From positions 280,770-344,769 of the IMG/VR virus record IMGVR_UViG_3300024252_000004: 64,000 bases of DNA; one strand, written 5' to 3'. This document shows, piece by piece, positions 1 to 64,000 of the stretch; positions within the stretch are counted from its first letter, which is position 1; each line of letters opens with the position of its first letter. The translations under genes were made by a program, and so were the position numbers. The notes beneath the pieces are model-generated. The model was not told the origin of the DNA. It worked only from the letters and a program-made list of their open reading frames with translations, and made no database searches. Source of the stretch: a virus.

Positions 1-20
1 CAGATAAGTTTCGAGACTCT

Positions 21-668
21 TTGGCTAAGGTATTCGTTAAGACTCCGGAGTTTGTGAGGACACAGTCCGAACTAAGATTAGATGTTCCAGAGAACCCCTT
101 TTTAGAATATGTCAAAAATATTCACGAAAGCTGGATGATGAATGAAAGAAGAGCTGAATTTCTTGAGTTATATGGTGACAAAAGAGCGGCCGACGAATTA
201 AGAGAAGCTACATTAAACTTTGCAGTATTCACTCGTGGTTACAACTCAAACGTAATAGCAGCACGACAAGCGGTTAATATAGCATTAGATAAAGGTATGT
301 CGTTTTGTATGATCAATTACGGAAACCTTATTGATGTGCCAAAGATCTTATTAGAAGTATCGGACAAGATAGATAAAGTTGATACAAGTTTTTACAGTGA
401 CTTGATGATGCCTCCAAGGTGGCAGTATGATTTTTATCCAAGAGATACAGATCATTTGCTTCCGGCATCGAGGTGCTCTATTTTTATTATTGAGAAGATT
501 CCTGGCACAAAATTCAGCGGCCATGTCCCAAAGGACAGCCGGGCCGAAGCAAAGATACCAGAAGTACAAGATTTGGTTGACATTATGGACGAGCTTCCTG
601 CTGAAATTCAGGAGACCATGGCCCTTTACTTACCATTTTTTGCGGCAAGTGAGAGCAAAATTTGCTAA
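21..668 (+). CDS. hypothetical protein (may be 5'-partial; frame stays open to window edge)
   Basis: 215-codon ORF from TTG; no in-frame stop upstream to nt 3; no recognisable motif. Confidence 0.45.
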   Translation: MAKVFVKTPEFVRTQSELRLDVPENPFLEYVKNIHESWMMNERRAEFLELYGDKRAADELREATLNFAVFTRGYNSNVIAARQAVNIALDKGMSFCMINYGNLIDVPKILLEVSDKIDKVDTSFYSDLMMPPRWQYDFYPRDTDHLLPASRCSIFIIEKIPGTKFSGHVPKDSRAEAKIPEVQDLVDIMDELPAEIQETMALYLPFFAASESKIC

Positions 669-690
669 ATTTCTCACAAGATGGTATGAT
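662..690 (+). promoter_or_regulatory. sigma70-like promoter, copy 1 of conserved family
   Basis: TTGCTA(662-667)-N17(AATTTCTCACAAGATGG)-TATGAT(685-690); ~35 nt near-identical to copy at 8435; tRNA pair 874-1029 downstream. Confidence 0.6.
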
Positions 691-751
691 GAAGTGAGCA
701 GCGGCGTTGCCGTTCGGTCGATAAACAAGCAACATTTTAAAGGAGGTTGTT

Positions 752-835
752 ATGACGTACATTACGAATTATGTTATCCAGAGCATTACCCTTGATGTTG
801 CACAGATTCCAGGCAAGAGCCCCGTAAGGGTGTAA
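752..835 (+). CDS. small ORF (27 aa) with near-perfect SD, between promoter and tRNAs
   Basis: AAAGGAGG 738-745 then ATG 752; below 60-aa cutoff of ORF track. Confidence 0.3.
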   Translation: MTYITNYVIQSITLDVAQIPGKSPVRV

Positions 836-844
836 TAAGCTATA

Positions 845-856
845 GTGCTTAAGCAC
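845..856. repeat. 12-bp palindrome GTGCTTAAGCAC upstream of tRNA
   Basis: perfect palindrome; related copy TGCTTAAGCA at 2522-2531, also just upstream of a tRNA. Confidence 0.5.
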
Positions 857-873
857 AATTACAAAAATCTTGT

Positions 874-951
874 CTGGGTGTGGCGCAGTCTGGTCAGCGC
901 TCCTGTTTTGGAAACAGGAGGTCGCAGGTTCAAATCCTGTCACCCAGACCA
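874..951 (+). tRNA. tRNA, anticodon TGG (Pro), CCA encoded
   Basis: acceptor CTGGGTG/CACCCAG, D stem GCGC/GCGC, anticodon stem CCTGT/ACAGG loop TTTGGAA, T-loop TTCAAAT. Confidence 0.7.
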
Positions 952-956
952 TATCT

Positions 957-1029
957 CGGGATATGGTGTAATCTGGTAACACTCATGGTTTGGGACCATG
1001 AATTGCGGGTTCAAATCCTGCTATCCCGA
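957..1029 (+). tRNA. tRNA, anticodon TGG (Pro-like), paralog of 2429
   Basis: acceptor CGGGATA/TATCCCG, anticodon stem CATGG/CCATG loop TTTGGGA, T stem GCGGG/CCTGC. Confidence 0.6.
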
Positions 1030-1049
1030 CCGAAGAATTAAGGGACTTA

Positions 1050-1373
1050 ATGGAAGACTTACTAAAGAAGTACGAGGATGCGAGAAAGGCTCTTGGTGAG
1101 TATTTTGACGCCCCTATCTATCATAACCTAATCACTAATTTTCAAGATCAGTGGACAGATTATGGTGTTCAGCACGACTCAGTTGCTTGGGAATATCAAG
1201 AAGACGAGAGCAGTGAGTGGGATGACGGGGAGTTCATGTATAGCTTTGAGGTCCAAGGAGTTTCCAGATGGCAAAGCAAAGACGGCAAGTATACCTTGTT
1301 CATCGGTAGAGACTGTTGTGGAAACACTGACTGTTATATTTTTCTAAATGAATTAAAGATGGAAGGCGTCTAA
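1050..1373 (+). CDS. hypothetical protein
   Basis: 107-aa ORF, ATG start. Confidence 0.45.
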   Translation: MEDLLKKYEDARKALGEYFDAPIYHNLITNFQDQWTDYGVQHDSVAWEYQEDESSEWDDGEFMYSFEVQGVSRWQSKDGKYTLFIGRDCCGNTDCYIFLNELKMEGV

Positions 1374-1374
1374 C

Positions 1375-1686
1375 ATGGCGGGCTCGGTAATGCCTTTGTT
1401 CGAAGATATGAAGTTTCTTAAAGCGACGAAATATCCGGTGGCAAAAGTTGGTATTATTTATCTTACGGAAAACCGTAGGGGCGGAATAATCTATGCTGCT
1501 GAACGAGATCAATGTTATCTGTACGATATGGGAAAGGGAAAATGGAAAACGGTTATTCCGGGTTCATACCTTCAATGCCCAGGCAATTGGGCTCGTCATC
1601 TTAACGCATTAGAGAAAAGAAAATTTGTTTCATTGATGAACATTCTTAAATTCAAGAATTGGACATACAAGAAAGTTTACAAGTAG
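1375..1686 (+). CDS. hypothetical protein
   Basis: 103-aa ORF abutting previous gene. Confidence 0.4.
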   Translation: MAGSVMPLFEDMKFLKATKYPVAKVGIIYLTENRRGGIIYAAERDQCYLYDMGKGKWKTVIPGSYLQCPGNWARHLNALEKRKFVSLMNILKFKNWTYKKVYK

Positions 1687-1694
1687 AGGTGCTT

Positions 1695-2129
1695 ATGAGC
1701 ATTCAGGACACAGTTAAGGCCCACATGAAAGAGGCCATGTATAGCCGAGATAAACCTCGCCTTACTGCCCTTCGCGGTATCAAGGCTGAGCTTACCAAGG
1801 AGACGAAGATCAAGGGTGTTGAGACTCTTTCTGAGGAAAAGAGTATAAAGATCCTGCGAAGGCTTGCAAAGCAGCGAACAGAATCCGCTACTGTTTATTC
1901 AGATGCGGGAAGAGATGAGCTTGCAGAGCAGGAGCGTTTCGAGCTTGGGATCATCGAAAGTTTTCTCCCCGCCCTGGCAGGTGAGGCAGAAACTCGTGTA
2001 TGGATTCAGGAGGCCATCGATAGTGGGGCGTCTAACATGGGCGCAGTAATGGGGATGGTTATGAAGTCTCATAGAAGTGAGGCTGACGGCAAGCTTGTTC
2101 GCAAGCTTGTGCAGGAAATGCTTAAGTAA
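1695..2129 (+). CDS. YqeY/GatB-domain protein
   Basis: SD GAGGTG then ATG 1695; sequence MSIQDTVKAHMKEAMYSRDKPRLTALRGIKAEL...ADGKLVRKLVQEML matches YqeY (GatB C-terminal-like) family along full length. Confidence 0.75.
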   Translation: MSIQDTVKAHMKEAMYSRDKPRLTALRGIKAELTKETKIKGVETLSEEKSIKILRRLAKQRTESATVYSDAGRDELAEQERFELGIIESFLPALAGEAETRVWIQEAIDSGASNMGAVMGMVMKSHRSEADGKLVRKLVQEMLK

Positions 2130-2160
2130 TAGCTTGCCTCCTTGGATAAGGAGGTGTGTC

Positions 2161-2352
2161 ATGCTTGATGCAAAAACGCAGGAGTTCCTGCGCAAATTGA
2201 AAGAGTTGTGTGCAGAATTTGAGGTAGAGATAGGCGGCTGCGGCTGCTGTGGTTCACCATACTTCACAGTGGGTGAGAAGAGTTACGAGGATCTTTTTAT
2301 TAGCAAAGACGAAAATCGTTGCTATGATAAAGACGGAGAACACAACTTTTAA
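2161..2352 (+). CDS. small Cys-rich hypothetical protein
   Basis: strong SD TAAGGAGGTG 2145-2154 then ATG 2161; GGCGCCGSPYF motif. Confidence 0.5.
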   Translation: MLDAKTQEFLRKLKELCAEFEVEIGGCGCCGSPYFTVGEKSYEDLFISKDENRCYDKDGEHNF

Positions 2353-2428
2353 CGTTACTGAGCAGTTAGAAGCGCCGCGTAGAGCTGGATCAACGGGGAA
2401 CTTTCGAAATGGTGAGAGGCCATTACAT

Positions 2429-2506
2429 CGGGGTATAGCGCAGTCTGGTCAGCGCACCTGCTTTGGGAGCAGGGGGCCGTAGGTTCGAATCCTACTATCC
2501 CGACCA
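2429..2506 (+). tRNA. tRNA, anticodon TGG (Pro-like), CCA encoded
   Basis: acceptor CGGGGTA/TATCCCG (one G-U), anticodon stem CCTGC/GCAGG loop TTTGGGA, T-loop TTCGAAT. Confidence 0.65.
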
Positions 2507-2521
2507 TAAAACTACTTGGAG

Positions 2522-2531
2522 TGCTTAAGCA
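2522..2531. repeat. palindrome TGCTTAAGCA upstream of tRNA
   Basis: second copy of motif seen at 845-856. Confidence 0.4.
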
Positions 2532-2555
2532 TCATGACCGTCGAGAGGGTCTTAT

Positions 2556-2646
2556 AGGACTGTAGCTCAGTTTTTGGTTAGAGCGCTCGCCTGATAAGTG
2601 AGAGGCCACTTGGTATACGTTGGTTCAAATCCAACCAGTCCTACCA
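2556..2646 (+). tRNA. tRNA-Ile(GAT)-like with 16-nt variable region (11-nt insertion)
   Basis: acceptor AGGACTG/CAGTCCT, D arm GCTC..GAGC, anticodon stem CTCGC/GTGAG loop CTGATAA; body matches bacterial tRNA-Ile(GAT) except ACTTGGTATAC inserted before T stem GTTGG/CCAAC. Confidence 0.55.
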
Positions 2647-2658
2647 TAAGGAAATGAA

Positions 2659-2871
2659 ATGCTTACTATTGATCAAGTTAGAAAGCTAAAGCGTGGCGAT
2701 AAGGTTGTGGATACCTACGGAAAGGTTTATGACTTTGGATATATTTCCCAAACGAATGCTGCCGTAGTTTACGATGAAGGCGAATACAATATGCAGGATG
2801 CTTCAGCTTTCAGACTACTTTCTGACAAAGAGGTTTCTGAAAAACCATTCTATAAGCTGAGGATCAAATGA
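2659..2871 (+). CDS. hypothetical protein
   Basis: 70-aa ORF. Confidence 0.4.
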   Translation: MLTIDQVRKLKRGDKVVDTYGKVYDFGYISQTNAAVVYDEGEYNMQDASAFRLLSDKEVSEKPFYKLRIK

Positions 2872-3107
2872 TAAACAAAATCGATTTTAGCAAAATCCCT
2901 AAAGAAGACCTATCTGTTTACGAACTATGGGTTGTGGCAACGTGGTCAGGGAATCCTTATACCGATGATCCTGGGAGTTGGTATATTGAAGATGGTCTGT
3001 ATCTAAAAAAGGAATCCGCCATTCTTGCTGCCTCAGTAAGGGGCGTCCGTAAGGATCAAGTTATGAGTCTGAGCGATTTCATATCGAAATGCAATAGGGG
3101 TTACTAA
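2868..3107 (+). CDS. hypothetical protein
   Basis: 79-aa ORF, overlapping stop/start with neighbours. Confidence 0.4.
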   Translation: MINKIDFSKIPKEDLSVYELWVVATWSGNPYTDDPGSWYIEDGLYLKKESAILAASVRGVRKDQVMSLSDFISKCNRGY

Positions 3108-3304
3108 TGGATTTGTGGCTACATCTGATGGAATGCAGTTACCCGGAGGGTTGCACTTGCGGCACCTCCGCATACAATGCTTTGGCAGAAAAAGTTGCTG
3201 AGCAGCAGTCTCTTATGAGAGAAGCTGCCAAAGCCTTGTCTGACTGGAACAACGGACAAGGGGTGGATGAAGATTTGGAGCTAATAAAGAAGCTTCGAAG
3301 TTAA
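3107..3304 (+). CDS. hypothetical protein
   Basis: 65-aa ORF. Confidence 0.35.
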   Translation: MDLWLHLMECSYPEGCTCGTSAYNALAEKVAEQQSLMREAAKALSDWNNGQGVDEDLELIKKLRS

Positions 3305-3305
3305 A

Positions 3306-3656
3306 ATGGGCTGCCCAAATTGTGGTGGAGAATCATATCTGACGACTTATCGAGCGAGATACCCTCGTGCAGGTAAGAGTCTTTTGGTTAAGTCAAAATG
3401 TATGATGTGTTCATCCTGTAGGACCCGGATAGGTCCTTTCAAATTCTTGACACCAGCGTTGGCAAATGAAAATGATGCTAACGCCGAGATAGAATGGGAA
3501 AGAAAATATAATGAGAAGATGCCTCCAGAATATCCGATGGGTCGTATAAGAAAGATTATGCGAACAGAGGAAGGTAAAAGGCGTGTAGCTGAAGCTTTTG
3601 GAAAAGCTTTGTACAAAGAAGTAGAGAAAACCTCTAAGGAGAGTAAAGATGATTAA
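3306..3656 (+). CDS. zinc-ribbon protein (CPNCG..CMMCSSC)
   Basis: 116-aa ORF with two Cys pairs. Confidence 0.45.
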   Translation: MGCPNCGGESYLTTYRARYPRAGKSLLVKSKCMMCSSCRTRIGPFKFLTPALANENDANAEIEWERKYNEKMPPEYPMGRIRKIMRTEEGKRRVAEAFGKALYKEVEKTSKESKDD

Positions 3657-4020
3657 TCAGAGCGATGTTGTTGAATACCTAAAGAACGTTAGCGTTATTG
3701 AACTTAGAGGTCTTATCGGGACTCTGGAGGATGAGCTTGGAGTTAAGATTCCAGAATACACAGCACCTTCTCAGTACGATCTCGGTTTTGGTGGCGGAGA
3801 GGTAGAGCAGACCGAGTTTACCGTTGTCCTTCAGGGCTTTGAGGGTAAGAAGGTTGCACTGATTAAGGTCGTGCGAGCACTTACAGGTCTCGGTCTAAAG
3901 GATGCAAAGGTCGCGGTAGAGTCCGCTCCTTATGTGATTAAGGAAGGCGTTGATAAGGGCGTAGCAGAAGAGGTTGCCGCTTCTATGAGAGAGGTTGGTG
4001 GCTTGGTAGACATTGTATAA
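3649..4020 (+). CDS. rplL: ribosomal protein bL12 (L7/L12) homolog
   Basis: SD AAGGAGAG then ATG 3649; N-terminal dimerisation/L10-binding region and C-terminal TGLGLKDAKVAVESAP..KEGV align with bacterial RplL. Confidence 0.8.
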   Translation: MINQSDVVEYLKNVSVIELRGLIGTLEDELGVKIPEYTAPSQYDLGFGGGEVEQTEFTVVLQGFEGKKVALIKVVRALTGLGLKDAKVAVESAPYVIKEGVDKGVAEEVAASMREVGGLVDIV

Positions 4021-4208
4021 TGTTGAATGAAGCCATCGCAGAAGCTCTTGACGCGCCTTATAAACAGGCGCGTCAAGAGGGAGCAGAGGAAGAGAGAAAA
4101 AAGATCGCTGACTGGTTGAGAGAAACCAGCAAGCACAGTAAGATAGCAAGTACCTTGCTGCGATTAATGGCTGATGAAATTGAGTCTGGCGATTATGGCA
4201 AGGGTTAA
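4020..4208 (+). CDS. hypothetical protein
   Basis: 62-aa ORF. Confidence 0.35.
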   Translation: MLNEAIAEALDAPYKQARQEGAEEERKKIADWLRETSKHSKIASTLLRLMADEIESGDYGKG

Positions 4209-4214
4209 CAATTT

Positions 4215-4288
4215 TGGAGATTAGTTTAATCGTAAAATAGGTGGCTCTGACCCGCCCGTTACTGGTTCAAATCCAGTATCTCCAGCCA
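4215..4288 (+). tRNA. tRNA, anticodon CTG (Gln), atypical D arm, CCA encoded
   Basis: acceptor TGGAGAT/ATCTCCA perfect, anticodon stem GGTGG/CCGCC loop CTCTGAC, T arm ACTGG-TTCAAAT-CCAGT; D loop lacks GG. Confidence 0.5.
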
Positions 4289-4305
4289 TCATCATAGGTG
4301 ATACA

Positions 4306-4545
4306 ATGAAGATCGATATGGAGATTCTTAAGAGTCGAGTCAAAGGGACAGTAAACTTTTCTTTTTTCAGAGCAGGACAGCTCTGGTATGTATGTGAGGA
4401 CGGGTGGGAATTTCCTATTCCTGTCGAAGATACGGGCAATGCACAGGGAAGCTCTCCCACTTTCTCTGCTCAGATGAAGGGCATTTATATGATGCGCTGG
4501 GTAAAGAAGGCTATGGAAGCAGAACTACAAAGGGATAGTGAGTGA
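4306..4545 (+). CDS. hypothetical protein
   Basis: 79-aa ORF. Confidence 0.4.
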   Translation: MKIDMEILKSRVKGTVNFSFFRAGQLWYVCEDGWEFPIPVEDTGNAQGSSPTFSAQMKGIYMMRWVKKAMEAELQRDSE

Positions 4546-4808
4546 GCATTTTTTCTAAAGTTATTGGCGAGAATATCTTTTTTAAACCAGAATTGTATCC
4601 GAGCGGAAATTGCTATGCTCATTATCCTTTGTCAACAAGGGATGTGAGTATTATATTGGAATATGATACGGGAAGATTTATCTATTACAAAATGAGACCA
4701 AGTGGATATGTTACAGGTGATCATATTTGTGCTGGGAAATTTTCGTCATACCTTTCCGAAAAGGAAAAGAAGTCATTTATTGAAATGTTGGAAAAGATCG
4801 AATCGTAG
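4542..4808 (+). CDS. hypothetical protein
   Basis: 88-aa ORF; 3' end overlaps tRNA start. Confidence 0.4.
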   Translation: MSIFSKVIGENIFFKPELYPSGNCYAHYPLSTRDVSIILEYDTGRFIYYKMRPSGYVTGDHICAGKFSSYLSEKEKKSFIEMLEKIES

Positions 4809-4876
4809 CTCAGTCCGGTAAGAGCACTCGGCTGATACCCGAGGGGTCGGTAGTTCAAATCTACCCGGTTCGACCA
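4799..4876 (+). tRNA. tRNA-Ile(GAT), CCA encoded
   Basis: acceptor CGAATCG/CGGTTCG, D arm GCTC-AGTCCGGTAA-GAGC, anticodon stem CTCGG/CCGAG loop CTGATAC, T-loop TTCAAAT. Confidence 0.7.
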
Positions 4877-4888
4877 TTAAAATGGGAG

Positions 4889-5311
4889 TTGGTTATGTCT
4901 AAACTGTTGAAAAAAAGACCCACTAAGCCAAGGGCACCAACTGAACCAAAAGAAATTTTGTCTTCGTATTCGTCAAAAACAATATACAGTTCATCTATTG
5001 AAGGTAGCGAGATTTTGGAACTCATGAAAGAGTGTAATTGTAGTATTACAGATTTATCTTTTCTCTTTTATGGAGACGACAACTATTCTTGTGACGAGAT
5101 AGAAATAAGTATTAACGCTCCGCTAATGAATAACAAGTATTCTGAGCAGATGGTTGTCTACGAGAGTAAGCTTGAAATCTATCACAAAAAGATGGAAATT
5201 TTCACGGCAAAGCTTTCTCTGTGGAATGAACAGAAGAAGCAAAGAGATGACGAGGCAAAGGCAAAGAAAATTGAAGCTCTTGAGTATAAGCTATCTCAGC
5301 TAAGGAAGTAG
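4889..5311 (+). CDS. hypothetical protein (coiled-coil C-terminus)
   Basis: 140-aa ORF. Confidence 0.45.
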   Translation: MVMSKLLKKRPTKPRAPTEPKEILSSYSSKTIYSSSIEGSEILELMKECNCSITDLSFLFYGDDNYSCDEIEISINAPLMNNKYSEQMVVYESKLEIYHKKMEIFTAKLSLWNEQKKQRDDEAKAKKIEALEYKLSQLRK

Positions 5312-5312
5312 T

Positions 5313-5795
5313 TTGACTCGCCTTAGTGACATACTCGAACGAATATCTGCGAACCCTTACAAGACTATGTCTACTCCGAAGCCCTATGGGAAGTCGGATG
5401 GAGAAAGGCTTGCGGGAGAGTTCTACCTTCAACTTAAGAAGCTTGATTGCATTCGCGGAATTGGATCGGGCATTCTTGAGATCATCGGAACAGATTATGT
5501 TTTGATGGTAAGAGGCACTAAGAGCACAGCAGAGTTGTTTTTTGCCAACAGGGTTTACATCAAACAGGCAAGGAAGCAGTCCCATGAGGAATCAGTAAGT
5601 CTTGATGCAGCCTTTCGTCTCTCTAAAGTGAATGATGAATTCGATGAATTCTTAGCAATTCCACATTTCTTAGATGCTATGGAGGAAATGCCTGAAGAGT
5701 TGCAGGGTTACATCGTAACTAACATTCCGGACTTTGCAGATTATGATGTTTCTGATAGGGTTAGAAAGAATTCTGAGTGGTTGAAAAACGTATAA
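5313..5795 (+). CDS. hypothetical protein
   Basis: 160-aa ORF from TTG; alternative ATG at 5370. Confidence 0.45.
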   Translation: MTRLSDILERISANPYKTMSTPKPYGKSDGERLAGEFYLQLKKLDCIRGIGSGILEIIGTDYVLMVRGTKSTAELFFANRVYIKQARKQSHEESVSLDAAFRLSKVNDEFDEFLAIPHFLDAMEEMPEELQGYIVTNIPDFADYDVSDRVRKNSEWLKNV

Positions 5796-5813
5796 TGCTC
5801 CCATGAGGTGAGC

Positions 5814-6689
5814 ATGAAACCAGTAGTTCTTTTTGATATGGATGGCACATTAACTGAGCCAAGAAAAACAGTAGAAGCTCCGATGCTTCGGGCGTTAGAG
5901 ACGCTGATGCAATACGCTGTAGTAGGCATTGTATCCGGCAGTGATTACGATTACATCTATCAACAGATGGAACTTGATAAAAATGATTTAAAAGATGTTT
6001 TGATTTATCCTTGCAATGGGACAAAGAGATATGTCTATGATCAAGTTAAGAAACGTTGGGAAAATACGTTTTCTGTCGATATGAAAGAGGAGATCGGGGG
6101 CGAGAAGCTTTATAGTTTAATGGAGCTACTTTTAGATTGGCAGCTATTCTATCTTGAATCTGCAAAGAAAAATGGTTTCAAGACGCCCCTTACGGGTTTG
6201 CACTTACAGAACAGAGGCTCCATGATTAACTGGTGCCCAATTGGACGAGGCGCAGATCACGACGAAAGGAAATTGTTTCAGGACTATGATGCAAATACTT
6301 CTTGGCGAGAAGAGACCCTTCCCTTGTTGGAAGATGAAATCGGACTAAGAGTAGAAGGAGTAACAGTTGTCAAAGGCGGATCAACATCATTCGACATCTA
6401 CCCAGACGGATGGGATAAAAGATTTGTCAAAAGATTCCACGAAGGACAAGAACTCTATTTCGTTGGAGATCGATGCGAAAAAGGTGGGAACGATTACGAG
6501 CTTTACGCCGATCTTAAAAGATCCAAAGAAAGTCGCACCTTTGAGCGCAAACAGCTATTCTTTCCCTGGTCTAAAGTCAATCAAGATGAGTGCAAATATC
6601 AAGATTCTTTTAACACCGGATCTCCGGAAGAAACAAGCAGGATCATTGAAGAGGATCTCATCCCGCGTATCGTTAAGGCGCGAGTTTGA
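5814..6689 (+). CDS. phosphomannomutase, eukaryotic-type (HAD-IIB, PMM family)
   Basis: SD GAGGTG then ATG 5814; VLFDMDGTLT motif I, SFDIYPDGWDKRF and GGNDYEL match PMM family; C-terminal ~40 aa extension. Confidence 0.75.
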   Translation: MKPVVLFDMDGTLTEPRKTVEAPMLRALETLMQYAVVGIVSGSDYDYIYQQMELDKNDLKDVLIYPCNGTKRYVYDQVKKRWENTFSVDMKEEIGGEKLYSLMELLLDWQLFYLESAKKNGFKTPLTGLHLQNRGSMINWCPIGRGADHDERKLFQDYDANTSWREETLPLLEDEIGLRVEGVTVVKGGSTSFDIYPDGWDKRFVKRFHEGQELYFVGDRCEKGGNDYELYADLKRSKESRTFERKQLFFPWSKVNQDECKYQDSFNTGSPEETSRIIEEDLIPRIVKARV

Positions 6690-6732
6690 GGAATGTCAAG
6701 ATGAAGTGACAGAGCGCATAGGGTATTTTCAA

Positions 6733-7125
6733 ATGAGCGAGAAAACACTTAAGCCTATTGAACCTATTGATGATATGGTTATGACCATTATCGCTGACCT
6801 TAAGGAACTTGATTGTGTTACAGAGGTAATGGAATCTGGGTGGGAGGTTGGTTATAGGATTCAAGGAACGCCTTTGACTCTTATGGTGGCTCACGATGAC
6901 ATCAAGCCAACATTTCTATTTGTGAGAACAGAAATCTCAGAGGATCTTTTTAACTCATTTTGGGTTGATGACATGAATACAAAAGACCCAAACAAGTTGA
7001 GCCTTTATGTTCCAGTTCGCAAGCTATTCGATTTGGTAGATTTGCCAGAAGAAATGATTGAGTTTTTGGCGGTCAGGATTTCAATGTTTGTTGATGGAGA
7101 TATCTCCGAGCAGCAAGACTTTTAG
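6733..7125 (+). CDS. hypothetical acidic protein
   Basis: ATG 6733 just after PMM stop; same frame open from 6367, alternative start 6586. Confidence 0.4.
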   Translation: MSEKTLKPIEPIDDMVMTIIADLKELDCVTEVMESGWEVGYRIQGTPLTLMVAHDDIKPTFLFVRTEISEDLFNSFWVDDMNTKDPNKLSLYVPVRKLFDLVDLPEEMIEFLAVRISMFVDGDISEQQDF

Positions 7126-7406
7126 TCCTCGTCTTTATCTTCTTTCTTTTCTTTTGGAGCTTCGCCACCAAAGAGCTTTTCCATAAGCTCAGCAAAGTCG
7201 GAGGCATCCTCTGCTTCTTCTGGCATTTCTTCGCCATGACTATGTTCACATATATCAAGCGTAGGCTCATCGGGCATAGGAGATAGTCCCAAAGCAGATG
7301 CAATTTCTGCTGGATCTACTCCTTCTAAAATCAAAATCTCTTGAGCCTCTTTTTTGAAATTAAGGCTGTAGAGGTTTCTGCTTAAACTTACAAGTTTAGT
7401 GTACAT
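7122..7406 (-). CDS. hypothetical protein with acidic Lys/Glu/Asp tail
   Basis: start taken at MYTKLVSL (AGGAGTG 7 nt upstream on minus strand); longer ORF to 7538 overlaps the RF gene start and is likely spurious. Confidence 0.4.
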   Translation of the reverse strand: MYTKLVSLSRNLYSLNFKKEAQEILILEGVDPAEIASALGLSPMPDEPTLDICEHSHGEEMPEEAEDASDFAELMEKLFGGEAPKEKKEDKDED

Positions 7407-7457
7407 AGTACTGTCACTCCTACTAAGATTAAGTATAATAGTAGGACTGGAGGTTCT

Positions 7458-8146
7458 AATGAATTCGATCATATTGGAAATTAAAGCTGCCGAAGGCGGC
7501 ACAGATGCAAAGCTCCTTGTTGATGAACAGTTGGCCATTTATAGGAGATACTGTTCTCGGAGGTCTCTTTGAGTTAGCTCTCTTAGATTCCAGAAGCGGT
7601 TTTATCAGATGCAGAGTCAGCGGCAAAAACGTCAAAAAACATTTTAGGCATGAGCCTGGAGGCCACAGATGGCAAAGGGTTCCTCCGACAGAGAGACGAG
7701 GAAGGGTTCATACTTCTACGATCACTGTCGCTGTCCTACCGGAAGTAACTGAATCTGAAGTTAAGATTAGCGAAAAAGATTTAGAATGGAAAGCCTTTAG
7801 GGGTTCTGGTCCCGGCGGTCAGCATAGAAACAAAACTGATTCTGCTGTGTCGCTTCACCATAAGCCTACTGGAATCAAGATCCGTTCTGAATCTCAAAAG
7901 AGTCAGAAGCAGAATAAGGACACCGCTCTTGCAATATTGAGAGCGAGGTTGCATTCTGAGCAGAGAGAGTCTCAGTCTTTGCGACGCAGTAATATGAGGA
8001 AGAGCCAAGTGGGCTCAGGTATGCGCGCCGACAAAATCAGGACGATCAGGTTGCAGGACGGACAAGTTACGGATCACAACACTGGAAAAAGAATCTCTGC
8101 GAAAAAATATTTGCGCGGAGACTTGGAAGGTCTATTTGAAAAGTAA
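7458..8146 (+). CDS. class I peptide chain release factor, RF1-like (PxT = PPT), lacking domain 1; needs +1 frameshift at 7570 and has an additional +1 frame break at 7499/7501
   Basis: SD GGAGG + ATG 7458; MNSIILEIKAAEGG (frame 0) / TDAKLLVDEQLAIYRRYCSRRSL (frame +1, stops at UGA 7570) / ELALLDSRSGF..GGHRWQRVPPTERRGRVHTS..SGPGGQHRNKTDSA..DKIRTIRLQDGQVTDH (frame +2) align contiguously to RF1. Confidence 0.75.
7559..7573 (+). other. prfB-type programmed +1 ribosomal frameshift site
   Basis: GGAGG-UCU-CUU-UGA-G: SD-like element 3 nt upstream of CUU UGA, same architecture and spacing as E. coli prfB AGGGGG-UAU-CUU-UGA-C. Confidence 0.7.
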
Positions 8147-8336
8147 AGAAGCGATTGCAAAAGTGATGTTTTGGAGAATCGTAATTTCGATTCCGTTAAG
8201 CACGATAGTTACATATTTGTATTACGGTCAACTCTTCAAGGCTATTGGGTTTGTCATCTTGATGAACGTAATGATGACGGCGGCACACTTCGCTTTTGAA
8301 AAGGTTTGGCCTAAGATTTGGAGGAAGCTTGAGTAG
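8136..8336 (+). CDS. small membrane protein
   Basis: 66-aa ORF with two hydrophobic helices. Confidence 0.4.
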   Translation: MKSKEAIAKVMFWRIVISIPLSTIVTYLYYGQLFKAIGFVILMNVMMTAAHFAFEKVWPKIWRKLE

Positions 8337-8434
8337 AAAAGAACACTGCCGGGTTTATTGATCCTGAAATTGCCATCAGACTTGGGGCCAATCGTCAAGG
8401 TTTTGGCGGGAACTGATAAAGTTTAGAGCAAAAT

Positions 8435-8463
8435 TTGCTAAATTTCTCGCAAGATGGTATATA
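8435..8463 (+). promoter_or_regulatory. sigma70-like promoter, family copy 2
   Basis: TTGCTA-N17(AATTTCTCGCAAGATGG)-TATATA; tRNA 8525 follows 62 nt downstream. Confidence 0.6.
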
Positions 8464-8524
8464 TGATTCACGGGATCGAAACGTGCCGACGTAGTTTGGA
8501 TGCCATCTTCGAAAAACAAAATAA

Positions 8525-8617
8525 TGCGGGGTCGACTAGTCTGGCCCATGTCACCAGTCTCATAAGCTGGCTCTGAGTATACCTCAATCGTTGGTTCAAA
8601 TCCAACCCCCGCACCCA
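8525..8617 (+). tRNA. tRNA-like, anticodon CAT on class-II scaffold (19-nt variable arm), CCA encoded
   Basis: acceptor TGCGGGG/CCCCGCA perfect, D stem GAC/GTC, anticodon stem CCAGT/GCTGG loop CTCATAA, variable arm hairpin TGAG-TATAC-CTCA, T arm identical to tRNA 2556. Confidence 0.5.
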
Positions 8618-8629
8618 TAATAGGAAACA

Positions 8630-8866
8630 ATGAGCATCTATAGAGTTCATCACATAGATCTTTTGAATGTTCTGACTTATCTTTCTGCTTTTGATAATAA
8701 TGTACTTGAAAAAATACATTGTGATGGAGAGCAGGGAAGAGTAGTAATCTTTGTAGATCCTAAAGAAATACCCAAAAAAGATCTTGATCTTATTTTGGAT
8801 TGCAATTGCGAAGTGGACGAGGAAGGCTTTTTCATCCTTAAACCCACGATCATTATTGCAAAATAG
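8630..8866 (+). CDS. hypothetical protein
   Basis: 78-aa ORF. Confidence 0.4.
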   Translation: MSIYRVHHIDLLNVLTYLSAFDNNVLEKIHCDGEQGRVVIFVDPKEIPKKDLDLILDCNCEVDEEGFFILKPTIIIAK

Positions 8867-8883
8867 TTATGTTGTTGGTACGT

Positions 8884-8959
8884 GGGGACATGGTGAAACT
8901 GGATATCATGTTAGCCTTCTAAGCTTAAGTTCGGGGTTCGAGTCCCTGTGTCCCTGCCA
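8884..8959 (+). tRNA. tRNA-like, anticodon arm non-canonical (possible pseudo-tRNA)
   Basis: good acceptor GGGGACA/TGTCCCT, T arm CGGGG-TTCGAGT-CCCTG and CCA, but D and anticodon arms do not fold canonically (candidate loop CTTCTAA). Confidence 0.35.
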
Positions 8960-8980
8960 TCATCTTTTTGGAGTTTTCAA

Positions 8981-9253
8981 ATGAAGTTAGAAAAGACTCA
9001 ATTGAAAGCAGGATGGACTGTGGCTCTTAGGCCGGAAGATCCTACGAGATTCCGACTTATCAACCCTGATGGGTTTGGAGTAGCCTTAATTGGCCTCAAA
9101 GGCGAATGGTGGGGCACAAGCTATAATCTGTGGGATTCCCAAGGTGAAGAACATGGATATGAGGCGATAGACCCACCTGACATGCTGAGTGCGGTCAGAA
9201 ATTGTGCAGCACACTGTGGTGCTTTAAAATATGCGAAATGTGAGGAGTTGTAA
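8981..9253 (+). CDS. hypothetical protein
   Basis: ATG 8981 after tRNA end; ORF open from 8948. Confidence 0.4.
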   Translation: MKLEKTQLKAGWTVALRPEDPTRFRLINPDGFGVALIGLKGEWWGTSYNLWDSQGEEHGYEAIDPPDMLSAVRNCAAHCGALKYAKCEEL

Positions 9254-9546
9254 TGGAATGGATTGATATTGCCCACACGATGGGCCAACATAACTTTGAC
9301 GATGTATCGATTTCCACATCGTCAACCACAAGTGTCATGAACCTTTCTAACGGTTGCCTCATGCGAGAGACCACTGTTACTGCACAAGGTAGTGTAACCA
9401 CTTCTCCTATTCACCTTTCCGGCGTCCGCTATGAGAACGGAGTGCTAAGGGCTCTTACCATGAAGGAAATGCTTGGCGACGAAATGGGCGAAATGGCAGA
9501 AAAAATGTCTGGACTTACCGGAATGCTCGGAAAGTTCGGAAAGTAA
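9253..9546 (+). CDS. hypothetical protein
   Basis: 97-aa ORF, ATGA start/stop overlap. Confidence 0.4.
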   Translation: MEWIDIAHTMGQHNFDDVSISTSSTTSVMNLSNGCLMRETTVTAQGSVTTSPIHLSGVRYENGVLRALTMKEMLGDEMGEMAEKMSGLTGMLGKFGK

Positions 9547-9550
9547 TCAT

Positions 9551-9623
9551 AGCTGAGTAGCTCAATCGGTAGAGCAACAGGTTCATATCCTGTAGGTTGT
9601 AGGTTCAAGCCCTATCTCAGCTA
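9551..9623 (+). tRNA. tRNA-Met(CAT)
   Basis: acceptor AGCTGAG/CTCAGCT, D arm GCTC..GAGC, anticodon stem ACAGG/CCTGT loop TTCATAT, T-loop TTCAAGC. Confidence 0.65.
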
Positions 9624-9683
9624 CCGTAAAGTAGAAACATAGTTTGTGTTTCATTTAAACAATCATCAAAGGGGAGAATCATA

Positions 9684-9752
9684 ATGATCACCATCTTCAA
9701 CACTGACCGACGTAGTACGCTCATGTTTAGTTTAAGGACTATTCATGTCTAA
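9684..9752 (+). CDS. putative leader peptide (22 aa)
   Basis: SD AAAGGGGAG + ATG 9684; stop 3 nt before hairpin 9755-9801. Confidence 0.3.
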   Translation: MITIFNTDRRSTLMFSLRTIHV

Positions 9753-9754
9753 GT

Positions 9755-9801
9755 GTGCTCTCTCGGTTAAATAAAGAATTAGCTTTCGCCGGAGAGAGCA
9801 C
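9755..9801 (+). promoter_or_regulatory. 10-bp perfect-stem hairpin (GTGCTCTCTC/GAGAGAGCAC) upstream of gene 9823
   Basis: hairpin between leader ORF stop and SD GGAGG 9812-9816. Confidence 0.45.
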
Positions 9802-9822
9802 GTTCACCCACAGGAGGTTAGC

Positions 9823-10878
9823 GTGTATTACGGTGATGAAAAGAAGAAAGAAATTATGAGAAGCATTCTTCCGTCCAAATGGGCAAAGGGTGCAAGAGAA
9901 GACAAAAGAGATCTCAACAAAAAGGTGCGAAGAACAGCTAAGAATGCTCTTCGTCATATTCGGGATGCAGAAGATTGGGATGACTCAAGCTTTGATTTCT
10001 GGGATGACGGACAGGATGAGCGTAGCTCGATTGTGTGGAACAGACGAGGGGCTGACAAGCTCTCTCACTTCATGCGCTGGGCCGAGCACACTGCCAAGGA
10101 TATTCCCGATGGGGAAAAGATGGGGTACATCAAAGGACTACTTCCCGGTAAGGGAGTAATCTTTGATCACGCTTGTGGTCACCTTGAGCACCTCGATGGC
10201 TTTGATAGCGACACCTATATCTGGAGTTCTTACTGGAGAAGAAGAGATAAGGATGTTCTTAGCAGAGCAGATCTAATTCGTCTTCTTGAGAAGGTTTGTG
10301 AGGTTCGCAAGTTCCACGGTTACCTTAACGATGCAATTAAGAAGCGTCATAAGAAGACTTATTGGCGTCGCGTTCTTCGCATCGAAGAGTACAATCATTA
10401 TAAGACTGCGCGGATTGGTGGCGAAATAGTGAAGGTTAGTCCTCCCGAAGTAAGGGTAAGGTACCATACTGACTCTCAGGATAAGACCATTGCACCTCGT
10501 CAGCTTATGGGTATGTACGACGTTGAGAATTTCGTTGATGATATTATTTGCGTTTCCAAGTGCAAAGAGTGGATTGATAAGTCTGGGTACCGAAGTCGGG
10601 TCAGAAATCCAAACGTAAGATATTCTTGGGAGCAGGGTTCCTACCGGTTTATGGACGGGAAGGTTCCCAATCCTGATTACCATCCCGAATGGATTGAGAC
10701 TGTCAAATACTTCATCGAAGATTTTCTTAAAAATACTCATAAGCTTAAGGGGTTCAGCGTCTTTACTTCGTTCAGAAGAAGAACTTATGATTGGGAGAAC
10801 TCAGATCCGCGCAGGTCTAAATTTGTCTGGAGGACGGACAGAGTTAAGCGTAGCTACGTCTACGATTGGAAACTTTAA
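9823..10878 (+). CDS. hypothetical protein (351 aa)
   Basis: GTG start 6 nt after SD GGAGG; no recognisable domain. Confidence 0.5.
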   Translation: MYYGDEKKKEIMRSILPSKWAKGAREDKRDLNKKVRRTAKNALRHIRDAEDWDDSSFDFWDDGQDERSSIVWNRRGADKLSHFMRWAEHTAKDIPDGEKMGYIKGLLPGKGVIFDHACGHLEHLDGFDSDTYIWSSYWRRRDKDVLSRADLIRLLEKVCEVRKFHGYLNDAIKKRHKKTYWRRVLRIEEYNHYKTARIGGEIVKVSPPEVRVRYHTDSQDKTIAPRQLMGMYDVENFVDDIICVSKCKEWIDKSGYRSRVRNPNVRYSWEQGSYRFMDGKVPNPDYHPEWIETVKYFIEDFLKNTHKLKGFSVFTSFRRRTYDWENSDPRRSKFVWRTDRVKRSYVYDWKL

Positions 10879-10917
10879 TTTGCTTTATCCTTTACTACCC
10901 AGTAGTAAAGGATATAT

Positions 10918-10994
10918 GGCCCCATAGTCTAATTGGATAAGGCACTTGATTACGAATCAAGAAACTGCAAGTTCGAATCTTGCTGGGGCTACCA
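10918..10994 (+). tRNA. tRNA-Arg(ACG), CCA encoded
   Basis: acceptor GGCCCCA/TGGGGCT, anticodon stem CTTGA/TCAAG loop TTACGAA, T arm GCAAG-TTCGAAT-CTTGC. Confidence 0.65.
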
Positions 10995-11011
10995 TTGCAA
11001 ATGAGGGAATA

Positions 11012-11311
11012 ATGAGCATTGAAGATCACGAACTCTTATCACTACCATTCATCAAAAGGGTGTATAATCCTAATGAGAAAGTGGGATATAAGAGGTTCAA
11101 AATAGTTGAAACCAATTATGGTTTTGACTATAAGATCCGAGGAGACATTTGCTCCCCCATTATGCGGTTTCGAAAAAACGGATATAACTTCAAAGGTAGA
11201 AAGGGACCTGTTGATTTCCAAGTTGTATTAGATACTGTCCCTGAAGAATATATTGCGTTTCTCATCTTCTGCCAGGAAGTATTTGATTATGAAGAATCTG
11301 AAAATTGGTAA
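11012..11311 (+). CDS. hypothetical protein
   Basis: ATG 11012 after tRNA; ORF open from 10946. Confidence 0.4.
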   Translation: MSIEDHELLSLPFIKRVYNPNEKVGYKRFKIVETNYGFDYKIRGDICSPIMRFRKNGYNFKGRKGPVDFQVVLDTVPEEYIAFLIFCQEVFDYEESENW

Positions 11312-11324
11312 AGAAATGCTGTAC

Positions 11325-11400
11325 GCACCCATAGTTTAATCGGCCAAAACGCTTCCTTGGTAAGGAAGTAATATGAGTTCAAGTCTCGTTGGGTGCTCCA
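11325..11400 (+). tRNA. tRNA-Thr(GGT), CCA encoded
   Basis: acceptor GCACCCA/TGGGTGC, anticodon stem CTTCC/GGAAG loop TTGGTAA, T-loop TTCAAGT. Confidence 0.65.
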
Positions 11401-11463
11401 TACAGCAAAGTATGGAGAGAAGAATTGTTATTTGAATACGCTGATCTTGAAAATTATAATGAA

Positions 11464-11811
11464 ATGATTTCGGAAATGGGGCAAGAAGAAAGGATAGGCT
11501 TTGAAGACCTGTTCGGTTTTTTTGAAATAGACATAGTAGAACATAGGGATGCTTTGAAAAAAGAACTCACCTATACTGGAAGCGATGTTGTGTATCACAA
11601 CTATGAGGTAAAAGGGACAAACATTATATTTTGCCTGCTTAAGGCAGATTCCGAATCAATGAAGCACGTTTTCAAAAAAATTGAGTTTTTCGAAAAGGGT
11701 CTTCATATTAAGGTAGTTCCATTTGAAATGGTCATTGATCATCTTCCTGAAAATATGTGCGAACATCTCATCATACAGATAGGGAGGCTATTCCGTGAAG
11801 ACAGAATTTGA
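11464..11811 (+). CDS. hypothetical protein
   Basis: first ATG after tRNA; ORF open from 11389 (TTG). Confidence 0.4.
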   Translation: MISEMGQEERIGFEDLFGFFEIDIVEHRDALKKELTYTGSDVVYHNYEVKGTNIIFCLLKADSESMKHVFKKIEFFEKGLHIKVVPFEMVIDHLPENMCEHLIIQIGRLFREDRI

Positions 11812-12127
11812 ACATCTTATGGATGATATAGACAAATCACAGTTCTTCGTTAGAGATTCCATTTACTCTATTGAGCCAATTTGGTACTATGCAGATTTCG
11901 AGATTAAGGCGAAGAATAGGAAATTTAGTAGCTTTGCTTATCTTCTAATGAAGATCGAGCTAACTGGAAATATAACTTGGCTTGTGACTAATAGGCCAAA
12001 TGGTATTTCTTTCAAAAATAATCACGGGCTCAAATCTGTTTCTAAAGAATACGCTATCGATGTCTTGTCGGAAGATGAAAGTGTTCTTTCTAAATTTGCA
12101 GAACTAACTCCCGTTATATTTAAGTGA
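11795..12127 (+). CDS. hypothetical protein
   Basis: 110-aa ORF. Confidence 0.4.
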   Translation: MKTEFEHLMDDIDKSQFFVRDSIYSIEPIWYYADFEIKAKNRKFSSFAYLLMKIELTGNITWLVTNRPNGISFKNNHGLKSVSKEYAIDVLSEDESVLSKFAELTPVIFK

Positions 12128-12130
12128 TCC

Positions 12131-12472
12131 ATGTCTAAAAACTCAAAGCTATACGTAACAGGAAAGACCGAAGACGGCAGACCAATGATTGGTGGCTGGT
12201 TCGCTATGGTGGCGACATATGGTATCCCAATAGATACAGTTATCAGTTATCTGGACGACTCGGGGCACATGCCAGATTGGTTAGAGTTTTACTTTACCGC
12301 CGTTAGTGAGGGATGGAACGCAAAGCGTACCATAGGGAGACTGAGGCAAGCCGTTGCCGACGTTTACGGACCAGAGTTCAGAGAAGGCTGGTCTGAAAGG
12401 TTCGAACCAATTCTAAAAAGATTAGAGGTAGAAAATGAGCGAGAAAGAAAGTGTTCTGGAGACTCTGGCTGA
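12131..12472 (+). CDS. hypothetical protein
   Basis: 113-aa ORF. Confidence 0.45.
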   Translation: MSKNSKLYVTGKTEDGRPMIGGWFAMVATYGIPIDTVISYLDDSGHMPDWLEFYFTAVSEGWNAKRTIGRLRQAVADVYGPEFREGWSERFEPILKRLEVENERERKCSGDSG

Positions 12473-12779
12473 AGAGCTTAGAGCAAATCCCGAAGGAGCT
12501 ATTATGCTTCTTGAGGCAATGACAAATGTTGTGAGGCCATGGGAAAGTTTAAGAAGCGAAGGTCAGTCTGTCATGCACGCATATAGAAGGCTTACCGCGA
12601 TGGGTGTAGAGGTTGCTTTAATCGAAAGCAGCGCACCCACATGGATTCTAACTATTGGAGGCGAACGTTTTACAGGCGGCAAAGTCTTCAATAGAAAGGG
12701 TGCCGAAGTTGAAGCTAAGGCTTTGCTTGATGCAGAGTTAGCAGAGCGAGGTTTTGTTCTCATGGATTCGCAAGCATGA
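12435..12779 (+). CDS. hypothetical protein
   Basis: 114-aa ORF. Confidence 0.45.
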   Translation: MSEKESVLETLAEELRANPEGAIMLLEAMTNVVRPWESLRSEGQSVMHAYRRLTAMGVEVALIESSAPTWILTIGGERFTGGKVFNRKGAEVEAKALLDAELAERGFVLMDSQA

Positions 12780-12812
12780 TAAAAGCCGGGTAATCGGTTT
12801 TAGAAGCGAATT

Positions 12813-12841
12813 TTTCTAAATTTCTCGTAGGATGTTATAGA
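12813..12841 (+). promoter_or_regulatory. sigma70-like promoter, family copy 3
   Basis: TTTCTA-N17(AATTTCTCGTAGGATGT)-TATAGA; tRNA-Tyr 62 nt downstream. Confidence 0.55.
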
Positions 12842-12902
12842 AAAAATAGATACGGTTTTGCTTTTAACCTTCGTCATGCGTAGGATAAAAGCACCGTTTA
12901 AT

Positions 12903-12990
12903 GGGTCGTTATCCCGTAGGGGCAGCGGTGGAGACTGTAAATCTCCTGTCATTATTGACTCGGTTGGTTCGACTCCAGCACGGCCCACCA
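12903..12990 (+). tRNA. tRNA-Tyr(GTA), class II, CCA encoded
   Basis: acceptor GGGTCGT/ACGGCCC, anticodon stem GGAGA/TCTCC loop CTGTAAA, long variable arm, T-loop TTCGACT. Confidence 0.7.
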
Positions 12991-13130
12991 TATTTGTGAA
13001 GCGATACATCGATAAACACTGACCACGGCTACGGGCGGGATGATGAAGGGGCAGTAGCCTGTCCCAAATCGCTCACAAATATACTTTCGGGACAGTCTCT
13101 TGTAGGAAAGATTACGCGCGTGACATCGGT

Positions 13131-13664
13131 TCAATTCCGATCTGTTCCACCACTGAATCGTCCATCACCTGATAGGAAGTGATCAACTTCGTGACAGGTC
13201 GGACAAACAATCTCTAAGTTCTCAATCGAGTTATTCTCTCTATTGCGATCTTTATGATGAACTTGTAGAACTTCAGGATGCTTATCGTATCCGCAATGAG
13301 AGCATATCTGTTCAAGATGCTCTTTTGCAGTTTTGCGATAATCCTTTCGGTTATCAGTATAGTGCGGCGGATGAATTTCTTTTATCCCTCCTATCCTTTG
13401 TGCAATATCTTTGCAATTTCTTGAGCAAAAAACAAATCCGCTTTTAGATGCAGCAATCTTAGAGGCAGACCTGTAAAAGTCTTTATCACAAATAGCACAA
13501 ACACAATTTGGCTTTTGTATCTTCGGATTTTTCTTTCTCCATTCAAAAGAGCATTTGCGATTGCAAAATTTTGCGTTTCCTCTGTTTAATTCTTTAATTT
13601 CTGCATCAAATTGCGTATAACAATTTAAGCAACTTTTCTTAATGGTTCTACCTTTGTAAGACAT
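13131..13664 (-). CDS. HNH homing endonuclease
   Basis: HHKDRNRENNSIENLEIVCPTCH HNH motif plus multiple CxxC pairs; sits between tRNA-Tyr and tRNA-Cys. Confidence 0.75.
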   Translation of the reverse strand: MSYKGRTIKKSCLNCYTQFDAEIKELNRGNAKFCNRKCSFEWRKKNPKIQKPNCVCAICDKDFYRSASKIAASKSGFVFCSRNCKDIAQRIGGIKEIHPPHYTDNRKDYRKTAKEHLEQICSHCGYDKHPEVLQVHHKDRNRENNSIENLEIVCPTCHEVDHFLSGDGRFSGGTDRN

Positions 13665-13685
13665 AATAAATTCCTTTAATTATAT

Positions 13686-13761
13686 GGGGCCTTAGCTCAA
13701 TTGGGAGAGCGCGACATTTGCAATGTCGAGGTCGCGAGTTCGATCCTCGCAGGCTCCACCA
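13686..13761 (+). tRNA. tRNA-Cys(GCA), CCA encoded
   Basis: acceptor GGGGCCT/AGGCTCC, anticodon stem CGACA/TGTCG loop TTTGCAA, T arm GCGAG-TTCGATC-CTCGC. Confidence 0.7.
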
Positions 13762-13821
13762 TGCAAATCAATTATACTCCACCGCAGAGTATAACACATA
13801 ATTAAAGTAAGACTACACATT

Positions 13822-13843
13822 CTCCCTTAGCTCAGTTGGTTAA
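13822..13843 (+). pseudogene. tRNA 5' remnant (acceptor + D arm start CTCCCTTAGCTCAGTTGGTTAA) truncated by HNH gene
   Basis: canonical tRNA 5' end with no matching D-stem 3' strand, anticodon or T arm; overlaps the stop of minus-strand HNH 13840-14325. Confidence 0.45.
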
Positions 13844-14325
13844 TTCCATTTTGGTTTTAACTTATAGTGTTCTTCTCTGTGGCAGTTTGCACACAGCATG
13901 ACGCATTTGTCAAGTTCAGCTTTAATGGTATCCCAGGCATAAGTATTCCCAGAGCCAATGCCGAAATCTTTCTCGTTTGGTTCTAAATGGTGAAAATCAA
14001 ATGCATCAATACATTTGTCATATCCACAATACTCGCACTTTTCTCCTTTATATTCTACGGCTTTAATCTTACACTGCCATCTTCTTTTTTGCACATAGTA
14101 CTTGTTCTTACACTTTTTTGAGCAAAATTTTCCTGAAGATGGCAAGTCACACAAATGCCATGTGCATTCCAAAGCTTTTGACTTTTCTTTATTTTTTGGA
14201 GAAGTTGATAGTCCAAATTTCTTAAGCCAATGACGAACATTTGTTTGCGAGCAAGATAGCTCTTTTGCGATTTCTCTGGTAGAATAATTATTATCAACTA
14301 ATAACTTTAAAGTTTCTAATTCCAT
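13840..14325 (-). CDS. HNH endonuclease with N-terminal HTH
   Basis: FDFHHLEPNEKD...LCANCHREEH HNH motif; N-terminal STREIAKELSCSQTNVRHWLKKFG helix-turn-helix. Confidence 0.75.
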   Translation of the reverse strand: MELETLKLLVDNNYSTREIAKELSCSQTNVRHWLKKFGLSTSPKNKEKSKALECTWHLCDLPSSGKFCSKKCKNKYYVQKRRWQCKIKAVEYKGEKCEYCGYDKCIDAFDFHHLEPNEKDFGIGSGNTYAWDTIKAELDKCVMLCANCHREEHYKLKPKWN

Positions 14326-14331
14326 AGTTCA

Positions 14332-14351
14332 CCTCATGTAATTATATGAGG
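14332..14351 (-). promoter_or_regulatory. hairpin sequestering the RBS of HNH gene 13840-14325
   Basis: on mRNA CCTCAT-ATAATTAC-ATGAGG with SD GAGGTG inside the 3' arm, ATG 6 nt downstream. Confidence 0.45.
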
Positions 14352-14365
14352 TTAATAATAGATGA

Positions 14366-14452
14366 GCTACTGTGGCCGAGCGGTTGAAGGCAGCAGGCTG
14401 TTAACCTGCCTGGGAAACCACATCATAGGTTCAAATCCTATCGGTAGCGCCA
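14366..14452 (+). tRNA. tRNA with tRNA-Ser body (D arm TGGCCGAGCGGTTGAAGGC, long variable arm, G73) but anticodon GTT
   Basis: acceptor GCTACTG/CGGTAGC, anticodon stem GCAGG/CCTGC loop CTGTTAA (one change from Ser GCT loop CTGCTAA), CCA encoded. Confidence 0.5.
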
Positions 14453-14479
14453 AATTTAATAAGAGGCTGAACATGAGCC

Positions 14480-14728
14480 TTGCAGGGAGAGCCAATTATT
14501 AAAGAATCAGATAAGAATAATGGAGTATGCTATCCGGCAACGTCGATCAAAGTGATTCCCCTTGTTGAGGGAATTAGATTGCGGCCGAAGATGTACGGTT
14601 TGACAGAAGATCAGGTATCCAATATGAGTGATCAGATGATCAAAGATTGGTACGAAGATTGTGAAAACGTATGCGAGCATGATTTAGATATTGCGAGAGT
14701 GTCGGACACCTTTGATCCCAGCGGGTAG
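14480..14728 (+). CDS. hypothetical protein; residues 24-45 resemble GyrB/topoisomerase N-terminal motif
   Basis: SIKVIPLVEGIRLRPKMYGLTEDQ resembles [24 protein letters not shown]; the rest of the 82-aa product does not. Confidence 0.35.
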   Translation: MQGEPIIKESDKNNGVCYPATSIKVIPLVEGIRLRPKMYGLTEDQVSNMSDQMIKDWYEDCENVCEHDLDIARVSDTFDPSG

Positions 14729-14978
14729 GGGTCGAGATAACGCGGTCAAGTAGAGTTCCCAAAGGGCTGTTTATGATACGGTCACAATCGAACGACCTAG
14801 AGTTATACCTGATTTGAATTCGGGCAATGGGCTGGCCAATAGTCCTTAGACGTAATCCTGTTGAAGTCGTCGCAGGTCCCACTTGAGGGTTGTTTTGGAC
14901 ATGGGTGCTTAGTGTCAACGGCAAGCACGATTGGCTGTTAACCAATTAGTTTGGGTTCAAATCCCAAAGTACCCGCCA
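14721..14978 (+). ncRNA. ORF-free structured RNA with tRNA-like 3' end (unknown class)
   Basis: no ORF of 60 aa or more; 3' TTGGG-TTCAAAT-CCCAA + AGTACCC-G-CCA; 5' GCGGGTA can pair with TACCCGC. Confidence 0.3.
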
Positions 14979-15003
14979 CAAAGTATCAAAAGGTTTTGTC
15001 ATT

Positions 15004-15288
15004 ATGAAAGAGATTTTTGGACCTTGGGTTAAGGCTGCAAGGTGTTTGGATTGCGACGACGGCTTTAAAAGCAAATGGAGTGCCTGGATTGAAGAAAGTG
15101 ATTTTGATACAGAGGAAGAGATGTTGGGGCAAACTCTCATCTGCCGCTCATGTGGCTCGATATTCAAATGGCAAAAAGCTGTCGGAAGAAAAATCAAAAC
15201 GTATAAAACATCTTGGATTTTTCTTGACAAATTGGTTAAAAGCGAATGGGAATGGCGACACGAAGCTGTTCTGGAAGGAATAAATTGA
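15004..15288 (+). CDS. hypothetical Cys-containing protein
   Basis: 94-aa ORF, CLDCDD..CRSCG. Confidence 0.4.
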   Translation: MKEIFGPWVKAARCLDCDDGFKSKWSAWIEESDFDTEEEMLGQTLICRSCGSIFKWQKAVGRKIKTYKTSWIFLDKLVKSEWEWRHEAVLEGIN

Positions 15289-15704
15289 AAAGAGTTTATG
15301 TTGATATGGACGGAGTCCTTTGTGATTACGTTGCAAAATTTACAGAACTCCGTAACGAAGGAAACAAGTTTCCTCAGCAAAGCTTTGACTTCTTCAGAAG
15401 TATGAAGCCTATGCCATCGGCTCTTGCAGCTATGGGAATACTATCTAAACATTTCGATGTTTGGATTTTGACTAAGCCTTCCTACAAAAACCCTATGTCT
15501 TATACAGAAAAGAGACTTTGGGTTGAGGACCATCTTGGTCTGGATTGGTGTAAGAAGCTGATCCTTTGTCCTGATAAGGGATTGGTTATAGGAGATTATC
15601 TTATTGATGATTTCTTGTGGCCTGAATTTCAAGGTGAACAAGTTCATTTTGGTTCAAATAGATTTCCAAATTGGAGATCGGTAATAGATTATATGCGCCC
15701 GTGA
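15246..15704 (+). CDS. HAD-superfamily 5'(3')-deoxyribonucleotidase-like phosphatase
   Basis: VYVDMDGVLCD motif I (DxDxV); start may be TTG 15284 rather than ATG 15246. Confidence 0.55.
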   Translation: MGMATRSCSGRNKLKRVYVDMDGVLCDYVAKFTELRNEGNKFPQQSFDFFRSMKPMPSALAAMGILSKHFDVWILTKPSYKNPMSYTEKRLWVEDHLGLDWCKKLILCPDKGLVIGDYLIDDFLWPEFQGEQVHFGSNRFPNWRSVIDYMRP

Positions 15705-15785
15705 GCCGAGTGGTTGATGGCCCCAGACTCTTAATCTGGTACAGGTAGTGCTGCAACGTAGGTTCGAATCCTACCGGGCGTACCA
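15695..15785 (+). tRNA. class-II scaffold tRNA with anticodon CTT (Lys codon AAG), A73, CCA encoded
   Basis: acceptor GCGCCCG/CGGGCGT, D arm GCC-GAGTGGTTGAT-GGC, anticodon stem CCAGA/TCTGG loop CTCTTAA, 18-nt variable arm, T-loop TTCGAAT. Confidence 0.5.
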
Positions 15786-15840
15786 TATAAAACGATAACA
15801 TAAATATATGAGCAGTTCATTTTAAATAGCGGAGACTTAG

Positions 15841-16740
15841 ATGTCGATCACTGCCAAGCAGGCTTATCTTTGTGACAGTTGCAAAAAAGTATTTTGGACC
15901 ACAAGAGGTGCAAATAACTGTGCGGCAAGGCACGCAAAAGCTGCTGCCGAAGCGGCAGCTATCACCAAAGAGAGAAAAATTAAAGAAGACAAAAGGCATG
16001 AGCTTCGTAACTCTGTGTCTTCGTTTGAAGAAGTTGCAGATGCATTGGTGGCTTTAGCTGAAGAGCAAGGCTATACTCTGACTTGCAAAATCTTCGGAAA
16101 GATTAGCTCTTGTAGTGTGAGCCATTCGAGGCCGCTTGATTTCGATAGAGCAGATACCTACCTTGGTAAAGATAGGCGAGACTACAATAGACGACTAGCT
16201 TTCTGTGGTCGCATCGTAGGAACATTTGCATCGGAAACTAAAAATGGGCATTCATACTTCTCCGACTGGTTAAGGTCAGCGGCGGTAGGTATTCATACCG
16301 GCACAGGGAGCGGTGGTGGTAACTTCCAATATAGTTTGACCATGTGGGTTGCAGATTTCTCAAAGATTAAAGAAGCCTACTCCTTCGCCTTCCCTTACGA
16401 TGCTGGAATTGCGCAGCACAATGCACTGTACGAACAGGAGCGGCTCAGGCATAGAGAGAAGCACAGACTCAATATTGAATACGAGCAGAACTATCTTCCG
16501 CTAAAACTATCTGCGGATCCTGATTGGCTGTTTTATGATTGCGAAGCAAAGGATCTTAGGGCGCAGGCTGAGGCTTTGATTGAAAAATCAAATGAAATGA
16601 ACGAGAGAGCGAAGACCAGAATGCTTGAGCTTGATGATGAAAGGGCTGCTGAAACTACTCCTTCTTCTGATTTCGATTATGACGAAGAGCTTCTTCTCAA
16701 ATTTGATGCCTTATACGGCTCTAAAGTAAGGATGTGGTGA
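15841..16740 (+). CDS. hypothetical protein (299 aa)
   Basis: ATG start; N-terminal CDSC..C..H zinc-finger-like. Confidence 0.5.
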   Translation: MSITAKQAYLCDSCKKVFWTTRGANNCAARHAKAAAEAAAITKERKIKEDKRHELRNSVSSFEEVADALVALAEEQGYTLTCKIFGKISSCSVSHSRPLDFDRADTYLGKDRRDYNRRLAFCGRIVGTFASETKNGHSYFSDWLRSAAVGIHTGTGSGGGNFQYSLTMWVADFSKIKEAYSFAFPYDAGIAQHNALYEQERLRHREKHRLNIEYEQNYLPLKLSADPDWLFYDCEAKDLRAQAEALIEKSNEMNERAKTRMLELDDERAAETTPSSDFDYDEELLLKFDALYGSKVRMW

Positions 16741-17205
16741 ATGGCCCTATTAGTTTCTCATTATTATAGTTACAGTGATATGGTGCGCCAGATCGAAAAA
16801 AAGCATGGCGTAGATATCAGAGACTATGCCGGAAAGCATAGGCGAAGCCCGGATGAAGATTATCCGACCATTGCATGGGCAAAAAAGCATGGGTATGACC
16901 ACACTGTTCTCGAAGGCAATTTAGAGAGTGACTCTCCTGAAATGAAACTTAGGATTCAGATTAATGAAGAGTACGAGAAGGCTCCTGACGGTGAAGCTGC
17001 TGAGACTACTTATCAAGATTTCTGGCACTATGCCATAAGCGATATTTTCTACGATGTTTCCAACGGATGCGTAAGATATTTTAATCCTTGGGACGCAAAA
17101 AACGAAGCTTCGGAAGAGTGGCAGAAAGAAATTCTGCAAATGTTCATTACGCTTCTCGAAGAGAATGACATTGATGAAGCTATTGAGGTTTACATTGGCT
17201 GGTAG
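16741..17205 (+). CDS. hypothetical protein
   Basis: 154-aa ORF, ATGA overlap with previous. Confidence 0.45.
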   Translation: MALLVSHYYSYSDMVRQIEKKHGVDIRDYAGKHRRSPDEDYPTIAWAKKHGYDHTVLEGNLESDSPEMKLRIQINEEYEKAPDGEAAETTYQDFWHYAISDIFYDVSNGCVRYFNPWDAKNEASEEWQKEILQMFITLLEENDIDEAIEVYIGW

Positions 17206-17425
17206 TCTTATAGGTATGCCGCTTGGTCTAAATGACTGCGAGGGAAATCCAGTTCACTTTGGCGACACTTTATCTTTCGACGAGAAAGAGTGGGGCGGAC
17301 CATGTGAATTTGTGGTTGAATTTATAAACGGGCAGACAAGAGTTTGTGGTGCTGTAAGTGAGATTTCAGTTTTCTGCACTATCGTGAAGAAATGGAATGC
17401 TGATGTCGAAGAATGGAATGATTGA
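17165..17425 (+). CDS. hypothetical protein
   Basis: 86-aa ORF. Confidence 0.35.
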   Translation: MTLMKLLRFTLAGSLIGMPLGLNDCEGNPVHFGDTLSFDEKEWGGPCEFVVEFINGQTRVCGAVSEISVFCTIVKKWNADVEEWND

Positions 17426-17937
17426 TGAAATATACAAACTACGCTTTTGATTTTGGCTACGCTGAGTCAGGAAGCTTCTCCCTGCTAATGATGAAACATC
17501 CTGATGGATTCGTGGATCCGCTTGATGGTATAAGGGATCTCAATAATCTTTTCCAGAAGATTACTGCATCCAAATATGGAATCGGCGAAGACGGAAGAAG
17601 CCTGTTGACTTCTGATACAAAAGAGTGTTGCAGGAAATATCATCCGAATCTGGAAATGAATGTCTGTCCTATCTGTGGCAGCAGATTCACCGCGAAAACA
17701 TTTAAGGATCTCTGCACGGAAGAACTATGGTTCCAGCTATGTCGCGGAACAAATGATAGTTTCGGCGGAGAGGCATGGGAGTTCCTCGAAGAGTCAAAAT
17801 GGGAAGTCATTGGTCCAGAAGGTGGCAAATGGGTCACCGTCAGTAATGCTAGAAATATTCCTGACGGTCAAGGTTTCTACATTAATGTAAAGGGTCTATA
17901 CGACTTCAAATACATTAGGGAGAATATCTATGAGTAA
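17422..17937 (+). CDS. hypothetical protein
   Basis: 171-aa ORF; CPICGSRF. Confidence 0.45.
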   Translation: MMKYTNYAFDFGYAESGSFSLLMMKHPDGFVDPLDGIRDLNNLFQKITASKYGIGEDGRSLLTSDTKECCRKYHPNLEMNVCPICGSRFTAKTFKDLCTEELWFQLCRGTNDSFGGEAWEFLEESKWEVIGPEGGKWVTVSNARNIPDGQGFYINVKGLYDFKYIRENIYE

Positions 17938-18199
17938 CGAAGTAACAGTTGAGAAGTCTTGGACAAATAAACTAATTGGAGCTATGAACATGATTATGAG
18001 CATTTTTGAGAAGGGCATTGATAAGGTTGGAGAATTCTTCATGACTGCGGGTCCCGATCTTGCATCTGTAGATGAACGACTCTTTGGCATTCTTGACAAA
18101 GCAATCGCAGCCGACGAGCGTGTTACCAAGAGCATTGGCGATGCAGTTTTTGGCGAGAAAGATACGAAAGATTCTAAGTCTACTTTGGAGTCTGCGTAA
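17930..18199 (+). CDS. hypothetical protein
   Basis: 89-aa ORF. Confidence 0.4.
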   Translation: MSNEVTVEKSWTNKLIGAMNMIMSIFEKGIDKVGEFFMTAGPDLASVDERLFGILDKAIAADERVTKSIGDAVFGEKDTKDSKSTLESA

Positions 18200-18213
18200 T
18201 ATACAGTTCACAT

Positions 18214-18290
18214 GCCCTATTAGCATAGCGGTCCAATGCTGCGGCCTTTTAAGCCGATGATCCGGGGTTCGAATCCCTGATGGGGTACCA
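18214..18290 (+). tRNA. tRNA-Lys(TTT), CCA encoded
   Basis: acceptor GCCCTAT/ATGGGGT (two G-U), anticodon loop CTTTTAA, T arm CGGGG-TTCGAAT-CCCTG. Confidence 0.6.
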
Positions 18291-18309
18291 TAAGAACATA
18301 GAGGTGACT

Positions 18310-18789
18310 ATGGGACTTGATTATTCTGCATATGTTGTGTACGGAGTACCTGAAACAAAAGAGATGGTACAGCAACGTGTAGTTACCAAATTTATAACAA
18401 TTAATGCTTGTCCAAATCATCCGCCACGAGTAAGGACAACGTCTGTAAAGGGCCCTTACTGTGCAAAGTGCGGAGGTAAGAATACTGGTATTAAGGTTTC
18501 TCGAAAGATAAACCTATCTCTCACTGAGGCTTACGCTACAGAGGAAGACAAGAAGAAAAATGATTGGCTTCATGAAGAGGATAATTTTATCATAGAAACC
18601 AATGGGCCTTGCGGAGGAGATGTATACTTCGGTATAATACTTGCCAATATGGATATTGAACGTTCCGATGGCGCAGAAGTAATTAGGTCCGTTTCAGATG
18701 CAGAAGAGGCAGAACTTATAGCCTTCCTTGATAGGATTGGTTACGAAAACATCGACCTGAAAACATATCTTGTGCCAGCGGTGTGGTAA
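18310..18789 (+). CDS. hypothetical protein
   Basis: SD GAGGTG + ATG 18310 after tRNA. Confidence 0.45.
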   Translation: MGLDYSAYVVYGVPETKEMVQQRVVTKFITINACPNHPPRVRTTSVKGPYCAKCGGKNTGIKVSRKINLSLTEAYATEEDKKKNDWLHEEDNFIIETNGPCGGDVYFGIILANMDIERSDGAEVIRSVSDAEEAELIAFLDRIGYENIDLKTYLVPAVW

Positions 18790-18836
18790 AACGAAGTTCA
18801 TAGCTGAGATAAAAACATATTAAAGTGGAGTAAACA

Positions 18837-19205
18837 TTGGAAGCACTGTTCGCAATTCTATTTCTGATTTGGATTTTCTTTTGTCACACGATTGCAGATT
18901 TCATTTTGCAGACTCGTTGGATGGCAGAGAACAAATCTTCAAGCCTAAAAGCGCTAACAGTTCATATCATTGAGTACACCACTGTAATGTTTGTTGGATT
19001 AATTTTACCATTTGGGCTTGCGAATGCAGCACTTTATGCGGTAATAAATGGTGTGCTACACTTCTTCACTGACTTCATCACTTCACGCCTGAGTAGCTAT
19101 GCCTACAAGAATGAAAAGATGAAACTATTCTGGGGAATAATTGGGTTCGATCAGTTCATTCATATCTCGTGTATGCTTCTGACACTCCTATTCTTCTCCT
19201 TTTGA
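18837..19205 (+). CDS. polytopic membrane protein
   Basis: 122-aa ORF from TTG, 4 predicted TM helices. Confidence 0.4.
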   Translation: MEALFAILFLIWIFFCHTIADFILQTRWMAENKSSSLKALTVHIIEYTTVMFVGLILPFGLANAALYAVINGVLHFFTDFITSRLSSYAYKNEKMKLFWGIIGFDQFIHISCMLLTLLFFSF

Positions 19206-19275
19206 AATAACGGGGCGCTTGCAGCATTCTAGAAAGCTCGCAATACTGTCTGTGAAAACAGGACGCACCGCACCT

Positions 19276-19350
19276 GCTCTATTCGTCTAACGGTCAGGAC
19301 ATCAGGTTCTCAACCTGAAAATAGGAGTTCAATTCTCCTATAGAGTACCA
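19276..19350 (+). tRNA. tRNA-Glu(CTC), CCA encoded
   Basis: acceptor GCTCTAT/ATAGAGT, D arm GTC..GAC, anticodon stem TCAGG/CCTGA loop TTCTCAA, T arm AGGAG-TTCAATT-CTCCT. Confidence 0.6.
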
Positions 19351-19368
19351 AAATATAAAAGGATAAAG

Positions 19369-19767
19369 ATGCTTTACAGCGACAAAGTAATGGAACATAT
19401 TGAAAATCCGCAGAACGTTGGCTCAATGGACAAAGGCGATGTTCAGGTTGGAACAGGGATAGTCGGCGCACCATCTTGTGGTGATGTTATGAAGTTACAA
19501 TTAAAAATCAATGATGATGGTATCATTGAAGACGCTAAATTTAAGACGTTTGGTTGTGGTTCCGCGATTGCCTCAAGTTCGTTAGTGACGACCCTTGTAA
19601 AGGGAATGACTATTGAAGAGGCGGCGGAGATTAAAAACAGTCAAATTGTGGAAGAGCTAAGTCTTCCGCCAATAAAGATTCATTGCTCAGTGTTAGCAGA
19701 GGAAGCAGTGAGGGCTGCAATTGCTGATTACAGACAGAAGCAAAAAAGTAAATCTCTGGAGAAATAA
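19369..19767 (+). CDS. iscU: Fe-S cluster assembly scaffold IscU
   Basis: GAPSCGDVMKLQLK...FKTFGCGSAIASSS...LPPIKIHCSVLAEEA conserved IscU Cys/His ligands and LPPVK motif. Confidence 0.8.
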   Translation: MLYSDKVMEHIENPQNVGSMDKGDVQVGTGIVGAPSCGDVMKLQLKINDDGIIEDAKFKTFGCGSAIASSSLVTTLVKGMTIEEAAEIKNSQIVEELSLPPIKIHCSVLAEEAVRAAIADYRQKQKSKSLEK

Positions 19768-20210
19768 TGAAAAAACTACCTTTGCTGCATCCTGCTTTGG
19801 TTAATCATATGATGGACAGAACTATCAGATCTACAGATGTTGGACCGTCATATGCAGGAGGAAGGTTTTCTCTGTTTGAGATTTGCTTTGATGTCGATTG
19901 GGACTCAAAAGAGGGAGGTTGGATTTTAACTTGTCCCCATGCCTTGTCAAATGTGGAAATACAAGGGTTTCTATCTGAAGCCTACGAGTGCCATCCAGAA
20001 GGATTCTCGGATGAACTTGAAATTGTCTTTTCAGACATGGATAAAGAAGTCGGAAAAATTTTCTTCACAGATGATGGAGAGAAATGGATGCTCGCCGATG
20101 ATTTGATTCACGGGATCGGGATATTTTCCTCTTCTAAGCACAGCAGACCAAGTGGAAAGATCAAAGAATTCACTGACGAAACAGTTATTTATTATACTCC
20201 AGAAGAGTAG
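19767..20210 (+). CDS. hypothetical protein
   Basis: 147-aa ORF, ATGA overlap. Confidence 0.45.
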   Translation: MKKLPLLHPALVNHMMDRTIRSTDVGPSYAGGRFSLFEICFDVDWDSKEGGWILTCPHALSNVEIQGFLSEAYECHPEGFSDELEIVFSDMDKEVGKIFFTDDGEKWMLADDLIHGIGIFSSSKHSRPSGKIKEFTDETVIYYTPEE

Positions 20211-20282
20211 TTTTCGATTCAGTATCATAGTGTTTTTGACGCTTAGATCCGGTATAATATACCTATAGAAAGAGGTAATTTA

Positions 20283-21515
20283 ATGAGTAAGCCAGTAGAT
20301 TTTTTGATTTCATTTGACACCACGGGCAGCATGTATAGTTGTCTGTTGCAGGTGAGACGTAAGGCCGCAGGACTTGTCGAGCTTCTGTTTTCGCAGAACC
20401 CTGATATCCGTATCGGAGTAATTGCTCACGGTGACTATTGTGACACCTCAAGTTCTTACTTGAGCAAGGTTCTTGACCTTACAGAGAATAAGCGTTCTAT
20501 TCTTGAGTTTATCGAAACAGTTGGTAGCACAGGTGGTGGAAGCTTCGCAGAGGCTTATGAGCATGTTTTGTGGCAGGCTCGTGCTCTTACTTGGAGGGCA
20601 GGAAGTGAGCGTGCATTTGTCATGATTGGCGATGCTGTACCTCATAATAAAAGTATCTGGGGAACCAGAGAGGGTGGACACATCGTTAACCCTAAGTCTC
20701 TTGATTGGCAGAATGAAGCAAAGGTTCTGCATCAGGATCTTGGAGTTAAGATTTTCGGAGTCCATGCGTTGGCTTCCGCTCGTAGAGGCAGCGCATACTT
20801 CTGGAAGGATCTAGCAAGTATCACTGGCGGAAAGTACCTGAAGCTTGATCAGTTTGATGAGCTTTCTTACATGTTGAGAGCCATCATGTATAATCAGTCT
20901 GGTCAGGACGAGTTCATGACTCAGTTTGTCAACGAGGTAACGAACGACAGACAGATGACTCAGAACATGGCTGATATCTTTGAAGACATGACAGGTTCTC
21001 GACCTGAGGTCAACAAGGTTTCTATCGGTGGCGGTGGAAGAGGTAGAACGAGAACAAGGACTACGACCAGAACGGTAACAGTCGCGACAACTGTGTCTGC
21101 TTCAGACCTTGCAGCTTACCCTGATGTAAGCTTGGAGCCAGTAGCTCCGGGTAGATTCCAGATGCTTTCAGTCGAAACAAAGTCTCCGATTAGGGACTTC
21201 GTTAGGGACAATGTTGGTGCGACTCTTTTCAAAAAGGGTGCAGGTTACTACCAATTAGGTTCTAAGGCTGTGAAGATCCAGGGATACAAAAGAGTCGTTC
21301 TTGTCAATAGAGAGACGGGCGAGCTTTGGTCTGGAGATACAGCGAGAAAGATGCTTGGACTCCCGTTTGGGAAGGATTTTAAACTTTATCCTAAGAAGGT
21401 AGAGACTCAGAAGTTTCTCAGCGAGTACGATGTATTCGTGCAGAGCACCTCGGTTAACCGAGCACTGCAAGCTGGTGATGTCTTCTTGTACGAAGTTGCC
21501 GAGTTCGTGTCATGA
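20283..21515 (+). CDS. von Willebrand factor A (vWA) domain protein
   Basis: N-terminal ISFDTTGSM MIDAS-like motif and vWA fold; Arg/Thr-rich low-complexity linker; -10 TATAAT 20255 and SD upstream. Confidence 0.6.
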   Translation: MSKPVDFLISFDTTGSMYSCLLQVRRKAAGLVELLFSQNPDIRIGVIAHGDYCDTSSSYLSKVLDLTENKRSILEFIETVGSTGGGSFAEAYEHVLWQARALTWRAGSERAFVMIGDAVPHNKSIWGTREGGHIVNPKSLDWQNEAKVLHQDLGVKIFGVHALASARRGSAYFWKDLASITGGKYLKLDQFDELSYMLRAIMYNQSGQDEFMTQFVNEVTNDRQMTQNMADIFEDMTGSRPEVNKVSIGGGGRGRTRTRTTTRTVTVATTVSASDLAAYPDVSLEPVAPGRFQMLSVETKSPIRDFVRDNVGATLFKKGAGYYQLGSKAVKIQGYKRVVLVNRETGELWSGDTARKMLGLPFGKDFKLYPKKVETQKFLSEYDVFVQSTSVNRALQAGDVFLYEVAEFVS

Positions 21516-21664
21516 ATGGACACGAACATGGTTGCGGAACTCTCATAGGAGCGCCTTGCTCCTGTGGGGAAAATTTTACAAAAGATGAGGGAGAGATTAT
21601 AGCAAGAGGAGTTGTAGTTTTCCTCACAATTATGGTGGTAATACTTTCAGCTTTGGCTATGTCA
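21512..21664 (+). CDS. small Cys/His-rich membrane-anchored ORF (50 aa)
   Basis: ATGA overlap with vWA stop; C-terminal hydrophobic helix. Confidence 0.3.
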
Positions 21665-21690
21665 TAAGTAACTACTGTAATAATTGACTC

Positions 21691-21768
21691 GGGGAATTAG
21701 CTCAATTGGCCAGAGCGGCAGATTCTAGACCTGCGACAGTGTGGGTTCGAGCCCCACATTCCCTACCA
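21691..21768 (+). tRNA. candidate amber-suppressor tRNA, anticodon CTA, tRNA-Trp-like body
   Basis: acceptor GGGGAAT/ATTCCCT, D arm GCTC-AATTGGCCA-GAGC, anticodon loop TTCTAGA on stem GCAGA/CCTGC (A-C mismatch at 31-39), 6-nt variable, T arm GTGGG-TTCGAGC-CCCAC, CCA encoded. Confidence 0.5.
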
Positions 21769-21916
21769 GCATAACTCACTCTAGTCCCGAGGTGAGAACG
21801 CCTTTTGGATATCTCTCAAGTACAGTTTGGAATTAATGTAGACAAAAATGGTTTACCGACAGGAGAGGTGAATTATTTTTTTCGAATAACGTAGTATATA
21901 TCTACGGATAACCTAT

Positions 21917-21993
21917 GCTCTAGTGGTCTAATGGTTAGGATACCGGCCTTTCAAGCCGTGTGATTGCCAGTTCGAATCTGGTCTAGAGTACCA
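21917..21993 (+). tRNA. tRNA-Glu(TTC), CCA encoded
   Basis: acceptor GCTCTAG/CTAGAGT, anticodon loop CTTTCAA, T arm GCCAG-TTCGAAT-CTGGT. Confidence 0.6.
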
Positions 21994-22027
21994 TAATAAG
22001 ATTTCAAATTTACGCCGTTTCTTCAAT

Positions 22028-22126
22028 GGGATAGTTGCTGACAGGTAGGCAGCTACTTATTTGGAAGCGTTCTTAAGGGGCCTGCCTCCTATAGATCGGG
22101 GGGTTCGATTCCCCTACGGAGTACCA
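22028..22126 (+). other. tRNA-like 3' fragment (T arm + acceptor 3' strand + CCA) without a matching 5' acceptor strand
   Basis: GGGGG-TTCGATT-CCCCT then ACGGAGT-A-CCA at 22097-22126; no complementary 5' strand within 100 nt upstream. Confidence 0.3.
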
Positions 22127-22492
22127 CAGACAAGGCAATTAATTGAAAGGAAGTTGGCTTAAAGGCAGCCATCTTTTAAAGAGTGAGGTCCAGACTCCTG
22201 GGAATTATGGCAACAGAACGAATGCTATCAAGAGTAAGTTCTGCGAAAGAGAATGAGAAGCTGTCAGGCTCAAAGTTCTCGGGAGGTATAGCAACTGTGA
22301 GATTGTAAGAACCGTGGAGACTCACGGCGTTTCGGGCGAGCCTCTGTAGTAGCTGTAGAGAGTTGAGAAACTTGCAGTGAATGATGACGCTTAGTAGCCT
22401 CTTTGGCGTTATAGCACACTTTCAATTTTGCCTTAGTCTCCGGTTGATTTATTTTTTTGATATGCGTAAGATGATTACGCAAGGAGTTTGCG

Positions 22493-22585
22493 ATGTTCGC
22501 ACGTAGAGAAATTACAAATTTTCGATTTATTACTGTCTCCCGATTTATGTTTGTCGGTAGAGACGGTGACGTGTGGCATATCTGA
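22493..22585 (+). CDS. small ORF (30 aa) with strong SD in an otherwise ORF-free ~490-nt stretch
   Basis: AAGGAG 22481-22486 then ATG 22493. Confidence 0.3.
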   Translation: MFARREITNFRFITVSRFMFVGRDGDVWHI

Positions 22586-22618
22586 ACTAAAATATTCGGG
22601 TGCCTCACACAAAAATGA

Positions 22619-22694
22619 GGTACCTTAGCAAAGTTGGTCTATGCGCCCGTCTGAAGAACGGGATATTTCGGTTCGATCCCGAGAGGTACCACCA
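22619..22694 (+). tRNA. tRNA, anticodon GAA (Phe-like, G37), CCA encoded
   Basis: acceptor GGTACCT/AGGTACC perfect, anticodon stem CCCGT/ACGGG loop CTGAAGA, T arm TTCGG-TTCGATC-CCGAG. Confidence 0.55.
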
Positions 22695-22748
22695 CTTACA
22701 GTAAACTTTTATAGAAAACCCACAAGGTGTTATAAAAGATTGTTGCGA

Positions 22749-22824
22749 GGCTGGGTAGCTCAGCAGGTAGAGCAGTGGATTGAAAATCCATGTGTCGTCG
22801 GTTCGATCCCGATCCTAGCCACCA
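22749..22824 (+). tRNA. tRNA-Phe(GAA), CCA encoded
   Basis: near-identical architecture to E. coli tRNA-Phe: AGCTCAG..GGTAGAGCA, anticodon loop TTGAAAA, GTGTC variable, T-loop TTCGATC. Confidence 0.75.
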
Positions 22825-22842
22825 TATAAAGCAACGTGCAGG

Positions 22843-23238
22843 ATGAGCACAAAGGCAGAAATGGAATTCACTCTTGAGATATTTCCTCTTCCAGAAGAGA
22901 TAAAGCTATTTGTCGAAGATGGACTTGTTGAGGAAATCGAGAGGTACTACGAAGTTCTTATTGACAAAGATGTAATTAGAGTGTGGTCTCTTAAGAATAC
23001 GGACTACTTCTATTTTATGTCAGGGATTCGGCCGACAAGAACCAACGGGAAAGTCGTTGTTTCAGGTGTCGTCTGTAATTGGGCTGATAGAGAAGGGGCA
23101 CTTATCACCACTAAACACATCTTTGAGGTTGTCCAAGATTTTGACATAATCAAAGTTCTCGTTTCAAGGCCGGATATTTACTTTTCGAATGAAGATATCA
23201 ACAGAGTCTCATTTGTAACCGCATTGGAGTCTAAGTAG
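22843..23238 (+). CDS. hypothetical protein
   Basis: 131-aa ORF. Confidence 0.45.
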   Translation: MSTKAEMEFTLEIFPLPEEIKLFVEDGLVEEIERYYEVLIDKDVIRVWSLKNTDYFYFMSGIRPTRTNGKVVVSGVVCNWADREGALITTKHIFEVVQDFDIIKVLVSRPDIYFSNEDINRVSFVTALESK

Positions 23239-23756
23239 TGAAATACAAAGTAAAGAAAGGTGCGATGAACTCGGGCGGCATTAGTAAACTCATAGAGTTT
23301 GCAGAAACTCTGAACTATACGCCGTGTTCAACTTGGCTCGGATATTACAAAGAAAAGGTATTCTACCTTGGCGATATGAGCAAAGAAGATGTTCCGAAAA
23401 TTCTGCACAGTCTTGCTCCTGCGATCCTCGGAAAGCTATCGGCTCTTGGAGAGCTAAGCGAAGACAATCTTTTTAATCAAATCGTGATTAAGAAGTATGC
23501 CGAAGGAGACGAAGGCAAGCCGCATTTTGATCCAAGAGATATTAAGGGGAAGGTCGTTGCAATTCACTTTGGTGACTTTGAGCTTAGTACGGTAAGGTTT
23601 GATGGCGAAGAAGTAATGGTTGACTCTGGGGATGTCATCATCCGACAGGCAACATCGGGTTACACGATGGGGCCAAAGTACAACGTAAGTGCAGTTGAGG
23701 GCGGCACAAAATATGTCCTCGAATTCCAAACAATCACTAAGGAGAAACCCTCTTGA
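23238..23756 (+). CDS. hypothetical protein
   Basis: 172-aa ORF from GTG overlapping previous stop. Confidence 0.45.
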   Translation: MKYKVKKGAMNSGGISKLIEFAETLNYTPCSTWLGYYKEKVFYLGDMSKEDVPKILHSLAPAILGKLSALGELSEDNLFNQIVIKKYAEGDEGKPHFDPRDIKGKVVAIHFGDFELSTVRFDGEEVMVDSGDVIIRQATSGYTMGPKYNVSAVEGGTKYVLEFQTITKEKPS

Positions 23757-24238
23757 AAACAAGAGTAAATTCTGATATCATAGCAAGAAGAGTTCTTCTC
23801 ATTGGAGGAGACGGTTCCAAGGTTGGCATTTTTCAGACAAGAGATGCCATAAGTAAAGCACAGGAGGCAGGTCTTGACCTGTTGCAGGTCAGCGCAGATC
23901 AGGAAGTTCCCGTGTGTAAGATTGTCGATTATGGCAAGATGCTTTATCTTCTAAAGAAGGGCAAGAAGGCTAAGGGATCAAGGGTTGTTGTGAAGGAAGT
24001 GAAGTTCGGACCTAACACTGGTGATGCTGATATTCAGGTCAGAGTTAAGGCTGCGAACAAATTCCTCTCCAAGGGTAACCACGTCAAGTTTACCGTCAGG
24101 GTGAAGGGTCGTGCAAACGCTCACAGAGACCTTGTCATCGATAAGCTTGCAGAAGTTCTTGAGAAGGTAGAGGGGAAAGTAGAGAAGGCTCCATCCTTCT
24201 CAGGCAACATATGCTCGGCGCTTGTCGTGCCGGAGTAA
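23753..24238 (+). CDS. infC: translation initiation factor IF-3 homolog, UUG start
   Basis: SD AAGGAGA then TTG 23753, no in-frame ATG before conserved NTD; LIGGDGSKVGIF..EAGLDLLQVSADQEVPVCKIVDYGK and KEVKFGPNTGDADIQVRVKAANKFL..RVKGRANAH match IF3 N and C domains. Confidence 0.8.
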   Translation: MKTRVNSDIIARRVLLIGGDGSKVGIFQTRDAISKAQEAGLDLLQVSADQEVPVCKIVDYGKMLYLLKKGKKAKGSRVVVKEVKFGPNTGDADIQVRVKAANKFLSKGNHVKFTVRVKGRANAHRDLVIDKLAEVLEKVEGKVEKAPSFSGNICSALVVPE

Positions 24239-24249
24239 ACTCATAATGT

Positions 24250-24327
24250 ACGTGCCCATGTTCCAAGGCAAGGCGACAGAGATTCCAAATCTCCGTGGGT
24301 GGGGTTCGATACCCCAGGTGCGTGCCA
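24250..24327 (+). tRNA. tRNA-Trp(CCA), CCA encoded
   Basis: acceptor ACGTGCC/GGTGCGT (G-U pairs), anticodon loop TTCCAAA, T arm TGGGG-TTCGATA-CCCCA; D arm atypical. Confidence 0.55.
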
Positions 24328-24328
24328 T

Positions 24329-24646
24329 ATGAGTGGCCTTCATTTGGAAGGATTTGAAGACTTCGTAGATAAAGCATATGCCCTTTGGAACTCTGACAAT
24401 GAGCGCAATGAAAAAGGTGTTTCTGCTTACAGGATCTTCGGGACAACAATTAACATCCACGTAAGCAGGCGTACGGGCACATGGGAATGTACTTTCTCAA
24501 AAACGATATTAGGGGTGAAGGGTAGGGTTAGGGCAGTTTCTTCCGCTTCTATTGATGAGGTGTTTGAAGAGTTGCCAGAAGAGGCGGTAGAGATCCTCGT
24601 CATGAGCCCCTTTCTTTTTGAGAACAGGAGAGAATATGGAAGATAA
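24329..24646 (+). CDS. hypothetical protein
   Basis: ATG 24329 after tRNA; ORF open from 24299. Confidence 0.4.
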   Translation: MSGLHLEGFEDFVDKAYALWNSDNERNEKGVSAYRIFGTTINIHVSRRTGTWECTFSKTILGVKGRVRAVSSASIDEVFEELPEEAVEILVMSPFLFENRREYGR

Positions 24647-24845
24647 ATTTGACAAATTGAGAAGGCTTTGGGCCTCCCTTGTCTTTTCTTTCCTCATTCT
24701 CCTTTTTGTTGGATTCATTGTAACTATGTGTGTCCATCTTTGTAAGTTGATCATGATTACTGCGCCATGGTCGTATTTGTTGATTTCACTATTTCTGGCT
24801 ATTTCAGGAATACTTTATATTTATATGGGGAGGATGGAAGTATGA
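24618..24845 (+). CDS. small membrane protein
   Basis: 75-aa ORF, two TM helices. Confidence 0.35.
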   Translation: MRTGENMEDKFDKLRRLWASLVFSFLILLFVGFIVTMCVHLCKLIMITAPWSYLLISLFLAISGILYIYMGRMEV

Positions 24846-25186
24846 GATTTGGTTTAATGCTATTGGCATGTTTGGCGATTGGTTGCGGCAATAAGAGGGT
24901 CAGTGTCGAATCTGCCCCTGTTATCCCTGAGGTTTGCGGTCCTGAACTGATGATTGGTCACGTACTGTCTGAAGTTTCTGAGTGTGAAAATGTGGTCATT
25001 TATCAGGATATTGACATGGCTGATATTTTCTATGGCGTTTGCGAGTATGGTTCAGATGTCGTGCTTGTAAACGTTGCAATGCCAACAGCGCTTTACCTTT
25101 CGGTTCAGGAGTCTGTTGCGGAAGATGGAGGAGTAGTTCTCTGCTCTGATGACATGTTCACAATCATCGACGTGCCGAATAAATGA
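24842..25186 (+). CDS. putative lipoprotein
   Basis: SD GGGAGGATGGAAG + ATG 24842; MRFGLMLLACLAIGC signal peptide with lipobox. Confidence 0.5.
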   Translation: MRFGLMLLACLAIGCGNKRVSVESAPVIPEVCGPELMIGHVLSEVSECENVVIYQDIDMADIFYGVCEYGSDVVLVNVAMPTALYLSVQESVAEDGGVVLCSDDMFTIIDVPNK

Positions 25187-25224
25187 TTTGAGTTAGCTTA
25201 TGCTACAGAGTATAAGTTAAACAC

Positions 25225-25300
25225 CGGTCCTTAGCTCAGTTGGGAGAGCGCTTGCTTTACACGCAAGGGGTCACAGGTTCGAGCCCTGTAGGACCGACCA
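25225..25300 (+). tRNA. tRNA-Val(TAC), CCA encoded
   Basis: acceptor CGGTCCT/AGGACCG perfect, D arm GCTC-AGTTGGGAG-AGC, anticodon stem CTTGC/GCAAG loop TTTACAC. Confidence 0.75.
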
Positions 25301-25312
25301 TAAAATCCTTAT

Positions 25313-25399
25313 GGCTTTGTGGCGGAATTGGTATACGCAGGGGACTTAAAATCCCCCGGTCATTAGACCTTAAGGGTTCGAGTCCCTTCGGAGCTACCA
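25313..25399 (+). tRNA. tRNA-Leu(TAA), class II, CCA encoded
   Basis: Leu-type D arm TGGCGGAATTGGTATACGC, anticodon stem GGGGA/TCCCC loop CTTAAAA, 15-nt variable arm. Confidence 0.7.
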
Positions 25400-25400
25400 T

Positions 25401-25652
25401 ATGAAAAAATCTGAACTTGCAAAAATCATTAGAGACCTTAACACCGTATCAAACATGGCACAGGCAATTGAAAACAGAGACTCAGTTGTTATGTCTGGAA
25501 AACGAGTTACTCTTGTCAATCCGGAATGGCTGGAAGCTGTTGTCGAAATGTTGTCTATATGTGGAGACAATCTCCTTACTCTTCTTGATGATTCGGATGT
25601 AATATTGGAGAAGGAAGATGTCGCAAAAGTTTCGAGCCCATTGTCAGACTGA
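25401..25652 (+). CDS. hypothetical protein
   Basis: 83-aa ORF starting 2 nt after tRNA. Confidence 0.4.
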   Translation: MKKSELAKIIRDLNTVSNMAQAIENRDSVVMSGKRVTLVNPEWLEAVVEMLSICGDNLLTLLDDSDVILEKEDVAKVSSPLSD

Positions 25653-25869
25653 TAACAATTGGGAAATATGGACTGAAGACGAGGATGGCGTAGCGTCAAA
25701 CGTTGCGGAGTTTCTGGAAGAAGATATGGCTTTGAGAATGGTCGCCCTTCTGAATCTGTTTGAAGGTACTTCTACAAATAGGATTCCGAAAAAGAATCAT
25801 TACGACCTCGCGATAAAGCTTCTCTCCATTGAACTAAGGAAACAAGAAATATTGATGGAGCTTAAGTAA
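25618..25869 (+). CDS. hypothetical protein
   Basis: 83-aa ORF. Confidence 0.4.
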   Translation: MSQKFRAHCQTDNNWEIWTEDEDGVASNVAEFLEEDMALRMVALLNLFEGTSTNRIPKKNHYDLAIKLLSIELRKQEILMELK

Positions 25870-26070
25870 TGGCGGGGTATCACCTAAGAGACATTAAAAA
25901 AGGTGTTCTTGGCGAACCATCGAAAATTAGATTAAGGTCAGTCTAATGGATATATTTATTTTCATCATGTTTGCGGTGGCTCTGCTTATCATCTGCGACC
26001 TACTTTTTGATGTGTGGACTTCTATTGGGTTTTGGATACTGAATAAAATTTTAGGAAAAGACGAGTCTGA

Positions 26071-26517
26071 GTGAACAACATCACTAATGAGGTTGCAATG
26101 AGTTGGAAAACGAAACTGCTTCGAAAGTTCTTCCTTGTGAAGGAGATTAGATCAAGAAAAGGTATGCTGCATTTTGAAAGATGGCGCATCCTGAATGTTT
26201 GGTTGTTCGCTATATACATCCACAAGATTTATCGTAGCGACGAAGACATCCATCAGCATTCGCATCCTTGGATTTTCTTTTCTAAAATTCTCACAGGAGG
26301 TTATATAGAGCAGAGGGGCGGACGCGGCGATCTTATGACCCAAGGCTCATGGACAATCATGAAGCCGAAAGAGTACCACAAGATTACGGTCATCAAACCG
26401 ACGACCTCGTTCGTAATCACTGGCCCGAGGCTACATAAGTGGGGTTACATGACGAGCGAAGGACATGTTGATTCTGTCGCTTATAGAGAAAGAAAAAGAA
26501 AGAACGTGACGCATTAG
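26071..26517 (+). CDS. hypothetical protein
   Basis: 148-aa ORF from GTG; alternative ATG 26098. Confidence 0.4.
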   Translation: MNNITNEVAMSWKTKLLRKFFLVKEIRSRKGMLHFERWRILNVWLFAIYIHKIYRSDEDIHQHSHPWIFFSKILTGGYIEQRGGRGDLMTQGSWTIMKPKEYHKITVIKPTTSFVITGPRLHKWGYMTSEGHVDSVAYRERKRKNVTH

Positions 26518-26706
26518 GATTTGGTCCTAAAAGAGTTGCGAAAATTTTAGAAACAAAGTAGAATAGTTCTACAAGGGAGATAAAACATGCTGAACGCACT
26601 ACTCGATACGCTCGATAGCGACGACGACCTAAGTGACGATCTTAGGTGCGCGGCTACGTTTATCTCATAAATAGAGAATAACGGAGTCGCGTCAAACAAA
26701 ACACGC

Positions 26707-26792
26707 GGCTCCGTGATGGAACTGGTATACATGCTGGCCTTAGAAGTCAGTGCCTTTATGGATTGTGGGTTCGAATCCCACCGGAGCTACCA
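26707..26792 (+). tRNA. tRNA-Leu(TAG), class II, CCA encoded
   Basis: acceptor GGCTCCG/CGGAGCT, D stem ATG/CAT, anticodon stem CTGGC/GTCAG loop CTTAGAA, 14-nt variable arm. Confidence 0.65.
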
Positions 26793-26794
26793 TC

Positions 26795-27016
26795 ATGTCA
26801 TATACAGAACAGGTTCGCAATCTACCAGAAGGAACCCTTTCAAAAGTTCTCCAGTCCGCTCACAGAATTGCTCGTGAGAAATTGGAAGCTGATTGGGGCC
26901 GGAAGGCAGAGTACGCAGCTTATAGAGTTCTGTACTATGATGAGTCTACTTGGCGTCAAGCTTTGGAAGACAATGATATAAGTCTAAGTGGTGGAACGGT
27001 AGACACGCAGCGCTGA
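26795..27016 (+). CDS. hypothetical protein
   Basis: ATG 26795 right after tRNA; ORF open from 26750. Confidence 0.4.
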   Translation: MSYTEQVRNLPEGTLSKVLQSAHRIAREKLEADWGRKAEYAAYRVLYYDESTWRQALEDNDISLSGGTVDTQR

Positions 27017-27064
27017 GTACGTTGTCCGGCAATCCGGGTGAAGGTTCAAATCCTTTCTTAGGCA
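26982..27064 (+). tRNA. tRNA-Leu(GAG), class II, only CC of CCA encoded
   Basis: acceptor GTCTAAG/CTTAGGC, anticodon stem CAGCG/CGTTG loop CTGAGTA, variable-arm hairpin CCGG-CAAT-CCGG, T-loop TTCAAAT. Confidence 0.6.
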
Positions 27065-27120
27065 CCTTAAGAAGTGTTAAGATGAGTTCAATTAATGTTA
27101 ATGAATGAGGAAGTTGTAAA

Positions 27121-27432
27121 ATGAATGCTATGATTTTGTTCGCTTTGGTCTTTGGTTCTATCGCTAACGCTGAGCCAGAAATTGTATTTGAGCCTGTTTG
27201 CGATCGTTTGTTCGCGGAAGACTACCTTGATGACAGAGAGAACTGCGAGACTATCTCGTCAGAAGTCGTCAAGTTGGCGCCAGTCGTTACGATTACCTGC
27301 CACACAGAGGACTCCAAAATCTCCGTATCTGGTATACCGAGCGGCTACTTCAAGCAGAACGAAAAGAATATACTGAGGCAAAATAAGGTTCTCTGTCAGG
27401 ATTCTTGGTTTGCAGTTGTAGAGAGCAAATAG
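27121..27432 (+). CDS. secreted hypothetical protein
   Basis: MNAMILFALVFGSIANA signal peptide. Confidence 0.5.
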   Translation: MNAMILFALVFGSIANAEPEIVFEPVCDRLFAEDYLDDRENCETISSEVVKLAPVVTITCHTEDSKISVSGIPSGYFKQNEKNILRQNKVLCQDSWFAVVESK

Positions 27433-27444
27433 GCTAACGCCTAT

Positions 27445-27531
27445 GCCCAGGTGGCGGAATTGGTAGACGCGCCAGATTAAGGATCTGGTTCCTGAAACGG
27501 AGTGAAGGTTCGATCCCTTTCCTGGGCACCA
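27445..27531 (+). tRNA. tRNA-Leu, class II, anticodon read as AAG (unusual A34), CCA encoded
   Basis: Leu-type D arm TGGCGGAATTGGTAGACGC, anticodon stem CCAGA/TCTGG loop TTAAGGA, long variable arm, T-loop TTCGATC. Confidence 0.5.
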
Positions 27532-27560
27532 TTAAGAAAGATTATAAGAAGGATTAGAAA

Positions 27561-28058
27561 ATGAGTTCCATTAAAGACCTGTTTCCGATTGATGTAGATA
27601 ATGATGGTGCAGTAATTCGTAATAAGATAAACGAACTTCTCATTTCGTTATGTTATACTGAAGATCAGGATATCAAAATCAGATTCTATTCGATGGCGAT
27701 CATGGCTACCTTCAGAGAGTATGAGATTAATGGTCTTGAAGCAGCTTTGAGGCAGCTTGACCAAATGATTGAGAAGCCTGCTCTGAATGACAATTCTGAC
27801 ATAGGATTCCCGGTTAAACTTGAGACAGATGAGAAGTGGCCGGGCATTTGCAAAAACGATTGCCCATTCGACAGAGAGTGCGCAAATGCAGGAAGCGCTG
27901 GAGATTATCGTTCTGAAAGCGGACTGACACCCGACTTTGTTAAAAACGAAGATTCTTCGATTACCTGTCACGGTTGTGGAGATATGGAGGAAGGTATGAG
28001 GCTTTTCGATGACAATGGAAGGCCGACAACTTTTTATAAGCATTATAATCATTGGTAA
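27561..28058 (+). CDS. hypothetical protein
   Basis: 165-aa ORF. Confidence 0.45.
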   Translation: MSSIKDLFPIDVDNDGAVIRNKINELLISLCYTEDQDIKIRFYSMAIMATFREYEINGLEAALRQLDQMIEKPALNDNSDIGFPVKLETDEKWPGICKNDCPFDRECANAGSAGDYRSESGLTPDFVKNEDSSITCHGCGDMEEGMRLFDDNGRPTTFYKHYNHW

Positions 28059-28069
28059 AGACATAAGGA

Positions 28070-28378
28070 GTGAGAGTGAGTGATTCTGTAACGGATTTTA
28101 TATATGGGTGTGAGTTGCCCTGGAGACATAGAGATATGGTTTCCGATTTCGTTATGAACGGGGAGGTTGGTTTCGTATCAACCTATACGTCGCACGAAGA
28201 TATCTTTTGGTTTGGAATAGGATACGCATCAAATTCTAATGGATTTAATGATGCGCCAGAACCTCCAAGTGCAGAGCTTATGAGTGAAGTAGACTCTGCT
28301 TATGAAGAATTGTCAGATGAACTTAAGGAAGCTTTGAATGGTCGGCCAAGAAATTTGGTACACTCATACGCAGCATGA
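28070..28378 (+). CDS. hypothetical protein
   Basis: 102-aa ORF (GTG start). Confidence 0.4.
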   Translation: MRVSDSVTDFIYGCELPWRHRDMVSDFVMNGEVGFVSTYTSHEDIFWFGIGYASNSNGFNDAPEPPSAELMSEVDSAYEELSDELKEALNGRPRNLVHSYAA

Positions 28379-28384
28379 AAATTT

Positions 28385-28461
28385 AGGGTATTAGTTTAGT
28401 TGGTTAAAACACTGGCTTGTCACGCCAGAGATCGCGAGTTCGAGTCTCGTATATCCTGCCA
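28385..28461 (+). tRNA. tRNA-Asp(GTC), CCA encoded
   Basis: acceptor AGGGTAT/ATATCCT, D arm GTTT-AGTTGGTTA-AAAC, anticodon stem CTGGC/GCCAG loop TTGTCAC, T arm GCGAG-TTCGAGT-CTCGT. Confidence 0.7.
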
Positions 28462-28490
28462 TAATATGACTGTAATTTTACGGAGACCTA

Positions 28491-28922
28491 ATGGTTAAAA
28501 CATTCGAAACTGGAGGATACATTTGGATTTATCCAAATGTGGAAATATTGGATAAAGCTTTGAAAAAGCATAATCGGTTGGGCGGTCTTGATACAGGATT
28601 TCTCGCCAATTGCAGACCAGATGTAAGCTTAGCTTATGGCCTTTGGAATGAGAACCTTTACCGATTTGATTGCGAAACGGATCCAGAAGAAAGAATTTAT
28701 AAGTTTCCAGATACAGAAGTTTCTTTTGTAATTCGTATAGGAAGTGATGGCCGACACTATATCACGTCACATAACGGATTAACTTTGGAACAATATGGTG
28801 CAATGCTATTGGGCTATTCAACGAAACGGTATCTGGAAATGACAGAATCTGAATTTGAAAAAGAGATTGAAAGGCGCAACGAGCCTCCCTCTTCTTCTTT
28901 TGAAAACGATTTTCTATTTTAA
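28491..28922 (+). CDS. hypothetical protein
   Basis: 143-aa ORF. Confidence 0.45.
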   Translation: MVKTFETGGYIWIYPNVEILDKALKKHNRLGGLDTGFLANCRPDVSLAYGLWNENLYRFDCETDPEERIYKFPDTEVSFVIRIGSDGRHYITSHNGLTLEQYGAMLLGYSTKRYLEMTESEFEKEIERRNEPPSSSFENDFLF

Positions 28923-28928
28923 AATTAT

Positions 28929-29225
28929 GGGGGTATCAGGTCTGTTTCAGACCGATTCCGGGCGGCCCACACGATCAGTGGGACGGGTGAGAGGATTGCT
29001 CACTGCCCCCGCCAGTTTTGGGAATATATAGGCCAAGGTACAACGGCCGCTTTCAAAGCAGTATTCATGATATCTGCGCAGGAGAATTACCTGCTATTCC
29101 CGCCAGTTAGATTAGTTTTGGGGAGTGGGTGGACTGGTTCGAGTCCAGATAGAAAGGTTATACCCTACCCGCATGGCAAAGGATCGCGCGTCCGACTTTA
29201 GGTTCGAATCCTAAACTCTCCACCA
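28929..29225 (+). ncRNA. ~300-nt ORF-free structured RNA with tRNA-like 3' end and alanine-identity-like G3-U70/A73 (tmRNA-like? class unknown)
   Basis: 5' GGGGG..; 3' TTAGG-TTCGAAT-CCTAA + ACTCTCC-A-CCA; internal second T-arm-like GGACTGG-TTCGAGT-CCAG; no canonical tag reading frame. Confidence 0.3.
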
Positions 29226-29241
29226 TTTAAAAAGGAATTTA

Positions 29242-29508
29242 ATGTTTGTTGTTCACTTCAAATCAGAATCTGGTGACAATTACTACTCAGCTTTCGAAAG
29301 AAAGCCTGACGATTACGAATTGAAAGTTTGGATCATTTATCATTGGCCTGAATCAATTGAAGATGGCGTCTGCTATATTCATGTTAATAGCGTTACAGAG
29401 TGTGAGTTTTATGACGTAGACGAAGGTGATTTGGATCTCAGAGAGTTGCCGTATCCCGACAAAGTGGAGTGGATGTTGCCGTATCCCGACAAAGTGGAGT
29501 GGATGTAA
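29242..29508 (+). CDS. hypothetical protein with duplicated LPYPDKVEWM C-terminus
   Basis: 88-aa ORF; C-terminal 20 aa encoded by tandem repeat 29445-29504. Confidence 0.4.
   Translation: MFVVHFKSESGDNYYSAFERKPDDYELKVWIIYHWPESIEDGVCYIHVNSVTECEFYDVDEGDLDLRELPYPDKVEWMLPYPDKVEWM
29445..29504 (+). repeat. perfect tandem duplication, 2 x 30 bp (GTTGCCGTATCCCGACAAAGTGGAGTGGAT)
   Basis: identical adjacent 30-mers, in frame. Confidence 0.9.
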
Positions 29509-29930
29509 TGTACAAAGTTAACCATGATCATTTTCGATTGAACGCAGAAGAATCTGCTTGTCTTGACAAACAGTTTGAATCACTCATAATTAAGCACGCT
29601 CATTTTATTATGAAGAACGGTTTAAGTCATTTTTTTGTGGTTGCTATTGAGGATAAAGAATTTCGGATAAAGTTTAAGTGGCCAAAGGGTTCCTGGGTTG
29701 ATGCCGACGATGGACGCGGGAAGAGAATAGCTGATGATGCAGTTCCTATTGGGGCGACAATGCAATACAGGGATTATAGAAAAAACGCTTATGATCATGG
29801 TGCTGTTGAAAAATATACCTGCTCTGAGTTTTACAATAAAACAATGATTGATCTGAATGATATCTTTGGTAGGACGTTGAGAGCACAAATGAGGTATCAC
29901 GATCATAAATGCAATTTTTGTGAGTCTTGA
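29508..29930 (+). CDS. hypothetical protein
   Basis: ATG 29508 overlapping previous stop by 1 nt; longer ORF from 29469 crosses previous gene. Confidence 0.4.
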   Translation: MYKVNHDHFRLNAEESACLDKQFESLIIKHAHFIMKNGLSHFFVVAIEDKEFRIKFKWPKGSWVDADDGRGKRIADDAVPIGATMQYRDYRKNAYDHGAVEKYTCSEFYNKTMIDLNDIFGRTLRAQMRYHDHKCNFCES

Positions 29931-29949
29931 ATAGTTAGGTTTGAAATAA

Positions 29950-30026
29950 GGGTGGCGTGGTGTAATTGGCTAACACGCTGGACTGTCTATCCGGAATTTG
30001 GGGTTCAAATCCCCCGTTGCCCGCCA
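29950..30026 (+). tRNA. tRNA, anticodon read as GTC (Asp-like) with U37; uncertain
   Basis: acceptor GGGTGGC/GTTGCCC (three G-U), anticodon stem CTGGA/TCCGG loop CTGTCTA, T arm GGGG-TTCAAAT-CCCC, CCA encoded. Confidence 0.45.
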
Positions 30027-30036
30027 AGGAAATGTT

Positions 30037-30402
30037 ATGAATGTAACGGAAGTTATATCAAAGATATCAGAGTCTAAGTTTTTCGACATCGAAACAACTC
30101 AATATCTGATGATTGTAAACATAAAACGCACACACTTTTATTTTGTTATTGATTATGAATCGTCTCTGTTTTCTCTTTATAACTATGAGCATAATCTTCA
30201 AATTAAAAAACCTGATGGTTCATGGGTTAATTTAAAAGGGGAGCCTATCATCACTCATTGGAGTGTTTTCGACATAACCGAGAAGATGGTAGGAAAATTC
30301 TCTCAAAAATACATCGAGGAATTTGAAGAGTTTGTGATGATAGATCTGCTCTTCATGAGTTCTGAATATAAATTAGAGGAAGCTGAATGGCCAAAGAATT
30401 AA
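30037..30402 (+). CDS. hypothetical protein
   Basis: ATG 30037 after tRNA; ORF open from 29998. Confidence 0.4.
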   Translation: MNVTEVISKISESKFFDIETTQYLMIVNIKRTHFYFVIDYESSLFSLYNYEHNLQIKKPDGSWVNLKGEPIITHWSVFDITEKMVGKFSQKYIEEFEEFVMIDLLFMSSEYKLEEAEWPKN

Positions 30403-30782
30403 ATTCCGAATACAAATACCTAATCCCTTACTTATCTCCCCTTCTTCAGGGTTTTGCAGCCCATTTCCCCCTTGATGAACTTGGCGGTGCAAGACAACTT
30501 GAATCCTTTAAAAAGGTTGAAGATTCGGACGGAGAGTTCGCAATCGCAGTTTCATATTGGATTGAAGGCGGAGATAGCCCGAATATAGAAACGGATTTGT
30601 TTTTGGTCTGTGACGAATCTTATGAGAAGCTTGCCAACTCAATGCTTCAAGATTTTGCCGCCAATAATGAAGAATACTACAAAGTTAAAATAATACACAG
30701 CTACGGGAAAGTTGTTCAATTTGTCCCAAAAGCGGAAAAGATTATACTTGAGAAGGTTAGTTATAACTTTCTTGAAGTGTAA
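30387..30782 (+). CDS. hypothetical protein
   Basis: 131-aa ORF. Confidence 0.45.
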   Translation: MAKELNSEYKYLIPYLSPLLQGFAAHFPLDELGGARQLESFKKVEDSDGEFAIAVSYWIEGGDSPNIETDLFLVCDESYEKLANSMLQDFAANNEEYYKVKIIHSYGKVVQFVPKAEKIILEKVSYNFLEV

Positions 30783-30885
30783 CGTATATCATAGCGCGAG
30801 CCGTAAGCTCATTGATCTTTATAAAAATGCGACCAAGTTAGTATGAGCTATGACGGAAACCTTGGTTTGAGGAACGGTGAATTAG

Positions 30886-31581
30886 TTGAGTGATTTCAAA
30901 ATTTTGATTGGGGATGACTTTTCGGGCATGTCTGCGGAAGAGATCCGTGCATACTATGACGGCATGACCATTGAGCAAAAAGCAGAGCACAAGGCAGAAC
31001 AGGATCGTCGCTGGAAAGAGGAAGCGCGTATTCGAAAGAAAAAGTATGCTGCAAAGCGAGTTGTAATCAACGAATACTACGATTCTTTCAACAAAGTTCT
31101 TACCTTGACTGAGGAAGATAAGCGTCACCTTTTTGAAGGTACCCATCCAAGGTTCAGGTTCAAGTCTGGATATAACAGATATGGTGCAGGTCATAAGTTA
31201 TCCGCAAAACACTTGGATTGGAAATTTCATCCTGACGAAACGTACACAGCGAACGTTACGTTCACGGATGGTCACTCAACGTTCACCGTTACTCTTAGAG
31301 CAGAGGACAATCCTCACAAAGATGCGATTAAGCCGTGGCTAAACATGCCAGACGAAATCAAACCGAAATGGGGTGATGATATCATCCCGAAAGAATATAA
31401 GAGATTCTCGGTCAGCGAACCGGAACACACGACGTATGCACTTTATACGGTGTATGCGAGAGACGAGGATCACCTTCAGGTGCTTCTTGACAATGGAATT
31501 CTTGACGATATGGATTCAGAAGATAGAGAGAGTGGCTATTCTAACGACAAGGTCACATTTAATGAAGATACTAGTTGGTAA
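30886..31581 (+). CDS. hypothetical protein (231 aa)
   Basis: TTG start; no domain recognised. Confidence 0.45.
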   Translation: MSDFKILIGDDFSGMSAEEIRAYYDGMTIEQKAEHKAEQDRRWKEEARIRKKKYAAKRVVINEYYDSFNKVLTLTEEDKRHLFEGTHPRFRFKSGYNRYGAGHKLSAKHLDWKFHPDETYTANVTFTDGHSTFTVTLRAEDNPHKDAIKPWLNMPDEIKPKWGDDIIPKEYKRFSVSEPEHTTYALYTVYARDEDHLQVLLDNGILDDMDSEDRESGYSNDKVTFNEDTSW

Positions 31582-31604
31582 CACACAACAAGGAGTTGTT
31601 TTAG

Positions 31605-32399
31605 ATGAATTTTAGAAATTTTGTTTTGTTCGCGGCGCTTACCAGCGTCATTGGTTGCGCCACTGTAGAGCCAGGTAATGCCGGCGTTGTAGTTGATTGG
31701 GATGGTGTGCAGGAAATTCCACTTCCAGAAGGCTTTCATCAGATCAATGTATTCACTGATACGGTAGTCAATTATCCTGTGAAGATTCAGGTTTATAATG
31801 CGCCAGCAAGTGCTATGTCGAAGGATATGCAGCTTGCAAACACACAAGTTACTGTTAATTATAAAGTAGCAATCGCAGATGCTCCCGGACTCTATCAGTC
31901 CGTTGGTATGATTGATGACGTTGAGGCTGTCCTTATCCGACCCAAGGTTCAGGATACTGTCAAGAAGTACACTGCACAGTACGCTGCGGAACAGCTTATT
32001 GGTGACAGAGAAGCAGTGACTGTTGCTATCAAAGAGGAACTTGTTGCGGAGCTTGCGGAACTCGATATCACAGTAACGGAAGTGTCTCTGACTAACTTCA
32101 ATTTCGCGGAAGAATTCCAGAAAGCGGTTGAGGATAAACAGATTGCTGAGCAGCAGGCAAAGACTGCGATGAATCAGGTAGCAATCGAAGAGGCAGAGGC
32201 AGCGAAGACTGTGGTTAGAGCAGTTGCTGAAGCTGAGTCAACCCTTGCATTGGCACGGGCACAGGCAGAGGCTAACAAGCTGCTTGATCGTTCGCTTACC
32301 GAGAAGGTGATTCGGTACGAGATGGTTAAGAAGTGGGACGGTGTCAACTCCAAGGTTGTATCCGGTAACGGTAGCGGCCTCCTTATCTCAGTAGAGTAA
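31605..32399 (+). CDS. SPFH/Band-7 (prohibitin/HflK-like) lipoprotein
   Basis: signal peptide with lipobox LTSVIGC; SPFH core followed by Ala/Glu-rich coiled coil AEQQAKTA..EEAEAAK..ARAQAEANKLL typical of Band-7 proteins. Confidence 0.65.
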   Translation: MNFRNFVLFAALTSVIGCATVEPGNAGVVVDWDGVQEIPLPEGFHQINVFTDTVVNYPVKIQVYNAPASAMSKDMQLANTQVTVNYKVAIADAPGLYQSVGMIDDVEAVLIRPKVQDTVKKYTAQYAAEQLIGDREAVTVAIKEELVAELAELDITVTEVSLTNFNFAEEFQKAVEDKQIAEQQAKTAMNQVAIEEAEAAKTVVRAVAEAESTLALARAQAEANKLLDRSLTEKVIRYEMVKKWDGVNSKVVSGNGSGLLISVE

Positions 32400-32561
32400 A
32401 ATGGAAGCATTTATAATCTTGGCAACTATAGCTATTTGCCTACTGCTTTTCTTTGACGATTAAAAAATGGAGGCCGTTTATGGCTTGGTATATATGGTTA
32501 ATCATAGCGATATGTTGCCTCATACTAATCTGCAAACGGCCTCCGCACATTTGAGGACCCT

Positions 32562-32798
32562 ATGTCTATTTACGCTGTAATTTTAATTTTGGTTATGATT
32601 GGGCTTATCGCCGCAGGGATTAAATTCCTTCCAGGCTATATTCATAAGATCCAGATGAATGCAAGAAAAGTTGAGCTATTGGATCTTGAGATTGAAAAGA
32701 AAAGAAGCCAGCAGGCGGACGAGGAATTGAATAGTTATCTCAGTGATGACGAGAGAGCCGAAATGCGCCGAAAAGCGGAGCAGGCACAAAGGAGTTAA
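32562..32798 (+). CDS. small single-pass membrane protein (possible NfeD-like SPFH partner)
   Basis: N-terminal TM helix then charged coiled coil; adjacent to SPFH gene. Confidence 0.4.
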   Translation: MSIYAVILILVMIGLIAAGIKFLPGYIHKIQMNARKVELLDLEIEKKRSQQADEELNSYLSDDERAEMRRKAEQAQRS

Positions 32799-32800
32799 AG

Positions 32801-33451
32801 ATGAAAGTAGTATGCATATCAGATACGCACAACAAACATGAACAAATTGAGATACCAGAGTGCGATCTGCTTTTGCATACCGGAGACTTTTCGTCCAGAG
32901 GCTATAAGCACGAGTTTCAAAACTTTGTCAAGTGGCTGGACAAACAGCCTGCAAAGCACAAAGTATTTATATCTGGCAATCACGATTACATTTGCCAAAA
33001 AGAACGAGAGTTTGTTGCGGAATTCGTAGCAGACTACGATGTTCATTACTTGCTTGATAGCTCCGTTGAAATAGAAGGTCTCAAAATCTATGGCAGCCCT
33101 TGGCAGCCTTGGTTTCACAATTGGGCCTTCAACTTCAATAAGAATGATCATGCTCAGGCTATATCAACTTGGGCTAAAATCCCTGATGATACTGATGTAT
33201 TACTTACACATGGGCCACCATACAAGGTCCTTGATAGAGTGGCGAGAGTCATGCATGCTGGAGAAGATCCGAATGTTGGGTGCAAGTTCCTTTTAGGAAG
33301 AGTCATGGAAGTTAAGCCAAAGCTTCATGTTTTCGGACATATCCACGAGGCTTATGGGCAGCTTGAGCACAACGGAACACTTTTCATTAATGCTGCGAGT
33401 TGCACCTTACAATATCAGCCAACTAACTTAGCGACAGTAACGGAGCTATGA
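32801..33451 (+). CDS. calcineurin-like metallophosphoesterase
   Basis: ISDTH..GD..GNHD..THGPP..GHIHE motifs. Confidence 0.7.
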   Translation: MKVVCISDTHNKHEQIEIPECDLLLHTGDFSSRGYKHEFQNFVKWLDKQPAKHKVFISGNHDYICQKEREFVAEFVADYDVHYLLDSSVEIEGLKIYGSPWQPWFHNWAFNFNKNDHAQAISTWAKIPDDTDVLLTHGPPYKVLDRVARVMHAGEDPNVGCKFLLGRVMEVKPKLHVFGHIHEAYGQLEHNGTLFINAASCTLQYQPTNLATVTEL

Positions 33452-33488
33452 TGTTCTTGATCACAATGGTGAAGACGGTTGATGCCTT

Positions 33489-34004
33489 ATGCAGGGGGAG
33501 ATAATGAAGACAAGAACATTTCAAGAGTACCATAAAGAGATTATGTCTCAGAAAAGGTACGGTGAAGATACATTTAAGGATTTCATTGAAACATGTTTTA
33601 AGCATTGTCCTGACCTTTTGGCCATCAGGCTGAGAGGTTGGACTCCAAGCTTCAATGATGGTGATCCTTGCTATCACTCAGAAGATCTAAAAGTTCTTTT
33701 TCGTGACGATGTTTACGGTTTCGATTGGGCAGTTCATTTTCATGAAAAGTACGAAAGTATTTGCGAAGAAATCTTTTTAATAAAAGCGACCCCGTCTCGT
33801 TGGAACGAAAAAGAAATGCACTACGGCGGCATGAGTCGTGAGGATATCGCTGCTCTTGGAGATTGTCCGAAAAAAAGAGTCCTTTACGCTATTCGAAATC
33901 AATTCTATGCGGAACATGCTTATGGCACAGATTATGAGTTGATCATCGATAGGACAGAGGAAGGTACGGATATCGAGTACAGACAGTACGAATGTGGTTA
34001 CTGA
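33489..34004 (+). CDS. hypothetical protein
   Basis: 171-aa ORF; alternative ATG 33504. Confidence 0.45.
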   Translation: MQGEIMKTRTFQEYHKEIMSQKRYGEDTFKDFIETCFKHCPDLLAIRLRGWTPSFNDGDPCYHSEDLKVLFRDDVYGFDWAVHFHEKYESICEEIFLIKATPSRWNEKEMHYGGMSREDIAALGDCPKKRVLYAIRNQFYAEHAYGTDYELIIDRTEEGTDIEYRQYECGY

Positions 34005-34006
34005 TT

Positions 34007-34339
34007 TTACGAGAGAAGGTCTTCTTCGACAATTGATTCTACCATGCATCTAACGTCCCAAAAGAGTGGGGACTTAAACCATTCCCCTCTTTTGACGTAC
34101 GATGAAACAAGTCTCTGATGGCACTCTTTCTCTAATTTGTAAACCTTCTCAGAAGGTAATGAATAGATTTCTATCAGTTCCAATGATTCAGAAGAACCAG
34201 TTTGTAACTGTTTCAGTCGCTTGGCAGGGTTTTTGCTAACACCGATTTTAAGGTCAGTGCCATTACTTATGATGTAAAGGTATGAAGTTTCCATGAGAAC
34301 ACCTAATATTTCGGGTAGGATTGTGAGTGAGGGTATCAT
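34007..34339 (-). CDS. T5orf172/GIY-YIG-like domain protein
   Basis: YLYIISNGTDLKIGVSKNPAKRLKQLQTG matches T5orf172 (MUG113) motif; only other minus-strand gene in this region. Confidence 0.5.
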   Translation of the reverse strand: MIPSLTILPEILGVLMETSYLYIISNGTDLKIGVSKNPAKRLKQLQTGSSESLELIEIYSLPSEKVYKLEKECHQRLVSSYVKRGEWFKSPLFWDVRCMVESIVEEDLLS

Positions 34340-34755
34340 TTATGCAAGAATACGATTCGTTATATGATGAAGCACACGATCTCCTTTGGGGAAATCATTT
34401 TACAAGAGTTCTCCGGAACGGAGCCATGATTGAAGCTGAGCTTCGATGGGGACTACCCGGACCAGAAATAGGAGAAGTCTGCATTGACAAATACGGATGC
34501 GACTCTGAAGATATCTTCTATTGGGCGTCGCAAACTCTTAATGAATCTTACGCTTTGCCTACGCATGTTGAGAAAGCAATTATGGAATCGGATGAATATG
34601 TTTCATTTGCATTGCGTATAGATAAGGTTAATAAAGAAGTCAAAAGCATTCAGAAAGAGAAGGGTGACAAGAAGTTCTATCAGCAATTTCTTAACGATTT
34701 AGAAGACGACCCTGACAATAACAAAGTTATGTTTCATAAAAGCTTAACTAAATAA
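34327..34755 (+). CDS. hypothetical protein
   Basis: 142-aa ORF. Confidence 0.45.
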   Translation: MRVSFMQEYDSLYDEAHDLLWGNHFTRVLRNGAMIEAELRWGLPGPEIGEVCIDKYGCDSEDIFYWASQTLNESYALPTHVEKAIMESDEYVSFALRIDKVNKEVKSIQKEKGDKKFYQQFLNDLEDDPDNNKVMFHKSLTK

Positions 34756-34759
34756 TCTC

Positions 34760-34845
34760 GGCCCCTTGGTGGAATTGGTTTACACAGCAGGTTCAAATTC
34801 TGTGCGCTTATGCGTTTCTCGGTTCGAGTCCGAGAGGGGCTACCA
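34760..34845 (+). tRNA. tRNA-Leu(CAA), class II, CCA encoded
   Basis: Leu-like D arm TGGTGGAATTGGTTTACAC, anticodon stem GCAGG/TCTGT (two G-U) loop TTCAAAT, 16-nt variable arm, T arm CTCGG-TTCGAGT-CCGAG. Confidence 0.55.
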
Positions 34846-34858
34846 AAAGGAAATTAAA

Positions 34859-35221
34859 ATGGGATATTACACTGACTTCTCTCTTGAAATGATTGGTTCT
34901 GAAAATGATATTCGCAAAGTTCATATCGGATTGGAAATGCAAAACTGCAATTGTCCAGATAGTCATGCCGATATCTTTAGCACAATAGCTTCCCTTGAAT
35001 CAGGTGACGCTGTCGGGTGGAAATGGTACAATAGTAAAGATGATATGGTAACATTTTCAAAGCATTTCCCCAATGTTCTATTCGTTTTAGAAGGCGAGGG
35101 AGCAGATAGCGAAGATATGTGGAGACTCTATGTGAGGGGTGGAAGGTTCTTTGTGGTTGAGCCAGAAATTATCTGGCCAGAATTTGACGAATTAGATATA
35201 TCGAAACACCTCGGAGAATAA
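34859..35221 (+). CDS. hypothetical protein
   Basis: ATG 34859 after tRNA; ORF open from 34766. Confidence 0.4.
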   Translation: MGYYTDFSLEMIGSENDIRKVHIGLEMQNCNCPDSHADIFSTIASLESGDAVGWKWYNSKDDMVTFSKHFPNVLFVLEGEGADSEDMWRLYVRGGRFFVVEPEIIWPEFDELDISKHLGE

Positions 35222-35223
35222 AG

Positions 35224-36138
35224 ATGCACCTAACGTCAATAGAACAAATTGACCGAGAGACATTAGAGAAGTTATTCCAAAGAGCGGATTACTGGAAAAG
35301 AATAAGAACACAAAAGCTTACAACAATTAAGCCGCTTCAGGGCCGCTTATTGACAAACCTATTTTATGAGCCATCGACAAGGACTGCATCATCGTTCTTT
35401 GCGGCGGCTTCTTTTCTTGGTGCCTCTGTTAATCAAATTACCAATGTAGCTTTCTCTTCTGTATCAAAAGGCGAAACGTTTGAAGACACCATTCTGACTC
35501 TCGCACAATACTCTGACGGAATTATCTTAAGGCACCCTGAGAAAGGGTACGCAGACTTAGCCGCCAGTGTGTCTCCTGTCCCCATCATTAATGCTGGGGA
35601 TGGCACAGGTGAACACCCTACTCAGACGCTACTTGATTTATATACAATATACTCAGAGCTTGGCAGGATAGATGACTTAGCTGTGGCAATGGTTGGTGAT
35701 CTTAAAAATGGGCGAACAGTTCATAGTTTAACTAAAGCGTTTGCAAAGTACGAAACAGAAACCGATCTTATTTTCATCTCTCCAGAAGAGCTTAAGATGC
35801 CCGAAGAGTATTGCGAAGTCTCTAAGGTTCTTGGGATACAAGAAACAGAAGATATGACTTCCGCAATGGAAAATAATCATATCGATGTACTGTATATGAC
35901 TCGCATACAAAAAGAGCGCTTCAATAATCAAGAAGATTATAAAAGGTATCATGGCTGCTATGAGCTTACGCCAAAAGAAATGAAGCTCATGCCGGACGAA
36001 TCATGTGTCCTTCATCCCTTGCCAAGGGTTGGGGAGATATCGTCAGAGGTTGATCACGACCCAAGGGCTGCATACTTTCGTCAAGTAAAGAATGGTATGT
36101 TCATGAGAATGGCGATATTAGAGGCATTAATTTCTTAA
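35224..36138 (+). CDS. pyrB: aspartate carbamoyltransferase catalytic subunit
   Basis: EPSTRT carbamoyl-phosphate motif, HPTQ, and VLHPLPRVGEI..FRQVKNGMFMRMAILEAL characteristic of ATCase rather than OTCase. Confidence 0.8.
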   Translation: MHLTSIEQIDRETLEKLFQRADYWKRIRTQKLTTIKPLQGRLLTNLFYEPSTRTASSFFAAASFLGASVNQITNVAFSSVSKGETFEDTILTLAQYSDGIILRHPEKGYADLAASVSPVPIINAGDGTGEHPTQTLLDLYTIYSELGRIDDLAVAMVGDLKNGRTVHSLTKAFAKYETETDLIFISPEELKMPEEYCEVSKVLGIQETEDMTSAMENNHIDVLYMTRIQKERFNNQEDYKRYHGCYELTPKEMKLMPDESCVLHPLPRVGEISSEVDHDPRAAYFRQVKNGMFMRMAILEALIS

Positions 36139-36159
36139 TTTCCCACAAGATGGTATGTG
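36131..36159 (+). promoter_or_regulatory. sigma70-like promoter, family copy 4 (overlaps pyrB 3' end)
   Basis: TTTCTT-N17(AATTTCCCACAAGATGG)-TATGTG; gene 36224 downstream. Confidence 0.55.
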
Positions 36160-36223
36160 GAGAAGAACGGTCCCCAAATGGATACCGGATTAAAATCTGG
36201 TGTTTCACAGAATAGGAAGCTAA

Positions 36224-36841
36224 ATGAGTTGTTACGAATGGGAAGAGGGCTCTATCAAAATACCTGTAAGCCATTGGCCTATGATTAAAAAGGCAGTTAG
36301 GGATGCCTATAACAAGCATCAAGAGGCGGAATACATGGCGGCTCTTTCGGTGTATAATCGGGTATGCGCCGCCGGTAAGGGGCGACGCAATTTTGATTTT
36401 CGAGCAGCAGAGCGCAAGCTGAGCTATGAGAATACGGATCGTTACCTTCTTCCCTGGCTAAAATTCAACGCATCTGAGAAACCGTTAAAACCGAAAAAGA
36501 AAGATTTTTCAAAAGCCACAAGCACCTCCACTCTGTACTCATATGACGAAATCGTTATCGGCTTCGATAACAAGACCCGCTGTATTGAGTGGCGCGTCAG
36601 CGAAAACAACCGAGCAGTAGAGCGTGCTCATGGGCACCCTGTCAGCAAAGCGTTCTTTTCGGAATTGAACAGGGTAAACTGGACCTCCAAAACTGGAGGC
36701 GTTTTCGTTGGCAATGATGAGTATAACAGAGAAGACTATAGTGCCGGTGGTGGTGGAAACTATATAACCAAATACTATGGTGGAATCGGAAAACGAGAAG
36801 CTGGTTTTAGTTCAAAACGTTCTTTGTTTAGCGGTTACTAA
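36224..36841 (+). CDS. hypothetical protein (205 aa)
   Basis: ATG start downstream of promoter copy 4. Confidence 0.5.
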   Translation: MSCYEWEEGSIKIPVSHWPMIKKAVRDAYNKHQEAEYMAALSVYNRVCAAGKGRRNFDFRAAERKLSYENTDRYLLPWLKFNASEKPLKPKKKDFSKATSTSTLYSYDEIVIGFDNKTRCIEWRVSENNRAVERAHGHPVSKAFFSELNRVNWTSKTGGVFVGNDEYNREDYSAGGGGNYITKYYGGIGKREAGFSSKRSLFSGY

Positions 36842-36851
36842 AAGGATATTT

Positions 36852-37493
36852 ATGCCAGTTTATTACGGAATTCAAACAATCTTTATACACATTCCTAAAT
36901 GTGCAGGAAGCGGAATGGCTCAAAAGCTATTCGCCCTTAACGAAAGTGGCGATGGGCTGAGTCAAGAGGTCGATAAGCATGAGAGTGCTTATGCTGTTGC
37001 AAATTATCTCAAGTACGATCTGTTCCTTCAGTTTTTCAAATTTGGATTTGTCAGGAACCCTTACGACAGAATGGTGTCGTGGTTCCATTACTACCAGAAA
37101 CTATGGAAAAATCCAGACGAAGAACCATGCAGTCAAGATTGCATTGATCGGTTTCTTGAAATGGATTTTGATACATGGATCAAATCCCTTAAGAGGCATG
37201 AGGAAGGCGGGTGTCGTTCAGAAACTGCATGTCCGTTTCACTTTATCGCCAACCAGTATCAATATTTGATCTGGAGGGATGGAAGAATCTTTGTGGATTT
37301 TGTTGGTAAGGTTGAGAATATCGATGAAGACTGGAGTTATGTTTGCGAAAAGGTTGGCCTTCCTCAAGAGAAGCTGGATGTATCCAATAGATCTGATAGG
37401 GAAGACTATCGAACTTATTACACGGAAGAAACTAAGGCTATTGTCACAGCGCAATATGAAAAAGACTTAGAATATTTTGATTACTCATTCTGA
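36852..37493 (+). CDS. sulfotransferase-family protein (putative)
   Basis: ATG 36852; IFIHIPKCAGSG resembles the 5'-PSB PAPS-binding loop (IPKTGGT) of sulfotransferases. Confidence 0.45.
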   Translation: MPVYYGIQTIFIHIPKCAGSGMAQKLFALNESGDGLSQEVDKHESAYAVANYLKYDLFLQFFKFGFVRNPYDRMVSWFHYYQKLWKNPDEEPCSQDCIDRFLEMDFDTWIKSLKRHEEGGCRSETACPFHFIANQYQYLIWRDGRIFVDFVGKVENIDEDWSYVCEKVGLPQEKLDVSNRSDREDYRTYYTEETKAIVTAQYEKDLEYFDYSF

Positions 37494-37504
37494 GAGGTAA
37501 CATC

Positions 37505-37816
37505 ATGGAAGATACTGTAGGGCATATTCGCCACATCAACTACATGGTCCGCAATTTAGAGCGTGAGTTTGTGTTCTCGGATGGGTCTGGGCCAAAAATT
37601 ATGATCGAAGACTATTGTTCTAAAAATTGGTCTTATGATCCTGATTCGAAAAAAGTGACCATTTCATTTGTGGGGGGATACTGGAATTCTTTTGAAGTGT
37701 TAGATGTGGCAAAAGGATCAGAGGTCACTCTTTTTTCTGTCAAATATGACACTGACACGCACAATTCTTATTTGGCCGTATCTAACCATAAGGAAAGCCA
37801 TGAACAGGTTGACTAA
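37505..37816 (+). CDS. hypothetical protein
   Basis: 103-aa ORF. Confidence 0.4.
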   Translation: MEDTVGHIRHINYMVRNLEREFVFSDGSGPKIMIEDYCSKNWSYDPDSKKVTISFVGGYWNSFEVLDVAKGSEVTLFSVKYDTDTHNSYLAVSNHKESHEQVD

Positions 37817-38501
37817 AACTGTAAAGATTGGCAGAATAGACTTAGAGAAATTGGGTTTAATTCTGTCTCATTTTAGAAATGTAAATTGTAACTCACGAAA
37901 CTCTGCCCTTCCAATGCTTGAAGAGATATTTGATAAGGAATCTGCTGAGGCATTAGCGTACTACATTGAGCCGCCAACTCAGATTAAGAAAGAAGATGTG
38001 CAAAAAACCATTGAGCGAGCATATAATGATGGTGTGTTTTCGCCATACCTTGCCGCCTGTAACATTATTCATATAGATCATATTGGAAATCCGGAACTGT
38101 TTATCGGGATTGCTAAGATAATTATGTGTGCTGTAACTGAAGGTAAAATTACTGAGTTGTTGATATCATTATATGAACTTAGCTTTATTTCGGCCCTATC
38201 ATTAGACACAAGATCATCGATGATTGCTTGGATATTTTCCAACAGAGAACACTTGACTGACGAAGTGTTGAAGATATGCAGATCGCCTTTCTTTTTTCCA
38301 TCCGATGCAAGTGCGATGGTGATCCAGTTAATTAAAATGGAAATGTACGACGAAGCGGTTGAGTTTTCAATCGAGAACGAAGGGGAGCATCTTCGGTACC
38401 TGCTTGCGTCGGAGCTTCCTATTGAATATATGGCTCACTTGATGGACTCACCCGCCAGTGTTATGGAAGTTATTGATGAAAGATTGCAGAACGAAAGCTG
38501 A
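37800..38501 (+). CDS. hypothetical protein
   Basis: ATG 37800 preceded by AGGAAAG; longer ORF from 37704 overlaps previous gene. Confidence 0.4.
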   Translation: MNRLTKTVKIGRIDLEKLGLILSHFRNVNCNSRNSALPMLEEIFDKESAEALAYYIEPPTQIKKEDVQKTIERAYNDGVFSPYLAACNIIHIDHIGNPELFIGIAKIIMCAVTEGKITELLISLYELSFISALSLDTRSSMIAWIFSNREHLTDEVLKICRSPFFFPSDASAMVIQLIKMEMYDEAVEFSIENEGEHLRYLLASELPIEYMAHLMDSPASVMEVIDERLQNES

Positions 38502-38513
38502 ATGCTTCGAAAT

Positions 38514-38542
38514 TTTCTAAAATTCCTGTAGGACGTTATAGG
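38514..38542 (+). promoter_or_regulatory. sigma70-like promoter, family copy 5, flanked by inverted repeat CTTCGAAA/TTTCGAAG
   Basis: TTTCTA-N17(AAATTCCTGTAGGACGT)-TATAGG; gene 38585 downstream. Confidence 0.55.
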
Positions 38543-38584
38543 TTTTCGAAGCGATACTTCAACCCTTAACCAAGGAAATTTAAC

Positions 38585-38827
38585 ATGGGTTTCAATAGAG
38601 TTTCGACCAACAAGCCGTGCGACAAGCACTTCTGTTTTTTCATTCAGGACTTTCGGGAAGGTGATTCCGTTTACGTCATGGTTAATAGGCAGCGCGTCCG
38701 AGGGCGAGTTGTGGCAGTTAACAAGCGTGAGAACGTAGTTCTGTGGGAGGATGGCGATGGTGTTATCAGCCGCTCAGTTCTTGACGAGTTCTCATTCCTC
38801 GGACCTTTCGACAGTGAGTGGGTCTGA
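38585..38827 (+). CDS. hypothetical protein
   Basis: 80-aa ORF 43 nt downstream of promoter copy 5. Confidence 0.45.
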   Translation: MGFNRVSTNKPCDKHFCFFIQDFREGDSVYVMVNRQRVRGRVVAVNKRENVVLWEDGDGVISRSVLDEFSFLGPFDSEWV

Positions 38828-38844
38828 GAACACCAAGGAGATAG

Positions 38845-39090
38845 ATGATAGTTGTCTATGAGAATAGGAAATACTTTTTTCGCGATAAATGGCTTAGCGA
38901 AAGTGGTGCGGAGGTTAGCGATATCCTCTCTAATTTCCTTAGCGAAAAGGCCATGCAGGATGGAGTCGATCCTGGCCTATTTGCGAGCATTGTGACCCCG
39001 GTGCAAACTAGGGTTATCAAGGCAAAACCTAAGCCAAAGAAGGAAAAAAAGAAATCAACTCTTGAAGTCTTGTTTGACCTTAATTGCTGA
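38845..39090 (+). CDS. hypothetical protein (Lys-rich C-terminus)
   Basis: 81-aa ORF. Confidence 0.4.
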   Translation: MIVVYENRKYFFRDKWLSESGAEVSDILSNFLSEKAMQDGVDPGLFASIVTPVQTRVIKAKPKPKKEKKKSTLEVLFDLNC

Positions 39091-39183
39091 TTTCTTATCC
39101 TTATTTTGGATTAGTAAAACAAGTTGAGTATCATTAATTAACGATACTAATATAAAATTGATAAAACTGAAAAAGGAGTTTAA

Positions 39184-39396
39184 ATGAATTCTAACGAGAA
39201 TCGGAGCGAGGTTATCGAGTCTACTCGTAATCTCAAGAACCTTAGTGTGACTGTACGCTCTGGCAGTCTTAGGAAGCAGAGGCTTTCTAACAATGTCTCC
39301 CTTACACGTACCCTCGATGGCGGAGAGTTTAGTACAAGACTTACCATTAGAGAGGCCCGAGCCCTTCGTGATTTCCTGAACGAAACCCTGGACTGA
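39184..39396 (+). CDS. hypothetical protein
   Basis: SD AAAAGGAG + ATG 39184. Confidence 0.45.
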   Translation: MNSNENRSEVIESTRNLKNLSVTVRSGSLRKQRLSNNVSLTRTLDGGEFSTRLTIREARALRDFLNETLD

Positions 39397-39525
39397 ACGA
39401 AAAAACGAAAATCGTGTTACAGGGGCGTAACACACCGAACCTAACAACGCAAAAAATTAAAGTCAAATAGACTTGGCGCAGCATCGGGGGATCCTTCTAC
39501 AAGGTGAACCCGATCTCGCCATACG

Positions 39526-39840
39526 TTGGAGCGTATATTGCCAAGCATTACTATTAGCAAAGAGGCCATTGAAGACATCATGTGGTCATCTGTTGGTCCA
39601 TCCGATAGCGGAGCATTCATCATTGTGCATGAAGGCGAGTGGACGCAGGACGGAAAATGTCAGTATCAGGAGATTATCTTCAAAAACACTGGCGATACTA
39701 AATGCTATTCATTTAACATTTCACGTTCTGGCTCTCCATTTACGTATTGGCATTACGACACAGAGTACATGGAAGAGATGACGTGTACCGAAGTTGAAGA
39801 AGTAGAGATCATTACCAAAATGTGGAGAGCCGTAAAGTAG
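39526..39840 (+). CDS. hypothetical protein
   Basis: 104-aa ORF. Confidence 0.4.
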   Translation: MERILPSITISKEAIEDIMWSSVGPSDSGAFIIVHEGEWTQDGKCQYQEIIFKNTGDTKCYSFNISRSGSPFTYWHYDTEYMEEMTCTEVEEVEIITKMWRAVK

Positions 39841-39858
39841 CCTCCCAAAGAGGATACC

Positions 39859-40554
39859 ATGGATTCCGCGAAATATCCCAGGTCGCTGCATTGGCCGAGT
39901 TCCCCAGGAACTACCTCAGATGACCGTTTCATTACACAGGCACAAGCGCTCGCATTTCTAAATGTCGAGACTGTGCTTACCGAAAAGCTTGACGGTGGAA
40001 ATACTACCATAACGAGAGATGCCTTTTTTGCAAGGTCTCATGGTGGAGAACCAGCTCACCCGTCATTCAATCTTCTACGCACCCTTCATAAGAATTATCT
40101 ATGTAGGGCCATTGATAAAAATATATCAGTATTTGCTGAGTGGTGCTTCGCAGTACACTCAATTAGGTACTCGATGCTTCAAGATTATCTCAACATTATC
40201 GCCGTCAGGAATGATGAAACCGGCGAATGGTGGGATTGGGACGAAGTATGTTTGATGGCTGATCACCTCGGCTTCCCCACTGTACCAGTTCTACTCCGTG
40301 GAACGTTTACAGACATAGGCGCCTTGGAAAAAACTATGACCACGTTCTCTGGCTTGTCGTCTTTGTACGGCCCAACAAGAGAAGGTGTAGTTCTAAGAAA
40401 AGTCAAGGGTGTTGCTGAGATCAAAGACGAGCGTGGTCTTTGCTTAGATGGTCTTGCTAAGTGGGTAAGAGAAGATCATGTTCAAACGGACGAACATTGG
40501 AGCAAGAAGAAAGTTGAAATTCAGCCAACCATATCGGCACTGAGTTTTATGTAA
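39859..40554 (+). CDS. ATP-dependent RNA ligase (RNA_ligase/DRB0094-like family)
   Basis: KYPRSLHWPSSPG..DD N-terminal signature and nucleotidyltransferase motif I TEKLDGGN (KxDG). Confidence 0.6.
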   Translation: MDSAKYPRSLHWPSSPGTTSDDRFITQAQALAFLNVETVLTEKLDGGNTTITRDAFFARSHGGEPAHPSFNLLRTLHKNYLCRAIDKNISVFAEWCFAVHSIRYSMLQDYLNIIAVRNDETGEWWDWDEVCLMADHLGFPTVPVLLRGTFTDIGALEKTMTTFSGLSSLYGPTREGVVLRKVKGVAEIKDERGLCLDGLAKWVREDHVQTDEHWSKKKVEIQPTISALSFM

Positions 40555-40640
40555 TCAGCCTTTTGCTTCGTTCTAAAAATTGCGTATATATCCTAGACAA
40601 GAAAGCTAAATCCTGTAAACCTCCATCAAGGAAGAAATTA

Positions 40641-41561
40641 ATGCTCCGTAGACTATTCAGTATGTTCAGTGGATCCGCTCCTACCATCAAGGCAAGGAAC
40701 GTGACACATAAGTACCTGTCCAACGCTCAGGTGTTGGCCAAGGCAATGGGGGATAAGCTTAGGATTAATCCTTCTGCCACCGCCCCCAAGGGAAAGAATC
40801 TTTTCATCATCGACTTCTATGGCGATAAGATGGCTTCCCGCGCAGAATTTCTTGGAGAGGAGATTTCTTCCTTGATGACCGTTGCAAATCCGGAGACTGA
40901 TGCGGTCCTTATCCGCCTCAATTCTCCTGGTGGAGCCGCACACGCATACGGATATGCGGCTTCTCAGATTGAAAGACTCAGAAAGCGTGGCCTTCATGTC
41001 ACTGTGTCTGTAGATCGCGTAGCCGCTTCCGGTGGTTACTGGATGGCTTGTGTTGCGGATAAGGTTATCGCAGCGCCTTACTCTATCATCGGTTCCATTG
41101 GAGTCGTTGCAGAGTTTCCGAACTTCGCAAAGGTCCTTGAGAATCTCGGAGTTGAGTACAAGCAGTACACTGCTGGTAAGTTTAAGAGAACCGTATCTCC
41201 TTTCACCGAGGCAGATGAAGAGGGTGAGGCAGAGTTTGTTCGATCTCTCAATGAGATTTACGATGACTTCAGAGAGCACGTTATCTCCTTCCGTCCCGAC
41301 GTTGATGCTGACGAGGTAGCTAACGGTAGAACTTGGAATGGAACCAGGGCTCTTGAGATTGGCCTTGTTGATGAGGTTCTTACTTCGGAAGAGTTCATCG
41401 GGCGTGCTTGCACAGAGTTCTCGGCAATTAAGATTGAGTTCATCGGCGAAAGAGATAGTTTGGGCCGCATGATCGGAACTGGCATCGCAACGACTCTGTC
41501 TGACATCATCAGCCTTTCGATTGAGAAGCTGTTTGTCAACATGGGAATGTCGTGGAAGTAG
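40641..41561 (+). CDS. S49-family serine peptidase (SppA-like; candidate prohead protease)
   Basis: ATG 40641 after AAGGAAG; LIRLNSPGGAAHAYGYAASQIERLRKRG..SVDRVAASGGYWMA..KQYTAGKFK ClpP/crotonase-fold S49 signature. Confidence 0.7.
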   Translation: MLRRLFSMFSGSAPTIKARNVTHKYLSNAQVLAKAMGDKLRINPSATAPKGKNLFIIDFYGDKMASRAEFLGEEISSLMTVANPETDAVLIRLNSPGGAAHAYGYAASQIERLRKRGLHVTVSVDRVAASGGYWMACVADKVIAAPYSIIGSIGVVAEFPNFAKVLENLGVEYKQYTAGKFKRTVSPFTEADEEGEAEFVRSLNEIYDDFREHVISFRPDVDADEVANGRTWNGTRALEIGLVDEVLTSEEFIGRACTEFSAIKIEFIGERDSLGRMIGTGIATTLSDIISLSIEKLFVNMGMSWK

Positions 41562-41989
41562 ATAGAATATACAAATACGCCGAACTTCCTCCAGAAAAAG
41601 GAGTAGTTAAGTTCGGCTGGGGAGCTACAGAGGAAATGCCAGAGACAGATTACGTCTTAGGCTATCATTCCCGTTCTAAGTTCGCCACAGAGGAAGAGGT
41701 CAGTCTTTCTCGCAAAGAAGGGACTAATGCAGCCTCCGTGGCTGATTACACAAAGTTTCTGCAAAGCCTTACAGGAAGTACTCCAGAAGCATTCTATGAG
41801 AAATGGGATGGAAAAGAGGATGAGCTTAAGGCTTTTTGGTCAGCAAATTTCAGCAATGCCGATCCCAAACAATATCTATTTGTTTGGAAGCTATCAAGAC
41901 TGTTAGTCACTGGCAAGAAATTCGTAATGTATAGTAGGGGATTTAGGCTGGTGAAAAATGAGACAGGAGACACGCCGACAGAGGTATAA
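41552..41989 (+). CDS. hypothetical protein
   Basis: 145-aa ORF (GTG start). Confidence 0.4.
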   Translation: MEVDRIYKYAELPPEKGVVKFGWGATEEMPETDYVLGYHSRSKFATEEEVSLSRKEGTNAASVADYTKFLQSLTGSTPEAFYEKWDGKEDELKAFWSANFSNADPKQYLFVWKLSRLLVTGKKFVMYSRGFRLVKNETGDTPTEV

Positions 41990-42476
41990 TGGGAAAAAGA
42001 ATGATGCAATTTCTTTACCGCTTAGCATTGTCACGGTCAACTTTGATTTTGATGACAATCTTGCTTTCACAATCAGAACCGCTGCTTGCTATGGTGTGGG
42101 CACTATTTATGTAATAGGCTCCGTACCGGACAGAAGTTTTTTGAACTCTCGCTCCGGCAGTCTGTATGACTACGTTGACATCTACTCTTTCTCTCAGCCG
42201 AGAGACTTTACAGAGTTTGCAAAGAAGAACGGGTATAATATAGTGTCGGCCGAGCTTTCGGATGATTCTGTAAGCCTGTTCGATTACAAATTCGACATGG
42301 ACACGCATACGTGTCTGGTGTTAGGCCATGAAACAACTGGCGTACCCATCGAATGTACCTTGAATGGAGATAATGTTTTCATACCAATGCTCGGAGTAGG
42401 GTTTTGTTTGAATACGTCCCAGACAGGAACAGCAATCATGACAGAGTATGTTCGTCAGTATTTGGAGAGAAAATGA
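41958..42476 (+). CDS. SpoU/TrmH-family RNA 2'-O-methyltransferase (SPOUT)
   Basis: CLVLGHETTGVP..FIPMLG..LNTSQTGTAIM matches SpoU motifs 2 and 3. Confidence 0.6.
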   Translation: MRQETRRQRYNGKKNDAISLPLSIVTVNFDFDDNLAFTIRTAACYGVGTIYVIGSVPDRSFLNSRSGSLYDYVDIYSFSQPRDFTEFAKKNGYNIVSAELSDDSVSLFDYKFDMDTHTCLVLGHETTGVPIECTLNGDNVFIPMLGVGFCLNTSQTGTAIMTEYVRQYLERK

Positions 42477-42666
42477 GGAAGCTTGTTAAGAAGGCGGTGA
42501 AGGTTGTTGTTACACCAGTTGCAACAGCCGCTGTTATGTCACAGTGGGCAATTGTAATTCTTGCCCTTTATGCACAGACAATTCGTCGCAACTATGGATC
42601 TAATAAGGAAGACTAATCTAATAATGAAGTGAGTTATAGTGAACGCTCACTTCACAGGGATTAGTC

Positions 42667-43854
42667 ATGGGAACAGTAGATAGATATACAGATGATTTAA
42701 AAGTAAAGCTCTCGTCAGGAAAGACGTTAACGCTTGATGCGGATACGGTTGCCTTCACAGGTGATGTGTCAATATCAGGTGCGTTAGGCAACACGACAAT
42801 CACTGGTAGTTTGTCAGTATCAAGTACGGCAACATTCAGTGGCTCCATAGTGGCCAATGGCGATATCACAAGAGCCGCTACTTTATCGATCACAGCAACC
42901 GGTGTTTCTTCGGATCTAACGTTAACATCAGGAAGGGACATTAACTTAGTCGGAAACGACGATATTAATGTGACTCCAACAAATGATTACGATTTGACTG
43001 CTGGAGACGAGGTTAATATAACCTCTGGCACCACCTGTGCGGTGATTGCATATTCATCGCTGTCATTGACTGGAGCCTTTGGCCTAACTCAATGTGCGGT
43101 AAATATAAGTTCTTCTGGGCTCTTCCTTTCTGGAACACAAGACTCCACTTATGTGGTGGACCTTTTGAACAGGTCAACGACTGTTGGCTCTGATGTCTTA
43201 ATGGTTAGAACCTTGACAGAGTCTCCATCTTCCTCGACAAGATACGCGACATTTGCTTCCGGTGCTGCTCAGACCACAAGAGGTTTGATCAGGGGAGCAG
43301 CTACCGCAACATCGAGTGCCTTCTATTCGGAAGGAACATCTGGAGACTCCGCAGCGTATGGTATTTCACCAGACAATGTAGAAGTCAATAGTACGGGAGA
43401 CTGCGTATTCGTTTCCGGTTCTGCTGATTATGGTGAGTTCATTGAGTGTGGCGATTTAAGTGAGTGGCCCGTAGAGGTTCCAGAGGGTGACAAATACCTC
43501 GGACTACCAGAGGGCTACATAGTGTATGTAAGGGATAAGGCATTCTACAAAGAAGGCCCAGGGACACCGATGGTGGTATCTCATAGATCAATCATTGTTG
43601 GTAACGAAAGAGTTGACGAAGAATCAGTTGGACAGGTAATGTCCTTCATTGGTCAGGTTCCTGTATTGGTTACAGGAGTTGTCAACTCTGGAGACTTGCT
43701 CATCCCTACAGGAGATTTCTATGCAGAAGCATTCTCTCCTGATAACATTACCTTAGCTCAGTATATGAGAGCAATAGGTACAGCGTGGGAGTCTTCTGAT
43801 AAAGAAGACATGAAGAGGGTCATGTGTTCTGTGGGTGTAAAAAACACTTATTGA
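42667..43854 (+). CDS. tail fiber/tailspike-like structural protein
   Basis: 395 aa, Ser/Thr/Gly-rich beta-repeat region (SISGALGNTTITGSLSVSSTATFSGS..). Confidence 0.5.
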   Translation: MGTVDRYTDDLKVKLSSGKTLTLDADTVAFTGDVSISGALGNTTITGSLSVSSTATFSGSIVANGDITRAATLSITATGVSSDLTLTSGRDINLVGNDDINVTPTNDYDLTAGDEVNITSGTTCAVIAYSSLSLTGAFGLTQCAVNISSSGLFLSGTQDSTYVVDLLNRSTTVGSDVLMVRTLTESPSSSTRYATFASGAAQTTRGLIRGAATATSSAFYSEGTSGDSAAYGISPDNVEVNSTGDCVFVSGSADYGEFIECGDLSEWPVEVPEGDKYLGLPEGYIVYVRDKAFYKEGPGTPMVVSHRSIIVGNERVDEESVGQVMSFIGQVPVLVTGVVNSGDLLIPTGDFYAEAFSPDNITLAQYMRAIGTAWESSDKEDMKRVMCSVGVKNTY

Positions 43855-43868
43855 TAACAAACATATAA

Positions 43869-44135
43869 TTGAAACTTGTTGAGGTAAATATGACCACAGA
43901 AGATAATGTATATACGTGGATTTGTCTGCGTTACGATTCCGTTGGCTTGGTGACTGCTGAGCTTAGATGGGACAATGAAACAGTTGAAACTCTTGGAGGC
44001 TCACACTCAAAGTGGACTCCGGTGAAATTTCATGCACAGAGCAAATGGGGCAATAGCCTGCCGATTCATTGGCATGGTTACGAGATCCCTGAGGCTGTCA
44101 AAATCGATGGAGTCATCGAAGTATCGGAAGACTGA
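43869..44135 (+). CDS. hypothetical protein
   Basis: 88-aa ORF. Confidence 0.4.
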   Translation: MKLVEVNMTTEDNVYTWICLRYDSVGLVTAELRWDNETVETLGGSHSKWTPVKFHAQSKWGNSLPIHWHGYEIPEAVKIDGVIEVSED

Positions 44136-44434
44136 TGACTGACGTAGTAATGTATGATTTACTTGATCAGCCACTGCGTATCGGTGACGAAGTCATTTAT
44201 GCAAATAGTGGCCGCTTATGGAAAGGCAAGCTCCTTTATGTAAGCGGCCTCACTTGCGGATCTTGTCAGATAACAGTTCCAGAACTTGGTGGCAGGGTTG
44301 TAACGTTGCAACTTAGGAAGAGTAGAACTCCTTCTTATATCAGGACCTCTCAGCGTAAGCAGATTGAAACTGGTGAGTTTAAGATTAAGAGTTCAAGGTT
44401 AATTAAGATAGAGAAAGGTTCTGTGAAAGAGTAA
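44135..44434 (+). CDS. hypothetical protein
   Basis: 99-aa ORF. Confidence 0.4.
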   Translation: MTDVVMYDLLDQPLRIGDEVIYANSGRLWKGKLLYVSGLTCGSCQITVPELGGRVVTLQLRKSRTPSYIRTSQRKQIETGEFKIKSSRLIKIEKGSVKE

Positions 44435-44443
44435 TAAAAACTC

Positions 44444-44846
44444 GGGGGCGTTTTGGATTCGACCGGGTAACAGATAGGAATAGTGCAAGCCGATCAAGGT
44501 AACTCAGATCGTTATAAGCGTTACAAAAAACAAACTAGTTGACGACTATTCATTCGTGTACGCAAACGCAGGCAGAGGCTTCGGCGCTCCTGTAGTAGCA
44601 TACGCCTAATTCCGATTTAGGCATGTGGACTCTGTGTTCCATATATCCAAACACAGATAAGTGGTTGAACGCACTGACATAAACATTGTTCAAAAATGGA
44701 GTAGCCCGAAAGGGAGGAGGCGTCTATCATTTGGCGTCAGGGGATAAAATGAATACTTTGCCTATTTAGAGAAATGGGATAAGCTTGTGAACGACTTGAA
44801 ATTGACGTTATGCGACACGAGGGTTCGACTCCCTCCGCCTCCACCA
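44444..44846 (+). ncRNA. ssrA: tmRNA (SsrA), standard one-piece
   Basis: 5' GGGGGCGTTTTGGATTCGACCGGG and 3' GAGGGTTCGACTCCCTCCGCCTCCACCA match tmRNA termini; acceptor GGGGGCG/CGCCTCC with G3-U70 and A73; tag frame GCA AAC GCA GGC AGA GGC TTC GGC GCT CCT GTA GTA GCA TAC GCC TAA (ANAGRGFGAPVVAYA). Confidence 0.85.
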
Positions 44847-44860
44847 TCAAAACTTGCCTG

Positions 44861-44892
44861 CTCCACCTTAATTGCGTATAATTAAGGTGGAG
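44861..44892 (+). promoter_or_regulatory. perfect 13-bp hairpin sequestering the RBS of HNH gene 44900
   Basis: CTCCACCTTAATT-GCGTAT-AATTAAGGTGGAG; SD GGTGGAGG lies in the 3' arm, ATG 8 nt downstream. Confidence 0.55.
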
Positions 44893-44899
44893 GGCAAAT

Positions 44900-45493
44900 A
44901 TGTCACAAATAGAGTTAACTTGCGAAATATGCGGAACTACCTTTAGTAGGGCTAAGAAAGAGTACAATAGATCTCTTAAGCTTGACAGGAGAATGTTCTG
45001 TTCAAGAAGCTGCACAGGAAAAGGTGTTAAGAATAATCTTGGAGACCAATTAGGTATAGGCAGACCTTCTAATTTGAATTCTGGAAATAGACAAGATGAA
45101 TATTCCCCATTTAGATACTTTGTAAAAAAAGCGCGTGAAAGAAAGCACAAGTATGATATAGATGTAGAATATCTTAAAGTCTTATGGGAAATACAAGATG
45201 GTAGGTGTGCATTGAGCGGGCTAAAGATGGTATTGCCAAAGAATGCATCTGTTTGGGAAAAAGATAAAGGCAATCCTTGGAAGCCAAGTCTCGACAGAAC
45301 GGATCCCTCTGTTGGCTATATGAAGGGCAATGTTAGATTTGTTTGCAATATTGGAAACCTTTGCAAAAACATTTGGCCAGACGATACCGTGTACCATTTC
45401 TGCAAAGAGGTAGCGAAGAATATGGCAAAGCCTGTGCGTTGCGGCGGATTAGATTATAAGGAGGCAGAGGATGGGCAAGAAAGAAGCTCTTGA
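44900..45493 (+). CDS. HNH-family homing endonuclease (putative)
   Basis: N-terminal Cys pairs; RCALSGLKM..SLDRTDPSVGYMKGNVRFVCNIGN resembles HNH_3/AP2-type motif; directly follows tmRNA. Confidence 0.5.
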   Translation: MSQIELTCEICGTTFSRAKKEYNRSLKLDRRMFCSRSCTGKGVKNNLGDQLGIGRPSNLNSGNRQDEYSPFRYFVKKARERKHKYDIDVEYLKVLWEIQDGRCALSGLKMVLPKNASVWEKDKGNPWKPSLDRTDPSVGYMKGNVRFVCNIGNLCKNIWPDDTVYHFCKEVAKNMAKPVRCGGLDYKEAEDGQERSS

Positions 45494-45767
45494 AGAGGAA
45501 ATCAAAAGGTTAGAATTAAAACTTGAGAAACTTAAATCTGTTGAAAAGTGGATTAGGCCGCTCTCAGATTATTCTGACGAATAGAAGATAATGGAATTTG
45601 ATTTGCTTTATGGGCAAGCTTTAGAGCATTTAAACGAAATAGAGTCTTCAGGATATGCCGATGATGATGCTGCGCATTATATGTTTAAATCCATGATGGA
45701 TCTGTTATCTCCATTTGATTCTTCAATTTGGGACTATTACAATTCATTAACGTAATAAGGAGAGAAA

Positions 45768-46031
45768 GTGCTAAGTAGAGCTGAGAAACTTGCTAAGCTA
45801 TCTGAATGGATAGAGGCTCGTAAGCAATACTCTAAGGTATGTAACGATGCAATCTCTCTGTTGAAAAAGGACCTTTCGGTAAATTGCGATCATCCAGAGG
45901 ATTTTGTTTCACCATACAGGTGGGAATGGGATGATGGATATGGGAAACAGAAGATGATGGACGGTAAGCGCTGTACCATATGTCTCAAAGTCAAGCGATG
46001 GGATAGTAGCAGTATTTGGAGTGATGAGTGA
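45768..46031 (+). CDS. hypothetical protein
   Basis: 87-aa ORF. Confidence 0.4.
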   Translation: MLSRAEKLAKLSEWIEARKQYSKVCNDAISLLKKDLSVNCDHPEDFVSPYRWEWDDGYGKQKMMDGKRCTICLKVKRWDSSSIWSDE

Positions 46032-46246
46032 TACACGTTTTAACTTTTGATATGACATCTGTGTCTGGAGACGAGCATTCGGCTCATATTGTTCTTAACT
46101 CAAAAGAGGATGCCGAAAAGGTCCAGAGATATCTTATTGAGAACAACGTAGTTAATGGCTCATGTCCTTTTCACAATTTTGATATTTCACCTTATGTTCC
46201 GGAAAAGTCAATGTCATTTGAAGAATGGAAGGAAAGGTGGGGATGA
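46028..46246 (+). CDS. hypothetical protein
   Basis: 72-aa ORF. Confidence 0.35.
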   Translation: MIHVLTFDMTSVSGDEHSAHIVLNSKEDAEKVQRYLIENNVVNGSCPFHNFDISPYVPEKSMSFEEWKERWG

Positions 46247-46419
46247 TCAAACGGTTCATTCTGAAAAAGCTTCTTCCTTTCAGGGAGAGATATTGGGTTA
46301 TTGTGACTTTTGAGGATCACACAACTGATGAGTGGCCTGAGGATGTACGGAAATATCATTACGACAGATGTGCTAAGCTGAGAGAGCAGGAAAGACGAAA
46401 CGAAGGAAGAAAAAAATAA
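46225..46419 (+). CDS. hypothetical protein
   Basis: 64-aa ORF. Confidence 0.35.
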   Translation: MEGKVGMIKRFILKKLLPFRERYWVIVTFEDHTTDEWPEDVRKYHYDRCAKLREQERRNEGRKK

Positions 46420-46421
46420 AA

Positions 46422-46649
46422 ATGCTGGATAGGAGCTTCATTGCAGACGTGGAAAAAGCTGCTTACGAATCTCTTACGAATAATGAGTCGTTCGAGATTA
46501 TGGATGTGAGGATTTTCGAAAAATTCGATAGGATTTATCTATCAAATGACGGAAAGCTTGAATTTGTAATGAATAGTAATGCTCGTTCAAAAAGGCTTGC
46601 GGCGCAAAGGCTATCGATAATTGTGCAGGTTAAATTATATTTAGAATGA
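46422..46649 (+). CDS. hypothetical protein
   Basis: 75-aa ORF. Confidence 0.35.
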   Translation: MLDRSFIADVEKAAYESLTNNESFEIMDVRIFEKFDRIYLSNDGKLEFVMNSNARSKRLAAQRLSIIVQVKLYLE

Positions 46650-46840
46650 TAACATGGAGAAAGGATGATTTGGATATTAGAAGTAGATCTTCCATACGAA
46701 TTCTATTTTGAGAATTACGAAGAGTTGCCATATATTCAGCGAATTCTGCATTTGATTTCTGATGAACTATGTGTGCAGTACATTGGTAAAGACGGAGAAG
46801 AACACGTCGCCGTAATTTATATCGAAGAGGAACTTAAAAG

Positions 46841-47200
46841 ATGAAATATGATTTTGTACCAGTAAAGACCAGAGCCCCTAAGTTGATGTGGGAGATTGTA
46901 GCAGAGTTTATGCACGGAGATGCAGATCACTATTCAAAAGAGAAAGTGAAGTTCGCAGAAGAGGACGACTTTCTTGAGAAGGTAAAGATCTTAAAAGACA
47001 GGTTGGCTTATCGTCAGAAGTTCTGGAACGCAGCGATTGATTCAAACAATGCCTGGGCGGACGAACAAGAGGGTTGGCTGGAAGTGCCATTTGAGTATGG
47101 ATCAGATAGTAGCTGGAGAGCTGACATTGATGGCTTTGAATGTTTCTACTATGATGAAAACGGTGTTAAGTTCAAGGTGGTTTTCAATGAAGAAGGTTGA
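46841..47200 (+). CDS. hypothetical protein
   Basis: 119-aa ORF. Confidence 0.45.
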   Translation: MKYDFVPVKTRAPKLMWEIVAEFMHGDADHYSKEKVKFAEEDDFLEKVKILKDRLAYRQKFWNAAIDSNNAWADEQEGWLEVPFEYGSDSSWRADIDGFECFYYDENGVKFKVVFNEEG

Positions 47201-47408
47201 GCTAAATATTCCTTATGCCCTTAAGGTAAAGGACTATCACGATCTATATGATTACGCTAAGATGTTTAAGAACCTTAGTGTGCTTATAGAAATGGAAGAG
47301 ATCGGATTTGATGGCACTGATTATATCGGCATCGTCTACATAGATAAAGGTTCAGAGTATGAGGCTTTGAGGCGAGAACTCATTGAGGATACGTGGCAAG
47401 TCGTATAG
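47187..47408 (+). CDS. hypothetical protein
   Basis: ATG 47187 overlapping previous stop; longer ORF from 47037 lies inside previous gene. Confidence 0.35.
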   Translation: MKKVELNIPYALKVKDYHDLYDYAKMFKNLSVLIEMEEIGFDGTDYIGIVYIDKGSEYEALRRELIEDTWQVV

Positions 47409-47418
47409 AGAGGTAACA

Positions 47419-47988
47419 ATGAATGAGATAACCATAGCTGGAGCAAGATTCCTCGTCGGAAAATTGCCGGAGCATCTAACCCTTGACAAGGATGAGTTCG
47501 AAAAGCTATGGGAGATTCGTCCGTCACATTTCAATGCGATCAGGATGTTTGACAAAGAAGTCTTTATCCCAAGATGGCAACAAGCCTATGGGAAAAATTA
47601 TTTCTTTTCAAACCAGACAAGCGAAGCGCTGCCGATCACAAAAGAACTTGAGCCGTTTCTGCTATGGGCACAGACATTCAATCCTGCATATAACGGGTTG
47701 CTTCTTAACTGGTACGACTCCGATCTAAAGCACTACATAGGTAGGCATACGGATAGCACCACAGGACTCGTAAAGGGCTCGCATATAATTACCGCATCAC
47801 TTGGTGCAGACAGAGCCTTCCGAATTAGGGAGCGCGGTAAGGGTAAAGGTTTTGAGGACTATATTGTCTCTAACGGTTCTGTAGTTGTCATACCTTGGGA
47901 GACCAACCGCACGCACACGCACGAGGTTCCTTATCATGGGAAGTACTCAGGCAAAAGAATTTCTGTAACAGCAAGGGCATTTGTATGA
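47419..47988 (+). CDS. AlkB-like 2OG-Fe(II) dioxygenase
   Basis: ATG 47419; GRHTD (HxD), LGADRAFRIR, VIPWETNRTHTHEVP second His region, fits AlkB family. Confidence 0.6.
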   Translation: MNEITIAGARFLVGKLPEHLTLDKDEFEKLWEIRPSHFNAIRMFDKEVFIPRWQQAYGKNYFFSNQTSEALPITKELEPFLLWAQTFNPAYNGLLLNWYDSDLKHYIGRHTDSTTGLVKGSHIITASLGADRAFRIRERGKGKGFEDYIVSNGSVVVIPWETNRTHTHEVPYHGKYSGKRISVTARAFV

Positions 47989-48362
47989 GAGATGAACTTC
48001 AGCAAAAAATATATGACAAGTATCCTGAAATGTTTAATAATCGTTATCATACAGAAATTCTATGTGGTGATTGCTGGCTTCCAATTGTAGATGCAGCTTG
48101 CCAAAAAATAAAGAGACGACTTAAGGGTACAGGACACTTTGTAAGGTTTATTTCAATTAGTAGCTTATCGTATCCCCCTTCTCTTGGATTTTTGGGACCA
48201 GCGAGACTAAGATTTACTTGGACTTTGGTAAGAAGAGAATTTTATACACATAATGAACCGAGCAATCAGGGCAAGATTTTGATCGGGGAAGTTAAAGAGA
48301 TTTTATGCATGGCTACACGTTTGTCTTTGCTGATACCAGAGGAGATCATAAATGATCGGTAA
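47985..48362 (+). CDS. hypothetical protein
   Basis: ATGA overlap at 47985; ORF open from 47895. Confidence 0.4.
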   Translation: MRDELQQKIYDKYPEMFNNRYHTEILCGDCWLPIVDAACQKIKRRLKGTGHFVRFISISSLSYPPSLGFLGPARLRFTWTLVRREFYTHNEPSNQGKILIGEVKEILCMATRLSLLIPEEIINDR

Positions 48363-48600
48363 ATTATTCGAGTCTATTAACAAGGTGAGAGAGATTAACT
48401 CGGAGCATTGTTATCACAAGGTTCTCGTGTTTGATGAGGATGGGCATTACGAAACTCTCATGATGACGGAACACGAGTTATCTGTAATTAGACAGCGCTC
48501 AGAGAGGAACCGTGACGAGGAGCTTGTTCCTAAGTGGCATGACAAGGCTTATGTTTCTGCTGTTTTTTCGGTAAAGAGTCTATTCGCCAAAGTTTTCTAA
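48352..48600 (+). CDS. hypothetical protein
   Basis: 82-aa ORF. Confidence 0.4.
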   Translation: MIGKLFESINKVREINSEHCYHKVLVFDEDGHYETLMMTEHELSVIRQRSERNRDEELVPKWHDKAYVSAVFSVKSLFAKVF

Positions 48601-48622
48601 ATTTCCCATAAGATGTTATAGG
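48594..48622 (+). promoter_or_regulatory. sigma70-like promoter, family copy 6, pointing into the 3' end of the minus-strand gene 48640-49566 (antisense)
   Basis: TTTCTA-N17(AATTTCCCATAAGATGT)-TATAGG; no plus-strand ORF or tRNA downstream. Confidence 0.5.
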
Positions 48623-48639
48623 ATGACGTAGCCTTTGTT

Positions 48640-49566
48640 TTACGCGATTGAAGCCCACCAAGCTTCGGCGTCAAAGTTCTCATCTTCATCGGCTAATGGC
48701 AATTCTTCCGAATCATCAGGCGTAGGCGCCTGCTGCTCAATAAGGGAAGCAATTGCCATTTGTGCTGTACCGGTAATGAATTCAAGGTTTGGCAGATAAA
48801 GAGTCTTCATGAACTTCTCGGCAGGAGCTTCAACAGCGAGCCATAGAAGCATAGAGATACCAAAGTCTATTGCGGAGACTGTCAAGCCTCCAATTCCAAG
48901 ACCTGCGAAATATCCCAATACTGTCGGCATCAATAGGAGGATATCTTTAAACCCGTCAAGAAGATTGACGACAAAAGAAATTCCTTCGTCCCACAGTAAG
49001 CTGCCAGATTTTGTAAGTTCTACAACGGTTTTGAGTTCGACTGGAGACTCGGAATACTCTTTAGCTTTGCTCATCATTTTTGCAGGCTGTAGTGTGTCCA
49101 TCCAGTTAAGGCCAACGTCACCAGATTTACCCTGTACTTTTTTGAATTCCTGAAAGCCATAATACACATTCTTAATGGCTATTAAGAAACTGAATAGTGG
49201 AGCAGCTTTGCCGAGCAGAGCCATAGCTCCTGCTTCTTTAACAAAGAAATCCTCTGATGTCATATTCATATTTGACATTACAACCCTAAGCTTCTCAGCA
49301 GAATCTTTAATATCTTCAGGGTCAGCTTCTTTTAGCGCCGCTGCATCTTTAAGGTTTTTTGCAGCTTCAACGAGGTATACTATAGCTTTAGTTTGCACCT
49401 GAGTTTCGTGAGGACGTTCGATCTCATTGAGAACTGCTTTCCACGCCTCAAGGTCTCCGCCAACGATATTTGCAGACTTGATTAGCAAGTGCGTAAGCTC
49501 GTCGGCTTCGCGGTTAAGGTTGGCTTCTTTTAGGATATCAATAAGGTATTTAAGTTCTTTGTCCAC
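48640..49566 (-). CDS. hypothetical protein with C-terminal transmembrane helices
   Basis: 308-aa ORF, the only long minus-strand gene here; C-terminal LLMPTVLGYFAGLGIGGLTVSAIDFGISMLLWLAV hydrophobic segments. Confidence 0.55.
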   Translation of the reverse strand: MDKELKYLIDILKEANLNREADELTHLLIKSANIVGGDLEAWKAVLNEIERPHETQVQTKAIVYLVEAAKNLKDAAALKEADPEDIKDSAEKLRVVMSNMNMTSEDFFVKEAGAMALLGKAAPLFSFLIAIKNVYYGFQEFKKVQGKSGDVGLNWMDTLQPAKMMSKAKEYSESPVELKTVVELTKSGSLLWDEGISFVVNLLDGFKDILLLMPTVLGYFAGLGIGGLTVSAIDFGISMLLWLAVEAPAEKFMKTLYLPNLEFITGTAQMAIASLIEQQAPTPDDSEELPLADEDENFDAEAWWASIA

Positions 49567-49600
49567 TGACTGCTCCTAAGCATAAAGGTTTTATTAGTAA

Positions 49601-50725
49601 ATGAATATAATTCAAGCCAGTAATGCTAACGTAGTAAGGGTTGCGGAGTATTTCCTACCAAAGGAAATTACAAATCAAAACTTAATAATAGCAGGTGGGT
49701 TTGCTACGTGGCTGCTATATTTGCATAAGACCGTAGAAGATTGGGATAAGTTTTTTGCAGACTTAGATGTGAGTCTCATAAATCTTGAGGATAAACGGTT
49801 AAAGGATGAAGCGACAAAAGGTATTGCGAAATTTGGAGATATAGATATCTGGATTCCGGAGAACCATTCTTTAAGAAAGATGAAAATAATCACAAGTCAG
49901 GAGCTTTATCCCTTTGGCCTTAAAGAAAACGCAGGACTTGTGGAGAAAAGTCTTGCTTCCGAGAAATCATTTGAGAAAAGCTTCGGCATTTCCTCTGACC
50001 TTCTGAAGGTTAGCAGATTCGCACACACATATAGGCTTGAGCATACAGTTAAACTTTTAGGAAAAATAGCGGTTCCGTCAGTGTTCGGCTTGTTTGAGCC
50101 AATTGTAATTCCGTATAGAAAGCGAATTAAAATGAGGAATGCTTTTCAGATTATAAGAAGAACCTGTGATTCGTTAGAGGAAGTTTTTTCTACATTTGAT
50201 TTTCACCATACAAGAGCAGCCTACTACAATGGCTTACTACACTTTACAAAAAAAGCTGAGAGGACTTTCGAAGAGAAGACAATCTTTCCGACAAAGAGTT
50301 TCCTTGAGCGACACGATAGCATATCTATTAACTCTGCCTGTAGAGCATTTAAGTATATGGAGAGGTACGGATTTGGCTTCTCAGAAGACTTGGCAGATAA
50401 GATTGCGGACCTGTATCTTCAAGTTGGAATAGCAGAGGATACTGCGGATTATGTTGGCCCTCCAAAATATGCCATCATCAATTTATTCAATGCAACGAAT
50501 CTCACCCCAGAGTATGATCCAGATTATTTAATCTTTTTTTCAGAGATCACTCCAGAAACCTTGAGTAAGGTTAAAGGTATTTATCTTAAAAGATTTCTAA
50601 CATCATTTAAGACATTTTCGAGAATGTCATGCTTTAAAGATGAGTATATAGGTTTGTTGCTATGTTGCGACATGGAAGAAATAAGTAAAGTAATCGAGAG
50701 GCGACTATATGAACAATCCGACTGA
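49601..50725 (+). CDS. hypothetical protein; weak nucleotidyltransferase-like N-terminus
   Basis: 374-aa ORF; IIAGGFATWLLY..DLDVSL..FGDIDIWIPE loosely resembles GS..DxD of pol-beta-type NTases. Confidence 0.45.
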   Translation: MNIIQASNANVVRVAEYFLPKEITNQNLIIAGGFATWLLYLHKTVEDWDKFFADLDVSLINLEDKRLKDEATKGIAKFGDIDIWIPENHSLRKMKIITSQELYPFGLKENAGLVEKSLASEKSFEKSFGISSDLLKVSRFAHTYRLEHTVKLLGKIAVPSVFGLFEPIVIPYRKRIKMRNAFQIIRRTCDSLEEVFSTFDFHHTRAAYYNGLLHFTKKAERTFEEKTIFPTKSFLERHDSISINSACRAFKYMERYGFGFSEDLADKIADLYLQVGIAEDTADYVGPPKYAIINLFNATNLTPEYDPDYLIFFSEITPETLSKVKGIYLKRFLTSFKTFSRMSCFKDEYIGLLLCCDMEEISKVIERRLYEQSD

Positions 50726-51044
50726 ACTAAGAAATTACATTTACTCTGTTGATGACGAAGAAACATTGGTCACTCTCAATGGAATGTTTCGTGACGCTTT
50801 GACTATCATTGATGTAGAGAGGAAGCTTCAGGAGCTAAAAGACAGCCTGTTCGACGGAGCCAGGATGGAGCACATGATGACATTAGCTCCATTTGAAGAC
50901 GAAGAAGAGGTCATTCATATGGCGGTTACAGTCTTGAAGGGTAAGCTCAATGTGATTGAGGAAAGAAAGAAGGAAGAAGTAGCCGCCGAGCCTGAGGAAC
51001 AAAAGCCCGAAGCTGTTCAGGAGGACTCAAAAACCGAGGATTGA
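50709..51044 (+). CDS. acidic hypothetical protein
   Basis: 111-aa ORF, Glu-rich. Confidence 0.4.
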   Translation: MNNPTELRNYIYSVDDEETLVTLNGMFRDALTIIDVERKLQELKDSLFDGARMEHMMTLAPFEDEEEVIHMAVTVLKGKLNVIEERKKEEVAAEPEEQKPEAVQEDSKTED

Positions 51045-51093
51045 TACTAATATCATGAAGCTCATGTGAATACCCAAATCTGGAGACTATCAC

Positions 51094-52044
51094 ATGGATA
51101 GAAAGATTAGAAAATCCCTTTTAGAGGACTTGATCAAAGCTGCTCAAGAGACTGATGATGATGAAGATGTAAGCTCTTTCATGGGCGATTTCCTCCCTTA
51201 TGATGAGGGTCAGTTCGGAAACCATGAAGTCTTTATGGAAGACTTCACCACAAGGTTTAGGCCGAAAGATATCAATCAGGCAATCGCTATGTCTAATAAT
51301 TCCAATTGGATCACGATTCCAGAGGTAGCAAGAAGAAAAGGTTTTCCTCACCTATATGTCCTTGACCCAGGAAAGGCAACTCCTTATGAAAGATACTTTG
51401 GAGTTAAGACTGAGTACGGGTATTTGGACACACCAGCTACAGCGGCGCTCAGAGCAGCAGTGTTCAACCCTGGTAAGGTGCATCGTTTTGAGGCTAACCA
51501 ACCAATGCTTGAGATTCCACCAGATTACTCATCTTTACCATCTGGAACAAAGTTTATGATATTGGATCCGCAGGCTGAGCAGTCTGTGATTGCGAATGCT
51601 TCAAGAATTATGGAAGGTGCGCAAGGGCGACCAGAACATATCAGAAGGGTTAAGATTGACGAAACTGGCGCAGGAGAGTTTACCTCTACTCATGGCGGAG
51701 ACAGACCTAAGTTAACGCCAGGAATGGCAGAGAATGATCCCGAACTTGATTCTAAGCTAAAGCATCTTGACACCGCAATCGATCGTTTCTATAAGGAAGA
51801 TAAGGACGGTGGGATGCAACTTCGAAGGCTGCACTCTACAGTTGCAAGATTGAGACAAATCCTCGATTCGAAAATTGATGGTTTGGTGTCAGAACAAAGG
51901 GATAAGAATAGGGCTTTGAGATTCGAATTCAAGAAAGAAGAGTATGATGATCTAATTAAGCAAGCGCTTCTAAGAATCATTATCGCAGAGCTTACAGGCG
52001 AAGGTTCGCCATTCGAGGGGACAGACCTCGGATTGCTTCAATGA
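51094..52044 (+). CDS. hypothetical protein (316 aa)
   Basis: ATG start; no domain recognised. Confidence 0.5.
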   Translation: MDRKIRKSLLEDLIKAAQETDDDEDVSSFMGDFLPYDEGQFGNHEVFMEDFTTRFRPKDINQAIAMSNNSNWITIPEVARRKGFPHLYVLDPGKATPYERYFGVKTEYGYLDTPATAALRAAVFNPGKVHRFEANQPMLEIPPDYSSLPSGTKFMILDPQAEQSVIANASRIMEGAQGRPEHIRRVKIDETGAGEFTSTHGGDRPKLTPGMAENDPELDSKLKHLDTAIDRFYKEDKDGGMQLRRLHSTVARLRQILDSKIDGLVSEQRDKNRALRFEFKKEEYDDLIKQALLRIIIAELTGEGSPFEGTDLGLLQ

Positions 52045-52385
52045 ACATAGAGTTTGAAAAAGATGAAATGATGATAGTGGATGGTCACAGTAAAACCGTT
52101 GATGGTTATGTTGTAAAGGACTTTCCAGTATTCGGAATAGCTAAATACAAGTTAAAAGACTCGGGAGCCCAGCCTAATTGGCAATGGAGCATTATCCATA
52201 TCCCGTCAGAAGATATCTTTTCGGATATCTTCAGAACCAAGAAGAGTGCGGAGGAATGGCTGGACATTTTCTTGGAGGAAACTCAAGGACCAAAACAAAT
52301 TCTGCTTACGGTCCCTGGTGTAAGATTGATTAGAATTGATTTTGCAGAAGAGATTAGGACAACATTCGCAGAATGGAATAGATAG
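52041..52385 (+). CDS. hypothetical protein
   Basis: 114-aa ORF. Confidence 0.45.
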   Translation: MNIEFEKDEMMIVDGHSKTVDGYVVKDFPVFGIAKYKLKDSGAQPNWQWSIIHIPSEDIFSDIFRTKKSAEEWLDIFLEETQGPKQILLTVPGVRLIRIDFAEEIRTTFAEWNR

Positions 52386-52395
52386 GGACAAATAA

Positions 52396-53100
52396 ATGAA
52401 GAGAGTCGTCATATCCGACATTCACATTGGCAGCCAATATTTTAAGGCGGTTGAGCTTTTGCGTTTTTTAAGTGAAGTCGAATATGATGAGTTAATTTTA
52501 GCAGGGGACATTATTGATTTCATCAAGGTCCCTGAGTTTACTGACCGTGCTTTAGCAATCGCACGCACAGTTGATTACTCAAAGACTATCATTTATGTTG
52601 TTGGAAATCACGATACCCCGCTCAGAGGGTTTATTGGCAAAGAATTCTTCGGCATCAAATTTGTTGACAAATATGAATTTGAAGAAGGCGGAAGAAAGTT
52701 TAGGGTTGAGCATGGGGATGCCTACGATCATCCTATTCTTCAGAACAAAATATTTATGACGCTACTGTCTATCGTTCACGATGCGATTGAAAAGATCACA
52801 GAGTTCGATATAACTACTTGGTGGTCAGATTACAAGATTAAAAAGAGAAAGCTACGACGTATCTGGGATATTTTGAAAAAGAATAAAGACGTTGACGTAT
52901 TTATAATGGGGCATTCGCACCATCCAGAGTTTGTAATTTGGGGACTTCCTGATAAGGATGATATTTCTATCAAGACTTATGTAAACACTGGAGATTGGGT
53001 CTCGCATCAGACCTATGTTGAAATCATTGACGGAATTGTGAGGTTGAAAGATTATGGAGCAGGAAACACTGATATTGGATCGGACGAATTTACCGATTAA
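52396..53100 (+). CDS. metallophosphoesterase (LpxH/calcineurin-like)
   Basis: ISDIHIG..AGDIID..GNHD..EHGD..MGHSHHP..NTGDW motif series. Confidence 0.65.
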   Translation: MKRVVISDIHIGSQYFKAVELLRFLSEVEYDELILAGDIIDFIKVPEFTDRALAIARTVDYSKTIIYVVGNHDTPLRGFIGKEFFGIKFVDKYEFEEGGRKFRVEHGDAYDHPILQNKIFMTLLSIVHDAIEKITEFDITTWWSDYKIKKRKLRRIWDILKKNKDVDVFIMGHSHHPEFVIWGLPDKDDISIKTYVNTGDWVSHQTYVEIIDGIVRLKDYGAGNTDIGSDEFTD

Positions 53101-53743
53101 CGAGTGGCTTAATTACATAGACAGTGAGGGCTGCGGATTAGATTTAGTCATTACCGACCCTCCATATCCATTCGATAACAAAAATGGCTCAGGGAGACAC
53201 TCCTATCATGAAGGTGCCGACCTCATGTATCATAGGATGGACTGGAAGGAACTTCAGAGTGTTTTTGTCAAGATTAAAGATTTAATGAATGATGGTGGAA
53301 GAATCTATGTTTTCTCCAATCGTGATGGATATGAAAAGACGAAACAGCTCATGCTCGATGCAGGCTATCGTTACCTTAATACTATCGTTTGGGATAAAGA
53401 AAGGTTTGGTGGCGGGTATCACTGGAGGAATTCAGTCGAGTACATCCATTATTTCTGCAAGCCAAAGAAGCCAGCAGTCCTTGTCAAAGGTGCTCGCAAT
53501 GTGTTTGAGTATAAGAAGCCTACAAAGAAGTGTGCTATTCCTGAGATTGGTTATGACCCAGCGTCCAATGACTCTCCGAAGCCTCACGAAATATGGAGAG
53601 ACATCATATTGCATGGCGGAGCAGAGGGTGATGTAGTAGCAGACCCATTTGCCGGCTCTGACCCATTGTCAGCAGCACTACTTTTGAACGACGAACTTGC
53701 AGAGAAGGTAAGTAGAGCATATACAAATTCTTTTGATGTTTAA
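53054..53743 (+). CDS. DNA N6-adenine/N4-cytosine methyltransferase (beta class)
   Basis: ITDPPY motif IV upstream of AdoMet motif DPFAGSD; no restriction partner nearby. Confidence 0.75.
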   Translation: MEQETLILDRTNLPINEWLNYIDSEGCGLDLVITDPPYPFDNKNGSGRHSYHEGADLMYHRMDWKELQSVFVKIKDLMNDGGRIYVFSNRDGYEKTKQLMLDAGYRYLNTIVWDKERFGGGYHWRNSVEYIHYFCKPKKPAVLVKGARNVFEYKKPTKKCAIPEIGYDPASNDSPKPHEIWRDIILHGGAEGDVVADPFAGSDPLSAALLLNDELAEKVSRAYTNSFDV

Positions 53744-53809
53744 ATAGTTTTTAATCTACCCGAAACGTAAAAATGGTTGGAACCTTTTATGTTCTATGGA
53801 GATTAAAAC

Positions 53810-55411
53810 ATGGGAAAAGTTGTAAAGATTGGACCTGAAGCAAGAAAAGAAATGCTTCAAGGTGTAGATATTTTAGCAAACGCCGTTAAGGCCACTCTTG
53901 GTCCGCGAGGAAGAAACGTTGCTATCGAAAGGGAATGGGGTCACCCGCTTATTACAAAAGATGGTGTGACTGTAGCTCGACAGATCAGATTGGATGATAG
54001 AATTCAGAACATGGGAGCACAGTTGGTGCGTTCGGTTGCAGCCGCAGCAAATAGCGCGGCAGGAGACGGGACAACAACTGCAACTGTTCTCGCTCAGGCA
54101 ATCTACTCCAAAGGCTTAGTTCTTGTAGACGAAGAGGGACTCAACCCTGTTCTTCTTAGACGCGGCATTGACCTTGCTGTGACAAAACTTTCAAGTAGAC
54201 TGAAGGGCTTATCTGCATCTGTAAGCGATGAAGCAAGCATGAGAAGTGTTGCTGTAATCTCTGCAAATAATGATAAGGTTCTCGGTGCCAAAATCGCAGA
54301 AGCTATCGCGGCAGTTGGTCAGCACGGAGTCATTTCCGTTGAGGAAGCGACTGGAAGATCAACTGAGGTGTTCTACTCGGAAGGTATCAAGCTCGATAAG
54401 GGATGGACCTCTGAGCATTTCGTGACAAATTCTGCAAGATTTACGGCAGAATTTGATGATTGTCTTATATTTCCTTATGATGGGGCGATTTCCAGCATCA
54501 CTGATGTAAGGGAAATTTTTGAGGAATTAGCCGAGCAATCCAAACCCGTTCTTTTGGTTGTAAAGCAGATCACAGATGAAGCTATTGCTCATCTTGTCTA
54601 CAACAAGATTCAGGGAAATATTAGAATCGCGGTAGTTCGTTCTCCTGGGTTTGGTGATTCGAGACGTGCATTCCTCGAAGACCTTGCCATTGTTTCTGGC
54701 GGAAAGATGTTCTGTGATAATGACGGAATCGGTCTTGACGGAGCAACAGTTGCTGATCTTGGGACCGCACGCAGGGTCATCGTAAGCCAGAACAGCACAA
54801 CTATAATTGAAGGTGGGGCAGATCCCAAAGATGTTGAGGCGAGAGCCATTCAGATTAAAGAGCAGCTTACTGCTGGTGGTCAACATGATTATCAGCTTGA
54901 GATTCTAAAAAGCAGACTTGCAAGAATCACTGGCTCGGCAGCGATTTTTAAGGTCGGCGGAAAATCTGAAGCTGAAATGAGAGAGAGAAAGGACAGAGTG
55001 GAAGATGCTATCAACGCTGTACGTTCAGCGCTTGAAGAAGGTGTAGTTCCCGGTGGTGGCTCCGCACTAATTCATGCCCTTCCAGTCCTTGACGAGATTG
55101 AGACAGATGGCCTTCTTCCTGAAGAGGTGGCCGGCATTGGAATTATCAGAGAGGCAGTTAAGGCCCCATTTTATCAGATTCTTGATAACGCCGGAGTCAC
55201 TGGTGCTGATGATTTTGTTGAGCAGATTTTGAATTCTGATGAGCCAAGCGGTTATGATGCTCTTAATCTTGAGTTTGTAACTAACATGTTAGACAATGGG
55301 ATTATGGATCCTTGTAAAGTTGTAAGAAGCTCTTTGGAGCATGCTGCATCAGCCAGTGGAACACTGCTGACGACAGAGGTTGCAATTTACGAAACTGAAA
55401 CGGAGAGATAA
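53810..55411 (+). CDS. groL: chaperonin GroEL (Cpn60)
   Basis: 533 aa; MGKVVKIGPEARKEMLQGVDILANAVKATLGPRGRNV..AGDGTTTATVLAQAI..full-length GroEL similarity. Confidence 0.9.
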   Translation: MGKVVKIGPEARKEMLQGVDILANAVKATLGPRGRNVAIEREWGHPLITKDGVTVARQIRLDDRIQNMGAQLVRSVAAAANSAAGDGTTTATVLAQAIYSKGLVLVDEEGLNPVLLRRGIDLAVTKLSSRLKGLSASVSDEASMRSVAVISANNDKVLGAKIAEAIAAVGQHGVISVEEATGRSTEVFYSEGIKLDKGWTSEHFVTNSARFTAEFDDCLIFPYDGAISSITDVREIFEELAEQSKPVLLVVKQITDEAIAHLVYNKIQGNIRIAVVRSPGFGDSRRAFLEDLAIVSGGKMFCDNDGIGLDGATVADLGTARRVIVSQNSTTIIEGGADPKDVEARAIQIKEQLTAGGQHDYQLEILKSRLARITGSAAIFKVGGKSEAEMRERKDRVEDAINAVRSALEEGVVPGGGSALIHALPVLDEIETDGLLPEEVAGIGIIREAVKAPFYQILDNAGVTGADDFVEQILNSDEPSGYDALNLEFVTNMLDNGIMDPCKVVRSSLEHAASASGTLLTTEVAIYETETER

Positions 55412-55695
55412 TGGATGATTTTTTGCTGGTCAATGCAGGACTCAATCTTCAGAAGTTCGAGAACAATAAGCATTTCTCATTGGAAGAGCACCCTGAGATT
55501 ATGGAAGCACTTAATGTATTTCCAAATGGGGAGATTTGCGGAATTCGACTTGAAGCAATCGAAGAGGTCTTAAACGACACAGAAGTTGACAACATTCGCA
55601 ATGAACTCAAGGCAGCCCCAAAGCATGTAGAGATTAGATCAGCAAGAGATTTCTTAAAGGTCATAGCATACTACATTGATATTGAAGAATATTGA
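55411..55695 (+). CDS. hypothetical protein (not GroES-like)
   Basis: 94-aa ORF overlapping GroEL stop; no mobile-loop/GroES signature. Confidence 0.4.
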   Translation: MDDFLLVNAGLNLQKFENNKHFSLEEHPEIMEALNVFPNGEICGIRLEAIEEVLNDTEVDNIRNELKAAPKHVEIRSARDFLKVIAYYIDIEEY

Positions 55696-55711
55696 CCTTA
55701 GCAAATAGTTC

Positions 55712-55745
55712 AAAAGCCTGATAGCAATTTAGCTGTCGGGCTTTT
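55712..55745 (+). terminator. candidate intrinsic terminator
   Basis: AAAAGCC..(inner stem GATAGC/GCTGTC)..GGCTTTT followed by T-rich tract. Confidence 0.35.
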
Positions 55746-55769
55746 GTCATTTCTAATAATATAGTTTGT

Positions 55770-57344
55770 TTGATTGAGGTGAACGTGCGTAAGCTTGCAG
55801 ACTTAGAAGTTACAGAGAAGACAGATCCTGCTACCGGAAATAAAATCCGTATTAGCACGACTGCTCGTCTTGCGTTGAGAATTATGTTTCCAAAGTTTAC
55901 TGAAGAAAGGAATGCGAGACTAAATGATCGAATGGCATTCATGTTCAGTAATTCAGCAGGCAACGTTGTTCACCGTTTCAAATTAGGGAACAAAGATACC
56001 GGAGCATGGCGCCCAGCGGAACCAGATTCTGGTGAACAGAATAATAGAGAAGTTGCTGAAATTAGGTCAGGCCCAGGCGGAGACTTTTTCTTCATTTCTG
56101 CTATTAGGCAGGGATACATTGATATCTTAACATTACAAGATAATTGGAAGCAGGGAAAGCCTAATCAAGGTGGATCAAAAGGTGCTGGCGCAGGAGCCGG
56201 TGATGGAGATGTATCTTTGGCGAGTCTGAATATCGACATGAGTATATTCGGAGCTACTAATAAAACGAATTTGGACAGAAACAGGAGACATAACATGTCA
56301 GCATTGCGCATTCTTGCAGATTTAGCAAACAAGTTGGACAGTTTTGGTGAGACCAAGGCTGCTGATGAAGTAACCAAGATGATAGAGAAGAGAGCTAGGT
56401 GGCCTTTTGGAAAGGCGGACGAAGAGGAAGAATTTCCTGCTGCCCCTCCAGTCCCTAAGCCTCCTGTGTCTCCACAGTCTTCTCCATTTTTAAGAGGAAC
56501 AATTCCTCCTGCGCCGCCTATGAACCCTGTTGTTACGACCAGTCCGGAAGGTTTCAGCGATGCTCCAGTTGCTGAACCAGCAGAGTCAAGAGTAGTTGGA
56601 AAGCTTGGTCCGATTAGGCCAGACAAAGATCCTTACTCTTACGAATTCCTTCCTTCCGAAGGTGTCTTCAGAGTTTCCAGCTACACTTATGGGCCAGGAG
56701 CGGCCCCTAACCCAAGGGCAGAGAGAGCCGTTGGCGCACATATTACAAGAGAAAATGCAAGAGCTTGGGCTGTATTGTCCGAGTATGTTCCAGAAGGGGA
56801 CAAGTCCCCTTCCGAAGGGAGACATCTTCTCACAGAGTCTACAGGTGATCCTGCAAGAGACTGGAAAGAAGCACAGCTTCAGTTTGCTGGCTGGGTTAAC
56901 TCAGGACACTTTGGTACTGAACTTCAGAAGAAGTTTAGACTTGCAGACCCGGGTATGCCAATGCGTCAGCTTATGGATGCAGAGCTTTCTCCAGAGAGTG
57001 CGGGATTCCTTGTTGAAAGGTTTGAGGCAATGATTGCTGGAAATGTTCTTTCGGATCTAAAAGATCCTGAGACTCTCCTCAGATATGCTCTTGAGCTTCA
57101 GAACTATGCTCATCTTGCTAACAGGGCAAGGGCAGTAGGTCAGCAGTCAATGAGAGAATCTGAGACGGTCATGTCTCCGGGTGGATACCCATCATCATAC
57201 CCATCATCATCAGAGGCTGAAGATTTCACACTGGCATCTATGGACTCAATAGAGGATATAAGAAAGAAGGCATCTGCTAACGTAGATAGGCTTGCAGCAC
57301 TTTTCACAGTCCCAGGTGGAAGCGGTCCTTTCGGAAGGGACTGA
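55770..57344 (+). CDS. hypothetical protein (524 aa; Pro-rich centre, possible virion protein)
   Basis: GTG start; long ORF. Confidence 0.5.
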   Translation: MIEVNVRKLADLEVTEKTDPATGNKIRISTTARLALRIMFPKFTEERNARLNDRMAFMFSNSAGNVVHRFKLGNKDTGAWRPAEPDSGEQNNREVAEIRSGPGGDFFFISAIRQGYIDILTLQDNWKQGKPNQGGSKGAGAGAGDGDVSLASLNIDMSIFGATNKTNLDRNRRHNMSALRILADLANKLDSFGETKAADEVTKMIEKRARWPFGKADEEEEFPAAPPVPKPPVSPQSSPFLRGTIPPAPPMNPVVTTSPEGFSDAPVAEPAESRVVGKLGPIRPDKDPYSYEFLPSEGVFRVSSYTYGPGAAPNPRAERAVGAHITRENARAWAVLSEYVPEGDKSPSEGRHLLTESTGDPARDWKEAQLQFAGWVNSGHFGTELQKKFRLADPGMPMRQLMDAELSPESAGFLVERFEAMIAGNVLSDLKDPETLLRYALELQNYAHLANRARAVGQQSMRESETVMSPGGYPSSYPSSSEAEDFTLASMDSIEDIRKKASANVDRLAALFTVPGGSGPFGRD

Positions 57345-58921
57345 TGGAGAAAAAGACGCCGGGGTTTTCATTAGATGATTTAGTTCCATCTGAAGAAGCT
57401 GCGTCAGGCATGCACGTTCCTGTAGGGGAGATGATGTTTGCAATCCCGAATAAAGCAGATGATGAAGAGATTGAGGAGGAAGGTATGGAAAAGGAAGCCT
57501 TAGGCTTGACCAGTATGCCTCAATCTTTATATGGCGGCGAAGTTCTTGACCTGCCAGGAAGTCCTCAGCCTTCTGGACTCAGCAGAGAACAGGGCGAGGA
57601 TGAAGAGACTGAATTTTTTGGAGCTAAAGAGGAGGGCGTAGATCTTCCTCCAGAACATTACAAAACTCAGAAGAAACAGGGAATCTCAGAAGATGATGAA
57701 ACAGATGAAGAATTCTTTGACTTCTTATTTACTAACAAAAGTCACAACTTCCTGAGAGAGGAATCAAACATGAGACACTTAATTGAGAAATTAGCCGAAG
57801 GGTTAGATAAGGTTGGAGAAAAGGACGCAGCACTTGTTGCATTGGCACTTACCGACGATAGAATAAACTATTCGGAGTCTGTAAAACCTCCTGCACCTGA
57901 TAATTCTGCCCCTGATTCGAGAAAAGATGAAATCTATAAAAAATTAGTATATGATTTTGGGATGATTACAGATTGGCTTTATCGCCCAGACGGTGAATTT
58001 ACACCCAACAAATTAGAGAAAATGTGGGAAATGCTCAAGCAGCGCAAGCCTGCGCTGAGTGATGACAGAAAAGCGGAATTTATGAGTCTTGCAAAAGAGT
58101 GGGGGATGCAAGATCGTTATGGGGAAAGTTCTGCGGAAGAAGTTTCGACCGGCGAAGGAGTGCTTGCAAAGCCAGCAGAGCAGCCGTCTGGCGGAGTAAC
58201 TCCGGTAGCTAAGCCAAGATCCGGCTGGGAAGGTTACTTCGCAAATGGTGGACCAAAAGGCATGAAAGCCGCCTGGGAAGCATGGGTGGCAGCCAACCCT
58301 AATCAGGGATATGATGCGTCTTTCTTGTCATGGGTTAAGTGGTACAGGAAGCAGGTTACAGATAGAACCATTCCGTCTGGAGGTAATGTAGATGCTGTTC
58401 TTAGACTATTAGGAGGGGCTGCTCCCGCAGCGCCAGCCGCAAAAACAGATGAGGCAGCTAAGCCTGCTGAGGATACTGAGCCACCTATTGCAGAAGAGGG
58501 TAAGCCTCCAAGAGAGGCAATGGAAGAATACTTCAGAGCTATTTCTTCTAAGACAAGAGAAGCGAGAATCGCAGGTCCGTTAAGACTAAGAAACGCAAGA
58601 GTCAGAAGAAGAATCAGAAGACTCGGAGATCCAGCAGCGGCAGTAGAAGCTGTTCTCTCTTTCAGAGGCGGAGGCGATGTTGAGAAGGGTCTTGCGCTTT
58701 ATGATAGTTATGATCAGACACAGACACCTGAAGGAACAGAAGAGCGCGGTGGCAAAACCGTATCAACCTACAAGATGTCTGAGTTCCAAAACAAGGCAGT
58801 CAGTGATATCCTTACTCTGAAAGTAAGGGATTATAGAGCTGGCAGAGGACGTACCAGAAGAAGCGTGGCTTTTGAGGACAGACAAGATCAGCTTCTAAAG
58901 ATGGCAGCAGAAAATTCCTAA
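57344..58921 (+). CDS. hypothetical protein (525 aa; acidic N-terminus, Ala/Pro-rich linker)
   Basis: ATGA overlap with previous gene. Confidence 0.5.
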   Translation: MEKKTPGFSLDDLVPSEEAASGMHVPVGEMMFAIPNKADDEEIEEEGMEKEALGLTSMPQSLYGGEVLDLPGSPQPSGLSREQGEDEETEFFGAKEEGVDLPPEHYKTQKKQGISEDDETDEEFFDFLFTNKSHNFLREESNMRHLIEKLAEGLDKVGEKDAALVALALTDDRINYSESVKPPAPDNSAPDSRKDEIYKKLVYDFGMITDWLYRPDGEFTPNKLEKMWEMLKQRKPALSDDRKAEFMSLAKEWGMQDRYGESSAEEVSTGEGVLAKPAEQPSGGVTPVAKPRSGWEGYFANGGPKGMKAAWEAWVAANPNQGYDASFLSWVKWYRKQVTDRTIPSGGNVDAVLRLLGGAAPAAPAAKTDEAAKPAEDTEPPIAEEGKPPREAMEEYFRAISSKTREARIAGPLRLRNARVRRRIRRLGDPAAAVEAVLSFRGGGDVEKGLALYDSYDQTQTPEGTEERGGKTVSTYKMSEFQNKAVSDILTLKVRDYRAGRGRTRRSVAFEDRQDQLLKMAAENS

Positions 58922-58942
58922 GCCAATTTAGAATGGAGCAGA

Positions 58943-58972
58943 AACAAGGAGGGCTTAGCCTTCCTTGTTTGC
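58943..58972 (+). terminator. candidate intrinsic terminator
   Basis: AACAAGGAGG-GCTTAG-CCTTCCTTGTT then TTGCG. Confidence 0.45.
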
Positions 58973-58985
58973 GTTAGAGCATATT

Positions 58986-59014
58986 TTTCCAAATTTCCCA
59001 CAGGGTGGTATAAG
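58986..59014 (+). promoter_or_regulatory. sigma70-like promoter, family copy 7, upstream of purA
   Basis: TTTCCA-N17(AATTTCCCACAGGGTGG)-TATAAG. Confidence 0.55.
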
Positions 59015-59087
59015 GGAGCATGTCCGTAGCTCTTAGTAGTTGCCTTGTATTCGCTTCGGTACTATTATCGCTCATGGAGGAATTTAC

Positions 59088-60098
59088 ATGTTGTTATCCG
59101 CAGATGTTGTAGTGGGGCTCGCTTGGGGCGATGAAGCAAAAGGAAAGATCACCTCAGCCTTGGCAGCTACAGGGCAGTACGACGCCGTGGCTCGCTGGGC
59201 CGGAGGCAATAACGCAGGCCATACGGTCTACGTCAATGGCGAAAAATACAAAACACACCTTGTTCCAAGCGGCGTATTCCACGGAATGCTTTCCATCGTT
59301 GGTCCCGGCTGTGTATTGCATCCAGAAGAATTTGAAAAAGAATTGGCTTACCTCGCAGGACACGGATTCGATACCTCTCTTGTGAAGGTATCTCCGAATT
59401 GCCACATTGTTCAAGACGAGCATATTGAGTTTGACAAGCAGAACCTTGCAAAGAAGCTTGGCACAACCTCAAAAGGTATTGCACCGAGTTACGCAGCTAA
59501 GGCGGCAAGAACAGGTCTTCTTGCCAAAGACTATTACGAAGGCAGTGACATCCTATGGGACGGTCAGCTTAGCGGTGTATTATTGTGTGAAGGAGCGCAG
59601 GGGGCTTGGTTAGATATTGATCACGGGAATTATCCCTATGTGACCTCAAGCATTACACTTGCCTATGGAGCTTGCAGTATAGGCTTCGCACCACAGCTCA
59701 TTAAGAGCATCTGGGGCGCTGCCAAAATTTATGACACAAGAAGCGGAGAAGATCCTATTTTTCCTGCGTCACTACTTGATGACCCTATGCTGTCAAAGGT
59801 TGGGGAAATTGGGGCCGAATATGGTGTGACCACAGGGCGCAGAAGAAAGGTAAATTGGCTTGATGTTGATATGCTGATTAAGTCTATCAATTTGACTGGA
59901 TGCACACACGTTGTTGTTAGCAAATGTGATGTATTGGAAGAGGCCGGAGTTTACAGGATGTATTGTAGAGGGATTCAGAACGAGCTTTCTGAGTTCGAAA
60001 GCATTACCGATATGACCGGAGTGCTGGAGACTCTTCTTAGAAAGAATTGTTCCCTTCTCAAGAGAGTGATCTTTTCCTCTTCACCGGAGAATATATGA
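59088..60098 (+). CDS. purA: adenylosuccinate synthetase
   Basis: SD GGAGG + ATG 59088; VVVGLAWGDEAKGK P-loop and GGNNAGHTV motif. Confidence 0.85.
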   Translation: MLLSADVVVGLAWGDEAKGKITSALAATGQYDAVARWAGGNNAGHTVYVNGEKYKTHLVPSGVFHGMLSIVGPGCVLHPEEFEKELAYLAGHGFDTSLVKVSPNCHIVQDEHIEFDKQNLAKKLGTTSKGIAPSYAAKAARTGLLAKDYYEGSDILWDGQLSGVLLCEGAQGAWLDIDHGNYPYVTSSITLAYGACSIGFAPQLIKSIWGAAKIYDTRSGEDPIFPASLLDDPMLSKVGEIGAEYGVTTGRRRKVNWLDVDMLIKSINLTGCTHVVVSKCDVLEEAGVYRMYCRGIQNELSEFESITDMTGVLETLLRKNCSLLKRVIFSSSPENI

Positions 60099-60931
60099 GT
60101 AAAAGAAGTATGTTGATATATCATGCCAATTGCCCTGACGGCTTTGGCGCGGCATATGCATTTTGGAAAAAATACGGATATGGTATTGATTACTGTGCAG
60201 TAAAGCATGGTGATCCGATACCGGATGATATTGACGACAGAGATATCTGGATAGTAGATTTCTGTTTTAAGTTTCCAGAAATGGATGAAGTGATTGAAAG
60301 AGCTAAGAGCGTGGTCGTTATCGATCACCACATTACGGCTATGGAATCGATGGAGGGCGTTACTCGTCCGAATCTTGAAACCATATTTAAAATGGATAAC
60401 TCAGGCGCGGTGTTGGCATGGAAATACCTTTTCCCTGACGAAGACGTTCCAAAGATTCTTCAGTACATTGAAGATAGAGATATTCATAAGTGGGAGCTAG
60501 AGGGTGCCGAAGCACTTTTGGCTAATCTTGATTCTAATGAAAAGAATCTTGAAATCTGGGATGATTTTGCTCAAGACATTGAGACCTCAAGAGGTTTGAT
60601 GAATCAGATTAAGGGCGGAAGAATTCTTCTTGATTACAAAAAGGAGATCAGTGATTCCATTAAGAGAGGCATGTATTACATGACTATCCGAGGAATTGAG
60701 TTCCCTGTCATTAACACCGCAGTGATATTCCGTGGAGACATCCTTTCGGAGATTGCTGATAGTACAGATTTTGGCGTAGCGGCTGCTTATAATTTTGACG
60801 GAAAGCATTATGTCTTCTCGTTAAGGTCGAGAGGCGAAGTCGATGTTGCTAAGATTGCGGAATCGTTCCCCGGTGGTGGCGGGCACAAAGGAGCCGCAGG
60901 GTTTTCGGTCCTTACTATGGAGGACCTTTAG
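60095..60931 (+). CDS. DHH/DHHA1 phosphoesterase (NrnA-like oligoribonuclease/pAp phosphatase family)
   Basis: ATG 60095 overlaps purA stop (ATGA); VVIDHH DHH motif and GGGGHKGAAG DHHA1 motif. Confidence 0.7.
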   Translation: MSKRSMLIYHANCPDGFGAAYAFWKKYGYGIDYCAVKHGDPIPDDIDDRDIWIVDFCFKFPEMDEVIERAKSVVVIDHHITAMESMEGVTRPNLETIFKMDNSGAVLAWKYLFPDEDVPKILQYIEDRDIHKWELEGAEALLANLDSNEKNLEIWDDFAQDIETSRGLMNQIKGGRILLDYKKEISDSIKRGMYYMTIRGIEFPVINTAVIFRGDILSEIADSTDFGVAAAYNFDGKHYVFSLRSRGEVDVAKIAESFPGGGGHKGAAGFSVLTMEDL

Positions 60932-60965
60932 CTCTTCACAATACCCGGAGTGAAAAATTTAATAT

Positions 60966-61712
60966 ATGGAGATAAACAAGAGAACACCTCAAAGTATTCT
61001 TGAAGAGTTAGCGAATTACAAAGATGCGACAATGTGGAATTTTATCAAATGCTTTTCTAAATTATCCCTTGGCAAAGAGGAGATAAGAAGTTGCTATACA
61101 ACTTATTACCACATTGGCGGAGAAGAGAATAATTCGTTAAGTTTTCGAAAAATCATTGAGAAGATGGGGCCAGGGTCAGGAGGAAGTTTTATTAAACTTT
61201 GTTTCACAGTTTACCCTGAGTTATTAGACGAGGTTTTTAGCGACGATCTTGATGACGGAATTATTGGGGCATACGGAATTAATTGGATCCGACTGCTGCT
61301 CGCGCAAAGTGGTTATGTCAGAACGATAAATATATACGATAAGTTGACTGACAGTTCTGACCCATACCTTTATCTGTTCGCGTTGGAGGTATGTTCGATT
61401 GATAAATTAAAAGAACATAAAAGTCACGAGTCAAAGAAGGCACGAAAAATTGTGTTCAGTAGACTTGGTCCTGTGGAATGTTTGAACGATATGCTTCAGG
61501 ACGGTACGAAAGATATACGGGCGCTCGGGGTCAGATTCGCCCCGATGCATTGCGAAATGTTTAACGAAATGAGTGAGGAGGCGGCTTTACAAATTTGCAA
61601 CAATTTGCTAAAAAAAGGTGATGACGAACTAATCGTCATGTTAATGGGAAACAAAAACAACAAGAGCAATGCCTTTTCTGGTTTGCTTAATTTTAGAATA
61701 GAAGAGATGTAA
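60966..61712 (+). CDS. hypothetical protein
   Basis: 248-aa ORF. Confidence 0.5.
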   Translation: MEINKRTPQSILEELANYKDATMWNFIKCFSKLSLGKEEIRSCYTTYYHIGGEENNSLSFRKIIEKMGPGSGGSFIKLCFTVYPELLDEVFSDDLDDGIIGAYGINWIRLLLAQSGYVRTINIYDKLTDSSDPYLYLFALEVCSIDKLKEHKSHESKKARKIVFSRLGPVECLNDMLQDGTKDIRALGVRFAPMHCEMFNEMSEEAALQICNNLLKKGDDELIVMLMGNKNNKSNAFSGLLNFRIEEM

Positions 61713-61714
61713 TT

Positions 61715-61900
61715 ATGGCATACGACAAATCACATTACGGTCCGAAACTCAAAGTCAAAGTCACCAATAGTATTGGTGGCAGAGTAGATTATCACGAAGG
61801 TCTTACTAAATTTGATATTGATTGGATTAAATCTAATCCCAACCTCCAAGTAGAGGTTCTCGAAGTAAGAAATGGAAGACGTAGGCAGCTTAAGAGATGA
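61715..61900 (+). CDS. hypothetical protein
   Basis: 61-aa ORF. Confidence 0.35.
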   Translation: MAYDKSHYGPKLKVKVTNSIGGRVDYHEGLTKFDIDWIKSNPNLQVEVLEVRNGRRRQLKR

Positions 61901-62484
61901 ACAAAGGGAGAGTTATATTTGTGCTCTCCCTTCTTGTTACGTTTCTGGTGGGGTTCAAAACAATGACTCCAGCTTATAACAAACTATCAGATGTGTCGTT
62001 TACTGTTCACGATGTGTGGGCCAATACAAGTGTTCCATTGGGAACGAGGTACATATATCATGGGCAGGATTCGGCGCTTTCTGATAAAGAAGTTGAGAGG
62101 GTGATTAAGAAGACGGAAATAGCTATCCAACATTACTCCAAAGAAAAGGGCTATCCAATGGAGCAATGCAGAACAATCGACACCTTAGAGATTTATTATG
62201 TGAGGCAGGATGAGTTGAACAAAAGAGGAAGATTTCCTATTTTTATGAATGAAAACCTTAGCCCCAATGATGTTGTGTGGGGAGTTTACGATCCTGTAAG
62301 CCAAAGCCCTCATTACGCTGTTTTGATGATATCGAATCCAGGCGGAACCAAGACTGAAGAGACTCAAGCGCATGAGTTGTATCACTATTGGTATGACAGA
62401 TTTTGTTGGGAGCGGCATCACCCTGGAGATCCAGAGTCTGCTGCCCTTGAATTTGAAACCTTTTATGAATTAAACTATATGTGA
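61897..62484 (+). CDS. secreted/membrane-anchored hypothetical protein
   Basis: N-terminal hydrophobic signal-anchor VIFVLSLLVTFLVGF. Confidence 0.45.
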   Translation: MNKGRVIFVLSLLVTFLVGFKTMTPAYNKLSDVSFTVHDVWANTSVPLGTRYIYHGQDSALSDKEVERVIKKTEIAIQHYSKEKGYPMEQCRTIDTLEIYYVRQDELNKRGRFPIFMNENLSPNDVVWGVYDPVSQSPHYAVLMISNPGGTKTEETQAHELYHYWYDRFCWERHHPGDPESAALEFETFYELNYM

Positions 62485-62490
62485 GTTAAG

Positions 62491-63534
62491 ATGAAATTAA
62501 GAAGAGCTTTAGCATTTGATGACGTGCTTCTTGTTCCAAGAAAATCAGAGATACCTTCCAGGCTTGCCGTTGATCCTTCAGTAGACGTTGGTGGAATCAA
62601 ATTAGGCATTCCCCTTATTTCCTCTCCAATGGATACTGTAACAGAAGGACTTATGGCAAAACAACTTGGGCTGCTTGGCGGTCTGGGGATAATTCATAGG
62701 TACTGTTCTGTTAGTGAACAAATTGCTCACTTAAGAATACCAATTGCTGCCGGAGTATATGGAGGCTTTGCAATCGGAGTTGGAGCAGAAGCGGAAGAAA
62801 GATTCTCCATGATTCTGGAAGAATATGGCAGCAGCCTTGATGTTGTATGCATTGACATTGCGAATGGCCATAGCACGCTTATGGAGAGGACCATTAAGAA
62901 AGTTAGAGATATGGCTCCAGATATTTCAATCATGGCAGGAAATGTTGCTACCAGAGACGGATACAGGTTTCTCGCAGATCTCGGAGTAAATTCTGTCAGG
63001 GTAGGTATCGGCGGAGGAAGCATCTGCAAAACGCGAATTCAGACAGGGTTCGGCGTTCCTACATTTTCTTCTCTTCTTTGGGCCGCAGACGCTAAAGAGT
63101 CTGGTAAATACGAGGCGTCCATCATTGCAGATGGAGGCATTAGGCACCCCGGAGATTTAGCTAAAAGCATTGCGGCCGGCGCAGATGCTGTTATCTGTGG
63201 TAGCATCTTTGCTGGGAGCAAAGAAGCCCCTGGTGATGTAATCACATGGACAGATGGCATTGCCTATAAGAAATACAGGGGAATGGCATCGGAAGAGATT
63301 CAGGTAGAGAAGAGGGGCGGAATGAAGCCGGGAACCTGCGCAGAAGGAACGTCTACTCTTGTTAGATATGAAGGCTCCATGAAGAGAGTCACTGAGGAGT
63401 TTGAGGGCGGAATTAGGTCCGCCTTAACTTACAACGGTTCTTGGGATATTCCACATTTCCAGGTGACCGCAGAATTTATTGAGATTACAGATTCTGGATT
63501 AAGAGAGTCTCACTCTCACGGAACAAGGAAATAA
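62491..63534 (+). CDS. GMP reductase-like IMPDH/GMPR-family enzyme (no CBS domains)
   Basis: 347 aa, same length as GuaC; FDDVLLVP, IDIANGHS, catalytic loop GIGGGSICKTR, ADGGIRHPGDLAKSIAAGADAV. Confidence 0.7.
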   Translation: MKLRRALAFDDVLLVPRKSEIPSRLAVDPSVDVGGIKLGIPLISSPMDTVTEGLMAKQLGLLGGLGIIHRYCSVSEQIAHLRIPIAAGVYGGFAIGVGAEAEERFSMILEEYGSSLDVVCIDIANGHSTLMERTIKKVRDMAPDISIMAGNVATRDGYRFLADLGVNSVRVGIGGGSICKTRIQTGFGVPTFSSLLWAADAKESGKYEASIIADGGIRHPGDLAKSIAAGADAVICGSIFAGSKEAPGDVITWTDGIAYKKYRGMASEEIQVEKRGGMKPGTCAEGTSTLVRYEGSMKRVTEEFEGGIRSALTYNGSWDIPHFQVTAEFIEITDSGLRESHSHGTRK

Positions 63535-63535
63535 T

Positions 63536-63865
63536 ATGAGCGAAGATAAAAAGTTACCATCAGTAGAAGAGGTGCTGGAAGAGTTTAGAGTTCTTAAGGG
63601 AAGGATTGGAGGTATTCAGAAATATCTGGCAGGGCTCCATGCTGAGGAAGAAGGCAGGGCTGGCAGTGTCGAGTCAGAGGAGCCTGAGGAGACTTATATT
63701 ACATATAGTAGAGCCGAAGAGGTGCTCCACATAACCCAAATGATTACAGAACAGTTAAAAATTATGCACAACTTCTCTGATCACGAAATACAAATGGATG
63801 TTTCAAAAACTTCCGCCCGAGTGATCAAGGTACACAGCCGAATCTTAGACCACCTAGAGAAATAA
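63536..63865 (+). CDS. hypothetical protein
   Basis: 109-aa ORF. Confidence 0.45.
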   Translation: MSEDKKLPSVEEVLEEFRVLKGRIGGIQKYLAGLHAEEEGRAGSVESEEPEETYITYSRAEEVLHITQMITEQLKIMHNFSDHEIQMDVSKTSARVIKVHSRILDHLEK

Positions 63866-64000
63866 TTTTTCTAAGCTACTCGTAGGAGGTTATAGGAGGT
63901 CGTGCAGGAAATGCGTCTTCATCCCCCTACTCACAAAGGAGTTATATAGCTTATGGCAACAATTAAAAGTACACTTGATTCATTACTATCTATGCCGAAT

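Follow-up and report, generated by a model that had tools for sequence, protein, structure and literature searches.

Ten copies of a promoter-like motif of 29–45 bases were found in the 64-kb stretch of viral DNA analysed here (the window), all of them on the + strand. As judged from the sequence, these copies very probably constitute a promoter family. This reading is supported because of the strand of the copies, their intergenic position, the conservation of this position at syntenic loci of related phages and a terminator hairpin just upstream of some of them. We lean towards a phage promoter class that would be read by an RNA polymerase of the bacterial type together with a specificity factor that the phage encodes or modifies. 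From the observations below we infer the start of transcription at the motif, its exact start point and the nature of the reading factor.

The window and the copies of the motif

The window contains 31 tRNA genes and a tmRNA gene, all on the + strand. Its protein-coding genes include those for a GroEL-type chaperonin, a short PurA, aspartate carbamoyltransferase, IF3, an RF-1-domain protein, ribosomal protein L7/L12, an RNA ligase and HNH endonucleases, together with many small ORFs of unknown function. Proteins identical to its own were found on two contigs, one of 413,986 bp and one of 129,948 bp (JGI sample 3300024258), and the former places the window in an uncultivated marine phage of at least 414 kb. 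Among GenBank phages no close relative was detected by DNA, by the 525-aa protein encoded ahead of the purA copy of the motif or by a 395-aa protein, and matches for GroEL, the S49 peptidase and DUF2201 were generic only. The only informative phage similarity was that of the RNA ligase, closest (33–37% identity) to huge uncultured phages, Atu_ph07, Phosso and XacN1, the other proteins giving mixed or no phage matches. A PHROG label of the purA product as PurZ (Z-genome) was rejected, as true PurA is a far better match to the protein (1e-57) than PurZ structures are (5e-11).

Seven copies of the motif had been reported in a preliminary description of this DNA. All seven were recovered at the same positions and with the same sequences, but the total is ten. 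The weight-matrix scan which that description had proposed was run on both strands of the window and gave ten sites of 29 to 42.5 bits, all on the + strand, as had been claimed for the seven, with a runner-up site at about 10 bits. The three copies added by the matrix (22708, 26279 and 63868) are weaker, and the same scan of the flanks of the window, 9 kb on the upstream and 5 kb on the downstream side, found no further copy. With as many as three mismatches allowed, the consensus TTTCTAAATTTCYCRYARGATGKTATR matched eight times, again only on the + strand, against 0.00 matches expected from 100 dinucleotide-preserving shuffles. When the 20 largest repeat families of the window were listed, the motif was the only clearly recurrent one besides tRNA arms; the remaining non-tRNA families among those 20 had 2–3 weakly matching copies each. 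The copies form a gapless alignment without indels, so that the 17-bp spacer is exact, in agreement with the original claim. Neither a consensus RNA fold for the motif region nor an Rfam family matching the motif was found; the motif therefore acts as DNA, and an explanation by RNA structure was ruled out on the same grounds. The copies and the elements adjoining them are as follows.

652..690, + strand: copy 1, TTGCTAAATTTCTCACAAGATGGTATGAT with AGAGCAAAAT upstream; overlaps the stop codon of a 226-aa gene ending at 668; tRNA-Pro 874 lies 183 nt downstream
8425..8463, + strand: copy 2, intergenic; the tRNA at 8525 lies 61 nt downstream
12781-12801: terminator-like hairpin AAAAGCCGGGTAATCGGTTTT preceding copy 3
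12803..12841, + strand: copy 3, intergenic; tRNA-Tyr 12903 lies 61 nt downstream
22708..22736, + strand: copy 4, new and weaker (29 bits), TTTATAGAAAACCCACAAGGTGTTATAAA; between two tRNA-Phe genes, the second of which (22749) lies 12 nt downstream
26279..26307, + strand: copy 5, new (39.7 bits); inside a conserved 139-aa gene, 26098-26517
36121..36159, + strand: copy 6; overlaps the stop codon of the aspartate carbamoyltransferase gene (35224-36138); a 205-aa gene at 36224 lies 64 nt downstream
38514..38542, + strand: copy 7, intergenic, bracketed by CTTCGAAA at 38505 and TTTCGAAG at 38544; an 80-aa gene at 38585 lies 42 nt downstream
48594..48622, + strand: copy 8; overlaps the stop codon of an 82-aa gene (48352-48600) and runs towards the 3' end of a minus-strand 308-aa gene (48640-49566) convergent with it; + strand genes resume at 49601
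58942..58971, + strand: terminator-like hairpin AAACAAGGAGGGCTTAGCCTTCCTTGTTTG directly upstream of copy 9
58976..59014, + strand: copy 9, intergenic; the short purA (59088-60098) lies 73 nt downstream
59040..59068, + strand: candidate second promoter, of canonical type (TTGCCT-17-TATTAT), in the interval from copy 9 to the purA start
63868..63896, + strand: copy 10, new (34.7 bits), intergenic; an AAA_5 (MoxR-like) ATPase gene (start 63953) lies 56 nt downstream

Gene calls and tRNAs take up 90.7% of the window, and nearly all genes are on the + strand. Nine of the ten copies lie in the remaining 9.3% or overlap merely the stop codon of an upstream gene. All copies are co-oriented with these + strand genes; with the exceptions of 26279 and 48594 they stand 12–183 nt upstream of a tRNA or 42–73 nt upstream of a start codon. 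They cut the region into units of 2.4–10.4 kb. The closeness to the tRNAs at 874, 8525 and 12903 (183, 61 and 61 nt) and the position ahead of purA and of genes 36224 and 38585 (73, 64 and 42 nt) that had been described earlier are both borne out.

The copy at 26279 is intragenic, and the motif there encodes the peptide FSKILTGGYI; a tRNA-Leu cluster at 26707 lies 399 nt downstream. Homologues of the surrounding 139-aa gene are of equal length with 63–74% identity and conserve this peptide. In the closest of them (L064, 74% identity) the 29 nt of the motif carry no synonymous change, whereas the following eight codons have three, and the sole difference within the motif is an A/G change permitted by the consensus. 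In the distant L063 the peptide is retained and the motif lost. Taken at the level of sequence, this copy is probably an internal promoter. As regards 48594, what it faces is not a + strand gene but the 3' end of a convergent minus-strand gene, whose 308-aa ORF reads as a genuine protein, and the arrangement is kept in two related lineages (L058 and L059). TAG recoding for this ORF was considered and dropped, since the ORF reads as a real protein and TAG is the stop codon in 17 of 117 genes.

Several details noted for single copies are literally present in the sequence, namely the longer block shared by copies 1 and 2 (AGAGCAAAATTTGCTAAATTTCTC), the near-palindrome in these two copies (GCAAAATTTGC) and the inverted repeat CTTCGAAA/TTTCGAAG around copy 38514. 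The bracket is absent from a nearly identical copy in a related phage (L002); the near-palindrome and the bracket are copy-specific and lie outside the motif family. A clear hairpin stands ahead of copies 12813 and 58986; for most of the others in the window none is evident.

Anatomy of the motif

The anatomy was derived from an alignment of 17 copies from three lineages, with numbering that takes the TAT as -12 to -10. Invariant over all 17 are TT at -35/-34, G-17, G-14 and T-12 A-11 T-10. The information content amounts to about 31 bits between -35 and -7 and to about 36 bits between -47 and -7, the latter range including a weaker conserved AGAGCA-A block at -47 to -38. Conservation spans the spacer from end to end and some 12 bp ahead of the -35 box, and it falls to at most ~0.5 bit for the bases after TAT(A/G). 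The -35 hexamers, TTGCTA or TTTCTA, match TTGACA at 3–4 of 6 positions; their third base is mostly T, with G in the minority. The corresponding box in the distant lineage L059 is TATACC.

We compared these features with canonical sigma70 specificity, on the assumption that the sigma70 of the host is canonical. The spacer measures 17 bp in 17/17 copies, within the 17±1 bp of sigma70 promoters, and an extended -10 (TGn) is present, with G-14 invariant and T-15 in 13/17 copies. The hexamers described earlier as -35-like and -10-like are spaced by 17 nt as stated, but the last T of a canonical -10 (T-7 of TATAAT) occurs in 2/17 copies over the three lineages, with G most frequent at -8 and -7. At 6 nt after the -10 hexamer, where a sigma70 start would fall, G is found in 12/17 copies. 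Regions 4.2, 3.0 and 2.4 of sigma70 read duplex DNA at these invariant positions (PMC2988021), a coincidence in favour of a sigma70-family holoenzyme.

In the gaps of the window, canonical -35/-10 matches show no enrichment (7 found vs. 5 expected), and a second, canonical sigma70 promoter class running throughout the gaps was rejected for this reason. Between the motif and the purA start, three lineages (the window, L061 and L058) carry a canonical extended -10, TGGTAT(T/G)AT, with T-7. Its position there suggests that promoters of two classes may stand in tandem at purA. At the copy of the motif in L004 the Shine-Dalgarno begins right after TATAAG, with the ATG 12 nt later, a layout with which initiation at the motif's 3' edge would agree better than initiation 7 nt beyond it.

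Distribution and versions among related phages

A search of IMG/VR with a strict 27-nt pattern (~41 bits by our own count) gave two matches, both on one 236-kb contig from the same sample. The same pattern gave two matches in metagenome contigs and one in 596 Gb of genomes. The genome match lies on a Pedobacter MAG contig (L003) beside a TonB-dependent receptor gene, with ~0.5 chance matches expected by our own estimate, and was set down to chance. Apart from this one match, which is probably fortuitous, the strict pattern occurs only in this phage group. Relaxed patterns with a freed spacer, run on IMG/VR, returned chance-level single matches only, and the spacer therefore belongs to the signal. 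The 236-kb contig is unlikely to be the rest of the same genome, as its GC content is 45.9% vs. 42.7% and it has a full-length purA of its own; its tetranucleotide correlation with the window is 0.78, vs. 0.91–0.94 within the window. By these measures it is probably a different, related phage, and its copies of the motif are likewise intergenic and co-oriented with genes.

Further relatives were reached via the 525-aa protein encoded ahead of the purA copy. Its homologues defined five syntenic loci (58, 57, 48, 39 and 33% identity); no relative of the protein was found in IMG/VR. The motif or a recognisable variant of it stands upstream of purA in L061, L058, L060, L062 and L059. Wherever a locus reaches that far, it also has a copy ahead of the AAA_5 ATPase gene (L060 and L059) and one directly before the convergent minus-strand gene (L058 and L059). 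A terminator-like hairpin ahead of the purA copy is present in 6/6 lineages examined. The window consensus is retained in L061, L058 and L064. L059 has its own version in three copies, consisting of TATAC(C/A), a T run and G.GG(T/C)TAT(A/T)AGG, and a third version is common to L060 and L062. All lineages have in common the 17-bp layout, a T-rich tract and G(G/T/C)TAT(A/G), after which come purines.

The entire purA intergenic region can be aligned between the window, L061 and L058. Within it, the purA copies of the window and L061 are identical at 20/29 bases, no better conserved than the alignable flanks. The argument for constraint rests therefore on the family consensus at many sites in several genomes.

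Factors that may read the motif

In the mechanism we propose, the motif would be the promoter of one transcription class, each copy starting a rightward unit of 2.4–10 kb with clusters of tRNAs and with auxiliary genes, among them purA, those after pyrB, the AAA_5/VWA pair and many small ORFs. The host core RNA polymerase would read the motif, with a phage-encoded or phage-modified factor supplying or supplementing specificity; candidates would be an RpoD-like phage sigma or a MotA-like activator over the -35/spacer region. The class would be of the middle type rather than immediate host-sigma70. A bacterial-type polymerase is proposed because the skeleton is sigma70-like, and a phage factor is favoured because of the missing T-7, the high information content, the lineage versions (with the -35 box turned into TATACC) and the apparent second, canonical promoter at purA. 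The preliminary description had proposed a phage-specific factor or else a shared operator; the chance that such a factor is required we consider about even. The absence of T-7, the ~31–36 bits and the lineage versions make a phage-specific factor plausible, but Pfam and PHROGs searches of the window ±10 kb (~78 kb) found no gene for a sigma factor, RNA polymerase, MotA, AsiA, gp55 or gp33. A PHROG match to 'Srd anti-sigma' was rejected as a side match of an HNH/EndoVII-type endonuclease. T4-like jumbo phages without an RNA polymerase of their own encode sigma factors (PMC7824862).

T4 middle promoters, which depend on MotA/AsiA and sigma appropriation, resemble the motif in that a phage-specific box replaces or overlaps the -35 region (PMC2988021, PMC6755090), in having TGn in about half of cases and in driving tRNA and nucleotide-metabolism genes. 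The sequence TTTGCTAAA, found in three copies, 1 and 2 among them, is similar to the MotA box (a/t)(a/t)TGCTT(t/c)a. However, it ends 15 bp before TAT, vs. 12±1 bp for the MotA box, and lacks the CTT (definition in PMC2988021), and most copies, reading TTTCTAAA, lack the GCTT core. T4 middle promoters also differ in needing a stringent TAnnnT -10, and neither a MotA nor an AsiA gene is among those in the ~78 kb read.

The same copies would be explained without any phage factor if the host sigma70 holoenzyme, unmodified, used them as strong early promoters in the manner of the T4 early 'über' promoters (UP/-35/TGn/-10) and the PeSL (promoter-early stem-loop) terminator-promoter cassettes; the extra conservation would then reflect optimised polymerase capture and the recombination or duplication of cassettes. 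We consider this unlikely. T4 early promoters and PeSLs also form repeated intergenic families with UP-like, -35, TGn and -10 parts and an N17 spacer (PMC2988021, PMC4122927). Their consensus extends past the canonical elements in T4 early promoters (PMC2988021) and differs between phage lineages, PeSLs varying from one phage pair to another (PMC4122927), and they stand just downstream of a terminator stem-loop in regions rich in tRNAs and small ORFs. Several copies of our motif have a hairpin directly upstream; the invariant bases are precisely the key sigma70 contacts (TT at -35/-34, G-14, T-12, A-11), the 17-bp spacer is optimal, the G enriched 6 nt past the hexamer (12/17) is at the expected start site, and tRNAs, nucleotide metabolism and small ORFs downstream are typical early genes. 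Yet T-7, the second most conserved -10 base, is kept in T4 early, middle and PeSL promoters (TATAAT, TAYWAT, TAWWAT; PMC2988021, PMC4122927), whereas the motif has it in 2/17 copies and reads TAT(A/G)NN, the last two bases being mostly G; nor does it conform to the PeSL -10 consensus TAnnAT of PMC4122927. The spacer is here conserved base by base, and the -35 box, TTTCTA/TTGCTA, becomes in L059 a TATACC unlike any TTGACA variant. The lack of enrichment of canonical matches in the gaps (7 vs. 5 expected) also speaks against host sigma70. The jumbo phage PA5oct, which uses the host RNA polymerase, has ~32 conserved AT-rich intergenic promoter motifs (PMC7318152) and is in this respect alike, but these are canonical TTGAC/TATAATA, which the present family is not. 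The conservation across the spacer noted in the preliminary description holds base by base. Host-RNA-polymerase optimisation or promoter-cassette recombination, as in T4 PeSLs, could account for part of it, and cassette recombination also for part of the uniformity within the genome.

Somewhat less probable again is a promoter of a phage-encoded RNA polymerase, either single-subunit and T7-like or multisubunit and phiKZ-like, with the start at the purines after TATA. T7-group promoters are continuous conserved blocks of ~23–29 bp, lineage-specific and ending in TATA then G, and T7/SP6 promoters end in ...TATAG(+1)GG. The motif is likewise a continuous block of at least 29 nt with a separate version per lineage, ending in TATA and then G-rich bases (TATAGG and TATAAGGG in the window, TATAAGGGG and TATAGGGGGGG in L059), and the immediate Shine-Dalgarno after TATAAG in L004 would agree with such a start. 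The phage encodes a GroEL-type chaperonin, and chaperonin genes occur in some phiKZ-like phages. [quoted passage not shown] Their sequence is nevertheless different, and no phiKZ-type or other RNA polymerase gene was found in the ~78 kb read. The RNA ligase has its likeness in Atu_ph07, XacN1 and huge uncultured phages rather than in phiKZ, and Atu_ph07 belongs to group 2.2 of Iyer et al., without RNA polymerases (PMC7824862). In comparison with the T7 group, the block is longer and its invariant bases follow a bipartite pattern that fits a sigma-type layout. Conservation does not continue through +1 to ~+6 as in T7-type promoters but drops after TAT(A/G) to at most ~0.5 bit. A strand-specific site other than a promoter (an operator, a recombination or cassette junction, a packaging or replication signal) appears very improbable. 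High information content is typical of specific DNA-binding sites, a tandem AWTTTCY/AAATTTCYC repeat recurs about one helical turn apart, and 48594 with its orthologues points at a convergent rather than a co-directional gene. Against this, the copies are always oriented with transcription, in gaps that follow terminators and precede genes or tRNAs, TT-17-TGnTAT is a layout specifically like that of promoters, and the 2.4–10 kb spacing matches operon lengths. The motif shows no dyad symmetry, and the shared operator that had been offered as an alternative earlier finds no support there.

Returning to the phage promoter class with a phage-encoded or phage-modified factor, one tentative extension, which we hold at somewhat below even chances, is that of a marine megaphage clade with a private promoter code. 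This would consist of a sigma70-like skeleton without T-7, of ~35 bits, in one version per lineage, co-evolving with a phage-encoded sigma or polymerase-specificity factor. It would be strong enough to persist even within a conserved coding sequence (26279) and opposite a convergent gene, where it might drive regulatory antisense transcription. A uniform promoter class of a large virulent phage is already familiar; here it is found in an unstudied phage lineage. The copies provide a predicted transcription-unit map for 78 kb of a 414-kb phage, with ten units, 31 tRNAs, a tmRNA and auxiliary metabolic genes, and the 29-nt motif is a probe essentially specific to this phage group. Transcription of huge phages is almost unstudied. 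Should no phage factor be involved, the family would be another case of large virulent phages carrying a highly uniform promoter class; if a phage factor does read it, the versions of the motif would be a natural data set pairing promoters with sigma or RNA polymerase variants in huge phages.

tRNA genes, genetic code and tmRNA

The following features of the window bear on its tRNA region, genetic code and tmRNA:
7505-8146, gene for an RF-1-domain protein
13131-13664, 13840-14325 and 34007-34339, minus strand, HNH endonuclease genes and a T5orf172/MUG113 gene
13126-13162, 22102-22131 and 29197-29230, tRNA-like T-arm/acceptor sequences
21691-21768, tRNA of amber-suppressor type, anticodon CTA ('Pyl' according to ARAGORN)
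44444-44846, phage tmRNA with the tag DDYSFVYANAGRGFGAPVVAYA
44854-44899, palindrome after the tmRNA, with 13-bp arms, CTCCACCTTAATT...AATTAAGGTGGAG

Despite the CTA tRNA and the RF-1-domain protein, TAG serves as the stop in 17 of the 117 window genes, and therefore the standard code is used in this region. The T-arm/acceptor sequences lie in large gene-free gaps (12991-13130, 21994-22618 and 28923-29241), and neither ARAGORN nor Rfam called a tRNA at 13126, 22102 or 29197; possibly these are tRNA genes that have degenerated, are split or contain an intron. The minus-strand HNH and T5orf172/MUG113 genes are interleaved among plus-strand tRNA genes and look like mobile insertions into the tRNA region. 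The palindrome adjoining the tmRNA includes a TTGCCT-17-TATAAT match.

Promoter-like copies in unusual settings

These genes make up the surroundings of two copies of the promoter-like motif:
26098-26517, conserved 139-aa gene with a full-strength motif copy within its coding sequence
48640-49566, minus strand, 308-aa gene with no family matches
49601 (start), plus strand, Gad2-like gene, the next on this strand past the copy at 48594

The 308-aa gene is convergent to the copy at 48594, and therefore the motif would drive antisense transcription across it; such a transcript would cross the whole gene before reaching the Gad2-like one. The same convergent layout of copy and minus-strand gene is common to two syntenic loci of related phages (L058 and L059). 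For the 139-aa gene, one homologue carries a cupin-family label, given by that homologue's source. The overlap of this gene with the motif is an apparent case of dual coding, and it is kept in a relative, L064.

Across 596 Gb of genomes from bacteria and archaea, the 27-nt search pattern had a single exact match, at 532-558 of a Pedobacter MAG contig (L003, JBCNPG010000374.1). It adjoins a gene for a TonB-dependent receptor, and chance is its most likely explanation.

The purA gene and its interrupted homologues

59040-59068, canonical extended -10 element TGGTAT(T/G)AT and TTGCC box, after the motif and ahead of the purA start
59088-60098, short adenylosuccinate synthetase gene ('purA'), 336 aa
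L059 11873-11960 and L062 2465-2560, interrupted purA homologue in related loci outside the window

The window PurA is filed with PurZ-type enzymes in PHROGs; against solved structures it is far nearer to PurA (1e-57) than to PurZ (5e-11). DHH phosphoesterase and IMPDH-family genes lie downstream. Both upstream elements are conserved at the aligned position of L061 and L058, and may represent a second, host-type promoter or else a conserved 5′ leader.

In L059 and L062, two independent assemblies, an insert (11 nt and 13 nt, respectively) stands directly after ...VVGLAWG, codon GGT. Both inserts begin with TAA, form a hairpin with the preceding codons (GCCTGGG...CCCAGGC) and end in GGC, followed immediately by GAC-GAA (DEAKGK...). 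A skip from GGT to GGC gives exactly what the window, L058, L060 and L061 have in their intact homologues. The interruption looks like a short translational bypass of the T4 gene 60 type, or else like a frameshift or a pseudogene.

Follow-up and report, generated by a model that had tools for sequence, protein, structure and literature searches.

Does the 64,000-nt stretch at positions 280,770 to 344,769 of IMG/VR record IMGVR_UViG_3300024252_000004 (the window) hold a concentrated module for taking over host translation, as an earlier sequence-only reading proposed, and how is its release-factor gene, which lies in two reading frames, expressed? The answer that we favour, and consider probable as a whole, is that the window is an accessory region, rich in tRNA genes, from a huge marine phage with a genome of at least 414 kb, and that it encodes a frameshifted RF1-type factor whose internal stop is read by host RF2. 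The gene identities and a real, required +1 frameshift, taken together, are highly probable. The frameshifted release factor is the one unusual feature; the rest of the gene set follows a known huge-phage pattern.

Table 1. Features of the window, with strand and supporting evidence.
Feature	Position	Strand	Evidence
Sigma-70-like promoter motif, reference copy	652..688	+	TTGCTA-17 nt-TATGAT, extended TG
31 tRNA genes in an array, with ORFans between them	874..34845	+	ARAGORN; Rfam RF00005
YqeY/GatB-C-like protein	1695..2129	+	PF09424, E=1e-34, 120 bits
Ribosomal protein bL12 homologue	3649..4020	+	TIGR00855, 100 bits; PF00542, E=1e-21
Release-factor gene, PCRF and RF-1 domains	7459-8146	+	HMM
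Release-factor ORF1, 37 sense codons MNSIILEIKAAEGGTDAKLLVDEQLAIYRRYCSRRSL, in-frame TGA end	7459..7572	+	three-frame translation
+1 frameshift cassette GGAGG-TCT-CTT-TGA-G (SD-like GGAGG 7559-7563, spacer TCT, slippery CTT 7567-7569, TGA 7570-7572, then G)	7559..7573	+	sequence
Release-factor ORF2, +1 frame	7571..8146	+	PF03462, PF00472
CTA-anticodon tRNA (amber suppressor type)	21691..21768	+	ARAGORN; Rfam tRNA, 54.4 bits
IF3, IF3_N and IF3_C	23753..24238	+	TIGR00168, 146.8 bits, cut-off 60
Calcineurin-like phosphoesterase	32801-33451
RNA ligase	39859..40554	+	PF09414, E=1.7e-23
SpoU-family 2'-O-methyltransferase	41958..42476	+	PF00588, E=2.4e-16
One-piece tmRNA	44444..44846	+	Rfam RF00023, 81.2 bits, model positions 1-374; ARAGORN

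Translation genes of the window

The translation-related parts of the window are 31 tRNA genes, one tmRNA and six proteins (Table 1). The tRNAs comprise 24 anticodons for 16 amino acids (Pro, Ile, Gln, Met, Arg, Thr, Tyr, Ala, Asn, Lys, Glu, Phe, Trp, Val, Asp and, with five tRNAs, Leu), and most of their genes encode the CCA end. The Rfam gathering score was reached by 28 of the 31 ARAGORN predictions; tRNA-Tyr at 12903 was weakly supported only, and tRNA-Trp at 24250 and tRNA-Leu(CAA) at 34760 were predicted by ARAGORN alone. The sequence-only reading had counted about 30 tRNAs from position 1695 onwards. That number and most of its listed types were recovered, but the array begins at 874, the listed tRNA-Cys was not found in the ARAGORN and Rfam searches, and tRNA-Ala, two tRNA-Asn and the CTA-anticodon tRNA had been left out. 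TAG serves as an ordinary stop in 16 of the 106 ORFs of the window. The tmRNA, previously called canonical, was confirmed as full-length, above the gathering score of 47. Its acceptor stem has G3:U70, and the predicted tag is DDYSFVYANAGRGFGAPVVAYA.

HMM searches supported all five earlier assignments of bL12, IF3, the YqeY protein, the RNA ligase and the SpoU methyltransferase; YqeY is tied to translation by association only. The bL12 homologue scored above the TIGR00855 cut-off of 84.4 bits and has 38% identity with E. coli bL12 across the full length (residues 2-122). Both N- and C-terminal domains are present, the hinge is not Ala-rich, and identity to cellular bL12 was at most ~50% among the matches of a word-limited search. 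Like the viral bL12 described by Mizuno 2019 (Nat Commun, PMC6375957), it is a phage homologue with conserved factor-binding helices. In that study a Salmonella phage bL12 was incorporated into ribosomes, and bL12 of cultivated phages occurred only in genomes <80 kb, often as a domain of a larger protein, whereas the window protein is a free-standing, two-domain protein of 123 aa in what is probably a huge phage. As the sequence-only reading proposed, the phage bL12 may reprogram the recruitment of translation factors. IF3 starts at UUG, 8 nt downstream of AAGGAG. The RNA ligase consists only of the nucleotidyltransferase domain, with EKLDG as its KxDG motif, and had no NCBIfam equivalog match. 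The SpoU protein is nearest to TrmH (tRNA Gm18), at 53.7 bits on NF008295, under the cut-off of 227.

The tRNAs, RNA ligase and methyltransferase could together be mainly a counter-defence against host tRNA-cleaving nucleases and not a codon-usage or takeover module. Consistent with this, the ligase and the SpoU/TrmH-like methyltransferase share the region, the Lys, Asn, Ile, Met, Pro, Phe, Asp and Glu isoacceptors are present in duplicate, long variable arms and an atypical body mark four tRNAs, and the calcineurin-like phosphoesterase could heal RNA ends. However, evidence of a polynucleotide kinase or of an anticodon-nuclease target was not found, and a repair role does not suit bL12, IF3, the release factor or the tmRNA; we regard counter-defence as rather unlikely to be the main function. 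Counter-defence and translation supply are not mutually exclusive. According to the supply reading, which we prefer, the region would add tRNAs, tmRNA, bL12, IF3 and a release factor during infection, and tRNA repair and modification enzymes would be among the parts supplied.

The set had also been described as unusually complete, concentrated and partly regulated by one promoter family. Its completeness was not borne out, as no aminoacyl-tRNA synthetase, elongation factor, S1/S21, RRF or SmpB was found among the ~75 ORFs scanned. Nor does it form an operon-like module: the six protein genes are scattered over 40 kb between ORFans and metabolic genes, and relatives of the release-factor gene have no tRNAs within 3 kb. 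The region is a loose tRNA-rich accessory stretch, not an operon. A shared promoter was found in part. The 28-36-nt sigma-70-like motif occurs seven times (repeat families D5 and D7; chance expectation 0), with further copies beginning at 8425, 12803, 22698, 26278, 36121 and 38513 and a promoter scan match at 662-690, overlapping the reference copy. Five of the seven copies lie upstream of tRNA genes, and no copy sits immediately in front of the genes for YqeY, bL12, the release factor or IF3.

The proposed huge-phage pattern agrees with published genomes. Huge phages carry IF1, IF3, S1, S4, S21, L7/L12, RF1, RF2, RRF, tmRNA, SmpB and tRNAs (Al-Shayeb 2020, PMC7162821). These phages, with genomes >200 kb, share with the window large tRNA sets, tmRNA, IF3, L7/L12 and RF1/RF2, as well as tRNA modification and ligation genes. 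As a gene set, the window shows no essential difference from them, and such a complement is commonplace among huge phages (Al-Shayeb 2020; Mizuno 2019). Proteins identical to those of the window were found on contigs up to 414,644 bp. The window contains no capsid, portal or terminase genes, and a PHROG search of it gave only three matches, weak to moderate, so that the viral origin rests on relatives and region architecture. A bacterial or megaplasmid region would likewise be without virion genes, and some large plasmids bear similar translation suites (Al-Shayeb 2020, PMC7162821); the IMG/VR relatives, and those in huge phage genomes already published, argue against a plasmid.

A short RF1-type release factor in two frames

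ORF1 of the release-factor gene ends at an in-frame TGA, and ORF2, in the +1 frame, encodes the remainder of domain 2, including its PPT tripeptide, followed by domain 3 with GGQ and by domain 4. When joined, the two give a protein of 228 aa without domain 1; its alignment with RF1 begins where domain 2 begins and runs unbroken to the C-terminus. The addition of ORF1 raised the prfA HMM score from 208-210 to 240-242 bits, a gain of ~32 bits. The joined protein scored 240 bits for prfA vs 159 bits for prfB, and among PDB structures it matched RF1 (2fvo, residues 88-317) at E=2e-51 vs 5e-29 for RF2 and 8e-12 for PrfH. The RF1-type Gln, the decoding residues Q-R-V-P-P-T...H-T-S and the GGQ are kept. 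Judged by its sequence, the product is an RF1-type factor from which domain 1 is missing. The RF1-like factor of the sequence-only reading was right as to type, and HMM searches confirmed PCRF and RF-1 domains, but it is not a full RF1 and it occupies two frames; the frameshift had been overlooked.

We found 336 relatives of the short factor in IMG/VR, on contigs up to 618 kb. Bacterial genomes gave canonical full-length RF1 at 39-47% identity, with the exception of one MAG contig (L090, 55%) that resembles the short type. Genomes deposited with Al-Shayeb 2020 (LR745208.1, LR745206.1 and others) also hold the short factor; that paper does not mention release-factor truncation or frameshifting (PMC7162821), and the deposited records are unannotated.

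RF-H/PrfH also lacks domain 1 and keeps GGQ (Baranov 2006, PMC1586002). However, the window protein reached 84 bits on the PrfH model, under the cut-off of 167, and its tripeptide is of RF1 type; the neighbouring ORFs that were scanned included no RtcB partner. As PMC1586002 puts it, citing Mora 2003, domain 1 is needed only for interaction with RF3 and not for peptide release. By analogy with truncated E. coli RF1, the short factor would release peptides at UAA and UAG without RF3.

The split frame and its cassette are conserved

The cassette was unchanged in five independent assemblies, and all of the first eight IMG/VR relatives require a +1 shift at the same codon. A +1 site at this codon was present in 52 of 71 classifiable viral relatives (56 sites in a less strict search); at least 11 of the 71 have no stop at the site, and a further eight have an in-frame stop. 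The sites give the logo C-GGAGG-N3-CTT-T(GA/AG/AA)-C. All but one use CTT as the slippery codon, C follows the stop in 39 of 49 sites, and the stop is TGA in ~75%, TAG in ~21% and TAA in ~4%. A strict SD-like sequence was found in 28 of 49 shifted members vs 2 of 23 members that were first classified as in-frame. The published 485-kb huge phage genome LR745208.1 reads GGAGGGGT-CTT-TGA-C at the corresponding position; in one relative (L178), CTT-TGA stands without an SD-like sequence.

Across 53 unique sites, amino-acid identity upstream was 0.59 in frame 0 vs 0.30 in frame +1, and downstream it was 0.38 in frame +1 vs 0.19 in frame 0. Stop codons were confined to the unused frames. The conserved frame therefore changes from 0 to +1 exactly at the cassette.

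These data bear on the explanation that the gene results from misassembly or is decaying into a pseudogene, in a region that is bacterial or part of a megaplasmid, which would account for gene callers marking only the 213-aa ORF2. The site is identical in the independent assemblies, the 53 sites agree in shift position, direction and slippery codon, and each frame is under purifying selection on its own side of the site. The pseudogene and assembly-error part is largely refuted, and the explanation as a whole is very improbable.

Stop-codon identity and a proposed dependence on host RF2

After 37 codons the ribosome would reach CUU-UGA, 3 nt past the internal SD-like GGAGG. We infer that peptidyl-tRNA-Leu would there slip from CUU to UUU, after which reading would go on in the +1 frame in the manner of bacterial prfB. 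Given its RF1-like decoding residues, the phage factor would not read the UGA, which would be left to host RF2, and lower RF2 activity would give a higher yield of phage factor. Most likely the output of the gene is set by host RF2; that this coupling is the selected function has somewhat less than an even chance. The anti-SD and RF2 of the host may not behave as in E. coli.

Like the prfB site, the cassette lies within a class-I release-factor gene, requires a +1 shift and combines an internal SD-like sequence with a 3-nt spacer, CUU and a stop that begins with U and is usually followed by C. However, prfB encodes RF2, and its site is at codon 26 in domain 1, whereas the site in the RF1-type window gene is at codon 37-38 in domain 2 (~residue 144 of E. 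coli RF1); the sites are therefore not homologous. The prfB stop is TGA in 98.6% and never TAG (PMC12421855), in contrast to the mixed stops of the present family, whose commonest stop is non-cognate for the product and whose carriers are viruses. According to Prince 2025, programmed frameshifting is not shown for prfA, and TAG never occurs at the prfB site. A programmed +1 shift of this kind is so far reported only for bacterial RF2 genes, and our literature search gave no report of one in a short RF1-type phage gene.

The likeness to prfB could mean a true autoregulatory loop, in which a short factor of broadened or altered specificity reads its own stop, UGA included. The architecture is that of prfB, and the TAG and TAA at ~25% of sites are both read by an RF1-type factor. 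The tripeptide varies across the family (PPT, PPN, SPT, SPL, PPS, PET) with the middle Pro nearly constant, as in the SPF of RF2, and variants starting with Ser mostly coincide with TAG sites. Against such a loop, ~75% of sites are TGA, yet the window protein has RF1-type Gln, P-x-T and H-T-S and scores far higher for RF1 than for RF2. In 8164 genomes prfB shows no non-cognate TAG (PMC12421855), and an RF1-type loop should likewise shun TGA. Since UGA, the commonest stop, is non-cognate for the RF1-like product, the classical autoregulatory scheme cannot hold in general; we consider this loop improbable.

Alternatively, the cassette could be a fixed attenuator or timing device that caps a potentially toxic factor at the intrinsic frameshift efficiency, with stop identity and host release-factor levels unselected. 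This is possible, although on the unlikely side. TGA, TAG and TAA swap between close relatives, and the variants are dispersed over the tree. The closest relative (77% amino-acid identity) has TAG in place of TGA, which suggests that stop identity may matter little. The members without a stop at the site and those with an in-frame stop fit such a device, and over-expression of RF1 or RF2 lowers the fitness of B. subtilis (PMC12421855). A weak ribosome-binding site or promoter would, however, be a simpler route, and sequences only 42% identical retain every element of the prfB-like signal, from the SD-like sequence and the 3-nt spacer to CUU and the C that follows the stop. Conservation at that distance indicates selection on termination vs slippage, a balance that necessarily depends on release-factor activity.

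Other viral termination factors differ from the present case. The Mimivirus/Megavirus factor (PMC3521657) is also virus-encoded and needs recoding for its own expression, but it is a eukaryotic-type eRF1 for which readthrough and frameshift are both needed. Stop-recoded gut phages (Borges et al., bioRxiv 10.1101/2021.08.26.457843) carry RF1/RF2 alongside suppressor tRNAs, as the window does; their release factors have no reported frameshift, and in the window TAG is an ordinary stop. The amber suppressor tRNA of the window would counter the added RF1 activity at UAG.

Reading frames and product of the release-factor gene

The sequence-only reading had placed an RF1-like factor among the translation genes of the phage. 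PCRF and RF-1 domains were found in this protein with Pfam, and the annotated ORF of 213 amino acids matched RF1 models from model position 157 onward only. The missing start of domain 2 was found upstream, in another frame, by three-frame translation. This upstream frame (ORF1) starts with an ATG after a GGAGG ribosome-binding site, reads MNSIILEIKAAEGGTDAKLLVDEQLAIYRRYCSRRSL and ends with TGA, where it meets the downstream frame (ORF2). In the junction, GGAGG-TCT-CTT-TGA-G, an internal SD-like sequence is followed, after a spacer of 3 nt, by CUU, a slippery Leu codon, and then by a stop codon starting with U; the base after the stop is here G and not C. The +1-joined product is 228 amino acids long and has no domain 1.

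The joined protein aligned without a break to residues 88-317 of Thermotoga maritima RF1 (E=2e-51) and to residues 111-326 of Escherichia coli RF1, and its PDB matches to RF2 (5e-29) and PrfH (8e-12) were both far weaker than that to RF1. Addition of ORF1 raised the prfA HMM score from 208-210 to 240-242 bits, and the joined protein scored 240 bits with prfA against 159 bits with prfB. The decoding residues are of RF1 type (Q-R-V-P-P-T in RVPPTE, and H-T-S) and GPGGQ is present; from these conserved residues, the protein is predicted to release peptides at UAA and UAG only. The RF1-like label therefore stands for domains and motifs, but not for a canonical four-domain RF1, for which the score of 240-242 bits lies below the cut-offs of 423 and 400 (TIGR00019 / NF001859). 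Domain 1 is absent, since the prfA match covers model positions 105-335 of 347. In the passage of PMC1586002 that cites Mora et al. 2003, this domain is described as dispensable for codon-specific peptide release and needed for interaction with RF3. One may ask why phages want an RF1 that works independently of RF3. Identity with PrfH (RF-H) was rejected: TIGR03072 gave 83.8 bits against a cut-off of 166.65, and the context was also against it, the neighbours being a PMM-like HAD hydrolase and ORFans where an RtcB-like partner is expected.

The release-factor gene may have a promoter of its own, since a sigma-70-like site (CTGTCA-17 nt-TATAAT) is found 20 nt before its start codon. An ORF on the minus strand converges on this site. 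Coordinates of the features are collected in the table.

Coordinates of features in the window (positions are those of the window)
Feature	Coordinates	Remarks
Minus-strand ORF	7122-~7412	
Sigma-70-like site	7411-7439	
Release factor, ORF1	7459-7572	frame 0
Release factor, annotated ORF	7505-8146	
Frameshift site	7559-7573	
Release factor, ORF2	7571-8146	+1 frame
tRNA Ile-GAT, long	2556-2646	extra variable stem-loop, class II-like
tRNA CAT, long	8525-8617	extra variable stem-loop, class II-like
tRNA Asn-GTT, long	14366-14452	extra variable stem-loop, class II-like
tRNA Lys-CTT, long	15695-15785	extra variable stem-loop, class II-like
tRNA with anticodon CTA	21691-21768	amber suppressor type
tRNA-like 3' end	~13089-13153	
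tRNA-like 3' end	~22050-22126	
tRNA-like 3' end	~29119-29226	
HNH endonuclease	13131-13664	flanks tRNA-Ala
tRNA-Ala	13686-13761	
HNH endonuclease	13840-14325	flanks tRNA-Ala
Tandem duplication	29445-29504	
tmRNA	44444-44846	
GroEL	53810-55411	
PurA-like protein (adenylosuccinate-synthase-like)	59085-60098	short, 337 aa; PurA 266 bits, PurZ 92 bits, both below cut-offs
DHH phosphoesterase	60047-60931	phrog_4771, 248 bits; follows PurA-like gene
IMPDH/GMP-reductase-like gene	62491-63534	

The frameshift site in viral relatives

The 161-nt site region was identical in five independent assemblies (ENA, JGI, Logan). The first eight relatives found in IMG/VR, which are 52-59% identical and lie on contigs of 35-392 kb, all need a +1 shift at the same codon. 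A profile scan of IMG/VR gave 336 relatives of the short release factor, and the best 80 of these were classified together with the window. Among the 71 classifiable genes, 52 require the +1 shift at precisely this codon; the others are in frame, 11 with no stop and 8 with a single TGA or TAG. The slippery codon was CTT in all shifted sites but one (TTT), and the stop at the shift site was TGA in 40, TAG in 11 and TAA in 2, that is, about 75% TGA. The logo of 49 unique sites, 39 of which have C following the stop, reads C-GGAGG-N3-CTT-T(GA/AG/AA)-C. A strict SD-like sequence was seen in 28 of the 49 shifted members and in 2 of the 23 assigned at first to the in-frame group.

Amino acid identity switched frame at the site. 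For 53 unique sites, mean pairwise identity upstream was 0.59 in frame 0 against 0.30 in frame +1, while downstream it was 0.38 in frame +1 against 0.19 in frame 0, and stop codons were confined to the unused frames. This indicates that both halves are translated and that the coding frame changes at the site. The same conservation excludes a pseudogene, an assembly error and a protein made from ORF2 only, starting at Met 7505.

Genes with the shift fall into one large group, in which pairwise identity goes down to 42%; in-frame lineages are basal, with a few nested, and variants with TAG or TAA occur scattered. CTT-TAG is found in the closest relative, which is 77% identical and has the same neighbouring genes, and a relative of 68% identity lacks the SD-like sequence before its CTT-TGA. 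LR745208.1, a published but unannotated 485-kb huge phage, carries GGAGGGGT-CTT-TGA-C at the same place. Its short release factor (locus L174) has a shortened decoding loop, HRVQRTSNGRIHSS, with no recognisable P-x-T or SPF tripeptide. An anti-correlation between tripeptide and shift stop, suggested by the first eight loci, failed in larger samples; Ser-first tripeptide variants showed a weak tendency to accompany TAG sites.

In-frame members with an in-frame TGA or TAG were the loci L009, L010, L044, L049, L073/L076, L074, L087 and L175. In L009 (TAT-TAG), L010 (CTA-TGA) and L044 (CTC-TGA) the stop is exactly at the frameshift position, beside the conserved Trp of canonical RF1. Either these phages are recoded, or this is a variant of the switch that would work by readthrough.

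The same scan of bacterial genomes returned canonical full-length RF1 of 39-47% identity, with the exception of one MAG contig (L090, 55%), which appears to be of the short type. The short factor is thus essentially a viral family. Conserved synteny of the release factor with tRNAs was absent in 8 relatives.

Comparison with prfB and possible regulatory logic

The +1 site of prfB reads AGGGGG-UAU-CUU-UGA-C. With it the viral site shares the SD-like sequence, the 3-nt spacer, CUU, an in-frame stop starting with U and a +1 continuation encoding the rest of the protein. The two differ in position: the viral site lies in domain 2, at codon 37-38 of a protein that lacks domain 1, opposite the Trp of the 'RKGW' segment of RF1 in the alignment, whereas that of prfB is at about codon 26, in domain 1 of RF2. 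They also differ in the stop codon, which in the viral genes is mostly not cognate (about 75% TGA in proteins with RF1-type decoding motifs), whereas the shift stop of prfB is the RF2-specific UGA in 98.6% and never TAG (PMC12421855).

That study surveyed more than 12,000 genomes (Prince et al. 2025) and detected no such frameshift in prfA, for which, as its authors state, a programmed one is yet to be demonstrated. The review of Atkins 2016 gives no RF1 counterpart of the prfB frameshift, and all CUU-stop entries in RECODE are prfB (PRFect, PMC10885494). In the open-access literature we found no phage release factor described as frameshifted or as lacking domain 1, and an earlier mention elsewhere is possible. 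So far the CUU-stop +1 cassette has been regarded as a hallmark that only prfB has; in the viral gene of RF1 type the same cassette arose at a non-homologous position, and all three stops are used.

By analogy with prfB, slippage at the viral site would be favoured by anti-SD pairing with the SD-like sequence 3 nt upstream, by the CUU-U slippery context and by slow decoding of the stop codon; peptidyl-tRNA-Leu would then slip from CUU to UUU. The logic of prfB cannot simply be copied, because an RF1-type factor is here mostly combined with UGA, which is read by host RF2. Most likely, output of the phage factor would rise as host RF2 activity falls, with RF1 taking this role in the TAG variants. 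The ease with which stop codons interchange between close relatives also fits a simpler role of the cassette, that of limiting expression. A change of specificity that restores autoregulation is the least supported; the stop at the shift site is mostly not the specific codon of the encoded factor.

Returning to control by the host factors, a +1 switch like that of prfB may have evolved independently in huge phages, in an RF1 without domain 1, with the stop usually read by the other factor of the host and output wired to host RF2 (RF1 in TAG variants); we advance this whole reading tentatively, as possible rather than probable. If true, the virus would sense the termination capacity of the host through this cassette, which would be the first prfB-type programmed frameshift outside prfB. 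The viral cassettes offer a natural experiment on what the cassette senses, and hundreds of new sequences for study of the +1 signal. Gene callers truncate these genes to ORF2, and annotation pipelines should therefore handle them like prfB.

Translation gene set and surrounding region

HMM searches, whose failure had been named as grounds for dropping the assignments, were run with Pfam and NCBIfam and confirmed bL12, IF3, YqeY, RNA ligase, SpoU and the release factor. The bL12 homologue scored 100 bits with the whole-protein model TIGR00855 (equivalog cut-off 84.4) and 77 bits with the C-terminal factor-binding domain PF00542; the N-terminal dimerisation and uL10-binding domain PF16320 gave 23.6 bits, slightly below the cut-off of 25. 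It is 38% identical to E. coli bL12 and colinear end to end, with KVA(V/L)IK..R, GLGLK and the factor-binding helices conserved in the alignment. Viral bL12 was reported by Mizuno et al., and incorporation into ribosomes was shown for the protein of another phage (Mizuno et al. 2019). Homologues of bL12 and cluster names were uninformative on host or donor.

IF3 scored 146.8 bits with TIGR00168 (equivalog cut-off 60), with IF3_N and IF3_C both above the Pfam cut-offs. It starts with UUG, an ordinary start codon, and showed no sign of infC-style AUU autoregulation. YqeY was found at E=1e-34. The RNA ligase matched PF09414 (Rnl2-like nucleotidyltransferase; 84.1 bits, cut-off 27, E=2e-23) and its KxDG adenylylation motif is EKLDG in translation; neither a C-terminal domain nor a kinase/phosphatase partner was identified. 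The methyltransferase is a SpoU family member (PF00588 60.5 bits, cut-off 29.7, E=2e-16). Its nearest family is TrmH (tRNA Gm18), a putative substrate assignment that lies below the cut-off of that family (NF008295 53.7 bits against 227).

About 30 tRNAs had been proposed, including tRNA-Cys. ARAGORN called 31 tRNA genes between 874 and 34845, all on the plus strand, with 24 anticodons for 16 amino acids; the five Leu isoacceptors held, tRNA-Cys was not found in the window by ARAGORN or Rfam, and a tRNA-Ala and two tRNA-Asn were additional to those listed. Rfam supported 28 of the 31 at gathering score and gave weak support to tRNA-Tyr in a permissive search, which did not support the ARAGORN-only calls Trp (24250) and Leu-CAA (34760). 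Most of the genes encode the CCA end.

Four of the tRNAs are long (87-93 nt). For three of them, a gene of normal length with the same anticodon lies nearby; for Lys-CTT the counterpart is tRNA-Lys-TTT. The D-arm of the long Asn-GTT tRNA is identical to that of E. coli tRNA-Ser, with discriminator G. Three tRNA-like 3' ends (T-arm, acceptor strand and CCA) were called by neither ARAGORN nor Rfam: the first folds into a mini-cloverleaf of 65 nt that has no 7-nt anticodon loop, and the last, of about 108 nt, has two T-arm-like hairpins. Their fold energies were no better than those of shuffled sequences, and relaxed ARAGORN with introns allowed gave spurious calls only. The two HNH endonucleases, both encoded on the minus strand, look like homing-endonuclease insertions in the tRNA array.

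The tmRNA was confirmed by Rfam (RF00023, 81.2 bits, gathering 47) over the full model (positions 1-374). Its tRNA-Ala-like domain contains G3:U70 and has the acceptor GGGGGCG/CGCCUCC-ACCA, and its tag reading frame is 22 codons long. The tag predicted by ARAGORN, DDYSFVYANAGRGFGAPVVAYA, ends in AYA against the usual LAA-type ending, and is not recognised by the program. SmpB was not found among the ORFs scanned.

The standard code reads normally across the 64-kb window, with ORF stops TAA 46, TGA 44 and TAG 16. TAG recoding was not seen within it, though both the suppressor-type tRNA-CTA and the release factor are present. This tRNA coexists with an RF1-type factor, its expected competitor at UAG, and TAG is an ordinary stop in 16 of 106 ORFs.

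The gene set matches the huge-phage pattern described by Al-Shayeb et al., and in this respect is ordinary; what is unusual is that a viral RF1 family without domain 1 has a +1 frameshift like that of prfB. "Unusually complete" was too strong, since no aminoacyl-tRNA synthetase, elongation factor, S1, S21 or RRF was found among about 75 further ORFs scanned, and so was "module": the six translation-related protein genes are 2-16 kb apart, which indicates a tRNA-rich accessory region, not an operon. Most of the scanned ORFs are ORFans. The identifiable remainder is auxiliary or metabolic, and besides the genes in the table includes the PMM-like HAD hydrolase, an NT5C nucleotidase, IscU, a VWA protein, an SPFH/Band-7 protein, two metallophosphoesterases, an aspartate carbamoyltransferase, a sulfotransferase, a SohB-type S49 peptidase and a 2OG-Fe(II) oxygenase. 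PHROGs, and tblastn on large ORFs, gave nothing diagnostic for virion or hallmark genes in the window.

The proposed regulation by one promoter family holds in a narrow sense only. A conserved sigma-70-like motif of 28-36 nt (TTGCTA-17 nt-TATGAT, extended TG) has seven copies in the window, five preceding tRNA genes and none directly before a factor gene. A general scan for sigma-70 promoters and terminators gave counts no higher than in shuffled sequence.

No near-identical phage was found in INPHARED, which gave two 80-nt tRNA matches only. Identical copies of bL12 and of ORF2 occurred in dozens of assemblies, on contigs of up to 414,644 bp. Where two ORFs overlap, a 30-nt sequence, GTTGCCGTATCCCGACAAAGTGGAGTGGAT, is perfectly duplicated in tandem, giving two copies.

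Follow-up and report, generated by a model that had tools for sequence, protein, structure and literature searches.

The initial annotation of the 64,000-nt stretch of phage DNA analysed here (the window) pointed to two tRNAs, at 2556 and 8525, with an extra hairpin in the variable region, which raises the question of what such an arm does on these isoacceptors. To our knowledge, Ile, initiator-like Met, Asn, Lys and Thr isoacceptors are class I in all cells. The tRNAs lie in the translation island of a huge marine phage, with at least 33 tRNAs, a tmRNA, LysRS, IF3, an RF1-like protein and L7/L12; phage tRNA arrays hold many odd tRNAs. The same 18 kb recurs at 99.98-100% identity in independent ENA, JGI and Logan assemblies, so the flagged genes are not assembly artefacts. 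ARAGORN, Rfam and free-energy folding agree on both tRNAs and give an extra arm rather than an ordinary class-I shape. The Ile insertion, the acceptor, D stem, loop and variable arm of the CAT tRNA, the T arm common to both and canonical partners at 4799 and 9551 were all present as described. All features located below are on the plus strand.

The tRNA at 2556..2646 (91 nt) was assigned as tRNA-Ile(GAU) by ARAGORN, Rfam (full-model match to RF00005, 60.4 bits against a gathering score of 29), the alignment and pair counts of its family, and its minimum free energy (MFE) cloverleaf. The body is that of a class-I tRNA-Ile, in which A73 (the discriminator), U12-A23 and C29-G41 are retained; the variable region spans 16 nt and the CCA end is encoded. 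The variable region, AGGCCACTTGGTATAC (2603..2618), consists of AGGCC and ACTTGGTATAC, the latter being the 11 nt (2608-2618) in excess of a normal 5-nt variable loop, and forms a mini-hairpin (G.U, C-G, C-G; loop ACUU) followed by a 3' tail, AUAC. The unconstrained MFE fold is a five-arm cloverleaf with the extra hairpin GCC/GGU. This tRNA-Ile(GAU) has gained a small hairpin near position 47. The reading as an Ile tRNA with an insertion stands, although a match to bacterial tRNA-Ile(GAT) "almost base for base" was overstated, since the E. coli tRNA-Ile matches at 73% with the gap counted. The canonical class-I tRNA-Ile(GAU) found by ARAGORN at 4799..4876 is 65% identical to it and, judged by that identity, the two are not recent duplicates.

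The CAT-anticodon tRNA at 8525..8617 (93 nt) was called tRNA-Met(cat) by ARAGORN and matched the full RF00005 model at 43.3 bits (gathering score 29), and its unconstrained MFE fold is a five-arm cloverleaf with the extra hairpin UGAG/CUCA. It has a perfect 7-bp acceptor stem, a 3-bp D stem containing A11:U24 and the anticodon loop CTCATAA. In its 19-nt variable arm, CTCTGAGTATACCTCAATC (8571..8589; ARAGORN and MFE fold), TGAG-TATAC-CTCA forms a 4-bp stem and a 5-nt loop with three unpaired bases on either side. Acceptor pairs 2-7:66-71 are identical to those of E. coli tRNA-fMet, whereas three features are unlike an initiator: U1-A72, discriminator C (C73) and an anticodon stem whose base has only one of the three G-C pairs. 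We read it as a tRNA-Met(CAU) derived from an initiator, its variable arm paired over 4 bp and its D stem over 3 bp; because those three features fit neither initiators nor elongators, it might be a copy in decay. The canonical-length CAT tRNA (9551..9625; ARAGORN) has A1-U72 and C11-G24 and is elongator Met or Ile2-like. The phage also encodes an IF3 with IF3_N and IF3_C domains (23753..24238, converted from 2868-3353 of locus L012), which is relevant to an initiator-like tRNA.

The identical T arm, GTTGGTTCAAATCCAAC, and the TATAC in both extra arms had suggested a duplicated, modified tRNA. However, the two tRNAs, at 61% identity, resemble each other no more than tRNAs drawn at random from the array do. 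A 17-nt T arm is held in common by 2 of the 465 tRNA pairs of the window, the other pair being the unrelated Pro-2429 and Lys-15695. The shared 6-mer GTATAC has p of about 0.03 in shuffles, and 2 of the window's 45 long-variable-region pairs have a word of at least 6 bases in common, so that the sharing is at chance level. In the relatives of either tRNA in other phages, the T arm differs and the GTATAC word is absent. The duplicated pair was therefore rejected, each tRNA having its own family of relatives.

The Ile family comprises seven distinct Ile(GAT) sequences from phage-like tRNA arrays, the one at 2556 and six others, with the insertion layout AGGCC-loop-GGT-NNAC. In this family, 99.5% of stem cells are paired with compensatory changes at 14 pairs, A73 and U12-A23 are found in 7/7 and C4-G69 in 6/7. 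Its 3-bp hairpin has a stem length barely above that of shuffles (p about 0.05), and the stem cannot show covariation because the search pattern fixed GCC/GGT. The CAT family has six initiator-like members with six different variable-arm stems of 4-5 bp, all paired (mean 4.5 bp versus 3.04 +/- 0.31 in shuffles, with 0/1000 shuffles as high). Its acceptor stem matches E. coli initiator genes, 1x72 is mismatched in 5/6, A11:U24 is invariant and 12:23 switches from C-G to G-C. In one phage (L056), the long form coexists with a class-I twin of 77 nt. By these alignments, the tRNAs at 2556 and 8525 belong to separate, evolutionarily conserved phage tRNA families.

Although both flagged tRNAs are real, the tally of two was incomplete, as ARAGORN found two further long-arm tRNAs. 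The tRNA-Asn(GUU) at 14366..14452 (87 nt) has a class-II-shaped body, a D arm GCC-GAGCGGTTGAA-GGC, discriminator G and a variable arm (14410-14424) of UGG-GAAA-CCA plus CAUC, and its family numbers 27 distinct sequences. The tRNA-Lys(CUU) at 15695..15785 (91 nt) is likewise class-II-shaped, with discriminator A and its variable arm at 15740-15757; a homologue (in L018) has switched the anticodon CTT to TTT, still lysine. Canonical class-I partners were found by ARAGORN for both, tRNA-Asn(GUU) at 14903..14978 and tRNA-Lys(UUU) at 18214..18290. Long-arm Asn and Lys tRNAs occur in 40 IMG/VR contigs and in the cultured phages 4MG (E. coli), GAP31, CcrBL9 (Caulobacter), CcrSC and Mwe-JY26, while the Asn/Lys pattern gave only three genuine matches in 185,579 species genomes, each inside a dense tRNA array. 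Among the related families (Asn, Lys and Thr), arm stems have 3-4 bp and leave 3-4 bases unpaired on the 3' side, and the tRNA-Lys of 4MG has its hairpin in the D loop. Considering that the arms came from different starting points, namely an insertion into a class-I tRNA-Ile, a remodelled initiator, class-II-like Asn/Lys scaffolds and the D-loop hairpin of 4MG, comparison of the families suggests that selection favoured an added arm as such.

We also considered that the arms might be neutral or nearly neutral variants without a function of their own, tolerated by anticodon-reading synthetases and the ribosome, and paired only since an unstructured insert would harm folding. The Ile insert is indeed small and weakly paired, no part of a tRNA tolerates length changes better than the variable loop, and odd tRNAs abound in phage arrays. 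In addition, a report on Streptomyces coelicolor type I/II tRNA-Leu (PMC6614811) describes short-loop and long-arm versions charged by one LeuRS, although that case is cellular and runs in the opposite direction, a class-II family having gained a short-loop member. However, the arms are kept across very divergent phages and hosts in which stems elsewhere in the molecule have fully diverged, they arose more than once at different sites, and cellular genomes yielded only the three matches though inserts should be equally tolerable there. Long arms are also concentrated in ANN-decoding tRNAs (11/80 versus 5/212 others, p = 5e-4, at loci chosen for long Asn/Lys tRNAs). Neutral variation is therefore an unlikely account of the arms.

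Long variable arms are read by SerRS, LeuRS and TyrRS, and the initial annotation had raised the idea that these tRNAs are mis-charged, in which case Ile, Met, Asn and Lys codons would be partly translated as Ser, Leu or Tyr. Precedents are nev-tRNAs (PMC3333845) and allo-tRNAs (PMC5389517), class-II-shaped tRNAs with other anticodons that LeuRS or SerRS can charge, and a D arm of Ser type, G15:C48 and G73 are found in the Asn family. The body of the tRNA-Ile at 2556, however, is class I. All four long-arm tRNAs of the window have G15:C48 and thus lack the A15:U48 found in 29/33 phage tRNA-Leu. As for SerRS, the arm layout differs from that of phage tRNA-Ser (6 bp, one unpaired base), G2:C71 is not conserved, and phage tRNA-Ser start with GGA or GGT in 22/24. 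As for TyrRS, the Asn family has G73 instead of A73 and no long-arm tRNA has a GUA anticodon. The discriminators instead follow the amino acid of the anticodon, long forms copying the short isoacceptors (long/short: Asn G/G, Thr U/U, Ile A/A; for long Lys, A or U, whichever the short Lys at that locus has), and long Thr tRNAs start with GCC (G1-C72/C2-G71). In a GroEL alignment, the phage codons AAG (K), AAC (N), ATY (I/L/V) and ATG (M/V) kept their meaning, so codon usage looks standard. Moreover, neither ARAGORN nor the annotation shows any tRNA-Asn but the long-arm form in the 8-kb tRNA region sampled from phage 4MG. Because cognate-synthetase features are kept by sequence, LeuRS, SerRS and TyrRS identity features are missing from the long-arm tRNAs examined and codon usage looks standard, mis-charging is unlikely, and we regard mistranslating tRNAs as very improbable; the long-arm tRNAs probably still carry their normal amino acid.

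The same features bear on whether the RNAs are decoys that titrate tRNA-targeting nucleases or toxins and deliver no amino acids. Over-expressed host or phage tRNA-Tyr does neutralise PtuAB toxicity (PMC12673091), and the CAT tRNA has its unusual C73. A decoy, however, would need neither encoded CCA ends, intact 7/5 acceptor and T helices and conserved anticodons nor aminoacylation determinants such as Thr G1-C72/C2-G71 and Ile C4-G69, which makes this reading very improbable.

The gene neighbourhood offers another reading, in which the arm marks phage tRNAs for phage partners such as LysRS, IF3 or modification and processing enzymes, or protects them while a phage nuclease degrades the tRNAs of the host. 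Encoded near the long-arm tRNAs are a bona fide class-II LysRS upstream of the window (538 bits versus a cutoff of 468), IF3, L7/L12 and, between both flagged tRNAs, a truncated RF1-like protein (213 aa; 7505..8146) with the end of a PCRF domain and an RF-1 domain, and the initiator-like CAT tRNA lacks the G-C pairs that IF3 normally checks. On the other hand, no phage IleRS, MetRS or AsnRS was found within the 84 kb examined, and in the sampled tRNA region of the 148-kb phage 4MG the long-arm tRNA-Asn adjoins no synthetase gene; if 4MG is without its own AsnRS, host enzymes must suffice there. We consider such a handle doubtful, and a shade less likely than neutral variation; if true, the phage would have a partly separate decoding set, its own initiator included.

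We tentatively favour, at somewhat short of an even chance, functional phage tRNA genes forming families of class-I isoacceptors with an added hairpin, cognately charged, in which the arm shields them from tRNA-cutting defences. A link to host anticodon nucleases, suggested earlier, is plausible by precedent in other phage tRNAs. In E. coli tRNA-Tyr, the variable loop is the site cut by Retron-Eco7 PtuAB; the tRNA-Tyr of phage SP15 has 5 nt more in this loop and escapes, and rescue is lost once the loop is shortened (PMC12673091). As here, a phage isoacceptor has a variable region longer than that of the host, and there the extra length is needed for escape; SP15 tRNA-Tyr, however, is already class II, while the arms here, whose protective effect is putative, are additions to class-I isoacceptors (Ile, initiator-like Met, Asn, Lys and Thr). 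PARIS AriB cuts tRNA-Lys at 40/41, adjoining the variable region, and T5 tRNA-Lys resists (PMC11464382), and tRNA-Lys(UUU), Met(CAU) and Ile(CAU) are substrates of a bacterial Schlafen (PMC13056530). T5 tRNA-Lys and anticodon-loop mutants (PMC11464382, PMC10264068) resemble the present case in that arrays supply nuclease-insensitive replacements and Lys is a recurrent target, but those escapes are substitutions in the anticodon stem-loop, whereas here the loops are canonical (CU-NNN-AA) and a helix is added. The phage also has an RNA ligase of profile family PF09414 (39859..40554), with a possible tRNA-repair function, which we counted for the evasion reading. Counted against it were the 3-bp Ile hairpin, canonical loops in place of the known loop-mutation route, the drawing of the ANN-codon bias from loci picked for long Asn or Lys tRNAs, and a long variable arm that faces class-II synthetases (AsnRS, LysRS) and might hinder them. 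We know of no specific nuclease against which a variable arm on these isoacceptors (Ile, Met, Asn or Lys) would protect.

Among the closest known systems, nematode nev-tRNAs (Hamashima 2012, PMC3333845), with which we group eukaryotic nov-tRNAs (Hamashima 2016), have Leu-type bodies and are leucine-charged, whereas the phage tRNAs are bacterial-type phage genes that lack LeuRS/SerRS determinants and keep cognate ones. Allo-tRNAs and (8/4) tRNA-Ser/His (Mukai 2017, PMC5389517) are likewise irregular long-arm tRNAs with varied anticodons from bacterial or phage tRNA clusters, but they have an 8/4 or 9/3 acceptor/T split and tRNA-Sec-like D arms, whereas all tRNAs here are 7/5 with ordinary D loops. 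Our literature search found no paper on such long-arm Ile, Met, Asn, Lys or Thr phage tRNAs, and this mostly phage-borne set of added-arm tRNAs (Ile, initiator-like Met, Asn, Lys and Thr) is apparently undescribed. Taken together, the usual anticodon- and discriminator-reading synthetases (IleRS, MetRS, AsnRS and LysRS) would probably still charge the tRNAs, which would decode their normal ANN codons. If the arms serve in evasion, they would alter the surface near the junction of the anticodon stem and variable loop, as has experimental precedent only in phage tRNA-Tyr. Phage copies would then escape binding or cleavage by host or rival defence enzymes that cut or modify the class-I versions, and translation may carry on through infection with the spared phage tRNAs.

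The tRNA array of the window comprises 31 genes called by ARAGORN on the plus strand (874-34845), and Rfam confirmed 28 tRNAs in the window together with a tmRNA at 44444-44846 (81 bits; tag peptide DDYSFVYANAGRGFGAPVVAYA). ARAGORN, Rfam and unconstrained energy folding concur that 2556-2646 and 8525-8617 are tRNAs with an extra hairpin in the variable region, as the initial annotation had proposed. The cloverleaf features of RF00005 (7-bp acceptor stem, D arm with G18 G19, 5-bp anticodon stem, 7-nt loop with U33, 5-bp T stem, TTCRANN loop, discriminator plus CCA) are complete in both and in two further genes that had been missed, at 14366-14452 and 15695-15785. The tRNA at 2556, 91 nt long, is a tRNA-Ile(GAU) with the 16-nt variable region AGGCCACTTGGTATAC and a 3-bp variable stem, and that at 8525, 93 nt long, combines a fully paired acceptor stem with a D stem of 3 bp and a variable region of 19 nt that folds as UGAG-UAUAC-CUCA with a 4-bp stem. 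The tRNA at 14366 is an Asn(GUU) with a Ser/Tyr-type D arm, the arm UGG-GAAA-CCA and discriminator G, and that at 15695 is a Lys(CUU) with a long variable arm; the bodies of both are class-II-shaped, and their families occur in many large phages.

According to textbooks, bacterial tRNAs with long variable arms are only those for Leu, Ser, Tyr and Sec. Both 2556 and 8525 have the class II shape (a variable region of more than 10 nt that forms a stem-loop), the variable stem being well supported for the CAT family and marginally for the Ile family. The four anticodons, GAT, CAT, GTT and CTT, are none of those of class II. Canonical partners of the Ile and CAT tRNAs are present at 4799 and 9551, in agreement with the initial annotation, and those of Asn and Lys lie at 14903 and 18214. 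We rejected a tRNA intron, either self-splicing group I (more than 200 nt) or archaeal with a bulge-helix-bulge and a splicing endonuclease: the insert is 11-14 nt with no Rfam intron and no visible bulge-helix-bulge motif, and the layout of hairpin and 3' tail is conserved as a part of the tRNA.

The suggestion that 2556 and 8525 are a duplicated pair was not borne out, since their identity is 61%, no higher than that of either to unrelated array members; between the long and the short Ile tRNA of the window it is only 65%. An identical 17-nt T arm is found in two of the 465 tRNA pairs, the other being the unrelated Pro-2429 and Lys-15695. The word GTATAC common to 2556 and 8525 has p ~0.03 in shuffles, and when the window's long variable regions are compared two by two, a word of at least six bases is shared in two of 45 comparisons. 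In relatives of 2556 and of 8525, the T stem, the loop and the tail differ in sequence from those of the window. An origin of the Ile insert by recombination with the D arm of a tRNA-Leu was also considered, as the 10-mer TTGGTATACG occurs in the Ile insertion (2610-2619) and in the D-loop/stem (25328-25337) of the tRNA-Leu(TAA) at 25313. This word has two sites against 0.06 expected, one of them being the query itself, and because the Ile relatives lack it, the match is probably due to chance.

The initial annotation had proposed looking for the Ile insertion in relatives, and pattern scans returned seven distinct tRNA-Ile(GAU) with the insertion at one place. In an alignment that includes E. 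coli tRNA-Ile and the canonical Ile of the window, the insertion follows the normal AGGYY variable loop and precedes the T stem, and the variable region of the family is laid out as AGGCC-loop(4-7)-GGT-NNAC. One member comes from an 80-kb IMG/VR contig with an adjoining tmRNA, the Ile-family relative at locus L058 lies directly beside a tmRNA, and the members other than those of the window and the 80-kb contig come from metagenome contigs with 2 to 33 tRNAs each. Of the stem cells in the alignment, 99.5% are paired, and compensatory changes are seen at 14 of the 24 pairs; none of 500 shuffles equalled this, and sliding the partner columns gave 25-42% pairing. Judging from this pairing and these compensatory changes, the members are long-diverged tRNAs that still work. 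The extra stem has 3-5 bp (mean 3.86 bp vs 3.30 bp shuffled, p ~0.05), and its pairing is unproven because the stem is short and its sequence is preset by the search pattern. The identity set of E. coli IleRS reportedly consists of the GAU anticodon, A37 A38, A73, U12-A23, C29-G41 and C4-G69, as Nureki is said to have described in 1994. The tRNA at 2556 carries this set except that A4-U69 replaces C4-G69, and its charging is predicted from sequence; across the family, A73 and U12-A23 are each found in 7/7 members, C4-G69 in 6/7 and C29-G41 in 4/7.

A second pattern returned six CAT-family members on IMG/VR contigs of 19-351 kb. Their variable arms are six differing stems of 4-5 bp, with a mean of 4.5 bp against 3.04 +/- 0.31 bp in shuffled sequences (0/1000 as high). 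All six have G10-C25 and A11-U24, with 12:23 alternating between C-G and G-C. The anticodon loop is CUCAUAA in five members and CCCAUAA in the member at locus L025, and the foot of the anticodon stem has G30-C40 followed by U31.G39 (five members) or U31-A39 (L025), so that one or two of its three pairs are G-C. Position 1x72 is unpaired in five of the six (CxA, AxA, UxU), and the discriminator is mostly A. The 3' half of 8525 has a median of four tRNA-Met gene matches per genome across all 5,426 E. coli genomes. When 8525 was aligned to one E. coli tRNA-Met gene, the acceptor pairs 2-7:66-71, the T loop and A11:U24 were the same. We take this gene, with its C1xA72 and three G-C pairs, to be an initiator, and by the agreement of 8525 with it the CAT family is, as far as sequence can tell, derived from an initiator tRNA. 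Like the E. coli initiator, the tRNA at 8525 has A11:U24, which is C11-G24 in the canonical CAT tRNA at 9551. With U1-A72 in place of an unpaired 1x72, with C73, and with one of the three G-C pairs at 29-31:39-41 (A29-U41, G30-C40, U31.G39), 8525 therefore lacks two of the three classical initiator hallmarks. Locus L056 holds an initiator-like CAT tRNA with acceptor TGCGGGG both as a 77-nt class-I twin (1070-1146) and as a 91-nt long form (1331-1421), a natural comparison with and without the arm. ATA codons are frequent in the 69 genes of the window (12 per 1000), which has no tRNA-Ile(TAT); a lysidine-type tRNA-Ile2 may be supplied by one of its two CAT tRNAs, the likelier candidate being that at 9551.

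The Asn/Lys pattern, which combines a Ser-type D arm with a downstream anticodon loop of GTT, CTT or TTT, matched 40 IMG/VR contigs, many of 100-457 kb. At the matched loci, ARAGORN called 27 distinct long-arm tRNA-Asn and 13 long-arm tRNA-Lys, as well as unselected long-arm tRNAs for Met (5), Thr (4), His (2), Ile (2), Cys, Pro and Gly. When Asn and Lys were excluded, variable regions of at least 11 nt were found in 11 of 80 tRNAs with U36 (ANN decoders) vs 5 of 212 others (Fisher p = 5e-4), in a sample that is ascertained, being made of loci picked for long Asn or Lys. MAFFT and RNAalifold recovered the four standard stems of the Asn family with many compensatory changes but not the variable arm, because arms of unequal length fail to align; the variable arms were assessed by per-sequence hairpins against shuffles.

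Long-arm tRNA-Asn is plainly annotated in the cultured phages Escherichia 4MG, Cronobacter GAP31, Klebsiella VIK251 and Enterobacter EC152, and long-arm tRNA-Lys in Caulobacter CcrBL9 and CcrSC and Microcystis Mwe-JY26. Only partial sequence matches were obtained in Xanthomonas XacN1 (tRNA-Lys) and Cellulophaga phi4:1 ("tRNA-OTHER"). The sole tRNA-Asn of the sampled 4MG tRNA region is the long-arm form. The tRNA-Lys(TTT) of 4MG (NC_022968; 3740-3823 of locus L053), which is annotated without an ARAGORN call, has a normal 5-nt variable loop and a 20-nt D loop with the hairpin GAC-GTAT-GTC, an extra arm on the same isoacceptor at another site. A scan of 185,579 bacterial and archaeal species, one genome each, with the Asn/Lys pattern gave eight matches, three of them genuine and each in an array of 11-17 tRNAs within 8 kb. 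In Thalassospira xianhensis MCCC 1A02616 (NZ_JPWA01000001; locus L087, 5414-5596), two adjoining long-arm tRNA-Lys (CTT, TTT) lie on one strand beside a 10-tRNA array on the other; the locus may belong to a prophage or be an element carrying a tRNA array.

That such arms make these tRNAs mistranslate, as the initial annotation had considered, is unlikely. Long forms have the same discriminators as short forms of equal anticodon: G in Asn (three long Asn were printed with T or C owing to an 8-bp acceptor call by ARAGORN, and by eye all have G), A or U in Lys (a long Lys with U73 is co-located with a short Lys that also has U73), U in Thr (both forms begin with GCC) and A in Ile. A homologue of the Lys tRNA at 15695 has anticodon TTT vs CTT and still denotes lysine. 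The identity rule of E. coli-type LeuRS is A73 plus the tertiary pair A15:U48 (PMC9976931); this pair is found in 29 of 33 phage tRNA-Leu, and all four long-arm tRNAs of the window have G15:C48. The tRNA-Ser set (a long variable stem, about one unpaired 3' base, G1-C72, G2-C71 and G73) is likewise absent from the long-arm tRNAs. In the Asn, Lys and Thr families, the arm pairs over 3-4 bp and leaves 3-4 bases unpaired on its 3' side, a layout like that of phage tRNA-Tyr (3 bp, 3 bases) and unlike that of phage tRNA-Ser (6 bp, 1 base). Position 2:71 varies in the long-arm families, 22 of 24 phage tRNA-Ser begin with GGA or GGT, and against G73 of Ser the tRNA at 2556 has A73 and that at 8525 C73.

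Reassignment of sense codons was rejected by aligning the codons of the phage GroEL to a solved homologue: AAG is aligned with K at 5 of 12 positions (others Q, R, E, S), AAC with N at 6 of 9, ATT or ATC with I, L, V or M at 34 of 40, and ATG with M or V at 6 of 7. The codons of this gene have their standard meaning. With matched discriminators, missing determinants of class-II synthetases and standard codons, cognate charging appears much more likely than mis-charging. The window also encodes an amber-suppressor tRNA with anticodon CTA (21691-21768; named tRNA-Pyl by ARAGORN) and a truncated RF1-like protein of 213 aa (7505-8146). General TAG recoding was rejected, as TAG is the stop of 12 of the 69 genes. 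Relatives of the RF1-like gene were found in four huge phages, none with tRNAs within 10 kb.

Small ORFs and translation genes are interleaved with the array, the translation-related neighbours being a YqeY/GatB-tail protein, ribosomal protein L7/L12, the RF1-like protein and IF3; an RNA ligase and GroEL are further genes of the window. Promoter and terminator counts around 2556 and 8525 are within ~1 sd of shuffles, so both tRNAs look co-transcribed with the neighbouring ORFs. The HNH_3-type endonuclease gene on the minus strand between tRNA-Tyr and tRNA-Ala (13131-13664) is probably a homing endonuclease within the array. Two cloverleaves, tRNA-Trp(CCA) at 24250-24327 and a second tRNA-Asp(GTC) at 29950-30026, are irregular, the acceptor and D stems being three bases apart and the T and acceptor stems having mismatched ends. 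The three tRNA-Pro of the window all have TGG. The exact T-arm plus Ile-insert word had no match in IMG/VR, so the phage is not in the IMG/VR set searched, and the 351-aa and 299-aa ORFs had no relatives there. When 7.4 kb was compared by megablast with 50,697 deposited phage genomes, none proved closely related. Over the 18 kb compared, the locus is 99.98-100% identical in independent assemblies from ENA, JGI and Logan, the longest of 130 kb. From this recurrence and the lack of a close deposited relative, the source is an uncultured huge phage of aquatic metagenomes.

Taken together, the arms are real, conserved and mostly phage-borne, and they sit on tRNAs that keep their cognate identity marks. 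They may reflect neutral tolerance of insertions, a question on which the contigs bearing the locus are uninformative because they are all 99.98-100% identical. From the various starting points of the arm and its retention across distant phages, we infer that it is under selection. The arm may instead be recognised by partners that the phage itself encodes, LysRS and IF3 among them, and so serve as a handle. A class-II LysRS of 477 aa (NCBIfam NF001756, 538 bits vs a cutoff of 468) is encoded on the same contig, ~7-8.5 kb upstream of window position 1 (465-1898 of locus L011), in a part that carries two additional tRNA-Gln. Phage LysRS and long-arm tRNA-Lys(CUU) are thus found in one genome, where a dedicated pairing is possible.

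By analogy, the best available mechanism is that the added arm would protect phage tRNAs from tRNA-targeting defence, and the literature offers direct precedents. PtuAB of Retron-Eco7 cuts within the variable loop of E. coli tRNA-Tyr, and tRNA-Tyr of phage SP15, whose variable loop is 5 nt longer, is left uncut and loses its protection when the loop is shortened (PMC12673091). AriB of PARIS cuts tRNA-Lys at 40/41, beside the variable region, and T5 provides a resistant tRNA-Lys (PMC11464382); the substrates of one bacterial Schlafen are tRNA-Lys(UUU), Met(CAU) and Ile(CAU) (PMC13056530). Less probably, the long-arm tRNAs act as decoys, as the initial annotation had suggested for host anticodon nucleases. 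The phage RNA ligase fits an investment in tRNA integrity.

We regard as possible, though rather doubtful, a wider reading in which large phages have repeatedly evolved a third kind of tRNA, with class-I isoacceptors bearing a helix as a self mark that would render the decoding set invisible to immunity. It would cover chiefly the ANN decoders Asn, Lys, Ile and Thr plus the initiator-like Met, the helix being a short Tyr-type variable arm or, in the tRNA-Lys of 4MG, a D-loop hairpin. Such a private set would include an initiator and might be selectable by the phage LysRS and IF3. To our knowledge, Asn, Lys, Ile, Thr and Met isoacceptors are class I in every cell.

The nearest named classes, as judged from sequence features, are nev-tRNAs and allo-tRNAs, and the defining features of both are absent. 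The nev-tRNAs of nematodes have a class-II body and a Gly or Ile anticodon and are charged with Leu, whereas the phage tRNAs lack Leu and Ser determinants, which argues against charging of that type. Allo-tRNAs of bacteria and phages have 8/4 or 9/3 helices, whereas all four long-arm tRNAs of the window are 7/5. In their probable working, the long-arm tRNAs are most like defence-evading phage tRNAs, although those carry base changes in the anticodon stem-loop and here a helix is added to class-I isoacceptors. Phage tRNAs for Asn, Lys, Ile or Thr, or of initiator-like type, with a long arm were not described in the full-text literature searched, from which most subscription journals are missing.

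Phages of E. coli, Caulobacter and cyanobacteria, and phages from the ocean, repeatedly bear such arms on their Ile, initiator-like Met, Asn, Lys and Thr tRNAs, and cellular genomes are nearly without them by the pattern tested. Long-arm phage tRNAs are widespread, and their cultured carriers 4MG, GAP31, CcrBL9/CcrSC and Mwe-JY26 already make them amenable to testing. Should the arm divert charging or the choice of partners, it would offer a natural orthogonal tRNA design directly usable in genetic-code engineering. If it protects against tRNA-cutting defences, it would provide a new, readily spotted hallmark of the arms race over tRNAs and would help to account for the near-complete tRNA sets of big phages.
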